A stretch of DNA of 64,000 nt from Chloroflexota bacterium (GCA_963663275.1 OY760183.1:64001-128000), one strand, 5' to 3'; shown: positions 1 to 64,000, numbered from the stretch's first letter. Notes: generated from the letters alone by a model not told the origin. Translations and numbers: made by a program.

Positions 1-284
1 CTAAGGAAATTCTTAGGATTAAGGGCTTATTCTAAGGATATTCTAAGAAAGCTACTTTCATTCTGCTAGCTATAGTATCTATAGTATCGCCTGCCGCGCC
101 GCGCGAGCGCCGATTCTCTAAAGTTGCTGCTCACAATCGCGCCGCTCGCGCCGCAAACGGCCAACACCGGCCTCCCAAATCCGGCCAAATTCGCAACCGG
201 CGGCGCTACAACAAGCAATGCCGGTGGCGGCGCGGGACGCAACGTGGCACAATGCTCTACACGCTCCGGAGGGGCGCTCCCACC

Positions 285-1325
285 ATGAAAGCACACAGCC
301 TGGCGGTGGCCGGTCTCGGCTCCTTTACGCAACGGGTACTGCTGCCCGGCCTCCTGGCCTGCGAGCGGGTGCGCGTGGCCGGCGCTTTCACCCGCAGCCG
401 GGCGCGCGCGGACGAGATGCAGGCGCAATACCCCGCGCTGCCGCTCTATACCGATTACGCGGAGATGCTGGACGCCGCCGCGCCGGAGATTGTCTTGGTC
501 GCCACTCCCAACGCGGCGCACGCGCCCATGACGCTGGCGGCGGCGCAACGCGGCTGCCACGTCATCTGCGAGAAACCGCTCGCGTCCACGCTGGCCGACG
601 CCGAAGCGATGGCGGCCGCCGCGGACAGCGCCGGCATTCGCACCGCGGTCAACTTTACCTTTCGCTCGATTGGCGCCGCCCGCTACGTCAAGCATCTCCT
701 GGATGAAGGCCGCGTGGGGCGCGTTCTGCACGTTGCCCTCGTCTATTTGCAAGATATTCGCCACGGCGCGGACCGACCCCGGGTCTGGCGCATGGACGCC
801 CAAGCGGCCGGCCCCGGCGCGCTGGGCGACGTGGGCAGCCACGCGGTCGACCTGGTGCGCTGGTGGCTGGGCGAATTCAGCGCCGTAGCCGCGCAGACCG
901 CCACGCATACCGCGGACCGGCGCGGCGGCCCGGTGACCAATGACGATACCGCGCTTTCGCTGGCGCGGCTGGCCTGCGGCGCGCCGGCAACCCTGCACGT
1001 GAGCCAAGCGGCCGCCGGGCGCTCCAACTCGCTGCGCGTGGAAGTGTACGGCGAAACGGGTAGCCTGGCTTTCACGGCGGAACGCGGCGCGGAACCGGCG
1101 GCGCTCGCGGCCAAACCGGGGGACATTGGCTTTACGCCGCTGCCGCTGCCTGAGGAGTTCGCGGTCGCCTACGAGGCGTTCCCAGCATACCACAGCGACC
1201 GGCTGGTGGGTACGGTTCTGGGCACGGATTTTGTCGCCGATTTCGCCGACGGCCTGGCGGCGCAGCGCGTGCTCGACGCTATCCAACGGGCGGCGGCGGA
1301 GAACGCCTGGGTTACGCTACCGTAG
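285..1325 (+). CDS. Gfo/Idh/MocA family oxidoreductase
   Basis: Rossmann motif VAGLG, ATPNAAH, CEKP, GALGDVGSH; ATG at 285 within ORF 252..1325. Confidence 0.9.
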   Translation: MKAHSLAVAGLGSFTQRVLLPGLLACERVRVAGAFTRSRARADEMQAQYPALPLYTDYAEMLDAAAPEIVLVATPNAAHAPMTLAAAQRGCHVICEKPLASTLADAEAMAAAADSAGIRTAVNFTFRSIGAARYVKHLLDEGRVGRVLHVALVYLQDIRHGADRPRVWRMDAQAAGPGALGDVGSHAVDLVRWWLGEFSAVAAQTATHTADRRGGPVTNDDTALSLARLACGAPATLHVSQAAAGRSNSLRVEVYGETGSLAFTAERGAEPAALAAKPGDIGFTPLPLPEEFAVAYEAFPAYHSDRLVGTVLGTDFVADFADGLAAQRVLDAIQRAAAENAWVTLP

Positions 1326-1381
1326 TTCCGCTTACGTACGTCCGCTCCCGTCAGCCCGCCGGCGCAATCCGCGCCGACGAC

Positions 1382-2584
1382 CTAGGGCCGCCGCGTGGGC
1401 GCGGCTCCGGCCGCGGGCGGGGGAGAACTTTCGCCGGACGCGGCCTCGTCCTCAACGCTTTCCTCGCTGGCGGGCGTCCCGTCCGCGCCCGCTTCCGGCG
1501 GCGGCGCGGAATCGTCGCCGAGTTGGGTGATGAGCCACGGCAGGAAGATGCGCATGAACAACACTTGCAACGCGGCCACCAGCGGCACGGCGATGACGAT
1601 GCCCAGCACCCCGTAGAGCACACCCCCCGCCAGCACGCTGAACATCACCAGCAGCGGATGCAAACCGACGGCGCGCTCCATGACTTTCGGGACGAGGATG
1701 TTGCCCTCCAGTTGCTGCACGACAACGTACAGGATCGCCGTGGCCAGCGCGAGCAACGGCGAGACGGTGAACGCCACGATTATCGCCGGTATGGCGCCGA
1801 GGAACGGCCCGATGATGGGCACGATTTCCATCAGGCTGGCCCACGCGGCCAGGGCAACCGGATAGGGCACGCCTATCAGAAAGAGCCCGATGAAGGTCAC
1901 CACGCCGATGAAGACCATCAGAATCACCTGGCCCCGCACCCAACCGCCGGCGCGCTGGGAGAGTTCGGCGGCCAGGCCGCGGGTGGCGGTGGCGTGGCGG
2001 GGCGGCAGGCGCGCAATCACCGAGCGGTTGAGCTTCTCAGTCGCGCTCATCCAGAAGTAGCCGATCACCAGCACGGACACCAGGCCAAAGAGGAAGCCCA
2101 GTATCTGAAACGGCACCGCGGCCAACGCGCCGATGAACCCGGTGAGGGCCGTGGTCAGGCTGGTGCCGACTTCCCGCACCTGTTCGTCGATGCCCATGTC
2201 CACGGAAAGCTGGTAGAGCGGCGGCGCAATGTCCAGGAACCTCTGGGTAAGCTGATCGGAAAGTTCCGGCGCCCGCTCGGCAACGCCGCTGATCTGCACC
2301 ACCAACGGCGGAATGACGATCAGGCCGATGCCGGTCAAGACCAGCGCCAGCGCGAGGTAGACGATGAGCACGGCCACGCCGCGCGGTATCCTCCACGCCC
2401 GCAGCTTGTTGGCGATCGGCCGGATCGACTCCGCCAGCAGGATGCCGAGGAAGAGCAGCACCAGCACGCTCACGATGCGCGTGGCCAGAACACCGATGAA
2501 GAGCACAAGCAAAACCACGCCCGCACCGAGCAAGAAGCTCATGGGCGTGATCTGAATGACTCGCGGTTCAGGAAGGTCGTCCAT
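1382..2584 (-). CDS. AI-2E (PerM) family transporter
   Basis: Multiple TM helices; motifs VPIIGP, QQLEGNILVPKV, LHPL, GIVIAVP; start chosen at MDDLP. Confidence 0.9.
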   Translation of the reverse strand: MDDLPEPRVIQITPMSFLLGAGVVLLVLFIGVLATRIVSVLVLLFLGILLAESIRPIANKLRAWRIPRGVAVLIVYLALALVLTGIGLIVIPPLVVQISGVAERAPELSDQLTQRFLDIAPPLYQLSVDMGIDEQVREVGTSLTTALTGFIGALAAVPFQILGFLFGLVSVLVIGYFWMSATEKLNRSVIARLPPRHATATRGLAAELSQRAGGWVRGQVILMVFIGVVTFIGLFLIGVPYPVALAAWASLMEIVPIIGPFLGAIPAIIVAFTVSPLLALATAILYVVVQQLEGNILVPKVMERAVGLHPLLVMFSVLAGGVLYGVLGIVIAVPLVAALQVLFMRIFLPWLITQLGDDSAPPPEAGADGTPASEESVEDEAASGESSPPPAAGAAPTRRP

Positions 2585-2752
2585 AGCGTTTCTGGGATTC
2601 AGCATAGCACGCCCCAAACCCCACGGGCAACGCGGCCCGCCCCAAACCACGCGGGAACGCGGCACACCCCCGGCGCAAGTCTGTGGCTCCTGTCATGCCA
2701 AGCGCACTGCGTGACTATGACTTTCATTCCGAGCGCACTGTGTGACTATGAC

Positions 2753-2840
2753 TGTCATTCCGAGCGGAGCGAGGAATCTAGGGTGTTCAGCAAGCAGGTT
2801 GCACTACGGTTCTAGATTCCTCGCTGCGCTCGGAATGACA
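2753..2840. repeat. Inverted repeat pair, family A (GTCATTCCGAGCG..GAGGAATCT / AGATTCCTC..CTCGGAATGAC)
   Basis: Inverted pair read directly; further copies near 11045-11135, 13418-13509, 17921-18024, 35211-35301, 50867-50973. Confidence 0.9.
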
Positions 2841-3148
2841 CGTGGACTACGCCCGCTCTGACACGTTGATTACGCCCGGTCCGACACGAGGACCGCGCCC
2901 GGCACAGAGCGAGGTTGCAGTCGGCATGACGTGACGATCGCGCTTGGAATAACGGTCAACCGCGCTCCCGCCAGGGCAACCCGCCCACAATCCACTCACT
3001 CCGTCCTTCGCGCCGTTTGTGCTAGCCGCCTCCGATTGGGTAGAGTGAGGCGGGAGCGGCGGCTGGTCTGTTGCCCGTCACTCCGGCGGAAGCCGGAGTC
3101 CAGGTACGCGGCGGAGGTGGAATCCGGCCTGCGCCGGAATGACACACC

Positions 3149-3880
3149 GTGCCGCAGACTTCGGCACCCGTGCCGCAGGCCTCGGCGTCTTTCCCGCACG
3201 CCGCCGGCAGCGACGGCCAGGTACGTGAAGAGTCAACACCATTGCAATTGCCAAAGGCGAAGCCGGTGATAGAGGACGATCCCAGGCCGGCGCCGCCGGA
3301 CGCGGGCGCGGCCCACGAATCGCTCCAATGGCTGGAGCGCAACCGCCTGGGCATCGTGCTCCTGCTGGTCGTCCTCACGGCCGTCGCGTTGGGATTGTAC
3401 GCCCTGCAACTGCGCAACGCGGCGCCGCTTACGGTGACGCCGGTGCGAACCGAGTTGCGCGACATCAAGGTCTACGTCACCGGCGCGGTGGCGCAACCGG
3501 GGGTCTACGCCGCCAAATCCGGCAAGCGCGTGGGCGACGTGGTGGCCCGGGCCGGCGGCCTGACGGCGGAGGCCGATCCCGTGGCGGTCAACCTGGCGCG
3601 GCGCACCCGGGACGAGATGCACGTTCACGTCCCGGCCAAGGGCGAGACCGCTTCCGCCGCCGCGTCGAACACGGCCCCCTCGGCGCTCAAACCGCTCAAC
3701 CTCAACACGGCCACGCAGCGGGAACTGGAATCGCTGCCCGGCATCGGCGAGGTGACGGCCCGCAGAATCCTGGCCGCGCGCGCCGCCGACGGGCCCTTTG
3801 GCAGCGTGGACGATCTGAGCCGCGCCGACGTGCGTCCCGCGGTGATCGAACAGATTCGCAATCTGGTCGTTGCCGAATGA
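3149..3880 (+). CDS. comEA: ComEA family competence DNA receptor (TM + SLBB + helix-hairpin-helix)
   Basis: VYVTGAVAQPGVY (SLBB), LNLNTAT..LESLPGIG (HhH); start uncertain. Confidence 0.85.
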   Translation: MPQTSAPVPQASASFPHAAGSDGQVREESTPLQLPKAKPVIEDDPRPAPPDAGAAHESLQWLERNRLGIVLLLVVLTAVALGLYALQLRNAAPLTVTPVRTELRDIKVYVTGAVAQPGVYAAKSGKRVGDVVARAGGLTAEADPVAVNLARRTRDEMHVHVPAKGETASAAASNTAPSALKPLNLNTATQRELESLPGIGEVTARRILAARAADGPFGSVDDLSRADVRPAVIEQIRNLVVAE

Positions 3881-3946
3881 GGGCGGCCAAGCCATGCCGG
3901 CGCGTAGTCTCGCGCTGCCGGCTTCTCGCACGCGGCGCGCCCTTTG

Positions 3947-4085
3947 GAGACCTGTGCTTCACCCCTTCTCCATCGAGGTGAAGGTTGGGATGGGGGTGAA
4001 ATGGCTTGACCTCAAGCCACCTTTAGTTGTAGGTGCCGTCTGGATTCCGGCGTCCGCCGGAATGACAGAGTTATGCAAAGGCCTC
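3947..4085. mobile_element. MITE-like element, GAGACCTTTGC-type TIR, empty form
   Basis: Ends GAGACCTGTGC ... GCAAAGGCCTC; flanked by a direct CTTTG duplication (3942-3946 and 4086-4090). Confidence 0.75.
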
Positions 4086-4126
4086 CTTTGGCGGCGGCCT
4101 GCCTAACTGAGGCTATGAAGGCGCGG

Positions 4127-4882
4127 CTACGCCGGTATCCCCTTGCGCGCGCACGCCCCGGCCAGGTGCTCCGTCAGCCACGTCCCCTGGCGCGTGACGA
4201 AGTATTCCAGGAGCGCCCGGCCCGCGCTGGCGGTGGCTACGGCGGCGTCGCTCTCGGCGTACGCTCCCCAACTGCCGTCCGGCGCGATCTTCTCCCACGG
4301 CACGTAGTCCATGTAGTCCTGTTCGTCCGCCGGTACCGCTTGGCCGAACGGGCCGGGGAGCACGCAATCCGGCGCGAGGTAGAGCGCCAGGGCGCGGGAT
4401 TCGGCCCCGCCGTGCACCTCGCCGCGGCCGGCCAGGCCGGCGTGTTCCCGCGCCTCTTCCCAGACGCCCGCGCCGCCCTGGTGGGCGTTCACGACCACGA
4501 TGTCCGGAAACTGCCGGTTGACGTGCTTGATGAAGGCGGTCAGCCAGTACGACCCGCCGTGCCCGCACGTCAGCACCTGCTTGGAAAAGCCCTGCGCCCG
4601 CAGCCCGGCCACGATCTCTTCCAGCACGAGCATCACGGTAGCGGGCTGCAGCGTGACCGTGCCCGCGAAACCGGCGTGCTCCTCAGCCGTATTGAACGGC
4701 AGGGTCGGCAGCACGTAGGCGTTGAGCCGCTCGCCAAAGGCCCGCGCGAAATACTCCGCCACGAGCGTGTCGATGTGCAACGGCAGGCACGGGCCGCACT
4801 GCTCGGTGGAGCCGACGCTGATGATCGCGGTGTCAATACCGGCATCGGCAAGCTGTTTGGTGGTGTTGCGAAACGAAAGCAT
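4127..4882 (-). CDS. Creatininase family amidohydrolase
   Basis: GSTEQCGPCLPLHID, EEHAGFAGT, GHGG, HGGAES motifs. Confidence 0.85.
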   Translation of the reverse strand: MLSFRNTTKQLADAGIDTAIISVGSTEQCGPCLPLHIDTLVAEYFARAFGERLNAYVLPTLPFNTAEEHAGFAGTVTLQPATVMLVLEEIVAGLRAQGFSKQVLTCGHGGSYWLTAFIKHVNRQFPDIVVVNAHQGGAGVWEEAREHAGLAGRGEVHGGAESRALALYLAPDCVLPGPFGQAVPADEQDYMDYVPWEKIAPDGSWGAYAESDAAVATASAGRALLEYFVTRQGTWLTEHLAGACARKGIPA

Positions 4883-5153
4883 GGTTCTTCTCTTTCGAGA
4901 TCGAGGGTAGTCAGGTGAAGGAGGGTTCTGGCGGCCCGCCGGGTCTCTTCAGGAAATGGCGAGCGACACCCCGGTGTAGGGGCACGACATGTCGTGCCTC
5001 TACTGTTTGGTGGTGTTGCGAAACGAAAGCATGGTTCTTCTCTTTCGAGATTGAGGGTAATCAGGGGAAGGAGAGTTCTAGCATCCCGCCGGGCCTCTTT
5101 GGGAATTGGCGAGCGACACGCCGGTGTAGGGGCACGACATGTCGTGCCCCTAC
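4855..5153. repeat. ~150-bp tandem duplication containing the creatininase 5' end/RBS and a GTAG REP
   Basis: GTTTGGTGGTGTTGCGAAACGAAAGCATGGTTCTTCTCTTTCGAGA at ~4855 and ~5005, each unit ending in GTAGGGGCACGACATGTCGTGCC. Confidence 0.85.
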
Positions 5154-5235
5154 ACCTTATGTGAGGCGAGGCCAAGCATATTGAACACGCGAATAAGGCG
5201 AGTTTCCGGCGGGATAGGAAAACGCATCTCATCGA

Positions 5236-5387
5236 ACCGGAGGCTCACGCCAGCACCGGATGCTTACGCCAACAGGAGTGACTCATGCCAGCACAGGAGG
5301 CTCACGCCAATACGAGTGACTCACGCCAACACAGCAGGCTCACGACAGCACCGGAGGCTTACGCCAACACGGAAGGCTTACGCCAGC
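5236..5387. repeat. Degenerate 19-bp tandem repeat x8
   Basis: Units such as ACCGGAGGCTCACGCCAGC and ACCGGATGCTTACGCCAAC, contiguous, no spacers. Confidence 0.85.
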
Positions 5388-6586
5388 GCCGGATAGAGCA
5401 ATTCGTCGAACGCCACCGCCCGGTTGTTGTGGGCGATGCTCAGGCGCACGGCCTCGGCGACGGCGGTGCCGACCACGGCCTGTTGCGGCAGCGGCCGCGT
5501 CTTGGCAAACTCGGCGAGCAAACCGCGCCGCGTTTGCAGCGCCTCCGCCGCGTCCATGCCCTCGGTTTCGCGCAGGATGCGGCGCGAGTCGTGCACGCCC
5601 TGCATCACGCTATCGTAGCCGTAGCCCACGTACTCCGTGCCCGGGCCGTCCCAGGGTTCGTACTGCTTGAAGAAGTTGGGATTGAAGTGCTCGAAGCCCT
5701 TGTCCTGGGTCACAAAGTGCAGTTTGCGGTCCTTGTGGTCGGCCCAGTACTCGCCCTGCGTGCCGGAAAGCTGCATGCCCTGGTTGGTGAGGGCGCTGTT
5801 CGCCTCGGCGCAGACCCATGAGGTCTGCACCCAGAGCACCGAGCCGTCGCTCCACTCGATCACCCCCTGCACCGCGTCGAAGGCGTCCTGGCCCTGGGTA
5901 GGCAGGAATTTTTTCTGGCCGTAACCCCACACGCGCTTGGGCTTGAGGCCGGTGATGAAGTAGTAAGCGTCGGCGTAGTGCACGCCGATATACTCAAAAG
6001 GAGAGCTTTCCTCCGCCCAACGGGAAAAAATATCCAGGGGCATCTCGCGCCGTTCCTCGATCCAGGCGTGGCCGTGCAGCATCTCTCCCAGGTGTCCCTG
6101 CCGGTAGTAGCGTTGGGCGGCGCGAATGGCGCGGTCGTGGCGCTTGTGGTAGTCGGTGTAGACGTACACGCCTTTGTTTTCGGCGGCGGTGAGGATGGTG
6201 TAGACGTCGGCAACCTTGAGGCAGAGCGGCTTCTGCACCACCACGTGATGGCCGCGCTCGATAGCCGCCAGGATCATCTCGGTGTGCAGGTGATCGGGCG
6301 TCGCCACCATCACCACGCCGTGGGGGTCCAGGTCGTCCAGAGCCGCCTTATAGGAATCCGGCACGGACGCCTCGGGATCGCCGGCATCCGGGTCGGGATA
6401 GCCCTTGAATTGGTAATCGGAAAAGAGTTCGCGCACCGTGCGCAGCGTGCTCGCCCGCCGCGAGGCGATAGACACGTCGCCCACCACGCCGCGGTCCTGC
6501 TCCTGGAAGAGCGTCGGAATGATCACGTCCTGGCTGATCATGCCGCCGCCGATGAGGAGAATTGGTACTCTACCGTCCCACGCCAT
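5378..6586 (-). CDS. Gfo/Idh/MocA family oxidoreductase
   Basis: LIGGG, VATPDHLH, VQKP, YHKRHD motifs. Confidence 0.85.
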   Translation of the reverse strand: MAWDGRVPILLIGGGMISQDVIIPTLFQEQDRGVVGDVSIASRRASTLRTVRELFSDYQFKGYPDPDAGDPEASVPDSYKAALDDLDPHGVVMVATPDHLHTEMILAAIERGHHVVVQKPLCLKVADVYTILTAAENKGVYVYTDYHKRHDRAIRAAQRYYRQGHLGEMLHGHAWIEERREMPLDIFSRWAEESSPFEYIGVHYADAYYFITGLKPKRVWGYGQKKFLPTQGQDAFDAVQGVIEWSDGSVLWVQTSWVCAEANSALTNQGMQLSGTQGEYWADHKDRKLHFVTQDKGFEHFNPNFFKQYEPWDGPGTEYVGYGYDSVMQGVHDSRRILRETEGMDAAEALQTRRGLLAEFAKTRPLPQQAVVGTAVAEAVRLSIAHNNRAVAFDELLYPALA

Positions 6587-6734
6587 CAGGCCTTACCTCG
6601 AATCGTCTAATGCATAATGCTATTCGGCATACCAAACGTTGCGTAGAAAGCTCCATCCTCGTGCTGGCGCGATCGGCGCGCAATCACGGAGAAACGCGCC
6701 TCTGCATCCGCGGACGGGTAGACAGGGGGAGCGC

Positions 6735-6959
6735 TCAACCAAGCCAAAACCTCACGACGATGGTGCCAATCGCCACGAGTACCGAAACGCCAATACTGAT
6801 GTATGCGACCAGCAAAGCGTACTTCGCGTTCGCCACGTCTTCTTTCGTCGCGAATGATTCCATCCTGCCCTCGATGTAGGCGACGCGCGCGTGCACGTCG
6901 TCGAGGCGCTGCTGGTGATACCCTTCGGAACGCAACGAACCGTTGGAGGAGTCAGACAC
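6735..6959 (-). CDS. Small coiled-coil + C-terminal TM protein (DUF1640-like, ATKED motif)
   Basis: FATKEDV followed by a hydrophobic C-terminal helix; start overlaps the stop of the upstream ORF. Confidence 0.6.
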   Translation of the reverse strand: MSDSSNGSLRSEGYHQQRLDDVHARVAYIEGRMESFATKEDVANAKYALLVAYISIGVSVLVAIGTIVVRFWLG

Positions 6960-7236
6960 CTACTTCCCTAGCTTTCTTCAACCAGTCCCAAAGACTGTCA
7001 TAGTAGTGGCCGTAGTAGGATCCATTGAGCTTGAAGACCACACCCACGTTCGCGGAACCCGCCTCGTCCGACAGACCCAATGGCGCGCTCAGGTACTGAG
7101 GGTTGCTAATGGGCGACTGCACCAACAGAGCATGATCCGATAGCTCGAAGACGCCATCCAGAGAATCTGACGACTCTGCTTGCTCCTTGACCTCGGATGC
7201 AATTGCTTCCTCGAAAAACACCAGGTACAGATTCAT
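6952..7236 (-). CDS. Small hypothetical protein (possible Cas2/VapD-like ferredoxin fold)
   Basis: ATG at 7236 with GGAGG RBS; C-terminal G..YDSLWDWL pattern. Confidence 0.55.
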   Translation of the reverse strand: MNLYLVFFEEAIASEVKEQAESSDSLDGVFELSDHALLVQSPISNPQYLSAPLGLSDEAGSANVGVVFKLNGSYYGHYYDSLWDWLKKAREVGV

Positions 7237-7517
7237 GGCGCCACCTCCCGCATTATCCGCTCGCGCGCAACACGTTTCAGTGTACCCCCTACACGCAATC
7301 GAATCAATTGCGCCTCGCGCAATGTAATCCCCCCAACGGGAAACATCAGACCCATGCCCGGCGCCCCTGCGCTCTTGCGCGCCGGAAAGAAACTCGCGGA
7401 CGGTGTCCACGTATCCGCTGCTGCCGGCCGCTCTTCCAATTCTCTTGACAACCGAGTCTGCTCAGTACCATACTTGACACTGGTGGCACTCTAGTCAAGC
7501 TCCGAGGAGGCAGAGCG

Positions 7518-8876
7518 ATGCAAGGCGAACGCAAACGAATGACACGCCGGTTCCTGTTGGCGGGTGCGGCGAGCGGCGCGGGCATGGCGGCATTGGCGGC
7601 CTGCGGCACGGCGGTCATGGCGCCGGAAAGCGGCGATGCCCCGCAGGAAGAAGAGGCCAAGGCCGAAGAAGCGCCCCAGGCCATGGAGCCGACCGTCGTC
7701 AACGCCCTCATGGTCTTGCAGGGCCAGAACGAGACCTGGATCAACTCCTGGAACACCATCTTCGCCAACTTCGAGGCCGCAAACCCCGAATACACCATGG
7801 AAATTACCGATTCCACGTTCGGCGAAGTCACCACCAAGGCCGGCGCGGCCCTGGCGGCCGGCATCTCCTTCGACGACATCTACGGCTACTTCGGTTGGCT
7901 GGGCCCGTTCGTGGACGGCGGCATCATCCAGCCGGTCACGCCGTTGCTGGCGAAAGACACTGAGGTCTCCCCGGACGACTTCTACGAATCCGGCATTCTC
8001 AAGTACAAGGGCGTGGCGTACGGCCTGGCCTGGCTGCTCACCGCGCATCCCATCTGGTCGAACAACGACAAGTTCGTCGAGGCCGGCCTGAAGACGCCCG
8101 CGGAGTTGGAAGCCGAGGGCAACTGGACGTGGGAAGCCGTGCTGGAAGCCGCAACCAGGCTCACCAAGCGCGAGGGTGATGAAATCGTGTTTGGCGGCCT
8201 GCGCATCTACCCCACGCACACGTCCTACCTGCCCTACTACGCCTGGGCCTGGGGCGCGGACCTCTGGAATGAAGGGTGCACGCAAGCCACCTTCAACACA
8301 CCGGAGTTTGCCGACGCGGTGCAGTTCTGCGTAGACCTCTTTGCCAAGCACAAGGTTATCGGCGGCAACTTCCTGGAAGGCACGCTGGGCATGTTCGAGC
8401 GCGCCACCGGCGGCGTGCGCCAGTTCGAGGAGCGCATCACGGCCAACGACCTCTTCGAAATCGGCATGGCGGGACGCCCCAAGGGGCCGAACGGCGATAG
8501 CGCGACGGTGATGACGCCCATCGGCATCTTCATCGGCGAAGGCGCGAAGAACCCGGAGGGCGGCTGGGCCTTCCTGAAGTACACGGTGAGCGCCGACGCG
8601 CTGCCGGAAGTGGCGGCCACCGGCCAGGGCCGCTTCACCGCCAACAAGCATCTGGAACCGCTGACGCTCTTCCCCTACGAGAATCCCGAGGTCTACAAGC
8701 AGATGGCGAGCGAGGGCCGTCCGGTGCCGCAACTGCTGAAGCAAGGCGACTTCAATACCGAGTGGCGCGCCACCTGGGACGCCATGGTGGAAGGCTCGCT
8801 GACGGTGGCCGAGGGCATGGCCAAAACCCAGGAACAGGTACAGGGCTGGATCAACGAAGGCGGCTGCCTGCGGTAG
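7518..8876 (+). CDS. Extracellular solute-binding lipoprotein (family 1, Tat signal)
   Basis: TRRFLL twin-arginine signal + LAAC lipobox; WTWE and GWAFLKY sugar-SBP-like motifs. Confidence 0.85.
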   Translation: MQGERKRMTRRFLLAGAASGAGMAALAACGTAVMAPESGDAPQEEEAKAEEAPQAMEPTVVNALMVLQGQNETWINSWNTIFANFEAANPEYTMEITDSTFGEVTTKAGAALAAGISFDDIYGYFGWLGPFVDGGIIQPVTPLLAKDTEVSPDDFYESGILKYKGVAYGLAWLLTAHPIWSNNDKFVEAGLKTPAELEAEGNWTWEAVLEAATRLTKREGDEIVFGGLRIYPTHTSYLPYYAWAWGADLWNEGCTQATFNTPEFADAVQFCVDLFAKHKVIGGNFLEGTLGMFERATGGVRQFEERITANDLFEIGMAGRPKGPNGDSATVMTPIGIFIGEGAKNPEGGWAFLKYTVSADALPEVAATGQGRFTANKHLEPLTLFPYENPEVYKQMASEGRPVPQLLKQGDFNTEWRATWDAMVEGSLTVAEGMAKTQEQVQGWINEGGCLR

Positions 8877-8919
8877 GAGCATAGAGCGCCGCGTCTCTCT
8901 CCCGCGTTTCGACCGCACG

Positions 8920-9183
8920 GTAAGGGCACGACACGCCGGGTCTGTCCCGCGCCGGATCTGCCGCCGGTGGGGGCACGACTCGCCGCGCCATTCCCGCTCC
9001 GGGCCTACCGTACGTAGGGGCACGGCACGCCTCGCCATTCCCGCTCCGGGCCTACCGTACGTAGGGGCACGACACGCCGCGCCATTCCCGCGCCGGGCTT
9101 ACCGGCGATACGGGCACGACACGCCGCGCCATTCCCGCGCCGGATCTACCGCCGCGTAGGGGCACGACATGTCGTGCCCCTAC
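8920..9183. repeat. Cluster of GTAG REP copies (GTAGGGGCACGAC..GTCGTGCCCCTAC) with repeated linkers
   Basis: About six partial or complete copies separated by near-identical GCCATTCCCGC linkers. Confidence 0.85.
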
Positions 9184-9220
9184 GCGGCGCGTGACGATAT
9201 CTGCGAGAAATCCTTGCAAA

Positions 9221-9249
9221 TTGACGCACAGTGTGCGTAGAATTACCAT
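9221..9249 (+). promoter_or_regulatory. Sigma70-like promoter with embedded palindrome
   Basis: TTGACG-17 bp-TACCAT; perfect inverted repeat ACGCACA-G-TGTGCGT at 9224-9238. Confidence 0.55.
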
Positions 9250-9374
9250 ATAAGCAGTCTATGGGGGCGAGGCCTGCGCGCAAGCGGAAGAGGAAACCGC
9301 CCGCGGCAGCGTTTGTGTCTCGATAGAGTGCGGAGTGAGTTCATTCATTAGTCAACCCAGGAGGGGTGAACGCG

Positions 9375-10754
9375 ATGGCATCACTGTCCAGACGACATTT
9401 CCTCGGCACGGCTGCCCTGACCGGCGCGGGCGCGCTGCTTGCGGCCTGCGGCGCGCAGGCGGGCACCGGGGCCATGGAGGAAGCGCCCGCGGCTGAGGGC
9501 GATGGCGACGCCGGCGAGGCGATGATGGAGAAGTCGCCCGTCGTCTTCTGGTATACGGGCTTCGACCCGTGGAACTTCGATAGGGAAGAGATTCCCATGC
9601 AGATCCGCCAGGAGTTCGACGAAACCACCAACTACACAATCGTGCCGCTCATTCGCGGCAACGGCGGTTTCCGTGACATTCCCACCGTGGTAGCGGCAGG
9701 CGTCGCGCCGGACAACTCCAAGACCCAGTCGTACATCCAGCCCCAGTGGGGTCTGCTGGAACTCGTCCGTCCAATGGACGCCTACATCTCTGCCTCGGCC
9801 AATGTGCCGTTGGACGACCTCTGGCCGGGCAAGTACGAGGCCATGCAGTGGGCCGGCAAGACCTACGGCATCAGCTATAGCATCGATGCCCGCGTCATCT
9901 ATTTGAACGTGGACCATTCGCTGGAAGCCGGCCTCGACCCGGAAACTCCGCCGGCCTCCCGGGATGAGATGGACGAGGCGCTGCTCAAGGTGCACAAGAC
10001 TGAGGGCGACAACATCACCCGTCTCGGCTGGGACCCGTTCCGCGGCTCCGGCGGCATCCACACGTGGATGGTCGGCTACTGGCAGCAGGGCGGCGAGATG
10101 CTCAGCCCGGACCGGACGAAGATCCAGGTCAACAACGATCTCGCCATCAACACCGTGACCTGGCTCAAGAAAGTCCTGGACGGCCAGGGCGGTTACGATA
10201 AGGTCCGCGAGTTCCACGGCACCTTCGAGAACCGCTTGCAGGAGTACGGCAGCGGCGGCAACACCTACATGTATCTGACCAATGCTACTCGTGCCTCCCT
10301 CGGTCCTTACGCCGAGGGCCTCGAATACGACTTTGGGCCGTATCCGGCGCTGGATCCCAGCACCGCCCTGCAAGCCACCTACTCCGGCGACTGGGCGTTC
10401 TGCCTGCCCAACGGCAGCAGCAACCCCGACGGCGGTTTCGCCTGGGCCGACTTCATGTACGGCGCCGACGTCAACCTGCGATGGTCGATTGCCATGGACC
10501 GTATCCCAGTGCGTCAGAGCGTTGCCCAAAGCGAGGCCTACATTGGCGACGACAAGCTGCGCAAACTCGCCATCGACGAGATGGTTGGCGCCCGCTTCGT
10601 CGTGAGTGTGCCCGGCGCCGGTGACATTCTGCCGATCACGAGCAGGAGCCTCCAGGCCATCATGCGCAACGAGGTTACGGTTGCTGAAGGCATGCGCACG
10701 TTCGAGGAGCAGGCGCAGACGGCGATGGACGACTTCATTGCCGAGTTTGGCTAG
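9375..10754 (+). CDS. Extracellular solute-binding lipoprotein (family 1, Tat signal)
   Basis: SRRHFL signal + LAAC lipobox; AGGAGG RBS fits ATG 9375. Confidence 0.85.
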   Translation: MASLSRRHFLGTAALTGAGALLAACGAQAGTGAMEEAPAAEGDGDAGEAMMEKSPVVFWYTGFDPWNFDREEIPMQIRQEFDETTNYTIVPLIRGNGGFRDIPTVVAAGVAPDNSKTQSYIQPQWGLLELVRPMDAYISASANVPLDDLWPGKYEAMQWAGKTYGISYSIDARVIYLNVDHSLEAGLDPETPPASRDEMDEALLKVHKTEGDNITRLGWDPFRGSGGIHTWMVGYWQQGGEMLSPDRTKIQVNNDLAINTVTWLKKVLDGQGGYDKVREFHGTFENRLQEYGSGGNTYMYLTNATRASLGPYAEGLEYDFGPYPALDPSTALQATYSGDWAFCLPNGSSNPDGGFAWADFMYGADVNLRWSIAMDRIPVRQSVAQSEAYIGDDKLRKLAIDEMVGARFVVSVPGAGDILPITSRSLQAIMRNEVTVAEGMRTFEEQAQTAMDDFIAEFG

Positions 10755-10992
10755 ACACCGGCACTATGACGTGAGGAGTGCGCCCGCTAACCAGGCGGCA
10801 TAGGTGCTCACGGCAAGCGCGGAAGTCTGAAAAACACGAGCGCGGCGGCGGTTGCAAGAACCGCCGCCGCGCTCGCTGTCTTTGGGGATTGTGCCCTGGC
10901 CGCTGCGCTCGTTGTCTTTGGGAATTGTGCCCTGACCCCCGCGCGGCGGCGCGCCTACGGCGGCGGCGACGTGGTGGGCTATGGTTCCGGTC

Positions 10993-11289
10993 AAGCCCTT
11001 TGCATAACCCCTTCCTCATCGAGGGCTGACAGGGGTAGGCACGTGTCATTCCGAGCGGAGCGAGGAATCTAGAACCGACGTTTTTGCAGCGAAAGCCTTA
11101 GATTCCTCTCTCCGCTGCGCTCCGCTCGGAATGACACGTGAAGTCGGATGTACAATGCCTACCCCTGTCAGCCCATTGAGGGAGAAGGTTAGGATGGGGG
11201 TGCAATGGATTGACATCATCCTATGTTTCGTTGCAAACACCCTCTGGATTCCGGCTTTCGCCGGAATGACGGAGCTTTGCAGAGGTCTC
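10993..11289. mobile_element. MITE-like element (same as 3947-4085) carrying a nested GGGCTGACAGG-type element at 11023-11174
   Basis: Outer ends AAGCCCTTTGCATAAC ... GCTTTGCAGAGGTCTC; inner ends GGGCTGACAGGGG ... CCCCTGTCAGCCC flanked by ATCGA/ATTGA. Confidence 0.75.
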
Positions 11290-11907
11290 CGGAGAGGAGT
11301 CCGGCGGTGCGGGAACCGCGCGGCGGTTGAAGCGCGTCATGGTCTTTTCCAGCCCCTCGGCAACGAGGCTCAGCGCCGCTGCCACCGCCTCTTCGATCGT
11401 CTTCTCGATTGCCGGTTGCTCTGACGGCAGGAAGTCGCTGAGCACGTGGGCAATCGGGTCCATGCCCGCCGGCGGGCGCCCCACGCCGATGCGCAGGCGC
11501 GGGAACGCGCGCGTGCCCAGCGCGTCGATGACCGATTCCACGCCCCGGTGCCCACCGTGGCTGCCGCCGGCCCGCAGCCGCAGCCGCGCGAACTCCAGGT
11601 CGATGTCGTCGTAGACCACCACGACCTGCGCCGGCGCGATCTTGTAGAAACGGGCCGCCTGGGCCGCGGCCGCGCCGCTGTCGTTCATGAAAGTGGTCGG
11701 CTTGAGCAGCAGCATCGTCCGCCGCCCCACCGCCGCCCGGCCGAACCAACCCTGAAAGCGCCGGTCGTTGATGGACACGCCGGTCTTGGCCGCGATGCGG
11801 TCGAGCACGTGAAACCCGACGTTGTGACGGTTGGCGGCGTACTTCTTCTCCGGGTTGCCCAACCCGACGATGAGCCAACGGGTGGGATCCTCCGGTGTTC
11901 GTGTCAT
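11221..11907 (-). CDS. pth: Peptidyl-tRNA hydrolase
   Basis: LIVGLGNP, NRHNVGF, KPTTFMN.SG, GGSHGGH, RLRIGVGRP. Confidence 0.95.
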   Translation of the reverse strand: MTRTPEDPTRWLIVGLGNPEKKYAANRHNVGFHVLDRIAAKTGVSINDRRFQGWFGRAAVGRRTMLLLKPTTFMNDSGAAAAQAARFYKIAPAQVVVVYDDIDLEFARLRLRAGGSHGGHRGVESVIDALGTRAFPRLRIGVGRPPAGMDPIAHVLSDFLPSEQPAIEKTIEEAVAAALSLVAEGLEKTMTRFNRRAVPAPPDSSPETSAKLRHSGESRNPEGVCNET

Positions 11908-11982
11908 GTGAGCGCCTGGACTATTGGTTTCAACTGCCTTACTCTTGCGGAGACCCCCTCACCCTAACCCTCTCCCTGGGAG

Positions 11983-13248
11983 TGTACAGTCCGGGGACAT
12001 GGGTAACAGTTATTCAGGGAGATAGGTTACACATTTTGTTCACTGAGGTCTACCGTTCTTATCGGATTGACAGCGAAGTATACGTTCCAGACGCCGTCGG
12101 TTTGCGTGGGTCGCAGGGCGACGCGGGTGTGGGCGAAAGCTCGCCCCACGCGGAGGGTCTTGCCCTGGAACGAGATGCGGCCGCTGACGTCGACGGCGCG
12201 CACCTGGTCGTCGGGAGCGTAGGTGATGGGGGGCAGCGTTTCGGGAAAGGGCTGTGGACTGGGCGTGTACCGGCTGACGGGCGTGTTGAGCGTGAGGGCG
12301 TGGTGCGGGCGTTCCCGGTTGTAGAAGTGCCGCCAAGCGTCGAAGGCGCGCTGGCAGTGCTCCAGGTTGGTGAAGGTGCGACCGGCCAGGACTTCGCTTT
12401 TCAGGGAGCGGTGGAAGCGTTCCAGCTTGCCGAGGGTCTGGGGATGGTAGGGACGGCTGTGAAGCACCTTGATGCCCAGGCGCATGAGCCAGACGGTGAG
12501 CGGCGTGAAGGGATGGGCGCTGTCGTTGCCCCAGGGGGCGCCGTTGTCCATGAGCATGGCCGCAGGCAGGCCGTAGCGCCGAAAGACGCGGGTGAGGCGC
12601 TCCTGGACGGTCTGACCCCGCTCGTCGGCGCAGGCCTCCACAGCCAGGTTGTAGCGGGAATGGTCGTCGAGCACGGTGAGCGGATGGCAGCGGTCGCGAG
12701 ACATGGCGAAATGCCCCTTGAAGTCCATCTGCCAGAGTTCGTTGGGCAGCGGGCGCTCAAAGCGAATGAAGGGCATGCGCTTGGCGCTCTCGGCCGGGTC
12801 GATCAACCCGTGGCGCTTGAGAATGGCGTTGATGGTGCTCCTGGCGGGCACGTCGGCGTAGCCGCGGTTCCGCAGCATCCGGCCCAGCGCGTCCGCGCCC
12901 TTCCCCGGATGTGCCAGGCGCAAGGCGATGATGTGCCGCTCCATCTCTGGACGCGTGCGCTGTGGGCTGGTGTGCGGACGCCGCGACCGGTCCCCCAGGT
13001 TCTCCATCCCGCCCTGCCTGTAGCGCGTGCGCCACTTGTAGCCGGTCTTGCGGCTGATGCCCATACGCTTGCACAGTGCGCTCATGCTCACCTCACCCGT
13101 CAGCATCACGGCTATAAACTCTTCCCGCTCAGACATAGGTGTACTCACTTTCCACGACATGGTCGTCCTCCTCTAGTGACGAATTCCCATGCCTTATGGT
13201 GTAACCTATGTCCCTGAAAATGTGTTACCTATGTCCCCGGGCTCTACA
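11983..13248 (-). mobile_element. IS481-family insertion sequence (1266 bp)
   Basis: TGT...ACA ends with ~49-bp imperfect TIRs containing repeated GGGACAT(A/G)GGT(A/T)ACA boxes; encloses the transposase. Confidence 0.9.
12027..13160 (-). CDS. IS481 family transposase
   Basis: ISRKTGYKW HTH, DRSRRP, DDE core WQMDFKG / MDNG / GKLERFHRSLK. Confidence 0.95.
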   Translation of the reverse strand: MSWKVSTPMSEREEFIAVMLTGEVSMSALCKRMGISRKTGYKWRTRYRQGGMENLGDRSRRPHTSPQRTRPEMERHIIALRLAHPGKGADALGRMLRNRGYADVPARSTINAILKRHGLIDPAESAKRMPFIRFERPLPNELWQMDFKGHFAMSRDRCHPLTVLDDHSRYNLAVEACADERGQTVQERLTRVFRRYGLPAAMLMDNGAPWGNDSAHPFTPLTVWLMRLGIKVLHSRPYHPQTLGKLERFHRSLKSEVLAGRTFTNLEHCQRAFDAWRHFYNRERPHHALTLNTPVSRYTPSPQPFPETLPPITYAPDDQVRAVDVSGRISFQGKTLRVGRAFAHTRVALRPTQTDGVWNVYFAVNPIRTVDLSEQNV

Positions 13249-13656
13249 TCCCAAAGGAGAGGGAACCGGAGGCCGCGTCGCGGGGGCTCGTCCCCCGCCT
13301 CTTCGGTTGACAGATAGCGCGGGGACTCATCCCCATTGATCTCGCACTAACCGTAGCGCGGGGGCTTGTCCTCCGCCTTCTTCTGACAGGGGTTTGCATC
13401 CTAGATCCGACTTCACGTGTCATTCCGAGCGGAGCGCAGCGGAGAGAGGAATCTAATGCATTGCCTTACAAATATCACCACTAGATTCCTCGCTCCGCTC
13501 GGAATGACACGTCCATACCCCTGCCTGTCCGCCCCCTGACTGAGACGCAGCGCGGGGACTTGTCCCCCGCCTCGCTGAGGCAACCGGTATTCGTAGCGCG
13601 GGGGCTTGTCCCCCGCCTCTTGTCAACCTTTGACGATACCATCGCGGGCACGGCGC

Positions 13657-14550
13657 CTAGCTTCCAATCAACAGGCCGTCGGCGCGCACAGCCTGGTAGA
13701 GCGCAAACCATTCGTCCAGCGACAATTCCTGCGGACGCCGCTGCGGCGCGATGCCCGCTTCCCGCAGGAGCCAGCGCATGTGCTCGTCGTCGACGCGCAG
13801 CAGCGCGCGCACCGAGTTGTGCACCTGCTTGCGGCGCTGGGAGAAGCCCGCGCGGGCCAAGCGCAGCACGTCGTCTACCGCCTCCGCCGGATAGTACGGC
13901 TGGGGGCGCTTGACCGCCTCCACCACCGCCGAATCCACCTGCGGCGGCGGAAAGTACGCCTGGGCGGGCACGTCGAACAGGCGCTTCGTTTCCATATACG
14001 TTTGCATGAACAGGGAAAGGTAACTCATCGCGCCCGGCGCGGCGCAGACGCGCTCGGCCACCTCGCGTTGCAGCATCACCACCATGCGCCGCGGGCCGGC
14101 GGGATGCGCCGCGAGACGCCGGATGACCGGTGTGGCGACGCTGTACGGCAGGTTCGCCGCCAACGTGTACGGCTCCGCGCCAAAGTGCGGCTCCGGCTCG
14201 AACGCCACGGCATCCTGGTGAACCGTCTCGACATTCGTGTGAAAAGCGAGCGTAGATTCCAGCAGCGCCACCATGCGGGCGTCGATCTCCACCGTCACCA
14301 CGCGCCGCGCCGCCGCCGCCAGACAAACGGTCAGACTGCCCAGGCCGGGTCCGATCTCCAGGATTTGGTCGTGGTCGCCGCGCCGCACGTGGCGCATGAG
14401 CGCCCGCAGCACACCGGGATCCGCCAGCAGATGCTGGCCCAGCTTGCGGCTCAAACGCAAATCCACCTGGCGCAACAGCGCGCGCATCGCGCCCGGACGG
14501 CACAGATCCCGCGCTTGCGCGGGAATGTCATGGACTTTGGAGTCGATCAT
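13657..14550 (-). CDS. rsmA: 16S rRNA adenine dimethyltransferase
   Basis: KLGQHLL, EIGPGLGSLT, ANLPY, MLQREVAER, P.P.VDS. Confidence 0.95.
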   Translation of the reverse strand: MIDSKVHDIPAQARDLCRPGAMRALLRQVDLRLSRKLGQHLLADPGVLRALMRHVRRGDHDQILEIGPGLGSLTVCLAAAARRVVTVEIDARMVALLESTLAFHTNVETVHQDAVAFEPEPHFGAEPYTLAANLPYSVATPVIRRLAAHPAGPRRMVVMLQREVAERVCAAPGAMSYLSLFMQTYMETKRLFDVPAQAYFPPPQVDSAVVEAVKRPQPYYPAEAVDDVLRLARAGFSQRRKQVHNSVRALLRVDDEHMRWLLREAGIAPQRRPQELSLDEWFALYQAVRADGLLIGS

Positions 14551-14725
14551 CTATCTATTCAAAGTGGTATTTCGGGTCCGGTAGCGCAGGTTTGTAACCT
14601 GCGTCAGCGCCGGCGTCGGCCCGGTTCCGGCCCAGCGCGCGGCGCCGCTAGTGCGGCGCGTCCCTAATTCATATAATACCGTAGAGAGCACAACGACATT
14701 CCCTCACACATCAAGGAGCGAAACC

Positions 14726-15448
14726 ATGCGGGTGCAGGCAATCGGCGCGCATCCTGACGACATCGAACTGCTTTGTGCGGGCACGTTGGCAAAGTACGCC
14801 CAGCAGGGGCACCACGTCACCATGTGCTACGTGTGCAACGGCGGTCTGGGCCACGTGGAGATCATGCCGCCGGAACTGAAAGAGGTGCGCAAGCAGGAGT
14901 CCAAGAACAGCGCGGACGTGATCGGCGCGGACTTCCAATGGCTCGACATCGACGACGCCGACGTGCGCCAGAGCACGAACGAGGCGCTGGCGCGCTTGGT
15001 CGACGCCGTGCGCGCGGCCCAGCCGGACGTGATCATCACCCACGCGCCCAACGACTACATGGACGACCACCGCCTGGTGGGCGAACTGGTGCTGAAAGCC
15101 AGTTTCGACGCCACCATTCCCCATCTGGTCTCCAAGCAGGAAAATCCGGCGCAACTCGTGCCCATCTTCCACATGGACACCCTGATGGGCGTGGACTTCC
15201 TGCCGGAAATGTGGGTGGACATCAGCGAGACCATCGAAACCAAGCGGCAAATGCTGGCCTGCCACGAGAGCCAGTACGCCTGGCTGATGGAACACGACAA
15301 CATCGACTACATCGATTCCATGGTCACCGTGGCCAAGTACCGCGGCCTCCAAGTGGGCACGCCCTACGCGGAAGGCTTCCGCCAGGTGCGCGTCTGGGGC
15401 CGCACAACCACCGTGCCGCTGCTGCCGACCGACATCGCGCGGGGATAG
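14726..15448 (+). CDS. PIG-L family deacetylase
   Basis: AHPDDIE, ITH..DY..DH, CHESQ motifs. Confidence 0.9.
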   Translation: MRVQAIGAHPDDIELLCAGTLAKYAQQGHHVTMCYVCNGGLGHVEIMPPELKEVRKQESKNSADVIGADFQWLDIDDADVRQSTNEALARLVDAVRAAQPDVIITHAPNDYMDDHRLVGELVLKASFDATIPHLVSKQENPAQLVPIFHMDTLMGVDFLPEMWVDISETIETKRQMLACHESQYAWLMEHDNIDYIDSMVTVAKYRGLQVGTPYAEGFRQVRVWGRTTTVPLLPTDIARG

Positions 15449-15489
15449 TAATCATGCGCATGTCAGGCCGTCCAGGCGGAGAGTAGAAT

Positions 15490-16644
15490 CTAGCCAGTAG
15501 TTGCGGGTGCGTCAAGTATATCGACCAAATCGCGAACGACATACAGTCTCGGCCAAGTTTCTGGATGGAATTCAACTATCTCGATTCTGGCGAATCTGTC
15601 GAGTATCCGTCTAGCGCCGGCAGGAGAAATGTCCAACAATTCCGCCGCAGTCGGAGCGGTCATGAATGGCATCTCGAAGAGCGTGTCGAGCAACTTGAGG
15701 GCGCTTGCTGACTCCCGTTTGCTTTGTAGGAACTTTTTCATGCTGTCGTGAAGATCCCTCAGTTGCCTTGCACGGTGAAGGGCATCCCGAGCCTGCTCAA
15801 CGACTCCATCCAGAAAGTACCCGGTCCAAGTTTGCCAGTCTCCGGTTACGCTTACTCTGAACAATTGGCCATAGTAGGCGCCTCTATCGCGCTCGAAAAA
15901 GGCGCTGAGGTAGAGCAGTGGTTGCTTCAACACCTTCTTTTCGCAGAGAAAGAGGATGATGAGCAGGCGCCCCAGCCGCCCGTTGCCGTCTACGTAGGGG
16001 TGTATAGCCTCAAATTGGTAGTGCATCAGCGCGCATTGCACCAATGGCGGCAAGACCGATTCGAGGTTAACGAACTCTTCCCAATCTTGCAGCAAGTCAC
16101 GGACATATCTGGCTGGCGGCGGAACGTACGTAGCCTCTGCAAGCGGGCTGCCGTGCGAACCTATCCACACCTGCTGCTGTCGCAGTCTTCCTGTGTACGC
16201 GCCGGCTCCTCTCACTCCTTCAAGCAGCACTTCATGCATCTCGTTTGTTAGACGTACACAGAGCGGCAACTCCTCAAGTCGCCCAAGACCATGCTCTAGC
16301 GCCTTCACGTAATTGGCCACTTCAGCCACGTCTCCTTTGGGACGACGGGCTGTGGACGCTTCATAGAGGAATAGGTCTGAGAGTGACGCCTGCGTGCCCT
16401 CGATTCTGGACGAAAGCACGGCTTCCCGGCGCACAAAGGGCCTGATCAGCAGGTAAGGGTTAGGAATTGTCTCGCCAACACCGGAAAGTGTAGCTACTGC
16501 CCGCGACGCCTCGTCCAGTCGATAGATCAACTGGGGGTTGAGTTCGATTTGACGAGGAAGTTCGTCCGGCACAAAAGCTTGGTTGCCATCCGAGACCGGT
16601 ACCAAGCTACCGCACGGACTATTGATTAGTTGGTCGAGGGGCAT
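15490..16644 (-). CDS. Fic family protein (Fic_N + Fic + HTH)
   Basis: EAVLSSRIEG; catalytic HPYVDGNGRLGR; lower GC than neighbours. Confidence 0.9.
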   Translation of the reverse strand: MPLDQLINSPCGSLVPVSDGNQAFVPDELPRQIELNPQLIYRLDEASRAVATLSGVGETIPNPYLLIRPFVRREAVLSSRIEGTQASLSDLFLYEASTARRPKGDVAEVANYVKALEHGLGRLEELPLCVRLTNEMHEVLLEGVRGAGAYTGRLRQQQVWIGSHGSPLAEATYVPPPARYVRDLLQDWEEFVNLESVLPPLVQCALMHYQFEAIHPYVDGNGRLGRLLIILFLCEKKVLKQPLLYLSAFFERDRGAYYGQLFRVSVTGDWQTWTGYFLDGVVEQARDALHRARQLRDLHDSMKKFLQSKRESASALKLLDTLFEMPFMTAPTAAELLDISPAGARRILDRFARIEIVEFHPETWPRLYVVRDLVDILDAPATTG

Positions 16645-16801
16645 TGCGTACTCCAGTTGCAAATTCTGAGCCAATCGATACTAATCGACTGAATAGTATC
16701 GATTGTATCACAAATTGCAACCAGAGTATCGAATTGCGTTATTGCCGACAGGTGATGATATGGCTGCGTCCAAGCCAATCTAGGCCTAGCAGTTAGGAAT
16801 T

Positions 16802-16875
16802 TGGCTGGGGAACCAGGATTCGAACCTGGACTTATGGATCCAGAGTCCACTGTCCTACCATTAGACGATTCCCCA
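16802..16875 (-). tRNA. tRNA-Gln(CTG)
   Basis: Reverse strand TGGGGAATCGTCTAATGGTAGGACAGTGGACTCTGGATCCATAAGTCCAGGTTCGAATCCTGGTTCCCCAGCCA; anticodon CTG; encoded CCA. Confidence 0.95.
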
Positions 16876-17071
16876 AAGCGGCCGCCGCGTGTGCGGCCAC
16901 TTTCATGGTACTAAGCCGCTCCGACTTTCGTCAACAGGTTGCCGCGGGCATTGGGAACGAGGCGCGCCTCGGTTACAATGTGAGACGGGGAGGCCGCAAA
17001 GCAGGCGTGCGCCGGAGCGGGCGGTCTGAGCCAGGCGGCAAGCAGGACTGAATTAGGAAAGGAAAAAACAC

Positions 17072-17821
17072 GTGCGACGGTTCGAGGAGCAGGTAGCGAT
17101 CGTCACCGGCGCGGGCAGCGGCATTGGCTTGGGCATCGCCAAGCGGCTCGGCAGCGAGGGCGCGCGAGTGCTCATTACCGACATCGACGGCCCCACAGCG
17201 GACGAGGCCGCGGCCGCGCTCACGGCGCAAGGCATCACCGCGCTGGCCGTGTGCGGCGATACGGCAGACGAGTCGACGGCTGAAACTGCCGTGGCGCGGG
17301 CCATGGCCGCCTGGGGGCGCATCGACGTGCTCGTGAACAACACCGGCATTATCGGCCGCACCGCGCCGCTGTGGGAGTTGCCGGTCAGCGAACTGGATCG
17401 GGTCTACGCGGTCAATCTACGCGGCACGTACCTCTTCTGCCAGCAGGCAATCCCCCACATGCTCGCCCGCGATTACGGCCGCATCGTGAACATGGCCTCG
17501 ATCGCGGGCAAAGAGGGCAACCCCAACATGGTTCCCTACTCCGCCACCAAAGCCGCCGTCATCGGCCTCACCAAGTCGCTGGGCAAGGAACTGGCGGAAA
17601 CCGGCGTCCGCGTGAACTGCCTCACGCCGGCCGTGGTGCGCACCCCCATCTGGGAGCAGACCACACAGGCGCAGATGGACATGCTGCTGGCGCGCATTCC
17701 CATGAAACGCAGCGGCGAAATCAGCGAGGTGGCGGCAATGGTAGCGTGGCTGGCGTCGGCGGAATGCTCCTTCAGCACCGGCGCGGTCTTCGACCTCAGC
17801 GGCGGCCGGGCAACGTACTAG
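17072..17821 (+). CDS. SDR family oxidoreductase
   Basis: TGAGSGIG, NNTG, YSATK. Confidence 0.9.
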   Translation: MRRFEEQVAIVTGAGSGIGLGIAKRLGSEGARVLITDIDGPTADEAAAALTAQGITALAVCGDTADESTAETAVARAMAAWGRIDVLVNNTGIIGRTAPLWELPVSELDRVYAVNLRGTYLFCQQAIPHMLARDYGRIVNMASIAGKEGNPNMVPYSATKAAVIGLTKSLGKELAETGVRVNCLTPAVVRTPIWEQTTQAQMDMLLARIPMKRSGEISEVAAMVAWLASAECSFSTGAVFDLSGGRATY

Positions 17822-18142
17822 GCGGCATCGTCTCGACACGTCATTCCTGTAAGTGCCAGACAATTCGTCTGCAGATTTGGTACAAGGGAACTCGGGGACT
17901 TAGCGGATAACTCGTCTACATGTCATTCCGAACGAAGCGCAGCGTAGTGAGGAATCCAGAGTGCTGAGCCTGTCAAACTCCGTGCAGCGTAGACTCTAGA
18001 TTCCTCGCTGCGCTCGGAATGACATGAGCGGCCAACACCGCCTCGTGGGAAGGCGATTCTGTCAACGAATTACTCAACACTGACGTTACCGAGCATAGAT
18101 AGCGCAGGGATGAGTTCCGGCACACTCAAGCAGGCTGAAGTC

Positions 18143-18433
18143 ATGAACGCAAATTCACCTGAGACAATTAGTAATCGAGTGCAAGCCTATCTTGACGGGG
18201 CGCTCTCTTTGCAGGCGCTGTCTGCGTGGCTTCTTTCGCAGACAGCGTACTATGCCGACGAGTCGCGCCCGGAAACAGGCCATTCTCACGATGCCAACCT
18301 GTGGGCGCGAGCGTGCAACCTGGTTTTCCTCTGGGGCGACAACGCGCTTTCGGAAGAAGAAGTGCGCGCCGCCCTCCGGGGTTGGCTTGCGGAACATCCA
18401 GGCACACTTGCCCACACGTCGGTTCCCCGCTAA
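18143..18433 (+). CDS. Hypothetical protein
   Basis: Protein-like composition, fills the gap between a repeat and a convergent gene; start may be 18110. Confidence 0.5.
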   Translation: MNANSPETISNRVQAYLDGALSLQALSAWLLSQTAYYADESRPETGHSHDANLWARACNLVFLWGDNALSEEEVRAALRGWLAEHPGTLAHTSVPR

Positions 18434-18492
18434 GGCGGTGCGCTCCCTCAGCGCGCGTACGCGCCGGTGTGGTTGAGCCTCTGCGTTACCGC

Positions 18493-19635
18493 CTAGATGA
18501 ACGCCGCCGAGCCGTCCGGACCTACGTCGAACGGCCTATGCCAGGAGCGAATCGGCTGGCCGCGCACGTAGTCCTCGTTCAGTTCAATTCCCCAGCCGGG
18601 CTTTTCGGGTATCTCCAGATACCCGTCCACCAGCTTGACCGGCTCGTGCAGGATGTCCGTGCGCGGCGGCGCGTCGTCGGCGTGGTACTCCAGGATGATG
18701 AAGCTGTGGGTAGCCGCCGCAAAGTGGACGTTCACAGCGGTCGCTACCGGCCCCAGCGGGTTGTGCGGCGCGACTTTCACGTAGTGCGCCTCGGCCAGCG
18801 CCGCGATCTTGCGCATCTCGGTCAGGCCGCCGCAGACGCAGATGTCCGGCTGGATGATGGTCGCCGCCTGCTTTTCCAGCAGTTCGCGAAAGCCGAACGA
18901 GGTATAGAGCATCTCGCCGGTGGCGACCGGCACCGGCGACTTCCGCGCGAACCAGGCGAGGGCGTCGATGTTCTCCGGCCGCAGCGGTTCCTCGAAGAAG
19001 AACGGCTGGGAGGGCGCCACCGCCGCCGCCATCTCCAAAGCCCGCGCCGGCTCGAAAATCTTCGCGTGGGGATCCAGCCCGATGTCCACGTCCGGGCCGA
19101 CGGCTTCCCGCACTGCGGCGATGCGCTCGCCGGCCGCCGCCACCACGGCGTTCCACGACATCTGGCTGGCGTTCGGCGGATGCGGCGCCATCTTGAGCGC
19201 GGTATAGCCGTACTTTGCCACCAGCGCCTTGGCACTCTCCGCGCAGTCCTCCGGAGTCGCGCCGCCGCAACCCTGGTAGACGCGAATGCGGTCGCGGCAC
19301 TTGCCGCCCAACATGCGGTAGACCGGCTGCCCGGCCGCTTTGCCGCTGATGTCCCACAGGGCGTGGTCGATGCCGCTGATGGCCGCGTTGATCACCGACC
19401 CGCCGGGAAAGCGCGAGTGGACGTACATGTGGTACCAGATGCCGTTGACGTCGCGCGGGTCCTTGCCCACAATCCAGTCGCCGAAATCATCGACGGCGGC
19501 CGCCACCGCCCGGTTCGGCCCCACCGGATAGGCTTCGCCAATGCCGCTGATGCCTTCTGACGTGTTGATCTTCACGATGAGCACGTCGCGCGATACGATC
19601 GGCGCGGCAAAGGTCTCGACTGAGGTGATCTTCAT
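18493..19635 (-). CDS. Mandelate racemase/muconate lactonising enzyme family (galactonate dehydratase-like)
   Basis: AISGIDHALWDI.GK, EEP, TGE, QPDI, APHNP. Confidence 0.9.
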   Translation of the reverse strand: MKITSVETFAAPIVSRDVLIVKINTSEGISGIGEAYPVGPNRAVAAAVDDFGDWIVGKDPRDVNGIWYHMYVHSRFPGGSVINAAISGIDHALWDISGKAAGQPVYRMLGGKCRDRIRVYQGCGGATPEDCAESAKALVAKYGYTALKMAPHPPNASQMSWNAVVAAAGERIAAVREAVGPDVDIGLDPHAKIFEPARALEMAAAVAPSQPFFFEEPLRPENIDALAWFARKSPVPVATGEMLYTSFGFRELLEKQAATIIQPDICVCGGLTEMRKIAALAEAHYVKVAPHNPLGPVATAVNVHFAAATHSFIILEYHADDAPPRTDILHEPVKLVDGYLEIPEKPGWGIELNEDYVRGQPIRSWHRPFDVGPDGSAAFI

Positions 19636-19670
19636 TGGTGGGTTACTCCTGAAGAAGGGCAAGAGCACGG

Positions 19671-19973
19671 CGGGGAACAAGCCCCCGCGCTACGTCTGTT
19701 CGGCAGCGCTGGGGGAATTTCCCGACCCGCGCTACGTTCGTGCGTCTCAATTGGGGCCAAACCCCCGCGCTACCGCTTCCGGTTCCCTCTCCCAGCGGGG
19801 AGAGGGTTAGGGTGAGGGGGGTTCTACTCACCGCCTTGGTTCAGTATCCTTATGTGTCGTTCCAACAGGCGGGGGACAAGCCCCCGCGCTACGTCTGTGC
19901 GGCAGCGCTGGGGGAATTTCCCGACCCGCGCTACGCTAATGCGTCTCAATTGGGGCCAAACCCCCGTGCTACG
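19671..19973. repeat. ~100-bp direct duplication of GTAG REP-derived units around a family C hairpin
   Basis: ACAAGCCCCCGCGCTACGTCTG..CGGCAGCGCTGGGGG..TCTCAATTGGGGCCAAACCCCCG at ~19677 and ~19876. Confidence 0.85.
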
Positions 19974-20033
19974 GCAAGAGCAAAACGCGCACGCCCGCCG
20001 CCGTTGAAAGCAGCGTCACGTTTGCCAAATAAC

Positions 20034-21005
20034 CTACGCGCACACCGGATGATCGGACGACCAGCGGTTGAAGTTCCCGGTATGGGAGGCGGCCAATTTG
20101 GGGCGGGCGTCTTCCCACATTTGCGTCCAGGTGTCGGCGTCGCGCAGTTCCGACTCCGGCTTGGCGCGGCTGCGGGCCACGAAATCGGGGAAGACCGGGC
20201 GGCCGGTAGGTTGGCCGATCGGCTGGTAGCGCAGGTCGAAGCTCCAGCGCACCTGGTCCTGGGTCTTGTTGTCGTACGAGCAGTGCATGGTCTTGCGGTG
20301 CATCAGCAGAATGCTGCCCGCCTTCATCGGCAGCGGCACGGCGTTCTCGATGTCTATCAGCTTTTCCGGTATCCACACGCCGCCCACGCCCGGGCAGTGC
20401 ACCGCCAGTTCTTCCTCCCGGTGCGAGTAGGGCACGGCGTACATGCAGCTATTCTCGATTGTGGCGTCGTTCAGGGGCAGCCACACCGTCAGCATCTCGG
20501 TCTCGTCCGCCTCTTCCACCACCACGCCGTTATCCTGGTGCCAGGGCACCGCCACCGACAGGTTGCTCGGGTTTTCCACGTGAACCACGTGGCGCGGCAG
20601 TTTCATGCGCACGTGCTGCACCGGGTTGGAAAGGATTTCAGGCCCAACCACGCTCTCGGCGCAATCGAGCAGACGCGGGTTTACCAGCAGATTGAAAACC
20701 GCCGGCCCGGTGTGCATGGGCGCGTCGGCCCCGATGGCTTTCTGCGGCAGCGAAATATCGAACGGCTGGGCGAAGATCTGGCCGCTCTCATCGCACACCT
20801 GGATCAGGCGCTGATCGAACGGCAGGTCGGCGTACGTCGAGGAAATCTCGCCCTCCGCGTAGAGGTCGTGGGCGATGCCGTCCAGCACGTCGGCGTACTC
20901 CGCCATCACCGGCGCCAGGTCTTCCTCCGGATCCAGTACGTCTTCTACCACCACGTAGCCTTGGTCTTCGAGATGATCGAGTTGCGCTTGCGTCAAGCCG
21001 GCCAT
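20034..21005 (-). CDS. Phytanoyl-CoA dioxygenase (PhyH) family protein
   Basis: PWHQD, TVWLPL.DAT.EN.C, H.S..N...RWSFDLRY. Confidence 0.9.
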   Translation of the reverse strand: MAGLTQAQLDHLEDQGYVVVEDVLDPEEDLAPVMAEYADVLDGIAHDLYAEGEISSTYADLPFDQRLIQVCDESGQIFAQPFDISLPQKAIGADAPMHTGPAVFNLLVNPRLLDCAESVVGPEILSNPVQHVRMKLPRHVVHVENPSNLSVAVPWHQDNGVVVEEADETEMLTVWLPLNDATIENSCMYAVPYSHREEELAVHCPGVGGVWIPEKLIDIENAVPLPMKAGSILLMHRKTMHCSYDNKTQDQVRWSFDLRYQPIGQPTGRPVFPDFVARSRAKPESELRDADTWTQMWEDARPKLAASHTGNFNRWSSDHPVCA

Positions 21006-21182
21006 TTCCTGCTGCTCCTTATCTTTCGCCAAATATCGCGTAGCCGCGTTTGCGCGGCTTCCACCTGGACGGTACGTCTCCGTTGCGCGCGGCTTTCACG
21101 CGCCAAAGTAATACAACTATAGCACATTCGGCAAGCCCTCAGACGCCGCGGCGTGCGGCAGTCCCCAAGCCCGTCAAATCGC

Positions 21183-22151
21183 CTACGCGCACGCCGGATG
21201 GTCGGCGGACCAGCGGTTGAAACGTTGTTTCGCGGAAGCGGCCAGGCGAACGCGCGTATCCTCCCAAAGCTGCGCCCACGCGGCCGCGTCGCGCAGTTCC
21301 GACTCCGGCCTGGCGCGGCTGCGGGCCACGAAATCCGGGAAGAGCGGGCGGCCGGAGGGTTGCCCCGCTGGCTGGTAGCGCAGGTCGAAACTCCAGCGCA
21401 CCTGGTCCTGGGTGGTATTGTCGAACGAACAGTGCATGGTTCTCCGGTGCATGAACAAGACGCTGCCCGCCCGCATGGGTACCGGCACGGCCCGCGCCTC
21501 ATCCATCGCTGCTTCCGGTATCCGCAGACCGCCGGCGCCCGGACAGTGCACGGCAACGCCGTCCCGGTGCGAGCGAGGCACCACGTTCAGGCAGCTATTC
21601 TCGATGGTAGCGTCGTTCAAGGGCAGCCACACCGTCAGCATATCGGTCTCGTCCGCCTCCGCCACCGTTACGCCGTTGTCCTGGTGCCAGGGCACGGCGC
21701 CGGCGAGGCCGCCCGGCTTTTCCACGTGCACCGCGTGGAGCGGCAACTTCATGCGCACGTGCTGTATCGGATTGGACAGGATTTCGGGCCCGATAATGCT
21801 CTCCACGCAATCGAGCAGGCGCGGGTTCACCAGCAGGCTGAAGACGGCCGGGCCCGTGTGCATGGGCGCGTCGGCGCGCTCGGCGCTCTGCGGCAGCGAG
21901 ATGTCGAACGGCTGGGTGAAGAGTTGGCGGCTTTCGTCGCAGACGCGCATGAGCCGCCGGTCGAACGGCAAGCCGGCATAGGTCGAGGATATGACGCCTT
22001 CGGCATAGAGTTCGCGGGCGATGTTGTCCAGCACGTCGCCGTACTCCGCCATCACCGGCGCCAGGTCTGCCGCCGGGTCCAGTACGTCTTCCACGACCAC
22101 GTACCCTTGTTCGTCGAATTGTTCGATCTGCGCTTGCGTTAGGCCGCCCAT
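21183..22151 (-). CDS. Phytanoyl-CoA dioxygenase (PhyH) family protein, tandem paralog
   Basis: Same motifs; highly similar end to end to 20034..21005. Confidence 0.9.
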   Translation of the reverse strand: MGGLTQAQIEQFDEQGYVVVEDVLDPAADLAPVMAEYGDVLDNIARELYAEGVISSTYAGLPFDRRLMRVCDESRQLFTQPFDISLPQSAERADAPMHTGPAVFSLLVNPRLLDCVESIIGPEILSNPIQHVRMKLPLHAVHVEKPGGLAGAVPWHQDNGVTVAEADETDMLTVWLPLNDATIENSCLNVVPRSHRDGVAVHCPGAGGLRIPEAAMDEARAVPVPMRAGSVLFMHRRTMHCSFDNTTQDQVRWSFDLRYQPAGQPSGRPLFPDFVARSRARPESELRDAAAWAQLWEDTRVRLAASAKQRFNRWSADHPACA

Positions 22152-22325
22152 GGGTAACGCTCCTCCGCTTAGTGAATGAACCGCTTGCGCACGTGTTTGC
22201 GCCTGTTCCAGAGTCTGGGAATCCTCTATGTCTCCCGCCCGCTTCTATCATATCCGAGCGTAGCTGTCTGCACGAGTCCCGTAGGCAGTTACAATACGGG
22301 AAAGAGGAAAGGACGGAGAGGTGTA

Positions 22326-22766
22326 ATGCGTGAAGCCGCTTGCCGCTCTGGCCGCGCGCCGGCCTGGATGCTGCTGATACTGTTGCTGGCGGCCTGCGGC
22401 GGCACGGAAAGCCCGGGGAGCGAGACGGCGCGCCCTCGCGACGCGCGTGCCCAGGCGGGGAGTCCGGTCGATAGCAAAGAGGCGGCGCTTGCGGCGGTGT
22501 ACGCGCATCTCTCCCAGGTCACCTCTTGCCGGGCGGCGCGCATGCGGCTGGATGATGACTTTGCCGCGGGTAAGTTCGACGCGCGTTTGACCTCGGCGTA
22601 CTCGCTCCGGCGGCAGCATCCGGTGTGGGAGGTTGACTACGCCGGCGATCTCCACATTCCGTACGTCATCTGGTTTGTGGAACAGACCGACGGCGCGGTG
22701 CTGGCCAGCATCAGCGCGGCGACATATTATGAATCGCCGCTGCTCCACGTGTGCCGCCGCGATTGA
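22326..22766 (+). CDS. Hypothetical lipoprotein
   Basis: GGAG RBS, hydrophobic signal and LAAC lipobox. Confidence 0.6.
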   Translation: MREAACRSGRAPAWMLLILLLAACGGTESPGSETARPRDARAQAGSPVDSKEAALAAVYAHLSQVTSCRAARMRLDDDFAAGKFDARLTSAYSLRRQHPVWEVDYAGDLHIPYVIWFVEQTDGAVLASISAATYYESPLLHVCRRD

Positions 22767-22900
22767 GCGGCAAGAACCTCGCCAATCGCATCATGTCCCG
22801 GCCGCATATAGATGCCGTCCGGCGCGCACGAACAGCGCCTGGAAGGGCTTCGTGCGGTTCTGTCGCGCGGAAATTCCGTCAGGCGCGCAAGAATTGCGCC

Positions 22901-23626
22901 TTACCGATCCGTTTCCCGTATCGCGGCCAACGCTTCCGGCAGGGTGAACGCGCCGCGATAGAGCGCCGCGCCGACGATTGACCCCTCGACGCCCAGGGTC
23001 GCCAGCCGCGCCAGGTGGTCGAGGCTGGCCACGCCGCCGGAGGCGATTACCGGCACGCTCACCGCCGCCGCCAGCGCGCCGGTGGCCGCGAAATTCGGCT
23101 GCGAAAGCGTGCCGTCGCGCTCCACGTCGGTATAGAGAAAGCGGCTCACGCCGCAATCCACCATGCGCCGCGCCAGGTCGAACATGTCAACCGCGCTTTC
23201 CCGCTGCCAGCCGTGGGTCGTAATCTTGCCGTTGCGGGCGTCCAGCGCCACCACCACCCGGCCGGGATAGCGCGCGCACGCTTCCGCCACCAAGTCCGGC
23301 TGCTCCAGCGCCACGGTGCCCAGCACCACCCGCGCGGCGCCCGCCGCCACCGCCTGCTCGATGGCGTCCAGGTCGCGCAAGCCGCCGCCCATCTGCACCG
23401 GAATATCCAGCGCCGCCGTGACCGCGGCCACCACCGGCAGATTCTTGCCGCTGCCGCTCTGCGTGCCGTCCAAGTCCACCACGTGGAGCAGCGCCGCGCC
23501 CTGTTCCTCCCAGCCGCGGGCGGTCGCCACCGGCTCGTGCGAAAACACCGTGCGCTGCGCGAAGTCGCCCTTGTAGAGCCGCACCACCGCGCCGTCTTTT
23601 ATGTCAATCGCGGGAATAACTTGCAT
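22901..23626 (-). CDS. hisA: ProFAR isomerase
   Basis: IPAIDI..G.VVRL, LHVVDLDG, QMGGGLR, TDV.RDG, ASGGV. Confidence 0.95.
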   Translation of the reverse strand: MQVIPAIDIKDGAVVRLYKGDFAQRTVFSHEPVATARGWEEQGAALLHVVDLDGTQSGSGKNLPVVAAVTAALDIPVQMGGGLRDLDAIEQAVAAGAARVVLGTVALEQPDLVAEACARYPGRVVVALDARNGKITTHGWQRESAVDMFDLARRMVDCGVSRFLYTDVERDGTLSQPNFAATGALAAAVSVPVIASGGVASLDHLARLATLGVEGSIVGAALYRGAFTLPEALAAIRETDR

Positions 23627-23725
23627 GTCTCTTGTAATTGCCCTGAGCGCCATTGGCGTCGCGGCGGCATTCAACAACGCTCTACGACCCTGCTCTGCCA
23701 GCATTCTCTTGCGGTTGTACGCTCG

Positions 23726-23848
23726 CTACCCAGCGGCATTACGGTAGCGCGGGGGCTTGTCCCCCGCTACCCAGCGACATTACTGTAGCGCGGGGGCTTG
23801 TCCCCCGCTACCCATCGGCATTACGGTAGCGCGGGGGCTTGTCCCCCG
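23726..23848. repeat. 41-bp tandem repeat x3 containing GTAGCGCGGGGGCTTGTCCCCCGC REP
   Basis: Three near-identical contiguous units. Confidence 0.9.
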
Positions 23849-24088
23849 CCTCTTGGCGCCAAAGGCAAACACCCCTTTGGAGGAAACATGCCTTGCGCTC
23901 GCAGCATCCGTTCATCCTTCGACACGCTCAGGACGAACGGATGCTGAATCCTCTCACAAACGACGAAACCTCTCACCGCTGCTAATCTCATCCGTTCGCG
24001 CTGAGCCAGCTTGTCCTGAGCTTGACGAAGGGCCGAAGCGTTCTCGCCGCCGTTCGCGCTGAGCCTGTCGAAGCGCTCTTCCTGAGCT

Positions 24089-24718
24089 TTACGATGCTTT
24101 CGCGCTGGCCGCGCCCGTCGCCCACGCCACGAAATTCTCGTACAACCTTAACCCCATCGCCGCGCTCTTCTCCGGGTGGAACTGGGTCGCAAACACGTTA
24201 TCCCGCGCCAGCACGCTGGGAAAGGTCACGCCGTAGTCGGTGGCGCCGGCCGTCAGCGCGGCGTCGTCCGGCATGGTGTAGTACGAGTGCACGAAGTAGA
24301 AATACGCCTCGTCCGGGATGCCGGCGAACATCGGATGCGCCTGCGTCTGCCGCACCTGGTTCCAGCCCATGTGCGGCACGGTCAACCCCTTGGGGAAGCG
24401 CCGCACCGTGCCGGGATACACGTCCAGGCAGGGCGTGCCGCCGTCCTCCTCGCTGGCCGTGAGCAAGACCTGCAACCCCATGCAGATGCCGAAATAGGGC
24501 GTGCCGGCCGCAATCACCGCCTTCACCGCGTCGATCATGCCGTGCCGCTCCAACCCCCGTATCGTATCCCCCGCCGCCCCCACACCCGGCAAGATCACCG
24601 CCGCCGCCCCCGCCACCACCGCCGGCTCCGACGTCACCACATAATCCGCCGCATACAACCCCACCGCCCGGCTCACACTGCGAATGTTCCCAGCGCCGTA
24701 GTCGATAATCGCAATCAT
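24089..24718 (-). CDS. hisH: Imidazole glycerol phosphate synthase glutaminase subunit
   Basis: IDYGAGN, LPGVGA, GICMG, PHMGWN, YFVHSY, QFHPEKS. Confidence 0.95.
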   Translation of the reverse strand: MIAIIDYGAGNIRSVSRAVGLYAADYVVTSEPAVVAGAAAVILPGVGAAGDTIRGLERHGMIDAVKAVIAAGTPYFGICMGLQVLLTASEEDGGTPCLDVYPGTVRRFPKGLTVPHMGWNQVRQTQAHPMFAGIPDEAYFYFVHSYYTMPDDAALTAGATDYGVTFPSVLARDNVFATQFHPEKSAAMGLRLYENFVAWATGAASAKAS

Positions 24719-24768
24719 GGTATACCGTCTATTTCTATGAAACGCGCATACTCAATTAAACTACATCT

Positions 24769-25338
24769 CTATAGCCGCCTGAACCCAAATACGTATCCAT
24801 CAAGGCCAGTAAGAACCTCCCCTCTGAAATTGTCACATTCGAACTCGAAGGCATATCCGGCGGTCCCGGTCTCAGTCGCACGTGTCAAGGATACAGCCGC
24901 TTCTTGACCAAACTTCCACCGCAAGTACTCAATTGCTTTCGCTTCGCAGGCTTCTAAACCAACTGCGCGAGTCTCGTCTAAATGGCGCGACTGAGTGGAT
25001 GCTGAATCCTTACCGAAGAGCTTTTGAATTAGCGTATAGGCTAAAGCCCCAGACGCGCCAGAAACAGCGGCTTCTATGAAAGGGGCAATATAGGCTACAA
25101 TTTCCCCCGTAGAGGCTTCAGCACCCCAATTTAGTGTTCGACTGCTGGCATTGATGTTGTATCGATAGCAGCCTAACTCATGCAATGTATCTATTATTGT
25201 GTTCTCGATTTCTGATAGCGCCGCATCGCTTGGCTCGCACTCCAAATAGACCAGGACATCTTCCGGAGCGTCTAGGTTTTGAGACTCCATGAGCCTTTCA
25301 TGTGGAATGGTAGTTATCCGAATGCTCAGCATGTCCAT
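24769..25338 (-). CDS. Hypothetical protein (low GC)
   Basis: Open frame with protein-like composition in an AT-richer patch; start uncertain. Confidence 0.55.
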   Translation of the reverse strand: MDMLSIRITTIPHERLMESQNLDAPEDVLVYLECEPSDAALSEIENTIIDTLHELGCYRYNINASSRTLNWGAEASTGEIVAYIAPFIEAAVSGASGALAYTLIQKLFGKDSASTQSRHLDETRAVGLEACEAKAIEYLRWKFGQEAAVSLTRATETGTAGYAFEFECDNFRGEVLTGLDGYVFGFRRL

Positions 25339-25585
25339 CTTGAATGCTCCTGCAAGCAACAGACGCTGTGTGCTTTGTTTCAAATTGACGTTCTGCAAAC
25401 TCTCAATTGCCTTGCAGGCCGCGCAACCCTTTCGCACTCATGGCAACACATCTCATAGTCTTGCGCGCACATGGCAACTGCGTACTTACATGATAGCAGC
25501 CAACAAAGTCACCGTGCCTAGGCCGCAAGCTACGAACGTACACGGTTGTGCTGTGCTAGGCTGGGATGGAGAAAGGGGCAGCCCC

Positions 25586-26197
25586 ATGTTCAAGTCGCTC
25601 AAAGACATTCTGCCGGGCACGATTGAGGAGCTTGGCATTGGCGAGCGGCTGGAGGCGGCGGCGGTGTTTAGCGCGTGGCGGACGGTAGTGTCGCGGTTGC
25701 CGGCTCATGCGCGGGAGGCGCGGCCGCGACGGTTCCGGCACGGCGCGCTGGAGGTGGAAGCGCCCTCTTCCGCCGCCGTGCACGAGTTGCACATGCGCGT
25801 GCCCCAACTCATGCGCGATGTGAACACCATCCTGGGGCGTCCGCTGGTCACCAAGCTGGACTTTCGCGCCCGCGGCCGGCGCGCCCCGACCCGCATCGCG
25901 CCGCCCCAGCCCCGGCCGGCAGCCGAGAGCGCGGACACTACACCTGCGGACACAACCGCCGCGCAGGAAGCCGCCGCGCCCAAAGCGGCCGCCGCCAACG
26001 ACCCCGCCGATCGCGAACGCCGCCTGCGCCAGGCAATCGACCTGATCCAGAACCCCGCCGTGCGCCAACAAGCCCTCGCCCGCCTAACGGAGCGCGGCCA
26101 TCAACCCGCCCGCTGCGCCACGTGCGGTACCCAGGTCACCACCCCCGGCCTCTGCCCCCTCTGCCAGGCGCACGAAAAGCAGGATAGCGGCGCATAA
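25586..26197 (+). CDS. DUF721/DciA family protein with C-terminal Zn ribbon
   Basis: W..VV, G.L.V...S...HEL pattern; CxxC...CxxC at the C-terminus. Confidence 0.75.
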   Translation: MFKSLKDILPGTIEELGIGERLEAAAVFSAWRTVVSRLPAHAREARPRRFRHGALEVEAPSSAAVHELHMRVPQLMRDVNTILGRPLVTKLDFRARGRRAPTRIAPPQPRPAAESADTTPADTTAAQEAAAPKAAAANDPADRERRLRQAIDLIQNPAVRQQALARLTERGHQPARCATCGTQVTTPGLCPLCQAHEKQDSGA

Positions 26198-26498
26198 GGC
26201 CGGTTCGCGCATAGCGCGGTGGGGAATTCACTCTTAGGCGGAACCAGCCGAGAAACCATGTCCGCGACTAGCCATCCAACGTTGCCAGAGACTCCATTGG
26301 CACGTTTATAGAGGTCCAGGGCGAACACTGCAAGCAATCGACCATTGTAGATCCACGTAGGGTCCTAATTGTCGAAGACGGGCCCAAGGGATCACGCGTG
26401 TAAGGGCTTCTGAAGTCTGTTGTCTGAGGGTTTGGGATGTTGTAGTCTGTTACTCGCTGGCGGCTCCCTCTGCTCTGTTCTACGTTAGGTAGCGAGAC

Positions 26499-27740
26499 AT
26501 GGCATCTTCCAAGTATGGGAATCTCATACGCTTACGTCCCAACGACTGCGAAGTCTTGGAAGTGATCAAGCAAGTCCCCTTGGGGGAGGGTGCTTCACAA
26601 GGCAGTGTTAGCGAAGACGAACTCAGGAACTTGCTGTTCGAACATCCCGATTCGCTTCCACTGGCGGACATCGATGCAGCCTATGCCAATGCGGTGCCAA
26701 TCTGCAAAGAGATGCGGACGCCTGCCGGCCCAATAGATGCTCTATATGTCAACGCTGACGGTCGAATCACCCTTGCCGAATTCAAACTTTGGCGTAACCC
26801 GCAAGCGCGGCGTGAGGTAATCGGCCAGATCCTGGATTACGCGAAGGAACTTGCTTCCTGGAGCTACGAGGATTTGCAGCGCCAAGTGTCGCTTGCGCTC
26901 AAGAAGAGTGGGAATGTCCTCTTCGACTTAGTTGAAACGCGGTCATCGGGGATCGATGAGGCAGAGTTCATTGACAGTGTGACGCGACACTTGAGGCGCG
27001 GCGAATTCTTGCTGCTCATTGTGGGTGATGGAATTCGAGAGGGTGTAGAGAGCATAGTCGATTTCGTCCAGACCTACAGCGGCCTGCACTTCAATCTGGC
27101 GCTGGTGGAAGCAGCATTATACCGGGATGCTGCCAACCACCTCATCGTCCAGCCCCGCGTCATGGCCCAGACCGAAATCGTGCAACGTTTCGTCGTTGAA
27201 GTAGATTCAGTCAGGGAAGTCATTGAAGACGATCAGGAAACCCAGCAAGATACCCAATCAGACCAGGAAGAGGAAAACCTCCGGTTCTGGAGAGCAGTGG
27301 TCCAGGATTATTCCTTCTCGGATACCTCTGCGGTTGTACCCCCTCCCAGCAAGGAATCCACTCTATACGTGAGAGTGCAGGGCTCAGGACACGGGGGCTT
27401 TGGCCTTTGCTTTGACGGGTTCTTGGACCGCAAAGCTTCATATGTGGGTTGCTTCCTGATGGCTCGTAGTGACCTACCCCACGCTGTCCGGATTTTTGAG
27501 GAACTTGCATCATCGTTTGAAGAGTTGAGAATGGAGTTAGGAGAGGATCCAGAGGTCTGGAAAAGCTCAGCAGGTCGTCCCAGACTGGGGTTTCGGAAAA
27601 AAGACAGCTTATCATTCCTTGCTGGTAGGGAATCCGATGTTGACTACCAGGAATCAGTCTCTTGGATGCGAGACCGCTTGAATACTCTAGTAAGCGGACT
27701 ACATCCGCGTATTCGGCTGCGGCTCGATGAAGATGCATAG
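26499..27740 (+). CDS. NucS-like PD-(D/E)xK nuclease domain + DUF4268-like domain protein
   Basis: IDALY..AEFKLWRNPQARREVIGQILDYA; LRFW motif after an acidic linker; lower GC. Confidence 0.7.
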   Translation: MASSKYGNLIRLRPNDCEVLEVIKQVPLGEGASQGSVSEDELRNLLFEHPDSLPLADIDAAYANAVPICKEMRTPAGPIDALYVNADGRITLAEFKLWRNPQARREVIGQILDYAKELASWSYEDLQRQVSLALKKSGNVLFDLVETRSSGIDEAEFIDSVTRHLRRGEFLLLIVGDGIREGVESIVDFVQTYSGLHFNLALVEAALYRDAANHLIVQPRVMAQTEIVQRFVVEVDSVREVIEDDQETQQDTQSDQEEENLRFWRAVVQDYSFSDTSAVVPPPSKESTLYVRVQGSGHGGFGLCFDGFLDRKASYVGCFLMARSDLPHAVRIFEELASSFEELRMELGEDPEVWKSSAGRPRLGFRKKDSLSFLAGRESDVDYQESVSWMRDRLNTLVSGLHPRIRLRLDEDA

Positions 27741-27833
27741 GACACCAAGGGATATTGACCGCCTTCGTATCTGGCAGCCCGCTGTATCCCCATGACGGCT
27801 TCCCACTCAGAGTCTCCGGCTAAGTCGCGATTC

Positions 27834-28568
27834 CTAGTTTGTCTTTTCATAGACAGAAGTGTGCGCGCGGCTTTGGGCAGTGAAGGGTGAGCGGCGCCAG
27901 TCGGCCCATCTGGCGCGGAGTTGCAGGCCGGCGAGGCGGGCCATGAGGTCCAGTTCGGACGGCCAGACGTAGCGGAGGCGGCCGGGGTAGATGCGGATGC
28001 CCGCTTCCGCTAGAACCACGTGGCGGAAGTCCAGCACCTGGTTCAGGGCATCGTGGATCGACACATCCAGGCGGACGGAGTCCAGATCGGGCAGGCTCGT
28101 CCGCACGTGTTCGCCTTCTGCGAACTTGGCGACGTCGGGGACGAAGGCGTGTACCAGGAATACGCCGGAATCATCCAGGCGCGCTGCCACGTTCTGGATG
28201 CACCGGATCTGCTCCTCCTGTGACGCGAGCATGAAGAACGTGTTGTTTATCACGAAAACGAGCGAGAAGGCGCCCGCGACCGCGACATCCGCGAAGTCGC
28301 CGAGGATCACGGGCAAGTCCTCCCCGCCTGGCTTAGCCCGGAGTTGGTCGAGCATGGCCTGGGACGACTCTATGCCGTGCACCTCGCAGCCTGTGGCGGC
28401 CAAGGGCAGCGCAAAGGTCCCGGTGCCAATCCCCAATTCGAGCGCCCTGCCGCCGGCCGCAAACTCCGCGAGCAGTTCGACACACGCGCCGACCTTTGCC
28501 GGTCGGTAGAATTCGTCGTACACACCGGCGATCCGGTCGCCATACGTCGCCGCATCGTACCCCTGCAT
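27834..28568 (-). CDS. Class I SAM-dependent methyltransferase
   Basis: LELGIGTG motif I; PSELDLMARLAGL. Confidence 0.9.
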   Translation of the reverse strand: MQGYDAATYGDRIAGVYDEFYRPAKVGACVELLAEFAAGGRALELGIGTGTFALPLAATGCEVHGIESSQAMLDQLRAKPGGEDLPVILGDFADVAVAGAFSLVFVINNTFFMLASQEEQIRCIQNVAARLDDSGVFLVHAFVPDVAKFAEGEHVRTSLPDLDSVRLDVSIHDALNQVLDFRHVVLAEAGIRIYPGRLRYVWPSELDLMARLAGLQLRARWADWRRSPFTAQSRAHTSVYEKTN

Positions 28569-28600
28569 GATTCGTCTCCTTTCCTTGCACACAGACAATA

Positions 28601-28631
28601 GAAAAAGGCCTCCCGTTTGCGGGGAGGCCTT
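28601..28631 (-). terminator. Intrinsic terminator in the 5' leader of the methyltransferase
   Basis: Minus strand AAGGCCTCCC-CGCAAAC-GGGAGGCCTTTTT, ~30 nt before the ATG. Confidence 0.75.
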
Positions 28632-28952
28632 GCATTGGACAACGAGAACGCGGCCGCTAGGTACTCCCCACTATAAGACGCGGCGGCGCCGCAGCCGCAG
28701 CGACACTATTGGCATCGGTTGGGAAGTATCCGGCTAGCGATAGCATGGCACTTGTCCTTCGTTCACTACGCAGGGCATGGTAGCACACTCTTCTATGTTT
28801 GATAAGAGCCACCGCGCGGTAAGGCCGCGGTTTGTGACTTATTCCCTGCCGGTTATGAACTCTGCGACGGCGTTGGGAGACGGGTAGTTTACGGCTTGGG
28901 CCGCCTCGGTCGATTCGACGAGGCGGCCCAAGCCAGATGTGGCGCGCGTGCC

Positions 28953-30158
28953 TTAGCGCCAGGATGGTTCGCCGCTGGCGGTGGCGATGGCTTCGGCGGC
29001 GGCGTAGAGGTAGCGTTCGGCCCAGGCGGTGGTGGCCTGGATGTCGTAGTTCCACGACTGCACGGCGTAGAACATGCAGTGGGGGTGCAGGCGCGCCAGG
29101 TTGGTGGTGAAGAACGCCGCCGGTTTCCACCATTGGCCGATGGGCCGGTGGTCGTTGTGCGTGCCCAGCCATTGGCGCATCACGGCGTTGAAGCGGTCCA
29201 CGTAGGCCGGGTCGGTTTCCGGCGGGTAGATGTCCGCCATGCCGGGATTGAGCAGGTGCAGTTTGCGCACGCCCAGGTGGTCTTCCTGTCCCGGCGGGAT
29301 TGTGCGGTAGTGGGCGTGGAACTCCAGGTAGGCGTGGGTAGGCGCCAGGCGCACGTAATCCGCCAGGGCCTTGCTCTCAACCGGACAGGGTTCCCCGGCC
29401 ACCGCTGCCTTGTAGCCGCCGGCCACCACCTCGCCGACGCCGTTCAGCAGGCTGTGCCCTTCCGCCGCGCCGTCGGGATTGATCATGGGCACCAGGCAGA
29501 CCTGGTAGTTGTCCAGCAGCCAGCGCGAATCCGTCAGGTCCACCGTCAGCCGCCGCGCCAGTTCCACCAGGCGTTCCGCCACCGGCTCCGCTCCCTGGGA
29601 GGTGCCCGCCATCACGATGCGCTTGGCGCGGGGCGCGGTTTCCAGCGCCCAGATCTTGCGCCCCTTTGCCGTCTCGTCCAGGACGCGCGCCGACCAGGTG
29701 TGCCCCTCGATTCGCTCCAGGAAGGCGACTTGCGCCTCCAGCTCCGTGGGCGCGATGAACGGCATGCTGCCGAGAATGACGGATTCCCCTTCACGCAAGG
29801 CGAGCGTGATGAGCACGTCGCTGGTGTCCGGCACGTTGACGGCGTTTTCCAGCGGAATCGGCTCCCATCCCCCGGCGCGCTTGAGGAAGCCGCCGAACTG
29901 GATGTACCAACCGCCCAATTCCTTGTCCGTGTGCACGTGGATGCGCAAGGCGGGTGTCTGCCGGTGGGCGGTAATGCGCACGCTATAGCGGTATTGCGTG
30001 GGCACGCCTTTGAAGTGCTCGTCGAAGCCCGTGGGCTTGGGGTCGACGCGGGTATGGAGATGGACGACGCCGTCTGCGTCCAGGCTGACGTCTTCCGCCG
30101 CCGCGGCCTCGAACTCGGTGTCGAAGGTCACGCCCAGTTCGTCGAGGGTACGTTTCAT
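28953..30158 (-). CDS. M14-like zinc carboxypeptidase domain protein
   Basis: T.KGR.I, QGAEP (first Zn His replaced), VPMINPDG, LEFH. Confidence 0.7.
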   Translation of the reverse strand: MKRTLDELGVTFDTEFEAAAAEDVSLDADGVVHLHTRVDPKPTGFDEHFKGVPTQYRYSVRITAHRQTPALRIHVHTDKELGGWYIQFGGFLKRAGGWEPIPLENAVNVPDTSDVLITLALREGESVILGSMPFIAPTELEAQVAFLERIEGHTWSARVLDETAKGRKIWALETAPRAKRIVMAGTSQGAEPVAERLVELARRLTVDLTDSRWLLDNYQVCLVPMINPDGAAEGHSLLNGVGEVVAGGYKAAVAGEPCPVESKALADYVRLAPTHAYLEFHAHYRTIPPGQEDHLGVRKLHLLNPGMADIYPPETDPAYVDRFNAVMRQWLGTHNDHRPIGQWWKPAAFFTTNLARLHPHCMFYAVQSWNYDIQATTAWAERYLYAAAEAIATASGEPSWR

Positions 30159-30226
30159 GCTGAAAATCCTCCTTAGGGAATTTCGTAGTGTACAGCCATC
30201 TGCTTCAGAATCTTTTGCCACCGATC

Positions 30227-30470
30227 GTCCGCGTAGGGGTACCCCTGGTGGGTACCCTTCCGGTTCAAGATGATTCGCCCCCCTTCACGCTTGTTTTTCC
30301 ATCGCGCGCGCCAGGGCGCCCACGAGGGACACCCCTACACCAAACCGTCCGCGTCGGGGTACCTCTGGTGGGTACCCTTCCGGTTCGCGATGGTTCGCTC
30401 CCCTCACGTTTGTTTTTCCATCGCGCACGCCAGGGCGCCCACGAGAGGCGCCCCTACACCGAACCGTCCG
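30227..30470. repeat. 120-bp tandem duplication of a GTAG REP doublet (GTAGGGGTACCCCT..GGGTACCC / GGGCGCCCAC..CCCCTAC)
   Basis: Two near-identical units; same subfamily at 35325-35398, 40151-40407, 43098-43172. Confidence 0.85.
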
Positions 30471-30502
30471 CATAGGGACGCCCCGACGCGGATCGTGATA
30501 AT

Positions 30503-32549
30503 TCACCCGGTGTCCTCATTCCGCACCACCCACACCGGGCTGGACCACGCCTGCGCCACACGGCCGGCGACGGGCGTTTGCTGACGCAGGCGCACGTAGT
30601 AGAGCGCGTTGGCGACCGGTTGCGGCTCGTCCCAGGTAAAGGCGGCCTCCGCGGCGTCCGGCTCATGGCGGTAGACCACCTCGAAGCGCTTCGCGTCCAG
30701 GTCGCCGCGCAGGATTTCGACCCAGGCAATTGCCGCCGTGCCCACGGCCCACACGCGCACGCTCACGCCCTCGCCGCCGGCGGTCTCCTGCCCCATGAAC
30801 GTGTCGTTCACCCATACTTTCAGCAAAATGCGCGCGCCGGTGGTGCCGTAGGTTTGGCGGTTGTGGATGCTATCGAAAACGCCGCCGCGCGTGAGCGCCG
30901 GCGCCCAGACCGCCGCCAGGCCGGTCTGCCGTTTGCCCGGCTGCGCTTGATGGTTGTCCGATGAACAGATCGTGCCCATGCGCTGCCCACTGAGCCAGCC
31001 GTCCTGCGCGTAGTACGGGCCTATGGCCGAGTCGTTGAGGGAAAAATCGCACTGCTGGTATGCCAGCGGGTGTTCGGGAGCGTAGTATTCGCAGAGGCCG
31101 TGGCCGGAATAGACCTCCACCACCCGGCGGAAGGCGTCGTTGGCGTACTGCCAATCGATGTTGGGGTCGGTGCCGCCGGGCAGGTTGCTGGCTTTCGGCG
31201 AGAAGCGCACGCCGGTGTGGTGGGGAATGGTCATCGCTTCGCCGGGCCTGAGGCGCCGCCAGAGGTCTTGCACGGTACCGTTGTGGCGGCCGATACGCAC
31301 GTCGCCGTCATCGCGAAAGTAGACGTTGTGGTGCGCCCACGGCGCGGGGAAGGTGGCCTCATAGCCGAGTATCGTGGCGAACCGGCCGGGGTCGTACCAG
31401 TCCTGCGCCGCCAGCCGGATTTCCTCCCACATTTCGTCCGACAGCCCCTCCACGTGGTCGGTCAGGGCGTAGAAATCGAGCCGCGCCACGTCCCGCGCGT
31501 AGTGGAACGGCAGGTCGCCGGTGGCGTCGAAACTGCGCCGGGCGTGGGAGTGGATATCGCCCCAGTAGACGCGCTCGGCGGGCAGTTCGGCGGCGCAGAG
31601 AATTGGGTTGGACTCTACTCCAAATGGCTCTTCTCCGTTCGACTCAAACTCACCGCAGTCCTCTTTTCCACTCGCCCTCAGCCTGTCCTCACCGCTCGTG
31701 CTGAGCCTGTCCCCTCCGTTCGCCCTGAGCCTGTCGAAGGGCAAGCCGGATTCCGTAAGCGCCGTCACCGCCAGCCGCAGCACCCCCGGCGCGGTCGGCG
31801 TGAACGGCAGCGCGCACCGGCCGGTCTCCGGATTGAGCGTCACCGTTTCCGGGCACTCCGCATGGCCTTCCGCCACCGATACCGCAAACGTGAGGCGCGC
31901 GGACGCAGCGGCATTCTGCCAGGCATCCAGGGGCAATCACGTGGCAGACCGCTTCAGCGCCGACCCGGGCGTGGGAGGGCGCGTACGCCACGACCTCTAC
32001 CGGTTCCGCCGCCTTGGTGACCAGCAGGGGGCTTTCCTCTTCAGGAAGCAGCGCATAGTCGCCGCCGTCCGCGGCCAGGCGCACGGCCACGCGCACCGGC
32101 TCCGGCCCGTTGGGATGGAGCGCGGCGGTGAAGCCCGGACTGCCCCCGCCGGTGTCGCCGTAGGTCACGTCGATCCAGTCACCGGCCCGCAGCGTTCCCC
32201 GCGTAAGTGTCACCTCGGTATGGTACGCGCAGCGGTTGGGCGGCCCCGCCAGCGCCTCGCGGGTGCTTTTCTCGTATTCGTCGGTGGAGCCGTCGGGTAC
32301 CACGCAGCGAACGTCCACGTCATCGCGGGAGGCGCGGGCCGAGACGTAGTTCGGACTGGCGGGATCGAGACTGTGCACGCCTTTGGCGGAGTTCCGCAAC
32401 CAGGCGTGCCAGGTGTTCGGCAGCGCCACGGCAATTCCGTCGCCGGGGCCCAGCGCGCCTGCCGCAACCATGCAGCGCACCACCCACGTGCCGTACGCGC
32501 CGGCCGTGCCCTGGGACGGTGAAACGGATGCGTGGATGCGCGGCAGCAT
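30503..32549 (-). pseudogene. DUF3604/PHP-like metallohydrolase split by a +1 frameshift near 31932
   Basis: C-terminal frame has YWGDIHSH, TDH, GYE, PHH, SSDNH, YGTTG; N-terminal frame joins it if one base of the G4 run at 31930-31933 is removed (VIALDAWQN). Confidence 0.7.
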
Positions 32550-32568
32550 GGCGTTTGCCCTCTCTACG

Positions 32569-32770
32569 GAGACCCTTGCGTAACCCCGGTCGGCGCGCAT
32601 TGAAACTCCCTCTCCCTGGGGAGAGGGCCGGGGTGAGGGGGAATCCTCGTCGGTTCGGCCCTCATTCCGCAAGATTCAGGCACGACGTGCCGCACAATCT
32701 CCCCTCACCCTAACCCTCTCCCCCAGGAGAGGGAACTGTTCGCCTCTCAGCGAGGTTTTGCAAAGGTCTC
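32569..32770. mobile_element. MITE-like element, GAGACCTTTGC-type TIR, carrying a family C hairpin pair
   Basis: Ends GAGACCCTTGC ... GCAAAGGTCTC; perfect 5-bp CTACG duplication at 32564-32568 and 32771-32775; inverted partial copies at ~46588-46797 and ~55950-56117. Confidence 0.85.
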
Positions 32771-33024
32771 CTACGGTTGCGACACCATGATTATAGCGTC
32801 TTTGACGAAGGCGGCGTCTTTGACGAAGTCACCGGCTTTGCGGATGGCAGCGTCTTTTGATGAAGTCGGCGTCCGCGACCGGGTCCGTGCGCGCAACAAA
32901 GCAGCCCGTCCCGAACCGCCGCCATTGACGGCGCGCGGCGATGCATAGATACTAATGACTGTAGGGGCTAATGGGAGCCCTGCACGGGACAAAGTCGTCC
33001 CTCAGACGCAAAGGAGTGGTTTCA

Positions 33025-33342
33025 ATGAAGACCTACATCATAATGGTCAAACTCCATACCGGCGGCCTGGGCGGCAAGAATCCGACCTACCAAGAGGCGA
33101 TTGCCGAAGGCGCGCCCGAAACGCGCCGGATAATCAAGCGCCAGGGCGGCAAGCTCATCGAGGCGTACCTGACCGCCGGGCCGTACGACGGCATCATGAT
33201 CACCGAATTTCCCAACGACGTAGCCTGTACGCGGGCCGTGGTGATCATGCGCGACGGCTTCGACATGTGCCACGCCGTGCGCGCTTTTCCGGAGAGCGAT
33301 TGGGCGCACCTTTCCGGGATAGAGAGAGAAAGCGAGAACTGA
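33025..33342 (+). CDS. GYD domain-containing protein
   Basis: GGKL..AY.T.GPYD motif; AAGGAG RBS. Confidence 0.8.
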   Translation: MKTYIIMVKLHTGGLGGKNPTYQEAIAEGAPETRRIIKRQGGKLIEAYLTAGPYDGIMITEFPNDVACTRAVVIMRDGFDMCHAVRAFPESDWAHLSGIERESEN

Positions 33343-33453
33343 CACCGGCATCGCGCCGCGGGACACGCTAACGTCCAAGCGGACGCGCCGCCGCGCATTT
33401 AAGCAACGCGTATGCTCAATACCCCGCAGCCGCGAGCAAGGAGGAGCCGACCG

Positions 33454-35142
33454 ATGAGCGCGGAAACGAACGTGGATACCAAACGCTTCAGCAAAGACAT
33501 CACCGTGGGGCCGAAGAGCGCGCCGGCGCGCTCCATGTTCCACGCCATGGGCTTCAGCAACGAGGACCTGGCAAAACCGCTTATCGGCGTGGCCAGCACC
33601 TGGAACGAGGTCACGCCCTGCAACTACCACCTGGACCGGCTGGCCAAAAAGGTGAAAGCGGGCATCCGCCAGGCCGGCGGCACGCCGATCGAGTTCGTGG
33701 CGATCACCGTCAGCGACGGCATCGCCATGGGCACCGAGGGCATGAGAACCAGCCTGGTGACCCGCGAAATCATTGCGGACTCGATCGAGGCGGTGGCCAT
33801 CGGCGAGCGGCTGGACGGCGTGGTCACCATCGCCGGTTGCGACAAGAGCCTGCCGGGCTGCGCCATGGCCATGGCGCGCCTGAACATCCCCAGCGTCTTC
33901 GTCTACGGCGGCAGCATCATGCCGGGGCGCTGGCAGGGCAAGGACGTGACCATCCAGGACGTGTTCGAGGCCGTGGGCGCCCACGCCGCCGGCAAGATTA
34001 CGGAAGACGAACTGACCGACCTGGAGTTGCACGCCTGTCCCGGCCCCGGCTCGTGCGGCGGCATGTACACGGCCAACACCATGTCCAGCGCCCTGGAAGC
34101 GATGGGCCTCTCCGTGCCCGGCAGCGCCTCGCCGCCGGCCATGGACGACCGCCGCGACCAGGTCTGCATCGATGCCGGACACCTGGTGATGGACTGCGTG
34201 CGCCATAACCGCCGCCCGTCCGACATCATTACGAAAGAAGCCATGGAGAACGCCGTGGCCGTGGCGCTGGCGGCCGGCGGTTCGACGAATGCCGCGCTGC
34301 ACCTGCCCGCCATCGCCTGGGAAGCGGGCGTGCCGTTCGACCTGGACGACATCGACCGGGTGAGCAAGCGCGTGCCCCACATCGCAGACATGCGCCCCGG
34401 CGGCCGCTACGTGATGGCCGACCTGGATAAAGTGGGCGGCGTGCCGTTGATTATGCGAGAGATGCTGCGCGCCGGTCTGCTGCACGGCGAGTGCCTTACG
34501 GTAACCGGCAACACGCTCGCGGAAGATGTAGGAGCAGCGCAGGTATCGGAAAACGGTCAGGACATCGTGCGCTCGACGGACGACCCCATTTTCGCTGGCG
34601 GCACGATGGTCATCCTGCGCGGCAACCTGGCGCCGGAAGGCGCGGTGGTGAAGGTGGCGGGCGTGGCGAACCGGGTGCACTCCGGCCCGGCGCGCGTCTT
34701 CGAGATCGAGGACGACGCGTTCAAAGCCGTGGTGAAGGGCCACATTAACGCGGGCGACGTGATCGTCATTCGCAACGAAGGGCCGAAAGGCGGGCCGGGC
34801 ATGAGGGAGATGCTGGCCGTGACCGGCGCGGTCTTTGGCCGCGGCCTGGGCGATTCGGTCGGTCTCATCACCGACGGTCGCTTCTCCGGCGCGACCCACG
34901 GCATGATGGTCGGCCACGTGGCCCCGGAAGCCGCCATGGGCGGCCCCATCGGCCTCATCCAGGAAGGCGACCGGATCACCATCGACGGCGACAACCAACA
35001 ACTCACCCTGCACGTGGACGACGCCGTGCTAGCCGAGCGCCGCCAACACTGGCAACCTCTGCAACCCCGCTACACCAAAGGCGTGCTGGCCAAATACGCC
35101 AAACTGGTCACCTCCGCCGCCCGCGGCGCGGTGTGCGAGTAA
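33454..35142 (+). CDS. ilvD: Dihydroxy-acid dehydratase
   Basis: [43 protein letters not shown]. Confidence 0.95.
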
Positions 35143-35172
35143 GTGGTTCACAGCCACCCAATCCCCCGCAAA

Positions 35173-35322
35173 GGGCTGACAGGGTTACGTACTCTACAAT
35201 CTAATTCAAGTGTCATTCCGAACGGAGCGCAGCGGAGAGAGGAATCTAGCGCTCGCTGCAAGAACGTCGGTTCCAGATTCCTCGCTCCGCTCGGAATGAC
35301 ATTTACATACCCTTGTCAGTCC
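35173..35322. mobile_element. Free-standing GGGCTGACAGG-type MITE carrying a family A pair
   Basis: Ends GGGCTGACAGGG ... CCTTGTCAGTCC; same type as the nested inserts at 11023 and 50828; decayed copy ~13384-13531. Confidence 0.65.
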
Positions 35323-35549
35323 GCGTAGGGGTACCCCTCATGGGTACCCAATTGCACCTGCCAACACACCGTGTAGGGGTACCCCTCGTGGGTACCCAAC
35401 ATCGCCCGCGAACCTGTCGAATGTCGTAGCGCGGGGGCTTGTCCACCGCAAATGGTGGCGGCCGGGATCCGTCCCGGCAGGCGCACAATAGGCCGGTTCC
35501 CCGCTCGCGCCGGGGCTAGAAACACGTTGGAACCGCAAAAGGACACGCT

Positions 35550-35756
35550 ATGGCGGCGCCGGACCACATCGACTTGCGGGACTTACCCGAATCGGCCCAA
35601 CAGGAAGTCTACGACTTCTACCTGTTCGTGCGGCAGCGCGTCTTGACAGAACAGTCGGTTACCGCGGCAGGCGCAGGCGCTTTGCTGAGCGAAGAGGCGC
35701 TGGCTGACGACTGGAGCCGGCCCGAGGAAGATGAGGCATGGCAAGCGTTTCAGTAA
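35550..35756 (+). CDS. DUF2281-like putative antitoxin
   Basis: LPE..QQEVYDF..F and LSE.AL..DW.RPEEDEAW. Confidence 0.75.
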   Translation: MAAPDHIDLRDLPESAQQEVYDFYLFVRQRVLTEQSVTAAGAGALLSEEALADDWSRPEEDEAWQAFQ

Positions 35757-35995
35757 GGGACTTGACGAATTGTCCGCTAGCAACTCTCGGGGCTTTATCG
35801 TGTGGCGGGGAGTCAGGATTGGGGTCTTGGAAGAAACGGGAAGGTAATGAAGCTAAGCAATAGTTCCCTATGACTCATCGGTAAGGCTATACTAGAGTGG
35901 AAGCAGATGGAGGAACGCCCGCGCGCTGTAGCCGCCACCGGCGCGGCAGCAGTACGAGCAGACGAGACCCCTCACGTCCATAGGGAGCAACGAAC

Positions 35996-36460
35996 ATGGC
36001 GGCAATTGACACCCACAAGGCTTTTCGCACGCTCACCGGCGCCGGCTTTCCGGATGATCAAGCCGAGGCGCTGGTAGAGACTATCGGCATAGGCAGCGAC
36101 GAGTTGGCAACCAAGGCCGACGTAGCCGATATGGCAACCAAGGAGGATATAGCGGCTGTCCGCGCGGAGATGGCGACCAAGACCGACGTAGCGGCTGTTC
36201 GCGAGGAGACGGCGACCCTCCGCGAGCAGACAGCGAACGTCCGCGAGCAGATGGCAACTCTCCGCGAGGAGGTGGCGACCAAGGCCGATATAGCCGATAT
36301 GGCGACCAAGGCCGATATAGCCGATATGGCGACCAAGGGCGACCTCAAAGACATGCACATCCACTTGGAACAGCGGATGACAAACCTGGTCATCCAAATG
36401 GTCATCCTCCAACTCATGGTGGGCGGGCTCATCGTGGCCTTGATTAAGCTGCTGCCCTAG
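35996..36460 (+). CDS. DUF1640/CCDC90-like coiled-coil membrane-anchored protein with ATK(A/E/T/G)D repeats
   Basis: DTHK...L..AGF...QAEA; six ATKxD repeats; C-terminal TM. Confidence 0.8.
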   Translation: MAAIDTHKAFRTLTGAGFPDDQAEALVETIGIGSDELATKADVADMATKEDIAAVRAEMATKTDVAAVREETATLREQTANVREQMATLREEVATKADIADMATKADIADMATKGDLKDMHIHLEQRMTNLVIQMVILQLMVGGLIVALIKLLP

Positions 36461-36664
36461 CCTTGGAACGCCGGCACGCTGCACTGGAACAGCGCCTCAA
36501 TCGCCGGACAACGCAATTGGCTATGCTCGTCGCCGCCGCGCTCGGTGTTGCGGTGGTAACTCTGAAGTGGATGCCGCAACTGTTCGTTCGCCGCCGGGTG
36601 TAGTCTTCTCTCGCTGAACGACGCAGGTTTGCACCCTGCGCTAACGGAACTGCGGTTTTCGCTC

Positions 36665-39600
36665 TTACCGGCGCGGGTTGTTGAAGGGATTCCAATAGAT
36701 GAGCACCCGGTTGCGGTTGAGGTCGGCCACGTAGAGGTTGTCGTTTTCGTCAAAGGTCGCCGCGTAGGGCATCGAAGCGAAGTCGCGCAGGAAGCCGCTG
36801 GGCTGCGTGCTTGGGCCGAGCGGATCATCGTAGTACGCGACAAAGCGAGGGCCAAAATAGCTATTCAAGCCCACCACCATCCTGTTGGCGCTGTCGAACG
36901 CCGGCTCCCACGTGGCCGTTGACTGAGGAGACATCCAGGTGCTACCCACGGCTATTCTATGCCCAGCACCCCAGAATGACACAAAAAACCTATCCTCGAC
37001 CGAATCCAAGTCGCCGAACACCTTCGCCGCGGCCGGGGCAAAGACTGCCGTGTGATTGTCAATCGGAATCGAGCCGGCGGCAAAGATCAAGAGCCGCCAG
37101 TTTCCCGCTACTTCCAACGAATGGTCGGAGACGTAGAGATTGCCCAGCCGGTCGATGGAAAGCGCGCCCGGGAAGCAGAGCATGTCGGGCTCCGGCGAGT
37201 CTGTCACTTCCTCCGGCCGGTCCCACGCGCTAATGTGCGCCCGCCGGTTGCACATGTTTCCCGCCGCGTTCTTCTGCCCCAGGATCACGTCCACCACCGG
37301 GTCGCCCAGCGGATCGCGCAGCCGCAAGACCCGGTGGTTGTACGAGTCGCTGATCCAGACCGCTTCTCCGTTGCCTACCGGCGCGATGCCGCGAATGTGG
37401 GGGCCAAGTGTGACCCACTCACTTGAACCGAGAAGTCTGTACTTGGTGGGGCCCAGTGTGACCCTCTCGTTCGTCCCCAGCACCGGGAAACTCACGTTGT
37501 CCGTTGAAATGGTCTTAATCGGCGCCGCGTCCGCGGTGAGCGGCAATTGGTAGACGTCGATGAACCGCGTGACGTCGGTGCCCAGGACCCAGAGCCTGCC
37601 CGCTCCATCAACCTTGATCTGGCCGCAGCACTCCTCCAAACCCGGCGACCAGTAGGTCTCACCCACCACGCCGTCGGCTGGCTGGCCGTTGCGCAGGCCG
37701 GCAACCCCGTTCCAGAACAGTATTCGCTTCGTGTCCGCCGCGATGAGCTGGTCCTGAAACACCGCGACCCCGATCCCGTTGCGCAGTTCCCTGGCGGCCT
37801 TGTAATTGATGCCTCCCGGCGGATAGAACAGCCGTTTGTCGGGCAAAGCGGTCACGCCGCTGTCCGCATCGGGAATGGGAGCGGAGAAGCGCAGAATGTC
37901 CTGGGTGTGCAAAGCTACCGGCATCAGCAGATTCCCTTGCGCGTCGATGCCGATGCCGCCGCCGCTGCGGCACAGGCCGGGAGCGCCCGGCACGCTCGAT
38001 AGATCCAGGCCGCCGCACTGCCCATCCGGCCGGTACGAATCCTTGCCCAACACTTTCAGCACGTTCGCGCCCGCCCAGTCCCAGAGTTCAATCATCTTGT
38101 TGTTGGAGTCGTTCACCCACACGCCTCGATTCTCCGGGTCAAACTCGAGCGACGTGGGACGGTTGAAATTCGCGCCGAAGACGGACGTCACCGCCATGCC
38201 CGAGGCGAGAGGAGGCGCGTAGACCAGGATGCGGTCGTTCTCTTTGTCCGCAACGTAGACCCATCCTCTGCCGTCGGTTCTGACTGCCGCCGGCAGGTTC
38301 AGTTCGGCAAGTCCGTTTCCCTCTTCTTTGCTCTGAAAGTCCGGTTGGCCGAGCACCAGGTCGGCATGTTTGGCGATTCTGCCGGTGGCGCGGTTGAGGG
38401 AAAACCGCAGGACGCGGTGATTCGCCGTATCCGCCACCCAGAGATTGCCGGCGAAGTCGATATTCACACCGCTGGCGGCCCAAGCGCCGCCATGTAAGGA
38501 TCTGTGGAAACACAACGTCTCCCGCGTGGGCGAAAACCCCTCACTGTCCCGGTTGCAGGCGATGCCCGCGAAGTTCTGCTGTCCCCAGACCTCATCGGCA
38601 ATCGTGTCAGTCTCGAACGGGCGCACATACTTTAGTACGCGGTTATTGAGGGAATCCGGTACGTAGAGATTGCCCTCCGCGTCAACCGCCATAGTTACAA
38701 ACGTGTGCGCTTCATCGACGGAAATCACGGTATCGGCAATGCCGCAGAGCGTCGCGGCGGTGGCAACGGCGCGATAGGGGAAGTTCTGCACGTTTGAATC
38801 GCCGTTACAGGCGGAGTGATCGAAGCCCGACGGCTGGCCGATGACAATGTCGGCCACGCAGGGCCCCGGCCCGGCATAGCACGTGCCGAGGTCGATGCCG
38901 AGAATGCGGCTGTTGCCCGCGTCCCAGATGTACGCCCGGCCCGGGCTGACCGAGCGATCGACGACCACGCCGCCCGGGTTGAACACCTTGAACGGAACCA
39001 CTTGCTCTTCAGAGACCTGCGAGATGTCCGGCTGGCCGATGACCACGTCCGCCCACAAGTCCCCGGGCACGCCCCTGACCGCTAGGGTCCGCGCAAACGG
39101 CGCAAAGTCATTCAGGATGCTTGGCTTGCCGACAAGGTTCGTGAACGCCTGGCGGGAAACACGCGCCAGATCGATCAGGTCGTGCAGCCTGTTCAGTTCG
39201 AAGGCAAAGCCCCGGCTATTGCCGGGCGCAAGACTCCTGATGCCGTCCTGCACCCAAGGCAAAGCCGTTATGGCCGCCGCCGCCTCCGGATCGCTCCGTT
39301 TGAGCGACAAGAGAGCGGCGACGGCGGCCACGTTTTCAGCCGCGCCGTGGCCCAGCGCGGGATGTGATAACGCCTCTTGAAGCGCGGCAGGGTTGGCTTT
39401 CAGTTCATCGGTCAGCGCCCTCATCGCCTCCACGTCCGCGCGTTCGATTGTGTTCAGGAAAGCCAGCCGGATGAGTCCCAGCACGCCCGCTTGGTCAACC
39501 GCGCCCATGGCAACGAGTTGATCAAGGAACGAGACCTCCACCTCATAGCGGGGCGGCAACCAGTTCCATTCAGACTCCAGCAGGGCGCGCAAGACCTGCG

Positions 39601-40021
39601 AAGAGTCTTGTGCCAGCGTTTGCAGAGACGCAACGGCGCGCGTCTCCAGGTCCGTCAAGCCGTCCCGCACCCAGGGCAGGGCCTCAATCGCGCGCGCCGC
39701 TTCCCACGGCAAGAGTTCGGTGTTCAGTCGTTGCTCCAGCCCGTTGGGGCCGTTGACCCAGGTGCGGTAGCCGTCGGTGAAGGCGATCCAGTTGTCGGCC
39801 TTGCGCCAGACCAGGAGGCCGCCGGTGGTGCGCTGCTCGCTGTCCCCGGCGGCGGTGTAGCGCTGGTCTTCCAGGCATTCGCCGACGACATCGTGGCCGA
39901 TGAGGTCGCGGAGGGTCTTGAAGCCGAGCACGAATTGGCAGTCCGCCGCGGCGTGGGCGGACGCGGCGGCAAAGAACGTGAGGCAGAGACTCAAGGCAAT
40001 AGCGGCAAGCGACTTCTTCAT
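36665..40021 (-). CDS. Large secreted NHL-repeat (beta-propeller) protein
   Basis: Signal peptide; repeated LYV.D..N.RVL and D.V.GQ motifs. Confidence 0.85.
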   Translation of the reverse strand: MKKSLAAIALSLCLTFFAAASAHAAADCQFVLGFKTLRDLIGHDVVGECLEDQRYTAAGDSEQRTTGGLLVWRKADNWIAFTDGYRTWVNGPNGLEQRLNTELLPWEAARAIEALPWVRDGLTDLETRAVASLQTLAQDSSQVLRALLESEWNWLPPRYEVEVSFLDQLVAMGAVDQAGVLGLIRLAFLNTIERADVEAMRALTDELKANPAALQEALSHPALGHGAAENVAAVAALLSLKRSDPEAAAAITALPWVQDGIRSLAPGNSRGFAFELNRLHDLIDLARVSRQAFTNLVGKPSILNDFAPFARTLAVRGVPGDLWADVVIGQPDISQVSEEQVVPFKVFNPGGVVVDRSVSPGRAYIWDAGNSRILGIDLGTCYAGPGPCVADIVIGQPSGFDHSACNGDSNVQNFPYRAVATAATLCGIADTVISVDEAHTFVTMAVDAEGNLYVPDSLNNRVLKYVRPFETDTIADEVWGQQNFAGIACNRDSEGFSPTRETLCFHRSLHGGAWAASGVNIDFAGNLWVADTANHRVLRFSLNRATGRIAKHADLVLGQPDFQSKEEGNGLAELNLPAAVRTDGRGWVYVADKENDRILVYAPPLASGMAVTSVFGANFNRPTSLEFDPENRGVWVNDSNNKMIELWDWAGANVLKVLGKDSYRPDGQCGGLDLSSVPGAPGLCRSGGGIGIDAQGNLLMPVALHTQDILRFSAPIPDADSGVTALPDKRLFYPPGGINYKAARELRNGIGVAVFQDQLIAADTKRILFWNGVAGLRNGQPADGVVGETYWSPGLEECCGQIKVDGAGRLWVLGTDVTRFIDVYQLPLTADAAPIKTISTDNVSFPVLGTNERVTLGPTKYRLLGSSEWVTLGPHIRGIAPVGNGEAVWISDSYNHRVLRLRDPLGDPVVDVILGQKNAAGNMCNRRAHISAWDRPEEVTDSPEPDMLCFPGALSIDRLGNLYVSDHSLEVAGNWRLLIFAAGSIPIDNHTAVFAPAAAKVFGDLDSVEDRFFVSFWGAGHRIAVGSTWMSPQSTATWEPAFDSANRMVVGLNSYFGPRFVAYYDDPLGPSTQPSGFLRDFASMPYAATFDENDNLYVADLNRNRVLIYWNPFNNPRR

Positions 40022-40838
40022 TCGTCTACTCTACGATCTCCATTTGGCCGGTTGCGGCGGATTCGTAGGCCGCGAAGACGGTGTGCCCGGTCTTATCCGC
40101 GTTGCCGGCGCCCAAGAAGCGTTTGCCGCCAGTCTAGACCACCCACATCTCGTAGGGGTACCCCTCGTGGGTACCCTCTTCTTTTGGTTCCGGCTACGAC
40201 CAAGCCTGCCTACGGGCGCCCACAAGGGGCGCCCCTACCCGGTGGTCGCTGACCGTTCGCGAGTACCCGCGTAGGGGTACTCCTCGTGGGTACCCTCTTC
40301 TTTTGGTTCCGGCTACGGCCAAGCCCGTCTTCGGGCGCCCACAAGGGGCGCCCCTACCCGGTGGTCGCCGACCGTTCACGAGTACCCGCGTAGGGGTACC
40401 CCTCCTGGGCAATGCTATCGCATTGAAGGTGGAGAGTCACGAGTATGAGCCTCTACACGGCTTGGCACGCTGTGTAGGGGCACGACATGTCGTGCCCCTA
40501 CACCTTGTTGACGATAGGTCAAGCGCATTAACAGCGCGGATTCGCCGTGGTTGCCTGATTCAGCAGTTAGTGCGACAGCGCCGCCCCTCGTAGGCGCCCC
40601 TACGGCATGGCCGGCCAAGTCTCTGCTTCCATTGCTCATCATCGCCGACGCGGGCGATGCGCGGTCATGGAAAGACCGGCAATCGTGGACGTAGGTTGTG
40701 CGCACGCCGCAGCAAGGCGCACTATCTGCCGGACACCGTGGCAAGGCGGCTATCTGGCGGACACCGTGGCAAGGAGCGCACTTCCGCCCCACACCGCAAC
40801 GAGGCGCGCTTGCTGGCTAATTCCGTAAAGGCGGCTTC

Positions 40839-42293
40839 TTAACTGGCGTACCGCCCGCAGTGTTCCTGGTAGGCGTCGCTGCTGCGCACCCAGGCGCCGG
40901 TGCGTTTTTTCAGCCAGAGGTTCAGGTTGTTGTTCTCCCACACTTCGCGTTCCGTGGGGTTGGGTTTGCCGTAGCCGCCGAATTTCTCGTACCACCACTT
41001 GGCTTGCGCCATGAACGCCAGTGTTTCTTCCTTGAAGCACTCCTCCATGGTGTAGTCCGTGTAGTCGCGCGACGGCCGGGCGTGGAAAAGCTCATGCACC
41101 AGCGCCGACACGCGCACGTAGAGGCTCTCGGCGCGCAGCCGATCGTCCAGCAGGACGCGATTGTTCCCCACCTGGAAGAGACCGTCCGAGTGGGGGAAGC
41201 CGTAATCCGCCAAGTCGTCGAAAGCGACGTAGGTGACCTCGGACCCAACGTAGGCTTGATACAGCGCCTCGCCAAACTCCGTGGTGCGCATCATGGCGAA
41301 TATGTTATCCAGCAGAGGGTCCACGTAGCGCACGGGCGTCGGTTCGGCCGGCGGCGGGGGCAACGCGCCGAACTGGGCGCACCACTCGCGGTAGGTGGGG
41401 GAGGACGTGACCCACGCCTCCAGGGTCTGGGCGTGGTAGCGCTCGCCGTGGTCGTTCAGCCACCGCTCCAAGGCGGTGTCGGCGGTTGGCAGGCCGCGCC
41501 GGCCGAACTTCTCGCTCCACCAGCGCGCCGTGGTCTGCTCGGCCCCGACCACCTCGGCCAGGCAGTCCGCGCCGGTGCGCCAGCGCTGGCTCTGAGGGCC
41601 GCGCTCCTGCGCGTTGTAGGCCACCACCGTCTGCCAGGCGATCAGCGCCGCCAGCACCTCGGCGCTTTCATTGCGCAGCGCGCGGTCGATGACGATCTCG
41701 TGGCGCGGCGGCTCGTAATACCGTGACGTCCAGCCCGCGGGCGCCACGCCAAAGCTGACGCGGGGCGCGGTTTGCCTGAACCAGGCATAGAGAACCTTGC
41801 CCACCGCCGTGGTCCGCAGCGCCTCCAGCGCGGGAAGCAGATCGGGGTCTACCGCCTGTTGCCACGGCTCCAGGGTTGGCGTGGGGATGGGAGCGGGCGG
41901 CGGCGACGGCGTGGCAGCCGGCGCGGGCGGCGGCGTGGGCGTGGCGACTACGCCGCCCGGCGCGTAGTCGAACTCCCAGGGAAAACGCTGGGTGTTCAGG
42001 CGCGTCTGCAGTCCGTTCGGGCCGTTGATCCATGTGCGGTAGCCGTCGGTGAACGCCGTCCAGTTATCGGCCTTGCGCCAGACCAGCAGTCCGCCGGTGG
42101 TCTGCTGCACGCCGTCGCCGCTGGCGTTGTGGCGCTCGTTCTCCAGGCATTCGCCGACTATTTCGTGCCCAACGAGGTCGCGCAGCGCCTTGAAGCCCAG
42201 CACGAATTGGCACTCCGGCGCGGCGTGGGCGGTCGCGGCGGTCAGGACAGCCACGCAGAGGCTGAACAAGACGCAGGCAAGCAGTCTCTTCAT
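40839..42293 (-). CDS. Secreted protein with shared N-terminal module and tandem zincin-like domains
   Basis: Signal peptide; Pro/Thr linker; HELFH motif with downstream EE in the second repeat. Confidence 0.75.
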   Translation of the reverse strand: MKRLLACVLFSLCVAVLTAATAHAAPECQFVLGFKALRDLVGHEIVGECLENERHNASGDGVQQTTGGLLVWRKADNWTAFTDGYRTWINGPNGLQTRLNTQRFPWEFDYAPGGVVATPTPPPAPAATPSPPPAPIPTPTLEPWQQAVDPDLLPALEALRTTAVGKVLYAWFRQTAPRVSFGVAPAGWTSRYYEPPRHEIVIDRALRNESAEVLAALIAWQTVVAYNAQERGPQSQRWRTGADCLAEVVGAEQTTARWWSEKFGRRGLPTADTALERWLNDHGERYHAQTLEAWVTSSPTYREWCAQFGALPPPPAEPTPVRYVDPLLDNIFAMMRTTEFGEALYQAYVGSEVTYVAFDDLADYGFPHSDGLFQVGNNRVLLDDRLRAESLYVRVSALVHELFHARPSRDYTDYTMEECFKEETLAFMAQAKWWYEKFGGYGKPNPTEREVWENNNLNLWLKKRTGAWVRSSDAYQEHCGRYAS

Positions 42294-42376
42294 CCGGCAA
42301 CTATGCTTTCACCGCAGTGCCGGATTGGACGGAGGGCGGACGGAAGAGATGGCGCGAATCACTGTGGCTGCGGCGC

Positions 42377-42763
42377 CTATTGCGATGTTGCAGCGTATTG
42401 CTCCAGCTTGCCAACGAGCAGATGCACGCGCTCGATGCCCCTCTGAACGAAGTCATCCGTCTGCCAGTCCTCGTAGAAGTTTTGATGCAGGGAATTCGCC
42501 ATGAGGAAGAGATCCCGCAATTCAGGGTCGTCCACGTCGTCGGCAATGCGGCTGACAATGCCATAGAGCCGGGCGTGCGAATTGTGCTGCCAGCCATTGC
42601 GCTCGGCAGCCGCTTTGACTGCCTGGGCGGCGGCGCCCCACGCCTTTTCACAGGCCTGCAGCCTGTCGCCCTGGTCAAACTCTTCCTGAGCCTGCCGGAT
42701 GAACCGGCGGCTGAGAGCCGAGTGTTTGGCCGCTCTTCCGTTGTTCGCATTGCCTGTAATCAT
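42377..42763 (-). CDS. PaREP1 family (HEPN-like) protein
   Basis: GD.LQA.EKAWGAAA and LH.NFYE. Confidence 0.8.
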   Translation of the reverse strand: MITGNANNGRAAKHSALSRRFIRQAQEEFDQGDRLQACEKAWGAAAQAVKAAAERNGWQHNSHARLYGIVSRIADDVDDPELRDLFLMANSLHQNFYEDWQTDDFVQRGIERVHLLVGKLEQYAATSQ

Positions 42764-43178
42764 CGCCGGTTGCTCCTTGCCGCCGCGCCCATAGCAAAGC
42801 GCGAGGCGCGTGTTGGCGCGTGTGTTGCGACTTCCTTTAGCGACAGGTGTAGGGGCACGACGTGTCGTGCCCCTACACCTGTAGGAATCGAACGCTTGCC
42901 TTTGTCTTAGAATCGTAGGTTCAAGTCATCGAACCATGGATTCAAGTAGCCGAACCGTCATGTCAGTTAATCATGATACCAGAACGAGAAGCTGGGCCAA
43001 CGTGCGCTTGTCCGCGTCAAGGCGCATACAACGCAGGACCGCCGGCAGCCGCCTGCGCAAGGTTTACGACGCTGCCGATTCGTACGACCCAAACGCTGTA
43101 AGGGTACCCCTCGTGGGTACCCTCTTCCTTCCCCAACACCCTCGTCGGGCGCCCACCAGGGGCGCCCCTACCGGATAG

Positions 43179-44231
43179 TCAGCCAATCTTGACTATCCGG
43201 CCGCTTGCCGCTGATTCGTAGGCCGCAAAGACCGTGTGCATCACCTTCTCCGCCGCGTCCGCGCCGAGAAACGGCTTGCCGCCGGTCCGGACGGCCCAGA
43301 CGAAATTCTCGATTACGGCGTCGAAGTGCGCCTGCGTGCCGTGAGCGAAGCGGTAGCGGCGCTCCACGTAGCCCGGGGTTGCGCCCACCAGCACCGCGTC
43401 GGGTTCCAACTCATCGGCCACCAGCGTGCCCCGCGTGCCCGTCACCTCCAGCCAGAGGTCGCTATTGTGCAGGTTTCCCGGCACGTGGGCGCGCCCCACG
43501 CAGACCGAGCCCAGGATGCCGTTCTCCATCTCCAGATTGAGCAGCGCCATGTCCTCGATGTCGAACTCGCGGTGGGGCCGGTTGTAGTACTTGCCTGTAA
43601 CGCAGTGCACGGACGTGGGGGCCAAGCCGGTGACGTTCAGGATGGCGGTAAGGGGATAGAGGCCGAAGTTCAGCAGTTCGCCGCCGCCGTTCGCGACCGG
43701 ATCGAAGAAGACGCGCTCCTCCTCGTCCCACTTTTCGCCGTTTCCGTAGGTAGCCAGGAAGTGGGCGTTCACGTTCACCACCTCGCCCACGTCGCCGGCC
43801 GCCACCGCGTCCCGCGCCCGCTGCAGCGAGGGATGCCCGATGCGGGCAATCCAGCCGAACGTGCGGGTGGTCCGGCGCGCCGCCGCAATCAGCGCGTCGC
43901 ACTGCTCCAGCGTGATGCCGATGGGCTTATCCACCAGCACGTGCTTATCCGCCGCCAGCGCGCGCAGGGCCAGCGGCGTGTGGCGGGCGTACTCCGGCGC
44001 GACGCACACGGCCTCCACGTCGTCGCGGGCCAGAAAGGCGTCCAGATCCGTCGTATATTCCAGGTCGAAGTGAGCCGCCAACTGCCGGTTCAGCGCGTGG
44101 TACTCGTCCGGTATATCGGCGTCGTCGGCCAGACCCACCAGCGTCACGTCCGGGTGGCCCGCGAAGAACGGGGCGTAGTCGTCCTGGTGGCGAATGCCGC
44201 TCACCAGGCCGATGCGCAGTTTCTCAGCCAT
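43179..44231 (-). CDS. Gfo/Idh/MocA family oxidoreductase
   Basis: KHVLVDKP, GGGEL.N.G.Y, V.GT.G, AAYESA..G. Confidence 0.85.
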   Translation of the reverse strand: MAEKLRIGLVSGIRHQDDYAPFFAGHPDVTLVGLADDADIPDEYHALNRQLAAHFDLEYTTDLDAFLARDDVEAVCVAPEYARHTPLALRALAADKHVLVDKPIGITLEQCDALIAAARRTTRTFGWIARIGHPSLQRARDAVAAGDVGEVVNVNAHFLATYGNGEKWDEEERVFFDPVANGGGELLNFGLYPLTAILNVTGLAPTSVHCVTGKYYNRPHREFDIEDMALLNLEMENGILGSVCVGRAHVPGNLHNSDLWLEVTGTRGTLVADELEPDAVLVGATPGYVERRYRFAHGTQAHFDAVIENFVWAVRTGGKPFLGADAAEKVMHTVFAAYESAASGRIVKIG

Positions 44232-45051
44232 TTTCGGCCACCTCCCGCCAGTCAACGCGCCGCCGTTCGCGCAGCGATACTCCTACCGCCTGGGCGATGC
44301 GCGCGGCGGTAACGGCTTGTTCCGCGCACAAGAGCGGCTCGTCCCGTCCGGTGCGCACGCTCAGCCAGTGATCGAAGAGACCGGCGGCCAGCGTGTGGTC
44401 GGCGTTCTCGTCGCGCTGGTGCGCCATGCCCTTTGTGCCGTAGAGCAGCCATTCGTCGTGCGCGGGGCCGTCCGGCGTCTGCACCCAGGTTGCCGCGGCC
44501 TCGGCCGCGGGAAAGTGCGCGTTGGCGTTGATGGTGGTTGTCCCCTTATGCTCTCCGCGATTGGCGAAAATCCAGTCCGGCGTGTCGTCGATCAGGGAAG
44601 CCGCGGTCGCAAGAGCGTCGGCCAGGGGCGCAAAGCGCGGGGCCGCCCGCGCGGGTTGCGTGAGCCGGCGCACCGCCGCGTAGCGCGCGGGACCGGTGCT
44701 TTCCGCGCTCAGCGCCAGCCGCATGGCGCGCACGGCCGGCAGCGCGTGGCTGGGGCCGCCAAGCAACGGCCCGCGTCCGGCGCTCTGCAATTGTTGCGCT
44801 TCTGCTCGCGTCAGCGGCCCCGGTAGACACAGGGGAAAACCCGCGTCCAAGATCCGCCGCGCCAAGCTGAGGCGCTCCGGCAGGTTCCAGTGCAGTATCA
44901 CGCTGTCCAGCTCCCCATCCGCCAGGGCTTCCTCCAGGCCGTCCGCCGCGAGCGTGCGCGGCGCGCGCCGGTAACGGTCGCGCCACCGCGACGCAGGGCG
45001 GAGTTCCGCGGGAAAAGGCCCTACCAACGCGACCCAAGCTGTATCGTCCAC
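44224..45051 (-). CDS. Divergent Gfo/Idh/MocA-like protein
   Basis: LYGTKG and C-terminal AV..A..A..S...R helix; stop overlaps the next gene; GTG start after GGAGAG is inferred. Confidence 0.55.
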   Translation of the reverse strand: MDDTAWVALVGPFPAELRPASRWRDRYRRAPRTLAADGLEEALADGELDSVILHWNLPERLSLARRILDAGFPLCLPGPLTRAEAQQLQSAGRGPLLGGPSHALPAVRAMRLALSAESTGPARYAAVRRLTQPARAAPRFAPLADALATAASLIDDTPDWIFANRGEHKGTTTINANAHFPAAEAAATWVQTPDGPAHDEWLLYGTKGMAHQRDENADHTLAAGLFDHWLSVRTGRDEPLLCAEQAVTAARIAQAVGVSLRERRRVDWREVAENG

Positions 45052-45242
45052 TTCGCTTCTCTCCCCGTCGTTGCGCTCATTGTCTTCTAAGACTACCACA
45101 AGTTGGCGACGTGAGCGGCAGGGAAGACCGCCCTGGCGCGCGCATTGTCGTGGGCGCGCGTGAAGTGGCATAATGTCACATGGCGGTTGTTTCTCATCCA
45201 ACCGGCGCGCGGGCGTTTTCGTCGCATACGTTGGGGCAGTGC

Positions 45243-46352
45243 ATGCAAAGACGGGTCCATTTCTCTCCGCGTCGTCTGCCGTGGCGACGGGCGCTCGTGG
45301 GCGCGGGTGTGGTTGTGCTCCTGCTGCTCGCGTTCGCCGGCGGCGCGGCCTGGTTCCTGAGTGAGGATGAAGAAGCCCCGGCGGAGCCCGCCGCCGCGTC
45401 GAGCCCCGCGGCCGCCGAGACTCCCGCAACCGGCGACTCCGTATCCGACAAGATCATCGAGAGCGCGCGGGCGGTTGGCGAAAAGCTCATCCCCGATTGG
45501 CCCGAATCCGAGCGTTTCAGCGTGCTCGTCATCGGCGTGGACACCCGCCAGTACGACGTTGGCAGCCGCGCCGACACCCTCATCGTGGTCACGATCGACC
45601 CGGAGCGGCAGGCCGCGCTGCTGGTCTCCATCCCCCGCGACATGATGGCGCTGATCGCCGGCTACGAAGACCGGCGCATCAACGAACTCTACGCCTACGG
45701 CGGCGCGGACCTGGTGGTGAAGTCCGCCGAATACCTGCTGGGAATGCCCATCCAGTACTACCTCACCATCGACTTCGAGGGCTTCCGGCGCATGGTCGAT
45801 ACCTTGGGCGGCGTGGAGATCGACGTGAAGTACGACATCAACGACTACAAGTTTCCCAACGCCGACGACACCGGGTTCGAGCCGTTCGTCATCAAGCGCG
45901 GGGTGCACCACATGGACGGCGATACCTTGCTGCGCTACGTGCGCACGCGCTTCGACGACCCGCGCGGCGACTTTGGCCGCATCGACCGGCAGCAGCAGGC
46001 GCTGGTCGCGCTCAAGACGCAGTTGCTGACCTATCAGACCATCGGCAAGATTCACCTGCTCCTCGGCGAGTTCCAGAGCATGGTGGATACCAACTTTCCC
46101 ATCTCTCCCCAGCGGGCGCTCGCGTTGGGCATGCTCGGCCTCGAGATTGAGCCGGACCGAATCTATAGCGAAGTGATCGACTACGAGGGCAACCTGGTTT
46201 GGGACGTTGAACTGGAGTCCGGCGCAAAGGTGCTCAGGCCGAACTTGCCCGCCGTGCGCAGCATGATGGAGCAGAGCCTCCTGGCAATCGGGCAACTGCA
46301 ACCGGTCGCCGGCCAGGAAGCCACCCTGCAACAAGCGGACGTCGAACCCTAG
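45243..46352 (+). CDS. LCP (LytR-CpsA-Psr) family protein
   Basis: TM anchor; G.D.R, RADT, SIPRD, RIN..Y, D.GRI.RQQ. Confidence 0.9.
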   Translation: MQRRVHFSPRRLPWRRALVGAGVVVLLLLAFAGGAAWFLSEDEEAPAEPAAASSPAAAETPATGDSVSDKIIESARAVGEKLIPDWPESERFSVLVIGVDTRQYDVGSRADTLIVVTIDPERQAALLVSIPRDMMALIAGYEDRRINELYAYGGADLVVKSAEYLLGMPIQYYLTIDFEGFRRMVDTLGGVEIDVKYDINDYKFPNADDTGFEPFVIKRGVHHMDGDTLLRYVRTRFDDPRGDFGRIDRQQQALVALKTQLLTYQTIGKIHLLLGEFQSMVDTNFPISPQRALALGMLGLEIEPDRIYSEVIDYEGNLVWDVELESGAKVLRPNLPAVRSMMEQSLLAIGQLQPVAGQEATLQQADVEP

Positions 46353-46374
46353 CACCGTGCCAACTGGACTCTTA

Positions 46375-46547
46375 GAACCTGTTTACTATCTGCTTATGAG
46401 GGAGTTAGCAAAGCCGATAAAGACCGTTCGTGCTGAGCCTGTCGAAGCATGAACGGCTATATGCAACCTTGCGGTGGTTCCGTTCACCCTTCGACGCGGC
46501 TCAGGGCGAACGTTCCTGGTGCAGACAGGGAGATCGTAAACAGGCTC
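46375..46547. mobile_element. MITE-like element with 17-bp TIR and TTA target duplication
   Basis: GAACCTGTTTACTATCT ... AGATCGTAAACAGGCTC (15/17 match); TTA on both sides; carries a family E repeat pair. Confidence 0.8.
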
Positions 46548-46887
46548 TTACGGATAGCCAACTTCTGAATCTGTCCCCAATCCCAGAGAAATCCTTTGCG
46601 AAACCTCGCCGCAAGGCGACCAATCCCCTCTCCTTGGGTAAGGCGACCAGTCCCCTCTCCCTGAGGGAGAGGGTTAGGGTGAGGGGAGATTGTGGGGCAA
46701 GCCGTGCCTAAACCTTGCGGAATGGGACCGAGCCGACGAGGATTCCCCCTCACCCCGGCCCTCTCCCCAGGGAGAGGGAGTTTCAATGCGCGCCGCGGAC
46801 CGCCGCCGTCGGCAGGGAGTGCGCACGCCGCGCCGCAATAGAAGAATCGCTACCGTCTCTTAAGTCAAAGCGCAATAAGGGATAGCC

Positions 46888-47826
46888 ATGTCAGATACAC
46901 CGGCATTGCCGCCCATGATCTACGACAACGTCGTCCAACTGATTGGCCGCACGCCGCTCGTGCGCCTCAACCGCCTCCCGGGGCCAGACGCGGCCACGGT
47001 GCTCGCCAAGATCGAGGCGCTGAACCCGGGCGGCAGCGTGAAAGACCGCATCGGCCTGGCCATGATCGAAGCGGCGGAGCGCGCGGGCAAGCTCAAGCCC
47101 GGCGATACGGTGGTGGAACCGACCAGCGGCAATACGGGCATCGGCCTGGCCGTCGTCTGCGCGGTGCGCGGCTACCGGCTCCTGCTCATGATGCCGGAAG
47201 ACATGAGCGTGGAGCGGCGCAAACTGCTCGCCCTGCTCGGCGCCGAACTGGTGCTGACCCCCGCCCTGGAGGGCATGTCCGGCGCGGTCTACGCGGCGCA
47301 GGAACTGGTGAACGAACACGGCTACTTCATGCCGCAGCAGTTCATGAATCCGGCCAATCCCGCCGCTCACCGCGCCACCACGGCGCGGGAAATCCTGCAC
47401 GATACGGGCGGCAAGCTGGACGCCGTGGTGGGCATGGTGGGCACCGGCGGCACAATCAGCGGCATCGGCCAGGTGATGCGCGGGGAAGCGCCCCACGTGC
47501 GCGTGATCGCGGTGGAACCGGCAAAGTCCGCCGTGCTTACCGGCGGGCGGCCGGGCATTACGCGCATCCAAGGCACCGGCGCCGGCTTCGTGCCCGGCAT
47601 CCTGGACCGCAGCGTGCTGGCCGAGGTGCGCACGGTGGAAGACGAAGAGGCGCTCACCATGGCGGAACGGCTGGCGCGGGAAGAGGGCATCCTGGCCGGC
47701 ATCTCCGGCGGCGGCGCGGTGGTTGCCGCCCTTGCGGTGGCGCAAGAACTCGGCCCGGACAAGACCGTGGTCACCATCATCCCGGACTCCGGCGAACGCT
47801 ACCTCTCCATGTGGGAAATCGAGTAA
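46888..47826 (+). CDS. cysK: Cysteine synthase A
   Basis: NPGGSVKDRI, EPTSGNTG, QQF.NPAN, GTGGT, PDSGERYLS. Confidence 0.95.
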   Translation: MSDTPALPPMIYDNVVQLIGRTPLVRLNRLPGPDAATVLAKIEALNPGGSVKDRIGLAMIEAAERAGKLKPGDTVVEPTSGNTGIGLAVVCAVRGYRLLLMMPEDMSVERRKLLALLGAELVLTPALEGMSGAVYAAQELVNEHGYFMPQQFMNPANPAAHRATTAREILHDTGGKLDAVVGMVGTGGTISGIGQVMRGEAPHVRVIAVEPAKSAVLTGGRPGITRIQGTGAGFVPGILDRSVLAEVRTVEDEEALTMAERLAREEGILAGISGGGAVVAALAVAQELGPDKTVVTIIPDSGERYLSMWEIE

Positions 47827-48014
47827 GCGCCCCACAACGCGCCGCGAACCCTATTTCCCCATCCGCGCGTCCACATTCTCTTCCATTGCCCGCGCAACAC
47901 GCCGGTAGGGGCACGACATGTCGTGCCCCTACCGGCGTGTTGCGGGGTGTACTGTCCCCCACCGGCGCGCCGTAGCGCGGGGGCTTGTCCCCCGCCTCTT
48001 CACCTGCCGCGCAC

Positions 48015-49049
48015 CTACGCCTGCGGGTGGATCAACATCTTGCCGAATTGCGCCCGCGCCGCCATGCGCCGGTGCGCCTCTTGCGCCTGCGCCAGCGAAT
48101 ATACCTCGTCCAGCACCGGCTCCAGGATGCCGCGCTCGGCCAGCGAGAGCACCTGCCGCAGGTCCAGGCGGTTGCCGCCCATGCTGCCCAGCAGGCTTTG
48201 CTGGCGCGTGTAGAGGAGCCCGATGTCCACCGCGCCGCCGCGTCCCGTGGTCGCGCCGCAGGTGACCAACCGGCCGTTGCGCGCCAGCGAGCGGACGCTC
48301 TGCTCCCAGGTGGCCTCGCCCACGTGCTCGAAGACCACGTCCACGCCGCGCCCGTTGGTGATGCGTTTTACCGCCGCCGCCGCGTCCGCCTCCGCGTAGT
48401 TGATCGTCTCTTCCGCGCCCAGCGCCCGCGCGCGCTCCAGTTTCTCATCGCTGCCGGCGGTGGCAATCACCCTTGCGCCCAGGAAACGCGCGATCTGCAC
48501 GGCGTAGACCCCCACGCCGCTGCCGGCCGCCTGCACCAGCACCCATTCGCCCGGCTCCACCCGCGTGCGCCGGTAGAGCATGTGCCAGGCGGTGATGGCG
48601 GCCAGGGTGAGAGCCGCCGCGGCGTCGTAGGAGAGGGCGTCCGGGATAGGCACGGCAATCGACGCCGGTACCGCGACGAACTCGGCGTAGCCGCCCTGGT
48701 TGGGGGCCGTGCCGATGATGTGGCCGTTGGCGCAGATGCTCTCCTCGCCCCGCAGGCAGAACTCGCACGCGCCGCAGAAGGCCCACGGCGAGACCGCGAC
48801 CCGCTGCCCCACGGCCACGTCCCGCGCCGCCGCGCCGGTCTGCACGACCTCGCCGGCAATCTCTGAGCCGGGGATGTGCGGCGGTTCGATGCCCGGCCGC
48901 GCGCCCGTGCGCAGCCAGATGTCAAGATGGTTGACGCCCGATGCGTGGATCTTGACCAATACCTCGTCCGCCTTGGGTTCCGGCGCCGGCACGGTATCGA
49001 GTTGCAGGGTCTCCGGACCTCCAAAGGCGTGAAAGCGAACTGCGCGCAT
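48015..49049 (-). CDS. Zinc-binding MDR family dehydrogenase / quinone oxidoreductase
   Basis: VNHLD.W, CG.C..C..G....C, AAGSGVG, FGK. Confidence 0.9.
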   Translation of the reverse strand: MRAVRFHAFGGPETLQLDTVPAPEPKADEVLVKIHASGVNHLDIWLRTGARPGIEPPHIPGSEIAGEVVQTGAAARDVAVGQRVAVSPWAFCGACEFCLRGEESICANGHIIGTAPNQGGYAEFVAVPASIAVPIPDALSYDAAAALTLAAITAWHMLYRRTRVEPGEWVLVQAAGSGVGVYAVQIARFLGARVIATAGSDEKLERARALGAEETINYAEADAAAAVKRITNGRGVDVVFEHVGEATWEQSVRSLARNGRLVTCGATTGRGGAVDIGLLYTRQQSLLGSMGGNRLDLRQVLSLAERGILEPVLDEVYSLAQAQEAHRRMAARAQFGKMLIHPQA

Positions 49050-49522
49050 GGAATCTTCTCCTGAGCGGCGGTCTTGCGTGTGTTTTTCGTGCGATGGACG
49101 CGGTGGGGCGCCCTTTTCCGCTTCGCGCCTATGGTACCGCGTGCGCGGGCGGGGCGCATCCCGCCGGATTTAGGGGAACCGATTCCAATCACCGTAGACG
49201 CCCAGCGTCAGGGAGCGCGTTACAATGGACGATGCGGGGGACAAGCCCCCGCGCTACGGGGATGAAGGTGCAGGGGATGATCCCCCGGCGTCACGGTTTG
49301 AAAGTGCGGGGGACGTGTCCCCTTGGTGTTACATTGAACTGACGCGCACTGTACTACCCGTTCGTGCTGAGCCCGTCGAAGTATGAACGGGTAGTACAGT
49401 GCGCCGCAGCCAACCCGCCGTTCACCTTTCGACAGGCTCAAGGCGAACGGCGGAGCGCGCCATCATCCCTATCTGAAGAGCAATCCATTCCTCAAGAGCA
49501 ACCCAATTCTCAAGAGCAAGCC

Positions 49523-50698
49523 ATGGCGGATGTCGTCAAAATCAGCATCGAGGCTACGGACGGCGCGGCGCGGGCCGGCGTATTGTCCACGCCGCGCGGC
49601 GCGGTGCGCACCCCCGCCTTCATGCCCGTCGCCACCCAAGCCAGCGTGAAGGCCCTTACCGCGGACGAGGCCGGCACGCTCGGCGCGGAGATGCTGCTGG
49701 CGAATACCTACCACCTGCTGCTGCGGCCGGGGCCGGACCTGATGCGGGACCTTGGCGGCCTGCATAATTTCATGCGCTGGCCGGGGCCGCTGCTCACCGA
49801 TAGCGGCGGCTTTCAGATTTACAGCCTGGCGCATCGGGTGGACGTCACCGACCAGGCGGTCACCTTCCGCTCGCACCTCGACGGCAGCGCCCACGAACTC
49901 AGCCCGGAGCGCGCCGTGGCGGTGCAGGAGGCGCTGGGCGCGGACATCATCATGGCGCTCGACCACCTGACGGCCCAGCCCGCCGCGCGCGCGGACGACG
50001 AAGCGGCGCTGGCGCGCACCCTGCACTGGGCCGCCCGCTGCCGCCAGGCCCACCGGCGCGGCGGCCAGGCGCTCTTCGGCATCGTGCAGGGCGGCTTGCA
50101 CCTGGACCTGCGCGAACGCGCCATCCGCGCGCTGGAGGAGATTGGCTTTCCCGGCTACGGCATCGGCGGCCTGAGCGTGGGCGAATCGAAAGCCGCCATG
50201 TACGTCATGCTGGCGCAACTGCATCTGCTCCTGCCGCCCGGCAAACCGCGCTACCTGATGGGCGTGGGCGCGCCGGAAGACCTGCTGGAAGCCATCGCCA
50301 ACGGCGTGGATCTCTTCGATTGCGTGCTGCCCACGCGCCTGGCCCGCCACGGCGCGCTCTTCACGCCCACGGGCCGCGTGAACATCCGCAAAACCGGCTA
50401 CCGCGCCCAGGTAGCGCCCGTAGACCCCACCTGCGACTGCCCCGCCTGCGCCCACTACAGCGCCGCCTACCTGCACCACCTCTGCCGCGCCGGCGAGTTG
50501 CTCTACCACCGCCTGGCCACGCTGCACAACCTGCGCTTCATCTTTCGCCTGCTCGCGGACGCCCGCGCCGCCATCCGCCAGCGCCGCTTCGCCGCCTTCA
50601 AAGCGGACTTCCTCGCCCGCTACACCCCCGCCGCCGAAGACGTGCGCATAGCCCAACGCCGCAAGTGGCAGGCGCGCCGGGAGAGTCGAAACACCTAG
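49523..50698 (+). CDS. tgt: tRNA-guanine transglycosylase
   Basis: TPAFMPVAT, ANTYHL, TDSGGFQ, GIVQGG, YLMGVG, FDCV.P. Confidence 0.95.
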   Translation: MADVVKISIEATDGAARAGVLSTPRGAVRTPAFMPVATQASVKALTADEAGTLGAEMLLANTYHLLLRPGPDLMRDLGGLHNFMRWPGPLLTDSGGFQIYSLAHRVDVTDQAVTFRSHLDGSAHELSPERAVAVQEALGADIIMALDHLTAQPAARADDEAALARTLHWAARCRQAHRRGGQALFGIVQGGLHLDLRERAIRALEEIGFPGYGIGGLSVGESKAAMYVMLAQLHLLLPPGKPRYLMGVGAPEDLLEAIANGVDLFDCVLPTRLARHGALFTPTGRVNIRKTGYRAQVAPVDPTCDCPACAHYSAAYLHHLCRAGELLYHRLATLHNLRFIFRLLADARAAIRQRRFAAFKADFLARYTPAAEDVRIAQRRKWQARRESRNT

Positions 50699-50796
50699 GC
50701 GCGAGATTCGTAAGCCCGGACGACACGCCTGTCCCGCGCTTGTCGAACGGTTGAAACCCGGAACGCCAATGAAGCGCCACGCAAGCCCAGCCGTAG

Positions 50797-51108
50797 GCGA
50801 CCATCGCAAAACGCCTTCCCCATCGATGGGCTGACAGGTGTAATGCCTCCAATGATCGACTTCACTTGTCATTCCGAACGGAGCGCAGCGGAGAGAGGAA
50901 TCTAAGGCGTTCGCTGCAAAAGCGTCGTTTCTAGATTCCGCGAACCCTGTTCGACGCTCCGCTCGGAATGACATTTACATACCCCTTTCAGCTCTCGATT
51001 GGGGAAGGTTGGAATGAGGGTGAAAGGGATTGACTTCATATGTGTATAACTATAAGAGCACCCTGGATTCCGGCTTTCGCCGGTATGACGGAGTTACGCA
51101 AAGGCCTG
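50797..51108. mobile_element. MITE-like element (same as 3947-4085) with nested GGGCTGACAGG-type insert at 50828-50994
   Basis: Outer flanks CGTAG/CGCAG; inner insert flanked by a perfect TCGAT duplication (50823-50827 and 50995-50999). Confidence 0.75.
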
Positions 51109-51132
51109 CGCAGCAAGTAGAGAACCAGTCCC

Positions 51133-51777
51133 CTAGCGGAAGCGCGCGCGGAGCTTTGCCCAGCGGGTGTGGGCGTGGACGAACCAGGGGCTTTGGCGCT
51201 TGACCAAGCGGCCGGCGCGCAGGGATTCGAGGAAGGTCCGGGGTGAATCGAAGTCCGCCATTTCCACGTAGGCGCGGCCAAGTTCCGTGGACGTGTGGGA
51301 GTCGCTGCCCGCCGCCGCCGTGAGGCCGTGCGCGGCGGCCAGCAATTCACCCCGCCGGTTATCGCGCGCAAAGGCCGTGCGCGCGTTGAAGACCTCGATT
51401 ATGTCCACCTGCGGCAGGATGCGCATCAGGGCGTCTTCCCGCAGGCGCGAGTTGCGAAACCGGTCGAACGGATGCGGGATCATCACCAGGCCGTCCTGCG
51501 CGCGGATGCGGCGGATCGTCTCCTCCGGCGTCATGCCGCGCGGGATGTCCTCGTGGAGGAACAGGCCGATGATCTCGCCCTCGCGGGTCTTGATCTCGTT
51601 GCCCACGATCACCCGCAGCGGCGCCCACTCCCGCAAGTCCAACGCCCCGGCGATGGTGTTGTGGTCCGTCACGGCCACGCAGTCGATGCCCGCGCGCCGC
51701 CAGCCGGCCACCGCGTCCGCCGGGGCCAGTTCGGAATCCGATGAGTATGACGTATGGGTATGCAGATCGACGCGCAC
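51133..51777 (-). CDS. PHP domain-containing protein
   Basis: DLHTHT, TDHN, PHP, GSDSH. Confidence 0.9.
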   Translation of the reverse strand: MRVDLHTHTSYSSDSELAPADAVAGWRRAGIDCVAVTDHNTIAGALDLREWAPLRVIVGNEIKTREGEIIGLFLHEDIPRGMTPEETIRRIRAQDGLVMIPHPFDRFRNSRLREDALMRILPQVDIIEVFNARTAFARDNRRGELLAAAHGLTAAAGSDSHTSTELGRAYVEMADFDSPRTFLESLRAGRLVKRQSPWFVHAHTRWAKLRARFR

Positions 51778-51840
51778 CGGTGCCTCTCTCCGGATTCCGT
51801 CCGGTCGTTATCATTGCAGGCGGCGGCCAAGCGCGCCGCT

Positions 51841-52974
51841 TCAGCCGAACCGTCCCAGGCCGAACATTCCAATCTCGTGCCGCGTGCGGCCCTCCAGCGC
51901 CAGGTCGGCCATGATCTCCCCCACCACGCTGCAAAACTTGAAGCCGTGCCCGGAGAAGCCGGCCGCGATTGACACGTTCTCGTGCTCCGGATGGCGGTCC
52001 ATGATGAAGTGCCCGTCCGGCGTATTGGTGAACATGCACGGTTTCATAGCCAGCGTCGCCCCCATGCCGCCGGTCATGTACTGGTGCGCGCCGTCGCGCA
52101 GGGCCGCTTCATCTTCCGGATGGCAGGCGCGGTCCACCTCGTCCGGCGCGGTGTCCTGCCGCAGATGGTGGTACTTGCCGATCTTGAAACCGGGAATGCC
52201 GTAAATGGGAAAGCCGTAGTAGTGCCCTTCCGGCACGAGCATGTTGAAGACCGGGAAGCGGTCCGGCGTGAAGAGTTGCGGCTGCGCCGGTTGGAACCAC
52301 CCCATCACCTGGCGTTCCGGCACCGCGTGCGCGCCCAACCGCGCCAACAGGGAACCGCTCCACGCTCCCGCCGTGAAGACCACACGCGCGGCGGTGTAGG
52401 TTCCGCGCGGCGTGCGCACGGTCACGCCGCCGCGCTCCGCCTGCCAGTCGAGCACCGGCTCCCGCGCCCGCACTTCGGCGCCCGCCGCCTGCGCCTGCCA
52501 GACGTGGTGCACGATGCACCGTTCCGAGAGGACGAACCCGCCCTCCGGCTGCCACACAGCCATCATCTCCGGCGGCAGCGCGAAGCCCGGAAAGCGGCGC
52601 GTCAACTCCGCGCTGGTGAGCACGTCGTGCGCCAGGCCGTGTTCCGCGCACGACTTCATGGAACCCTCGACCACGAACGAATCCGGCGCGCCGGCGTCAA
52701 TCGAGCCGGTAACGTAGAGCAACTGCTCGCCGCCGGCCTGCTCAAGCTCGCGCCAGAGGGCGTAGGCCCGCGCCAGCAGCGGCACGTACGACGGATGCTC
52801 GAAGTACGTCAGCCGGATAACCCGGTTCACGCCGTGCGACGATCCCATTTCGTGGGGCACGTCGAACTGCTCCAGGCCCAGCACGCGCTGGCCGCGCCGC
52901 GCCAGGTGGTGCACCGTGGCGCTGCCCATACCGCCCACGCCTACGACGATCGTATCGAAATGCTCTGCCTTCAT
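51841..52974 (-). CDS. solA: Monomeric sarcosine oxidase / N-methyl-L-tryptophan oxidase family
   Basis: GVGGMG, GSSHG..R, C.FT.TPD, GFSGHGFKF. Confidence 0.85.
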   Translation of the reverse strand: MKAEHFDTIVVGVGGMGSATVHHLARRGQRVLGLEQFDVPHEMGSSHGVNRVIRLTYFEHPSYVPLLARAYALWRELEQAGGEQLLYVTGSIDAGAPDSFVVEGSMKSCAEHGLAHDVLTSAELTRRFPGFALPPEMMAVWQPEGGFVLSERCIVHHVWQAQAAGAEVRAREPVLDWQAERGGVTVRTPRGTYTAARVVFTAGAWSGSLLARLGAHAVPERQVMGWFQPAQPQLFTPDRFPVFNMLVPEGHYYGFPIYGIPGFKIGKYHHLRQDTAPDEVDRACHPEDEAALRDGAHQYMTGGMGATLAMKPCMFTNTPDGHFIMDRHPEHENVSIAAGFSGHGFKFCSVVGEIMADLALEGRTRHEIGMFGLGRFG

Positions 52975-52993
52975 GGGCTCAAACCTCACTGCT

Positions 52994-53884
52994 TTAGAGA
53001 ATCGGCTCAGGTCGAATGGGTCCTAACGGTATCTCCATCAAGTCCTCGCCCAGGATGATCGTGCCGTCGAAGACCGCCGCCGCCTCGGCCACCATGCGCT
53101 CGCGGATGCCGGGCCGCGCGATCTGCTCGGTGAGGTGGATCAGGACCAGCGTCTCCACGCCGGCCGCGGCCGCCGTCCGCGCAGAGTCCAGGTGACCCGA
53201 GCAGGACGACGTCAGGCGCGGGTCCGTCTCCACGTCGTTCAGGAAGTGGCACATGTGCAGCAGCGCGTTCGCGCCGCGCGCCAGTTCCACCAGTTGCGGA
53301 TTGGGCGCGGTATCGCCGGTGACCGCGATGCTGCCTTCCGTACTCTCGAACCGGTACGCGACCGATTCGAGATACGGCTGGCAATGGACCATTTCCGCAG
53401 TCCGGGCCTGCCAGCCGCCGCCTTCTATGGCAGCGCCCTCACCGACCTCCCGCACCCGCGGCGCGGGCCTCTGGCGCGGCAGTGTACCGCCGCGATGCTC
53501 GTAGATCAGATGGCTGCCCGGGTGCAGGGTGCGTCCCGCCAGGTCGGCCTGGTACGCGCCCTCCTCGCCAAAGAGCAGGCGCGTCATGTGCGCCGTGCCG
53601 GCGGGACCGTAGACTCGCAGATCGGGAATCTGCCCCGCGCCTTGGTCCCAGCGCGTCAGCGTCAGGTAGGCGTAGTCCATGCAGTGGTCGTAGTGCAAGT
53701 GGGTAAGAAAGAGATGCGTGACCCGCGTCGGCGGCACGCCCGCCGCCAGGAGCCGCCGCACCGCCCCCGGCCCGCAGTCGAAGAGCAGCGCGTCGTCGTC
53801 ATGTTCCACCAGAAAGCTGCAACCGCCGCGCTCCAGGGAAGGCGTGGGGGTGCCCGTGCCCAGCAGGGTCAATCGCAACGGCAT
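52994..53884 (-). CDS. MBL-fold metallohydrolase (RNase Z / arylsulfatase-like)
   Basis: LLGTG.P, DCG, THLHYDH, GDT. Confidence 0.85.
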   Translation of the reverse strand: MPLRLTLLGTGTPTPSLERGGCSFLVEHDDDALLFDCGPGAVRRLLAAGVPPTRVTHLFLTHLHYDHCMDYAYLTLTRWDQGAGQIPDLRVYGPAGTAHMTRLLFGEEGAYQADLAGRTLHPGSHLIYEHRGGTLPRQRPAPRVREVGEGAAIEGGGWQARTAEMVHCQPYLESVAYRFESTEGSIAVTGDTAPNPQLVELARGANALLHMCHFLNDVETDPRLTSSCSGHLDSARTAAAAGVETLVLIHLTEQIARPGIRERMVAEAAAVFDGTIILGEDLMEIPLGPIRPEPIL

Positions 53885-54149
53885 GGTGGCGTGGCCTCTC
53901 TGCGCTCAGCGCGGCGTCCGCTGTCTGTGCTCTGCGCGCCGCGCGCGTTCTGTTAAGATGAATCATACTTGAAACCGCTTGCGCGTGCCCGCGCCGCGCG
54001 CTCGCGGCGGCGGGCGCGCCGCACAACCCGCCGCGTCGATGCGGCGGAAAACTACACGTGTGCAAGGCGCAGCTACAGTAGGCGCTTGCAAAAATACAAG
54101 GCATTCGGCTGAAACTACGCGATTCGATGTGAAAACTACATCCATTGGC

Positions 54150-54178
54150 TTGACTGCGACAGTCGAGGAATCTATAAT
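54150..54178 (+). promoter_or_regulatory. Near-consensus sigma70 promoter of groL
   Basis: TTGACT-17 bp-TATAAT. Confidence 0.75.
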
Positions 54179-54248
54179 TGAGTTAACACCGCCGCAAAGT
54201 GCGCGGTGTGAATTGGTGTAACCCAGGAAGAAGGAGACATCTACGCCA

Positions 54249-55880
54249 ATGGCAAAGCAGGTTGTATTGGACGAGGAAGCCCGGCGCGCGCTCATGGGCG
54301 GCATCGAGAAGGTGGCCGACGCGGTTGAGTCCACCCTCGGCCCCAAGGGTCGCAACGTGGCGTTGGGCAAGAAGTACGGCGCGCCGGTGGTCACCCACGA
54401 CGGTGTCACCGTAGCCAAGGAAATCGAGCTCGAGGACGGGCTGGAAAACGTCGGCGCGCAACTCATCAAGGAAGCGGCGAGCAAGACCAACGACATCGCC
54501 GGTGACGGCACCACCACCGCTACCGTGCTGGCGCACACGCTCATCAACGAAGGCCACCGCAACGTGGTCGCCGGCGTGAACCCCATGATCATGAAGCGCG
54601 GCCTGGAGCAGGCCACCCGCGTCGTGGTCGACGAACTGCGCAGCATCGCCACGCCCGTAACCGGCAAGGCTCAGGTCGCTGAAGTCGCCTCCATCTCCGC
54701 CGCCGACGGCGAGATCGGCGACCTCATCGGCGACGTGATGGACAAGGTCGGCAAAGACGGCGTCATCACGGTGGAAGAGGGACGCGGCATCGGCTTTTCG
54801 GTCGAGTACGTAGAGGGCATGGAGTTCGATCGCGGCTACATCTCGCCCTACTTCGTCACCAACTCCGACCGCATGGAGTCTTCCATCGAAGACCCCTACA
54901 TCTTCATCACCGACAAGAAGCTGAGCGCCGGCAACGACGTGCTGCCGCTGCTGGAGAAGTTCGTGCAGGGCGGCCAGAAGAACCTGGTGGTCATCGCCGA
55001 GGACGTCGAGGGCGAGGCCCTGGCCATGATGGTCGTCAACAAGATGCGCGGCGTGCTGAACTGCGTGGCCATCAAGGCCCCCGGCTACGGCGACCGCCGC
55101 AAGGAAATGCTCCAGGACATCGCCGTCTTGACCGGCGGCCAGGTGATTTCCGAGGAACTGGGTCGCCGCCTGGACCAGGTGATGATCGAGGACCTCGGCC
55201 GCGCCCGCCGCGTCGTGTCCGATAAGGACAACACGACGTTCGTCGAGGGCCACGGTGATTCCGAAGAGGTCAAGGGCCGCATCAACCAGATCAAGGCCCA
55301 GGTGGAAGAGACTACCAGCGACTACGACCGCGAGAAGCTGGAAGAGCGCGTGGCGAAGATGTCCGGCGGCGTAGCCGTCATCAACGTGGGCGCCGCCACC
55401 GAGATCGAGCTGAAAGAGAAGAAGCACCGCGTCGAGGACGCCCTTTCGGCCACCCGCGCCGCGGTCGAGGAAGGCATCGTGCCCGGCGGCGGTATCGCGC
55501 TGCTGAACGCGCTGCCGGCGCTGGACGGCCTGAAGATCGACGGCGATGAGGGCGTGGCGGTGACGATCATGCGCCGCGCGCTGGAAGCGCCCATCCGCCG
55601 CATCTCGCAGAACGCCGGCCAGGACGGCTCGGTCATCGCGCAGGAAGTGCGCCGCCTCTCCAAGAGCCGCCGCAACAAGAACGTTGGCTTCAACGTCCTT
55701 TCCGGCGAGTACGTGGACATGATCGAGGCGGGCATCATCGACCCGCTGAAGGTCACCCGCTCGGCGGTCGAGAACGCGGCCTCGGTCGCGGCCATGGTGC
55801 TCACCACCGACGCCCTGGTGGTGGACATCCCCGAGCCGCCCGCCCCGGCCCCGGCCGAAGGCGAAGGGATGCCCTACTAA
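54249..55880 (+). CDS. groL: Chaperonin GroEL
   Basis: [42 protein letters not shown]. Confidence 0.97.
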
Positions 55881-55914
55881 GAGGCAACCGCATTCTCGCT
55901 AACGAGAAACCGCA

Positions 55915-55942
55915 AAGAGGCTCCCCGTACGGGGAGCCTCTT
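55915..55942 (+). terminator. Intrinsic terminator after groL
   Basis: AAGAGGCTCCCC-GTAC-GGGGAGCCTCTT. Confidence 0.75.
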
Positions 55943-56175
55943 CTATCTTGTCCCCTCTCCCTGTGGGAGAGGGTTAGGGTGAGGGGAGACTTTACGGCGA
56001 ATCATACCCAATTCTTGCGAGATGGGGCGGAACCGACGAGGATTCCCCCTCACCCCGGCCCTCTCCCCAGGGAGAGGGAGTCTGATCGCGCGCCGACCTA
56101 TGTTGCGCAAAGGTCTCACGAGGGAGAGGGCTAGGGTGAGGGTGATTTACCCCAAGAGGCCACGTTGAAACCGCG

Positions 56176-58626
56176 CTAGCCCCGCAATTTCCTGTGGCCG
56201 GGGTCGTACAGCGGTTCCGCCGTTACCGTAGCCGCATACCGCTTGCCGAAGTACTCTATTTCCACCCCGGTACCGGGCGTCGCATACGCCAGCGGCAGAT
56301 ACCCGTAGGCGATGCTCTTGCCGACGCTGTAGCCGAAACCCGCGCTGGTCACGTAGCCCAGCGCGCGCTCGCCGTCCAGGATCGGCTCCTTGCCCATCAC
56401 CACGTGGCTGGCATCGTCCAGCGTGAGGCAGCAGAGCCGCCGCGCGATACCCGCTTCCCTGATGCGCGTGAGCGCCTCCCGGCCCAGGAAATCGCCCTTG
56501 TCGACTTTCACCGCCCAACCCAGGCCGGCCTCGTACGGATTGTACTCGGTATGGATGTCCGCGCCCCACATGCGGTAGCCTTTCTCCAACCGCAGGGACT
56601 CGAACGCCCCGCCGCCGCCCGCGATGATGCCATAAGGCTGCCCCGCTTCCCAGAGCGCGTCCCAGACGCCGAGGCCGTACTCGGTGGGCATATAGATTTC
56701 CCAGCCCAACTCGCCCACGTAGGAGACGCGCAACGCCCGCGCCGGCGCCGCGCCGATGGTGATTGACTTGCTGGCGAAATAGGGCAAGGCGCGGTTGGAT
56801 ACGTCCTCAGCGCACACCTGTTGCAGCACGTCCCGCGCCCGCGGCCCCCACAGGCCGATGCCGCAATATGCCGAAGTCACGTCAATGATCGTCACCGAGC
56901 CGTCAGCGGGCGCGTGGCGGCGCAGCCACGCCAAGTCCCGCGTGCCGCTCGCGCCGCCGGTGAGCACCAGAAAGCGGTCTCGCGCCAGCCGCGTCAGCGT
57001 CAGGTCGCACTGGATGCCGCCGTTTTGGTTCAGCAGCGCCGTGTACACCACCTTGCCCACCGGACGGTCGATCCGGTTGGCAGTGATTGAGTCCAGGAAG
57101 CCCAGCGCGCCCGGCCCGCTCACCTCCAACTTGGTGAAGGGAGTCAGGTCGTAGAGAGCCGCGCGCTCGCGGGTGGCGCGGTGCTCGCCGGCCTGGATGG
57201 GACTCCAGTGCCGCGCCTCCCAACCGGAGCGCACCGGCGCATCTTCTCCGGCAGCCAGTTCCGCGTTAGCCTCGAACCACTGCGGCCGCTCCCACCCGGC
57301 GCTCTCGAAGCAGACCGCGCCCAGCGCCTCGAAGCGCGGCTGGAACGGGCTGCGCCGCACGTTTCGGGGATTCTCCAGTTGCTGCAGCGGGTGGATGATG
57401 TCGTAGACCTCCCGGTACTGCTGCGCCCCGCGCGCCCGCACGTAGGCCGGGGTGTGCGCGTGCGGCGGAAAGCGGAGATAGTCGGCTTCCCGCAGGTCGA
57501 GGCCGGTCACGCCCTCGTCCATCCACTCGGCCACCACGTTGCCCGCGCCGCCGCCGTGGGTAATCCACACCGCCTCGGCGATCCACAAGCCGTCCACCCC
57601 CGGCGCTTCACCCAGAATGGATAGACCGTCCGGCGTGAAGGAGAACATGCCGTTGAAAGCGTCGGTCAGTTCGACGTCGCGCAGGGTGGGAATGAGTTCG
57701 CCCGCCGCCCGGCGCGCCACCGCGAAGTGCTCCGGCGTGAAGTCCATCATGGCCGGCGCGCGCTTGGCCGCGGCCGGGCTGAGAATGTCATCCGGTTCCA
57801 CGGGCAGCGGTTCGTGCTTGTACGACCCGATGCCGTAGTGATCGCCCTCCTGGCGGAAGTACATGGCGTAGTCCTGGTGCCGCACGATGGGATGAACGAC
57901 CTCGCGGGTCTCGCCGCGCAGCGCGGGCAGCGGCGCGGTGCGGGTGTACTGGTGCTGCACCGGCAGCAGCGGAATGGAAACACCGGCCATGCGCCCGACC
58001 CTGGGCCCCCAGATGCCGGCGCAGATGAGCACGGTTTCGGCGCTGATGCGGCCCGCGCTGGTCTCCACCGCCCGCGCGCGCCCACCTTTCACCACAATGC
58101 CGGTAACGGTGGTATGGCCGTGGAACGCCGCGCCGCGCTCCCGCGCGTAGCGGGACATGGCCTCGGCGGCGCGCACCGGCTTGGCGATGCCGTCGCTGGG
58201 CACGTAGTACGCGCCGTGAATGACGTTGGAATCGAGCAGCGGCACGAGGTCTTGGGATTCTTCAGGGGAAATCAAACGGGCTTCCAGGCCGTACGACTTG
58301 GCGAAGCCCGCCTTGCGGTGCAGGTCCTGCCACCGCTCTTCCGTGTACGCCACCTCCAGGCTGCCCACGCCATACCAGCACGGCTGCCCGTCCAGTTCCA
58401 GCCCACCGTAGAGCGCCACCGTATCCTGGGCCAGCGTGGTCATGAGCTTGGAGGCGTTTGTCTGAAATACCAGGCCGGGCGCGTGGGAACTGGAGCCGCC
58501 GGTGTCGAACAGCGGCCCCTGATCCACCACGACGATGTCCCGCCACCCGCGCCGGGTGAGGTAATAGGCGACGCTGCACCCCACGATGCCGGCGCCGATG
58601 ATGACGAGACGCGCCTGCGATTGCAC
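56176..58626 (-). CDS. GcvT-family FAD/folate enzyme (dimethylglycine oxidase/dehydrogenase-like)
   Basis: IIGAGIVG, GGSSSHAPG, FSFTPDG, GWERP, SYVGELGWE, SLRLEKGY; GTG start after AAGGAG. Confidence 0.9.
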   Translation of the reverse strand: MQSQARLVIIGAGIVGCSVAYYLTRRGWRDIVVVDQGPLFDTGGSSSHAPGLVFQTNASKLMTTLAQDTVALYGGLELDGQPCWYGVGSLEVAYTEERWQDLHRKAGFAKSYGLEARLISPEESQDLVPLLDSNVIHGAYYVPSDGIAKPVRAAEAMSRYARERGAAFHGHTTVTGIVVKGGRARAVETSAGRISAETVLICAGIWGPRVGRMAGVSIPLLPVQHQYTRTAPLPALRGETREVVHPIVRHQDYAMYFRQEGDHYGIGSYKHEPLPVEPDDILSPAAAKRAPAMMDFTPEHFAVARRAAGELIPTLRDVELTDAFNGMFSFTPDGLSILGEAPGVDGLWIAEAVWITHGGGAGNVVAEWMDEGVTGLDLREADYLRFPPHAHTPAYVRARGAQQYREVYDIIHPLQQLENPRNVRRSPFQPRFEALGAVCFESAGWERPQWFEANAELAAGEDAPVRSGWEARHWSPIQAGEHRATRERAALYDLTPFTKLEVSGPGALGFLDSITANRIDRPVGKVVYTALLNQNGGIQCDLTLTRLARDRFLVLTGGASGTRDLAWLRRHAPADGSVTIIDVTSAYCGIGLWGPRARDVLQQVCAEDVSNRALPYFASKSITIGAAPARALRVSYVGELGWEIYMPTEYGLGVWDALWEAGQPYGIIAGGGGAFESLRLEKGYRMWGADIHTEYNPYEAGLGWAVKVDKGDFLGREALTRIREAGIARRLCCLTLDDASHVVMGKEPILDGERALGYVTSAGFGYSVGKSIAYGYLPLAYATPGTGVEIEYFGKRYAATVTAEPLYDPGHRKLRG

Positions 58627-58676
58627 GAGACTTTCTCCTTCGTTGGATTGCGGCAAGCGCCGCCGAAAACGAGGGT

Positions 58677-58933
58677 GTAGGGGCGGTTCGGGGGGAGCAG
58701 AGGCTATTCCCGGCGCGTAGGGGCGGTTCGCGAACCGCCCCCGCAGGGGCCGCTCCCCCACACCCGTTGCGCGGGGCGTAGAGGCGGTTCGCGAGCCATA
58801 GGGAATGTTCGCGAACGCAGGCCGCAGGGGCGGTTCGCGAACCATAGGGAGTGATCGCGAACCCAAGCCATAGGGGCGGTTCGCGAACCGCCCCTACTCC
58901 CACACACCCGTAGCGCGGGGGCTTGTCCCCTGC
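58677..58933. repeat. Cluster of GTAGGGGCGGTTCGCGAACCGCCCCTAC REP copies
   Basis: About five full or partial palindromes followed by a GTAGCGCGGGGGCTTGTCCCC copy. Confidence 0.85.
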
Positions 58934-59054
58934 CTCCGGTTTTTCGCCCGTGTCCCGGCGCGACGGCGGCCCGGCGCAGGTTGCAAACCTGCGCTACCGG
59001 ATGCGGGATGCAAGCCCGCGGCTGCCGGGTACCGGGACAATCGCGCCGGGGCGC

Positions 59055-60029
59055 TTAGTTCTCCTGCCGCCGTTCCCAGTTGAACTCGGTCTCGCTCATC
59101 GGCTTGTCCGGGTCCGGCTGCCAGATTTGCTCCTCGTGGAACTTGCCGAGCACTTTCGCCATCTCCCGCACGTGGATGGCCACCGTGCCGCAGCAGGCGC
59201 CGATGAAGTTCACGCCCATCGCCTTCGCCTTCAGCGCGTAATCCGCCATCTCGTAGCGGGTCATCTGCGTCGGCTCCAGCTTATCGGGAAAGGCCGGTGT
59301 GCCCGTGAACCACGGCGTTTCATCGCTGGTGCGGTGCGCCACCGGTTGCGCGGCGATGTAGGCGTCGGTAGCGTCGCGCATCTCGTGCAGCAGCGGGTAG
59401 CTGCGCTCCGGATCGCGCATGCAGTTCACGCCCACGATCTCCGCGCCGCCGTCGGCCAGCATCCGCGCGCAGTCGGCGGCGGTGTAGCCGTCGTCGGTCA
59501 CGACCTCACCCCGGAACGACATGGTAATCATGGCGGGCAGGCCCGACTTGGCCTTGACGCGCTCCAGGCAGAGCAGCGCCTCGCCCAGGTGCCAGAACGT
59601 CTCGCCAATGAAGAAGTCCACGCCCTCCTGCGCCTCGATCTGCTCGTCGAAGATGCCGGCAATCTCGGCGTTGCCGGAGGGGTTGTCCGCGTCCCACTTC
59701 CAGGTCGCGCTCAGGTCGCCGGCCACCAGGGCCCGGTCGCCGGCCACGTCTTTGGCGATCTGGGTGGTCTTCTGGTTGATTTCGAACGTGCGGTCGGCCT
59801 GGCCGACGGTTTCCAGCTTGCTGCGGCTGCCGTAGAACGCCATCACCTGCAGCACTTCCGAGCCGGAGCGGAGAAACTCGCGGTGCAACTCGCGAATGGC
59901 GTCGGGGTATTCCAGCGCCAGTTCCGGCGTAAACGCGCCGGCAATCACGTAGCCGCGTTTCTCCAGTTCGACGATATAGCCGCCGTCACCCAGCACGACG
60001 TCTTTCTCCAACATCTGCAAGATGCCCAT
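59055..60029 (-). CDS. Homocysteine S-methyltransferase family, betaine-homocysteine methyltransferase-like
   Basis: DGGY..ELEKRGYV.AG.FTPE, GVNC, IGACCG Zn ligands, FP..LEP. Confidence 0.85.
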   Translation of the reverse strand: MGILQMLEKDVVLGDGGYIVELEKRGYVIAGAFTPELALEYPDAIRELHREFLRSGSEVLQVMAFYGSRSKLETVGQADRTFEINQKTTQIAKDVAGDRALVAGDLSATWKWDADNPSGNAEIAGIFDEQIEAQEGVDFFIGETFWHLGEALLCLERVKAKSGLPAMITMSFRGEVVTDDGYTAADCARMLADGGAEIVGVNCMRDPERSYPLLHEMRDATDAYIAAQPVAHRTSDETPWFTGTPAFPDKLEPTQMTRYEMADYALKAKAMGVNFIGACCGTVAIHVREMAKVLGKFHEEQIWQPDPDKPMSETEFNWERRQEN

Positions 60030-60202
60030 TTTTGGAGGCTCTCCCTTCTAGGTCAATCTACACTCACGCCAAGCAACGAGTTTCGCCGCCGTGCCGCGCC
60101 GCGAACGACGCGAGGCGAGGCGCAATTATAGCCTTCTTTGCATGTAGCTCCTTTCAACCATCCCCTAGAAGAGAGAATCACCAACCACGCCGGGCGCGCA
60201 AC

Positions 60203-61477
60203 CTACGCCACCCGCGCCGGCTCCAGCAACGCGCGCGGTACCGCCTGCATGACCTTGCGCAGGCCCGCGGCCACGTCGTGCGCGTCTCGCTCGGTCCAGT
60301 CCATGCTCACGTGGTACTCGCAGACGCGCGGCAGCAACGCCTCGGCGGCGGGACAGAGGCCCGGCCCGTAGTCCGCCGCGCCGGCGTAGAATCGCGGATC
60401 CCACGGCGACGGGCCGTCGTGCCACGTGCGCTTGCGCAGGATAGCCTCGTGCATGTACACCGGCTGGCCGTTGTAAGGGTGCTTGATGGGCACACCCTCC
60501 GCCGCCAGCGCCTCTTGTGCCCACACGCGGATTTGCGGCGTGTCGAAGATGAGCGCCGGACTGACACCGGCGTCCCCGGCCGCGTCGGCCAGGGGCCGCG
60601 CGCGCACGCCGGGCAGGCCGCGCACGCTCTCCTTAATGATACCGCCTACGCGGCGCGCGTGCGCGCGCAAACGGTCGAGTTTTTTCACTTGTTCCAGCAG
60701 CACCGCCGCCGTGAGTTCGCTCATGCGGTAGTTCTCGCCAAAGAACGGCGGCATTTCCGCGCCCTCGCTGCGGCGGGGAGTGCCCTGGTCCTGGCAAGCG
60801 ACGGCGCGTTGATGCAGCGCGGGGTCGTTGGTTACCACCATGCCGCCCTCACCGGCGGAAATCACCTTGTTCATCTGAAAACTGAAGATGTTTATGTCGC
60901 CTGACCCGCCGACGAGACGGCCATGATACTCCGCCCCAAACGACTGGGCGCAATCCTCCAGAATGGGCACACCGTGACGCCGGCCTACGTCCAGCAGCGG
61001 CTGGAGGTCGGCGGCCGCGCCGCGCCAGTGCACCACCATCACCGCCCGGGTGCGCTCGGTAATCACGCGCTCCACCGCGTCCGCGTCGATGCTGACGGAC
61101 TCGTCCAGATCGGCGAAGATCGGCACGGCCTGGCAGGCGACCACGGCGTTCACGCAGCCGTAGAAGGTCGCCGCCGGCACGATCACCTCGTCGCCGGGCC
61201 CCACGCCGAGCGCGCGCAGCGCCACGATGAGCGCCGCCGTGCCCGAGGTCACCCCCACGGCGTGCTGCACGCCGACGAGCGCGGCCACGGTCCGCTCAAG
61301 TTCGTTTACGGTGTAGGCCGGATCCGGGCCGTAGTAGCGAAAGGGCGAACGCCGCGCCAAGACCGCGCTCACCGCGCGCTGCTCTTCTTCGCCAATGATG
61401 GTGGCGCCCGGATACGGCCCGGGCAGCGGCGCGGCGCGTACCGGCGCGCCGCCGTCAATCGCAAGCTGTCCGCTCAT
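60203..61477 (-). CDS. DegT/DnrJ/EryC1/StrS family aminotransferase
   Basis: SGTAAL, GPGDEVIVP, EDCAQS.G, FSF..NK...GEGG. Confidence 0.9.
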   Translation of the reverse strand: MSGQLAIDGGAPVRAAPLPGPYPGATIIGEEEQRAVSAVLARRSPFRYYGPDPAYTVNELERTVAALVGVQHAVGVTSGTAALIVALRALGVGPGDEVIVPAATFYGCVNAVVACQAVPIFADLDESVSIDADAVERVITERTRAVMVVHWRGAAADLQPLLDVGRRHGVPILEDCAQSFGAEYHGRLVGGSGDINIFSFQMNKVISAGEGGMVVTNDPALHQRAVACQDQGTPRRSEGAEMPPFFGENYRMSELTAAVLLEQVKKLDRLRAHARRVGGIIKESVRGLPGVRARPLADAAGDAGVSPALIFDTPQIRVWAQEALAAEGVPIKHPYNGQPVYMHEAILRKRTWHDGPSPWDPRFYAGAADYGPGLCPAAEALLPRVCEYHVSMDWTERDAHDVAAGLRKVMQAVPRALLEPARVA

Positions 61478-61838
61478 CGTTCACTCTTCCTTATGCGACC
61501 TCAGCAAGACTCATACAAACTCCCGCATCATGCAAGAAACCTCCCTCTCCCTGGGGAGAGGGAACCGCATACGACCAGTACGGCTCTCTGCCCCTTCTCC
61601 CTGGGGAGAGGGAACCGCATACGACCAGTACGGCTCTCTGCCCCCTCTCCCTGGGGAGAGGGCCGGGGTGAGGGGGACGACCGTCAATCCACCGCTATTC
61701 CTTCCCCCTCACCCTAACCCTCTCCCCCAGGAGAGGGAACTTGGCGCGCTCTTCCACGGCCTTGGCATAGTACATCGTAGCGCGGGGGCTTGTCCCCCGC
61801 CTCTTCGCGCGACCGGCGCGACACCACCACACGCCTGC

Positions 61839-63338
61839 CTAATTCCCTACCCAAATCGGACTCGACCACGCCGTCTGCCCGTTCTCCTGTGTCACGCGCA
61901 GGTAGTAGTAGTCCTCCGCCCGGTTCTCACTGGGAGCGTCCACGAAATCATAGGACGCGCAGGCCAGTTCATCCGGCACGAGCCGATGTATCAGAAACGA
62001 GTCCGACGGAAAGCCGGTGGTCAGGTCGGTGATGGCGTTCTGCGACGCCTCTTCCAGCGTGTAGGTTTCCGTGCGCCGCATCGGCTTTGTGAACGCCAGC
62101 GTCACCGTCGCCGACGGCGGGCCTTCCACGTCCAGCACCACCGAGTTCTGCGGGCAATCGTTGAGGCACTCGGAAAGCGAGGTATAGGTCTGAAACCTGC
62201 ACGTGGTAGCCGTTGATTCCACAATGCGGCTGCGGTTTTCCTCGTGGAACGGCCCCGGTTGGAAGCAGGGCATGGCCTGATGGATGCGCGCGCCGTCCAC
62301 GGAAACGGTCAGGTCCCACTCGGCGATGCGCGGCTTGCCAAAGGCCGACCACGGACCCCAGCCCACCTCGACGCGGCAGCGGTGCCGGCGCGACCACGCA
62401 TACCCCCCATCCGGCTCGCTATCAGCCGGAAAGTGCCGGTGGATGACGCGGTTGTTCTTGATAACCTCAACTCTGGCAATCTCGTCCCAGCCGCGCACGT
62501 TCACCGCGATGGCGCGCTCGCTGGCGGCGGGCAGCCGCGATCCCATTGGCTGGCCGTTGATACGAAAGTCCAGTTCGATCTTGTCGCCGGTGGCCGCGTA
62601 GCAGCGGCGGTTCCACAGCGCCTCCCAGATCGCCTCTCGCGTAAACTCCGGCACGAGCACCGCCACCTGGCCCTCGTTGTACGCGCCCGGATGGGCTTGG
62701 TGGTCGTCGGAAGAGCCGGTAAAGCCCACGTGGTGACCCAGGGCGAGGGCGTGCTGGATGGTATTGATGGTAACGCGCGGTCCCAGGCCGTGCCGCGTGT
62801 AGGCGAACGGACCGCGGTCCCGCTCCGCGCCGCCGTGCTCGGAAATTATCTCCACGATCGGCGAGACCGATTCATCCAGCCAGTCCCAGTTCGCGCCGCG
62901 AAAGCCGCGCATGTAGCCGGGATGGTGCGGCACCAGCAGCGCGCCGCTGCGCCGGGCGTGCTCCTGGATCTCCCGCACGTGGTTGGCGAACTGCAGCGGG
63001 CCGTCCTCTTTGTAGATGACGCAGTGGTCGCCAAACCCGGCCGAGTGCCACTCGTAGCCCAGGAACGCCTCGAATTGCCCCGGCGTCGTGGCCTCTTTGA
63101 TCAACTGCTTGGTCTTCGGCCAGACTTCCGCATGGCGGTCGAAGCCCTCCTGCCACTGTTCGTGCCGGTTATTGGGCATGGCCGGCATGTCGTGCCACTG
63201 GGCGTGGCCGGTGAAGGCGAAGAAATCCAGGTGGCTCTGCGCCATGTCGATAGCCCGTTCCAGCGTGCCTTTGGTGTAGTGGAACAGGCCCACGGTGTTG
63301 TGGTTGTGAATGTCGCCCCAGAGAACCTTGTAGTCCAT
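61839..63338 (-). CDS. DUF3604/PHP-like metallohydrolase
   Basis: WGDIHNH, GYEW, PHH, SSDDH, YAATG, YYYLRVTQ..G..AWSSPIWV. Confidence 0.8.
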   Translation of the reverse strand: MDYKVLWGDIHNHNTVGLFHYTKGTLERAIDMAQSHLDFFAFTGHAQWHDMPAMPNNRHEQWQEGFDRHAEVWPKTKQLIKEATTPGQFEAFLGYEWHSAGFGDHCVIYKEDGPLQFANHVREIQEHARRSGALLVPHHPGYMRGFRGANWDWLDESVSPIVEIISEHGGAERDRGPFAYTRHGLGPRVTINTIQHALALGHHVGFTGSSDDHQAHPGAYNEGQVAVLVPEFTREAIWEALWNRRCYAATGDKIELDFRINGQPMGSRLPAASERAIAVNVRGWDEIARVEVIKNNRVIHRHFPADSEPDGGYAWSRRHRCRVEVGWGPWSAFGKPRIAEWDLTVSVDGARIHQAMPCFQPGPFHEENRSRIVESTATTCRFQTYTSLSECLNDCPQNSVVLDVEGPPSATVTLAFTKPMRRTETYTLEEASQNAITDLTTGFPSDSFLIHRLVPDELACASYDFVDAPSENRAEDYYYLRVTQENGQTAWSSPIWVGN

Positions 63339-63348
63339 AGTCGGGTCT

Positions 63349-63840
63349 TTAACCTCTTTCGTTCAGTTTCATCATGTAGAGCACGCTGCGGTAGAGCGGC
63401 TGGAAGCCTTGCCGCTCGTACATGCGGCGGGCGGGTTCGTAGCAGTCGTCCAGCCCGGTAGTAACCTGGGCGAATTCCATGCCCGCCGCCTCTATCAACT
63501 CCAGCACCCGCGCGTGCAGCAGCCCGCCGATACCGCGGCCGCGATACGCCGGCAGCACCGCGTTGTTGCCCACCGTGCCGATGCGGGTCTCTTCATTGAC
63601 GTGAAACGTCGCGAAGCCAACCGGCTTGCCGTCCGCCTCGGCAATAACGACGTTAGCGACGTCAATCGCGCGCACGTCGTCGGCTTTCCACTCATCCCAG
63701 GTACGACCGCCGATGACGCCGTACCGCTCCTCGCGCCAGCGGTGCACGGTCACCTCGGCAAAGCCTTGCACGATGAGTTCGATGAGTTTCTCCCGATCCG
63801 CTTCGAGCGCGGGCCGGATGGTAACGTCTGTCGCGTTCAT
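63349..63840 (-). CDS. GNAT family N-acetyltransferase
   Basis: AV.PAYRGRGIG acetyl-CoA motif; PARRMYERQGF. Confidence 0.9.
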   Translation of the reverse strand: MNATDVTIRPALEADREKLIELIVQGFAEVTVHRWREERYGVIGGRTWDEWKADDVRAIDVANVVIAEADGKPVGFATFHVNEETRIGTVGNNAVLPAYRGRGIGGLLHARVLELIEAAGMEFAQVTTGLDDCYEPARRMYERQGFQPLYRSVLYMMKLNERG

Positions 63841-63854
63841 AGGTGTACCGCGCT

Positions 63855-64000
63855 TTACGCAATTCTCTTGAAGCACGTCACACTGCGGCTCAGCGGCTGA
63901 AACCCCTGCCGTTCGTACATGCGGCGGGCGGGCGTGTACGCCTCTTCCAGGCCGGTCGAGACCTGGGCAAACTCCATGCCCGCCTCTGCCATCAGGCCGA
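63855..64000 (-). CDS. GNAT acetyltransferase paralog, 3' end only (truncated by the window)
   Basis: Reads AGMEFAQVSTGLEEAYTPARRMYERQGFQPL, closely matching the adjacent GNAT. Confidence 0.8.
   Translation of the reverse strand, partial: GLMAEAGMEFAQVSTGLEEAYTPARRMYERQGFQPLSRSVTCFKRIA

Follow-up and report, generated by a model that had tools for sequence, protein, structure and literature searches.

A MITE that strongly prefers C-run/G-run palindromes and nests in the hairpin of another MITE in a Chloroflexota genome

In Coxiella burnetii, IS1111 inserts in the GTAG REP palindrome of the MITE QMITE2, and 20 of the 21 IS1111 copies are associated with QMITE2, as far as the available text of two reports goes (PMC5896051, PMC10969869). 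Other insertion sequences that target REPs are named in the accessible part of a survey and comprise IS1397 and ISKpn1 (IS3), ISPa11, ISPpu9 and ISPpu10 (IS110) and ISRm22 (IS4) (Tobes & Pareja 2006, PMC1525189). For IS30 of E. coli, nearly palindromic hot-spot targets and a 2-bp duplication are given in the available portion of PMC9333248. In Thermomicrobium roseum, small REPs lie within the C/G-rich palindromes CCGSSCC(n3,4)GGSSCGG, according to the extract at hand (Di Nocera et al. 2013, PMC3733652).

Here we describe nested repeats in a 64,000-nucleotide stretch of a Chloroflexota bacterium (GCA_963663275.1, OY760183.1:64001-128000), which we call the window and whose positions are counted from its first letter. 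A first-pass annotation had named four elements in it, three copies of an outer MITE (O) and one solitary copy of an inner MITE (I). All four are present where it placed them; the first O is indeed empty with a perfect CTTTG duplication, and the other two O copies both have an inner element in the CCCCTTCCCC/GGGGGAAGG hairpin (Table 1). In the window repeat search, the right parts of the three O copies are direct repeats (100/78/63%), and the two inner elements within O form an inverted pair (11061-11146 versus 50857-50942, 93% complementary). The repetition goes far beyond chance: genome-wide, nhmmer found 196 O and 446 I matches on both strands.

Table 1. Positions of the MITEs, their flanking repeats and the palindrome pair A in the window
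Feature	Position	Strand	Remarks
Outer MITE O, unoccupied	3947..4085	+	Read in the sequence; full-length O-family match; among the 63 TIR-delimited 125-150-bp copies; 16-nt TIR class GAGACCTTTGCATAAC; internal hairpin CCTTCTCC-ATCGA-GGTGAAGG; second hairpin GGATTCCGGC..GCCGGAATGAC
O 5-nt target duplication CTTTG, left copy	3942..3946	.	Perfect match to right copy
O 5-nt target duplication CTTTG, right copy	4086..4090	.	Perfect match to left copy
O filled by I, 297-bp composite	10993..11289	+	Genome 74993-75289
Inner MITE I, young subfamily	11026..11171	-	Core CTGACAGG..CCTGTCAG, 146 nt; orientation opposite to host O
I 11-nt repeat register, left copy CTCATCGAGGG	11015..11025	.	9/11 identical to right copy
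I 11-nt repeat register, right copy CCCATTGAGGG	11172..11182	.	Pairs with 11015..11025
O filled by I, 312-bp composite	50797..51108	+	Degenerate left TIR; genome 114797-115108
Inner MITE I, old copy	50831..50991	+	161-nt core; same orientation as host O
I 11-nt register, left copy CCATCGATGGG	50820..50830	.	8/11 identical to 50992-51002
I 11-nt register, right copy CTCTCGATTGG	50992..51002	.	Pairs with 50820..50830
Inner MITE I outside any O	35176..35319	+	Adjoins GTAG-tagged REP; 9-nt flanks CCGCAAAGG / CCGCGTAGG, 7/9 identical
Inner MITE I, absent from the first-pass annotation	13380..13529	+	Genome 77380-77529; directly 3' of REP GCGGGGGCTTGTCC..; 9-nt flanks CCGCCTTCT, CCGCCCCCT
Palindrome pair A alone	2744..2844	+	Inverted doublet of ~29-nt unit TGTCATTCCGAGCGGAGCGAGGAATCTAG; one of 64 'A only' loci
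Palindrome pair A alone	17915..18026	+	Window repeat search and genome-wide A survey

Our best explanation as a whole is that O stems from an IS30-family insertion sequence, and that I is moved in trans, targets symmetric palindromes and has entered them many separate times; we put its probability at roughly 0.85. The insertion of O makes a 5-nt duplication, often in the loops of CCCTCTCCC..GGGAGAGGG palindromes. I would be moved by a DDE-type transposase whose cuts are staggered by 9 nt, possibly 11, and the palindrome would be recognised by a symmetric transposase complex, either as a double-stranded site or as an extruded hairpin. The left-end hairpin of O, CCCCTTCCCC-ATYGA-GGGGGAAGG, is the best such site genome-wide, so that I has come to lie there through many separate entries, in either orientation.

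O is ~140 bp long, with 63 TIR-delimited copies of 125-150 bp and 29 of the size of O plus I. Its consensus has a perfect 16-nt TIR, and the 5-nt flanks are identical in 49 of 122 O-type TIR pairs, compared with a mean of 2.9 and a maximum of 10 in 2000 shuffled flank pairings. O is short (<~300 bp), non-coding and multi-copy, and it shares its ends with an autonomous IS: the nhmmer model of O matches, with its positions 1-103 and 80-140, the ends of nine intervals of ~1,170-1,180 bp in the 3.53-Mb genome. These nine copies represent a parent IS of ~1.18 kb, from which O retains ~103 nt at the beginning and ~60 nt at the end, with the 16-nt TIRs among them. In the sequenced example, a 336-aa ORF matches NF033563 'IS30 family transposase' with 237.5 bits (cut-off 80) and Pfam HTH_38 with 56.3 bits, while the DDE domain rve at 31.6 bits lies slightly below its cut-off of 32.6. 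O is an internal-deletion derivative of this IS30-family insertion sequence.

The 2-3-bp duplication that is a trait of the IS30 family was not seen; the register is 5 nt in O and the parent, four relatives in other genomes have one of 6 nt, and the duplication includes flank bases next to the TIRs that are neither G nor C (CTGAC, CAACT, CTTGA). The preference of the family for near-palindromes is present, with CCTCTCC/GGAGAGG arms around 26 of the 63 empty O and 4 of the 6 IS-size copies. Moreover, O is often found in the loop of CCCTCTCCC..GGGAGAGGG palindromes, and the four relatives sit in other palindromes. The 16-nt TIRs of O are also carried by a single 1,239-bp IS5-family element, so that the enzyme of either may mobilise O.

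I has 129 non-overlapping full-length copies genome-wide, with a core of ~146 nt and TIRs of 16-19 nt starting (G)CTGACAGGGGTAGGCA; like O, it is short, non-coding and multi-copy. The copy at 35176..35319 folds into a long hairpin (z = -6.0). Over the 120 well-delimited copies, the 9-nt flanks are identical in 31 (shuffled pairings 1.6, max 7) and have at most one mismatch in 55 (shuffled pairings 4.4, max 14); at least three mismatches occur in 50 (42%), some of which fit a register shifted by one. Hence tabulating the target duplications across copies, as proposed in the first-pass annotation, showed enrichment over shuffles for both elements, and its description of the two as non-autonomous, with TIRs and target duplications, is confirmed far above the shuffled controls.

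The inner duplication thus exists, but the 5 bp previously given for it are wrong. Where positions 2-3 beyond the CTGACAGG core depart from the consensus, the opposite flank mostly shows the matching departure (15/19, 18/20, 9/11, 17/21), which means that no fewer than 9 nt, and possibly 11, are duplicated and that the GG/CC formerly assigned to the ends of I is part of the target. The repeat register is core+11. Of the 19-nt inverted repeat in the I consensus, the outer 2-3 nt are target, and the true ends lie 2-3 nt further inside than had been assumed. A 5-bp target duplication is a feature of the Tn3-derived MITE family, and duplications of 9-13 nt are a feature of the IS4-family type. I was considered as a Tn3-derived MITE (TIME) for its GGG ends and supposed 5-bp duplication, and this candidate was rejected on the length of at least 9 nt. 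Duplication length and target symmetry are compatible with the IS4-family type; target symmetry is described for Tn5 in the accessible part of PMC1525189. The resident IS4-family IS (NF033592, 155.9 bits) lies in a REP hairpin, where it makes a repeat of 13 nt, and its ends are unlike those of I.

The palindrome pair A within I had been taken for a third inserted layer. We found no sign of its insertion: A is held by 133 of 133 full I hits, no I TIR pair is less than 140 nt apart, and no empty I shell, that is I without A, turned up in the genome-wide I survey. A is a built-in module of I. It also stands alone at 64 loci, among them complete doublets (~90-125 nt) and halves (~30-60 nt), and each of 16 genomes of the genus has its core. 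A is REPIN-like in that a short palindromic unit occurs both as an inverted doublet and as a singlet. REPs are otherwise marked by a GTAG (or CGTC) tag and an associated RAYT gene; the unit of A terminates in CTAG, not GTAG.

I strongly prefers palindromes consisting of a C-run, five variable nucleotides and a G-run, with CT-rich and GA-rich arms outside. The flanks of the 120 copies give a symmetric consensus whose centre is the duplication, and the sites are distributed over the O hairpin (45), the long-arm P hairpin CCCTCTCCC..GGGAGAGGG of another repeat (33), half CCTCTCC sites (21), REP flanks (8), one full CCTCTCC/GGAGAGG palindrome and 12 others. Halves of O flank 51 of the 129 copies, essentially all at one hairpin position. 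With 51 O-type and 342 P-type hairpins left unoccupied, simple arithmetic gives an occupancy of 45/96 (~47%) for the O hairpin, and, for 120 insertions placed at random in 3.53 Mb, a chance expectation of ~0.04 hits at up to 11 nt from one of the 96 sites. The strong site preference suspected earlier, with the O hairpin among the targets, is therefore real; the view that I targets the outer hairpin as such was too narrow, since C-run/G-run palindromes as a class, in several repeat families, serve as targets. Another species of the genus (G011) shows this nesting too, its CTGAG and CCCTCGACGGG repeats being perfect, and the comparison of orthologous loci that had been suggested yielded in that genome an intergenic site without O and without I.

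It could be argued that I inserts roughly at random and survives in harmless repeats, the enrichment being due to selection and not to targeting. Nearly all repeats here are intergenic, and neutrality is expected for insertions into other repeats. We nevertheless consider this very unlikely, since I occupies a single position in the 140-bp O and is not spread along it, the flank consensus is symmetric and centred on the duplication, and the 33 young copies, which diverge from the consensus by no more than 4%, fall into the same target classes (15 in O, 12 in P, 4 at half sites, 1 at a REP and 1 other).

The search for full-length insertion sequences with the same ends, also envisaged in the first-pass annotation, succeeded for O with the IS30-family parent and gave none for I. 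Among 130 forward and 129 reverse I TIR matches in the genome (G000) no IS-sized transposase unit was found, and the ends of the longer intervals continue into A sequence and belong to separate MITEs; in five relatives, I TIRs bound none of 30 PF01609 loci. No autonomous element with the TIRs of I was found in the genome or at these PF01609 loci, so that trans-mobilisation of I stays putative. There is little to recommend the idea that a structure-specific non-DDE system (Y1/HUH RAYT, IS200-like or IS110-type) moves I, the apparent duplications being the target palindrome itself. The targets form hairpins, a REPIN-like doublet lies within I, GTAG-tagged REPs and one Y1_Tnp match (G000:C1:383050-383358) are present in the genome, and IS110-family elements are known REP-targeters, as the available part of PMC1525189 states. 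Against this, some sites without a hairpin have 9-nt duplications that are non-palindromic and perfect (CGGGTGAGA, GCTAAGAGG and CGTAGCGCG, among others), and the TIRs of I are long and perfect. HUH and IS110 elements are not known to make such long duplications.

Returning to a transposase-driven, palindrome-targeting I, we found that its entries into O are multiple and independent. The 51 copies in O comprise 27 in the same and 24 in the opposite orientation. The 12 young ones (6:6) differ pairwise by 2.4% on average in I and by 17.6% in the host O parts, and all 66 pairs are further apart in O than in I. One 146-nt sequence is shared without a difference by four I copies whose host O parts are 12.6-18% apart, and the copy at 11026..11171 is 1.4% away from four copies elsewhere that do not differ from each other, with host O parts at 17-21%. 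For the copy at 50831..50991, the closest relative within O is 11.9% away. The two window insertions are independent, as first proposed, because they have opposite orientations and very different ages. The argument then offered, a 1-bp difference in register, fails: it arises because the loop of the 50797 copy has 6 nt instead of 5, and does not reflect another cut position. Moreover, I is present inside three of the nine parent-IS copies, in two orientations, and six are without it.

Hardly any weight can be given to the proposal that all filled copies come from one O::I composite amplified by the transposase of O. Composites retain both O TIRs and have 5-nt flanks (among the 29 of O+I size, perfect in 11 and with a single mismatch in 7), so they could still move. 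O-part and I-part distances are weakly correlated across 29 filled copies (Mantel r = 0.34, reached in 21 of 5000 permutations), and the mixed loop pair ATCGA left/ATTGA right is common to several of them; a part of the filled copies may thus have multiplied as composites. As sole explanation, a single composite ancestor with identical junctions is contradicted by both orientations (27:24), by an I younger than its hosts (identical or near-identical I in O hosts 12.6-26% apart), by at least four different perfect loop duplications among the 12 young copies, and by filled O that do not cluster (nearest O neighbour also filled in 12/29; 0.38 expected). Least credible is an ancestral filled O emptied by precise excision of I, for which nothing specific speaks, although the 9-11 nt that are duplicated around I are present just once in empty hairpins, and against which stand an I younger than the host O, the six parent-IS copies without I and the 342 like hairpins unoccupied in other repeat families.

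Only as a speculation, and a rather doubtful one, might the CT-rich/GA-rich palindromes be landing pads, perhaps as extruded hairpins, for at least three unrelated systems (the IS30-type O, an IS481-family IS and I), with I, whose identical copies are a sign of recent activity, active without a cognate resident transposase and either cross-mobilised or belonging to an undescribed IS family. If so, inserted elements would add palindromes and build Russian-doll arrays by themselves, and transposition would be confined to non-coding safe sites.

The nesting of a MITE in the hairpin of a MITE is a clean case here and is not unprecedented, with IS30 hot spots, REP-targeting insertion sequences and IS1111/QMITE2 being close. 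Plant MITEs within MITEs were reportedly used by Jiang and Wessler in 2001 to infer insertion preference; that system is eukaryotic, with TA/TAA targets, and is not known to have a hairpin-centred target like the one described here. As far as the sources named at the outset describe the bacterial systems, the REP-targeting elements resemble I in using short repeated palindromes as specific sites, whereas they are autonomous and enter free-standing REPs, and here the palindromes are borne by transposable elements and most invaders are non-autonomous. IS30 is matched by the parent of O, which encodes an IS30-family transposase and sits mid-palindrome, here and in its four relatives, although 2 bp are duplicated by IS30, 5 nt by O and its parent and 6 nt by the relatives. 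Thermomicrobium roseum, also of the Chloroflexi, has short mobile repeats inside small GC-rich palindromes in hundreds of copies; those, however, are REPs with a GTAG tag that presumably depend on a RAYT for their mobilisation, and they lack both TIRs and long duplications. In IS1111/QMITE2, as here, a MITE-borne palindrome is the repeated landing site and MITE copies become hot spots. The invader there is an autonomous IS110-family element, whereas I is a MITE with TIRs, a 9-11-nt duplication and both orientations, and I, unlike IS1111, also enters the parent IS of its host MITE.

Our data support well a nested-MITE system with palindrome-directed insertion. The genome G000 is a single contig of 3.53 Mb with 64.3% G+C, of which the window is G000:C1:64001-128000, and short repeat families are dense across it. 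We named the outer element of about 140 bp, with an internal hairpin near its left end, O; the inner element with a core of about 146 nt I; the palindrome pair inside I, also occurring alone, A; and a repeat ending CCCTCTCCC..GGGAGAGGG P. Reading the sequence at the four places named by the first-pass annotation confirmed the anatomy described there (see table). In a repeat search of the window, the O parts form direct repeats (D11) and the two inner elements an inverted pair (I2) with 93% complementarity, so that the I copies are oppositely oriented within co-oriented hosts. Genome-wide collection with blastn and nhmmer, as proposed earlier, gave 196 O and 446 I matches on both strands, the latter reduced to 129 non-overlapping full-length copies. 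The I model matches 232 loci, comprising 133 full I, 64 A only, 33 partial and two other loci. Rfam at gathering threshold matched only a tRNA at 16805-16875 in the whole window, and neither O nor I. DNA folding of O copy 1 gave a modest z of -3.3, with the small hairpin being only part of the MFE structure.

Repeats and insertion sequences (unprefixed positions refer to the window)
Feature	Position	Remarks
O, unoccupied	3947-4085	CTTTG at each side
O split by I	10993-11289	break at CCCCTTCCCC/GGGGGAAGG hairpin; inserted element ends CTGACAGG..CCTGTCAG
O split by I	50797-51108	break at CCCCTTCCCC/GGGGGAAGG hairpin; inserted element ends CTGACAGG..CCTGTCAG
Solitary I	35173-35322	same CTGACAGG..CCTGTCAG-ended element as in split O copies
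O2 enclosing P	32569-32770 (minus strand); also 46650-46795, 55950-56126, 61600-61677	
GTAG-tagged repeats	13275-13633, 23744-23866, 4974-5158, 40138-40303 and others	
Tandem arrays (D2, D5)	8873-9151 and 5236-5393	periods 47 nt and 19 nt
IS481-family IS	11956-13276	ORF 12027-13160, minus strand; NF033577, 290.2 bits
IS30-family parent of O (L099)	G000:C1:40128-41304	336-aa ORF
IS4-family IS (L100)	G000:C1:1063147-1064370	NF033592, 155.9 bits; three other copies
IS5-family element (L101)	G000:C1:1441994-1443232	1,239 bp, single copy; NF033581, 297.6 bits
Y1_Tnp match	G000:C1:383050-383358	possible RAYT or IS200-like
Short forms of I, in tandem	G000:C1:44527-44567 and 44701-44741	outside the window

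Nine intervals of ~1,170-1,180 bp match O profile positions 1-103 and 80-140 at opposite ends. The ORF of the sequenced example scored 237.5 bits against the NCBIfam IS30-family equivalog (cut-off 80), matched Pfam HTH_38 and reached 31.6 bits against rve, just below the model cut-off of 32.6. Since O ends flank an IS30-family ORF in these intervals, O is an internal-deletion MITE derived from this resident IS, and the search for a full-length IS with the same ends was thus successful for O. The 122 non-redundant TIR-delimited units include 63 of 125-150 bp, 29 of O+I size, six of IS size, two of IS+I size and 15 copies of a ~200-bp relative, O2. Identical 5-nt flanks were found in 49 of the 122, compared with 2.9 (maximum 10) in 2000 shuffled pairings, and TIR-adjacent bases are duplicated also where they are not G or C; the 5-nt target duplication proposed for O therefore stands. 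IS30, by contrast, is described as making a 2-bp duplication (PMC9333248). Among the 63 empty O copies, 26 lie within the loop of a CCTCTCC..GGAGAGG palindrome. Many MAGs contain relatives of the parent transposase with 68-89% identity (586 stretches confirmed, best 80 retained), and close relatives of one transposase of G000 were found in MAGs titled Chloroflexota or Dehalococcoidia bacterium. A narrow windowed search found the same TIRs at four of these 80 best loci, each in a different palindrome with 6-nt repeats, and not at the remaining 76.

A 16-nt TIR is common to O, the nine IS30-family copies and the single IS5-family element. Nesting of one IS in another was rejected as an explanation of the latter, as an inner TIR pair is absent; two unrelated transposase families thus share one kind of end. 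O2 has GAGACCTTTGC-type TIRs and a CGTAG repeat, and encloses a P element. Both ends of P are CCCTCTCCC-N-GGGAGAGGG hairpins, and P is also found alone.

For I, 120 copies whose ends are well defined were aligned at the CTGACAGG..CCTGTCAG core, which revealed a flanking direct repeat in a fixed register, core+11. The two flanks agree at all 11 nucleotides in 29 copies, at the inner nine in 31, at the inner seven in 35 and at the inner five in 42, with a per-position identity of 75-101 out of 120. Shuffled pairings gave 1.6 for the 31 copies identical over 9 nt, and 4.4 for the 55 with at most one mismatch. In 68 copies with certain register, deviations from G (left) or C (right) were scored. 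Deviating bases at the second and third positions outside the core were mirrored in the other copy of the repeat in 15/19, 18/20, 9/11 and 17/21 cases, those at the first position in 0/5 and 3/5 only. At least nine nucleotides are therefore derived from the target. The outermost C..G pair may belong either to the target or to the element, whose inverted ends read (G)CTGACAGGGGTAGGCA. The GGG/CCC ends assigned in the first-pass annotation were off by 2-3 nt per side, and its 5-bp duplication of I has to be abandoned. The flanks are true duplications and not mere parts of palindromes, as shown by 9-nt repeats that are perfect although the site is no hairpin (CGGGTGAGA, GCTAAGAGG, CGTAGCGCG and CCTTCATGA). 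Duplications are thus enriched across copies of both elements (49/122 for O, 31/120 for I). The two short forms of I look like products of a deletion between TGTCA repeats that removed A together with most of the right arm: ..CACGTGTCAGCCC directly follows the left TIR and spacer.

The logo of the reconstructed pre-insertion sites is symmetric: a CT-rich arm leads into a C run, followed by five variable bases and a G run leading into a GA-rich arm. The 120 copies lie in the O hairpin (45), the long-arm hairpin of P (33), one-sided CCTCTCC (21), the flank of REP GCGGGGGCTTGTCCCCCGC (8), a full CCTCTCC/GGAGAGG palindrome (1) and other contexts (12); by a looser test, 51 of 129 copies are flanked by O halves, both being recognised in 39. 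Genome-wide, 51 hairpins of the O type and 342 of the P type are unoccupied, which by arithmetic from the counts corresponds to an occupancy of ~47% and roughly 9-14%, respectively. The target spectrum of young copies is the same as that of the whole set, the youngest 33 (<4% from consensus) being found in O (15), P (12), half sites (4), REP (1) and another context (1). Three parent IS copies out of nine likewise have I in the hairpin at their left end, in two orientations. The same nesting is seen in G011, a different species of the genus, where I is flanked by a perfect CCCTCGACGGG repeat and its host O, itself flanked by a perfect CTGAG repeat, occupies a CCCTCC..GGGAGAGG palindrome. The target of I is a class of palindromes with the O hairpin as the favourite: the suggested targeting of the outer hairpin holds as a strong preference, but not as a restriction to O.

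A simple palindromy score failed as a mark of used sites, since it did not separate used from unused CCCN5GGG (5.4 of 12 complementary positions at I sites versus 5.5 for all 1,226 such genomic sites). The IS481-family IS in the window, ~1.3 kb long with ~65-nt imperfect TIRs and about nine similar copies genome-wide, is framed by CCCTCTCCC and GGAGAGGG arms, a palindrome of the same type as those entered by O and I.

Relative to O, I has the same orientation in 27 cases and the opposite one in 24. Of 39 filled O copies, 10 lacked a TIR or core match and were excluded; in the other 29, where all four ends could be recognised, the mean pairwise distance is 21% for the O parts and 15% for the I parts. 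Four I copies show no difference over 146 nt, although the O copies that host them are 12.6-18% apart. Among 12 young copies in O, orientated 6:6, mean divergence is 2.4% for I and 17.6% for O, with O exceeding I in 66 of 66 pairs; their loop duplications are ATCGA, ATTGA, CTCGA and ATTGG. The nearest O relative is also filled in 12 of the 29 copies, no excess over an expected proportion of 0.38. With respect to the window, the I copy at 11026-11171 is one of the young ones, differing by 1.4% from the four identical copies, and that at 50831-50991 is old, its nearest relative being 11.9% away. Together with the opposite orientations, this shows that the two insertions are independent, as had been suggested. 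The 1-bp register difference offered as the ground for this is due to the 6-nt loop (ATCGAT) of the second host. Some filled copies may have spread as composites to a limited extent, given a weak correlation between the distances of the O parts and those of the I parts (Mantel r = 0.34, reached by 21 of 5000 permutations) and an ATCGA/ATTGA loop pair common to several filled copies. Descent of all filled copies from a single composite is contradicted by the 27:24 orientation and by young I copies in diverged O copies.

A comparison of orthologous loci in the 16 genomes of the genus was partly informative. Synteny around the copy at 50797 is kept in none of them, and both genes flanking the copy at 10993 are kept only in G011, where the intergenic region lacks O and I; it is unalignable, and no precise empty allele was obtained for either copy. 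Contigs of four public runs were compared with window 10400-11900, disregarding joints with sides <30 nt inside repeats. An 865-nt contig of run X9 covers 10400-11046 without differences, from the flank through the left part of O into I. No contig of the four runs spans the composite or joins across I, and they are silent on insertion polymorphism. In contigs of sponge- or marine-metagenome runs, the flanking genes of this region occur at roughly 91-98% identity, and short-read assemblies are interrupted at O/I repeats.

A third layer, with A inserted into I, could not be substantiated. A is present in every full I copy and no I TIR pair less than 140 nt apart was found in G000; an empty I shell is thus absent from this genome, and nothing indicates that A inserted into I. 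The 64 solitary A loci are doublets and half units with the architecture of a REP doublet. The A core is present in 16 of 16 genomes of the genus, full-length I only in G008-G011, G014 and G016. In our reading, I is a MITE built around, or having captured, an older A doublet. Several GTAG-tagged palindromic repeat families (D1, D8, D9) are abundant, partly as tandem arrays; the D2 and D5 arrays appear unrelated to the MITEs.

The search for a full-length IS was unsuccessful for I. In G000, I TIR pairs with up to three mismatches lie 140-239 nt (97 pairs) or 420-4,607 nt (eight) apart, and 25 TIRs have no partner within 6 kb. Five of the eight long intervals were inspected: three run into MITE sequence and two are weak TIR-like matches. 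Allowing four mismatches gave mostly false matches. No IS-sized unit with I ends was identified in G000 by TIR pairs and end sequence, and of the 30 PF01609 loci examined in G008-G011 and G016, five relatives, none is bounded by I TIRs. The transposases found in G000 belong to the IS30 family (nine copies), the IS481 family and the IS4 family (four PF01609 matches), together with one IS5-family element and one Y1_Tnp match; models for IS256, ISL3, IS1595 and IS701-type (DDE_5) transposases had no matches there. The long duplication and symmetric target of I would resemble IS4-family behaviour; target symmetry is noted for Tn5 in the paper on REP targets (PMC1525189). The ends of the resident IS4-family IS, however, do not resemble those of I; this IS sits in REP GCGGGGGCTTGTCCCCCGC, its 13-nt direct repeat (GGGGCTTGTCCCC) covering the loop in full together with part of the stem.

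The system is a well-quantified bacterial case in which the choice of target sites makes transposable elements nest in an ordered way: one MITE fills about half of another MITE's hairpins and enters that MITE's parent IS too. It bears on the recognition of short, symmetric C-run/G-run sites by a transposase, and on whether an IS30-family enzyme can cut with a 5-nt rather than a 2-nt stagger. I, an apparently orphan yet recently active MITE, raises the question of the mobilising enzyme. For annotation, the O/I families account for much of the intergenic repeat content of this Chloroflexota genus and for breaks in its short-read assemblies. The system has no bearing on any long-standing open question.

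In the open-access literature, we found no paper on a bacterial MITE targeting the hairpin of another MITE, and the word 'nested' is absent from a 2024 review of prokaryotic MITEs. The insertion point of IS30 is the centre of near-palindromic hot spots (PMC9333248), ISs of five families target REPs (PMC1525189), IS1111 of Coxiella uses a REP within the MITE QMITE2 (PMC5896051, PMC10969869), and small GC-rich palindromes of Thermomicrobium roseum contain REPs (PMC3733652). The nested-MITE system described here is a variant of such already known behaviour and of moderate interest.
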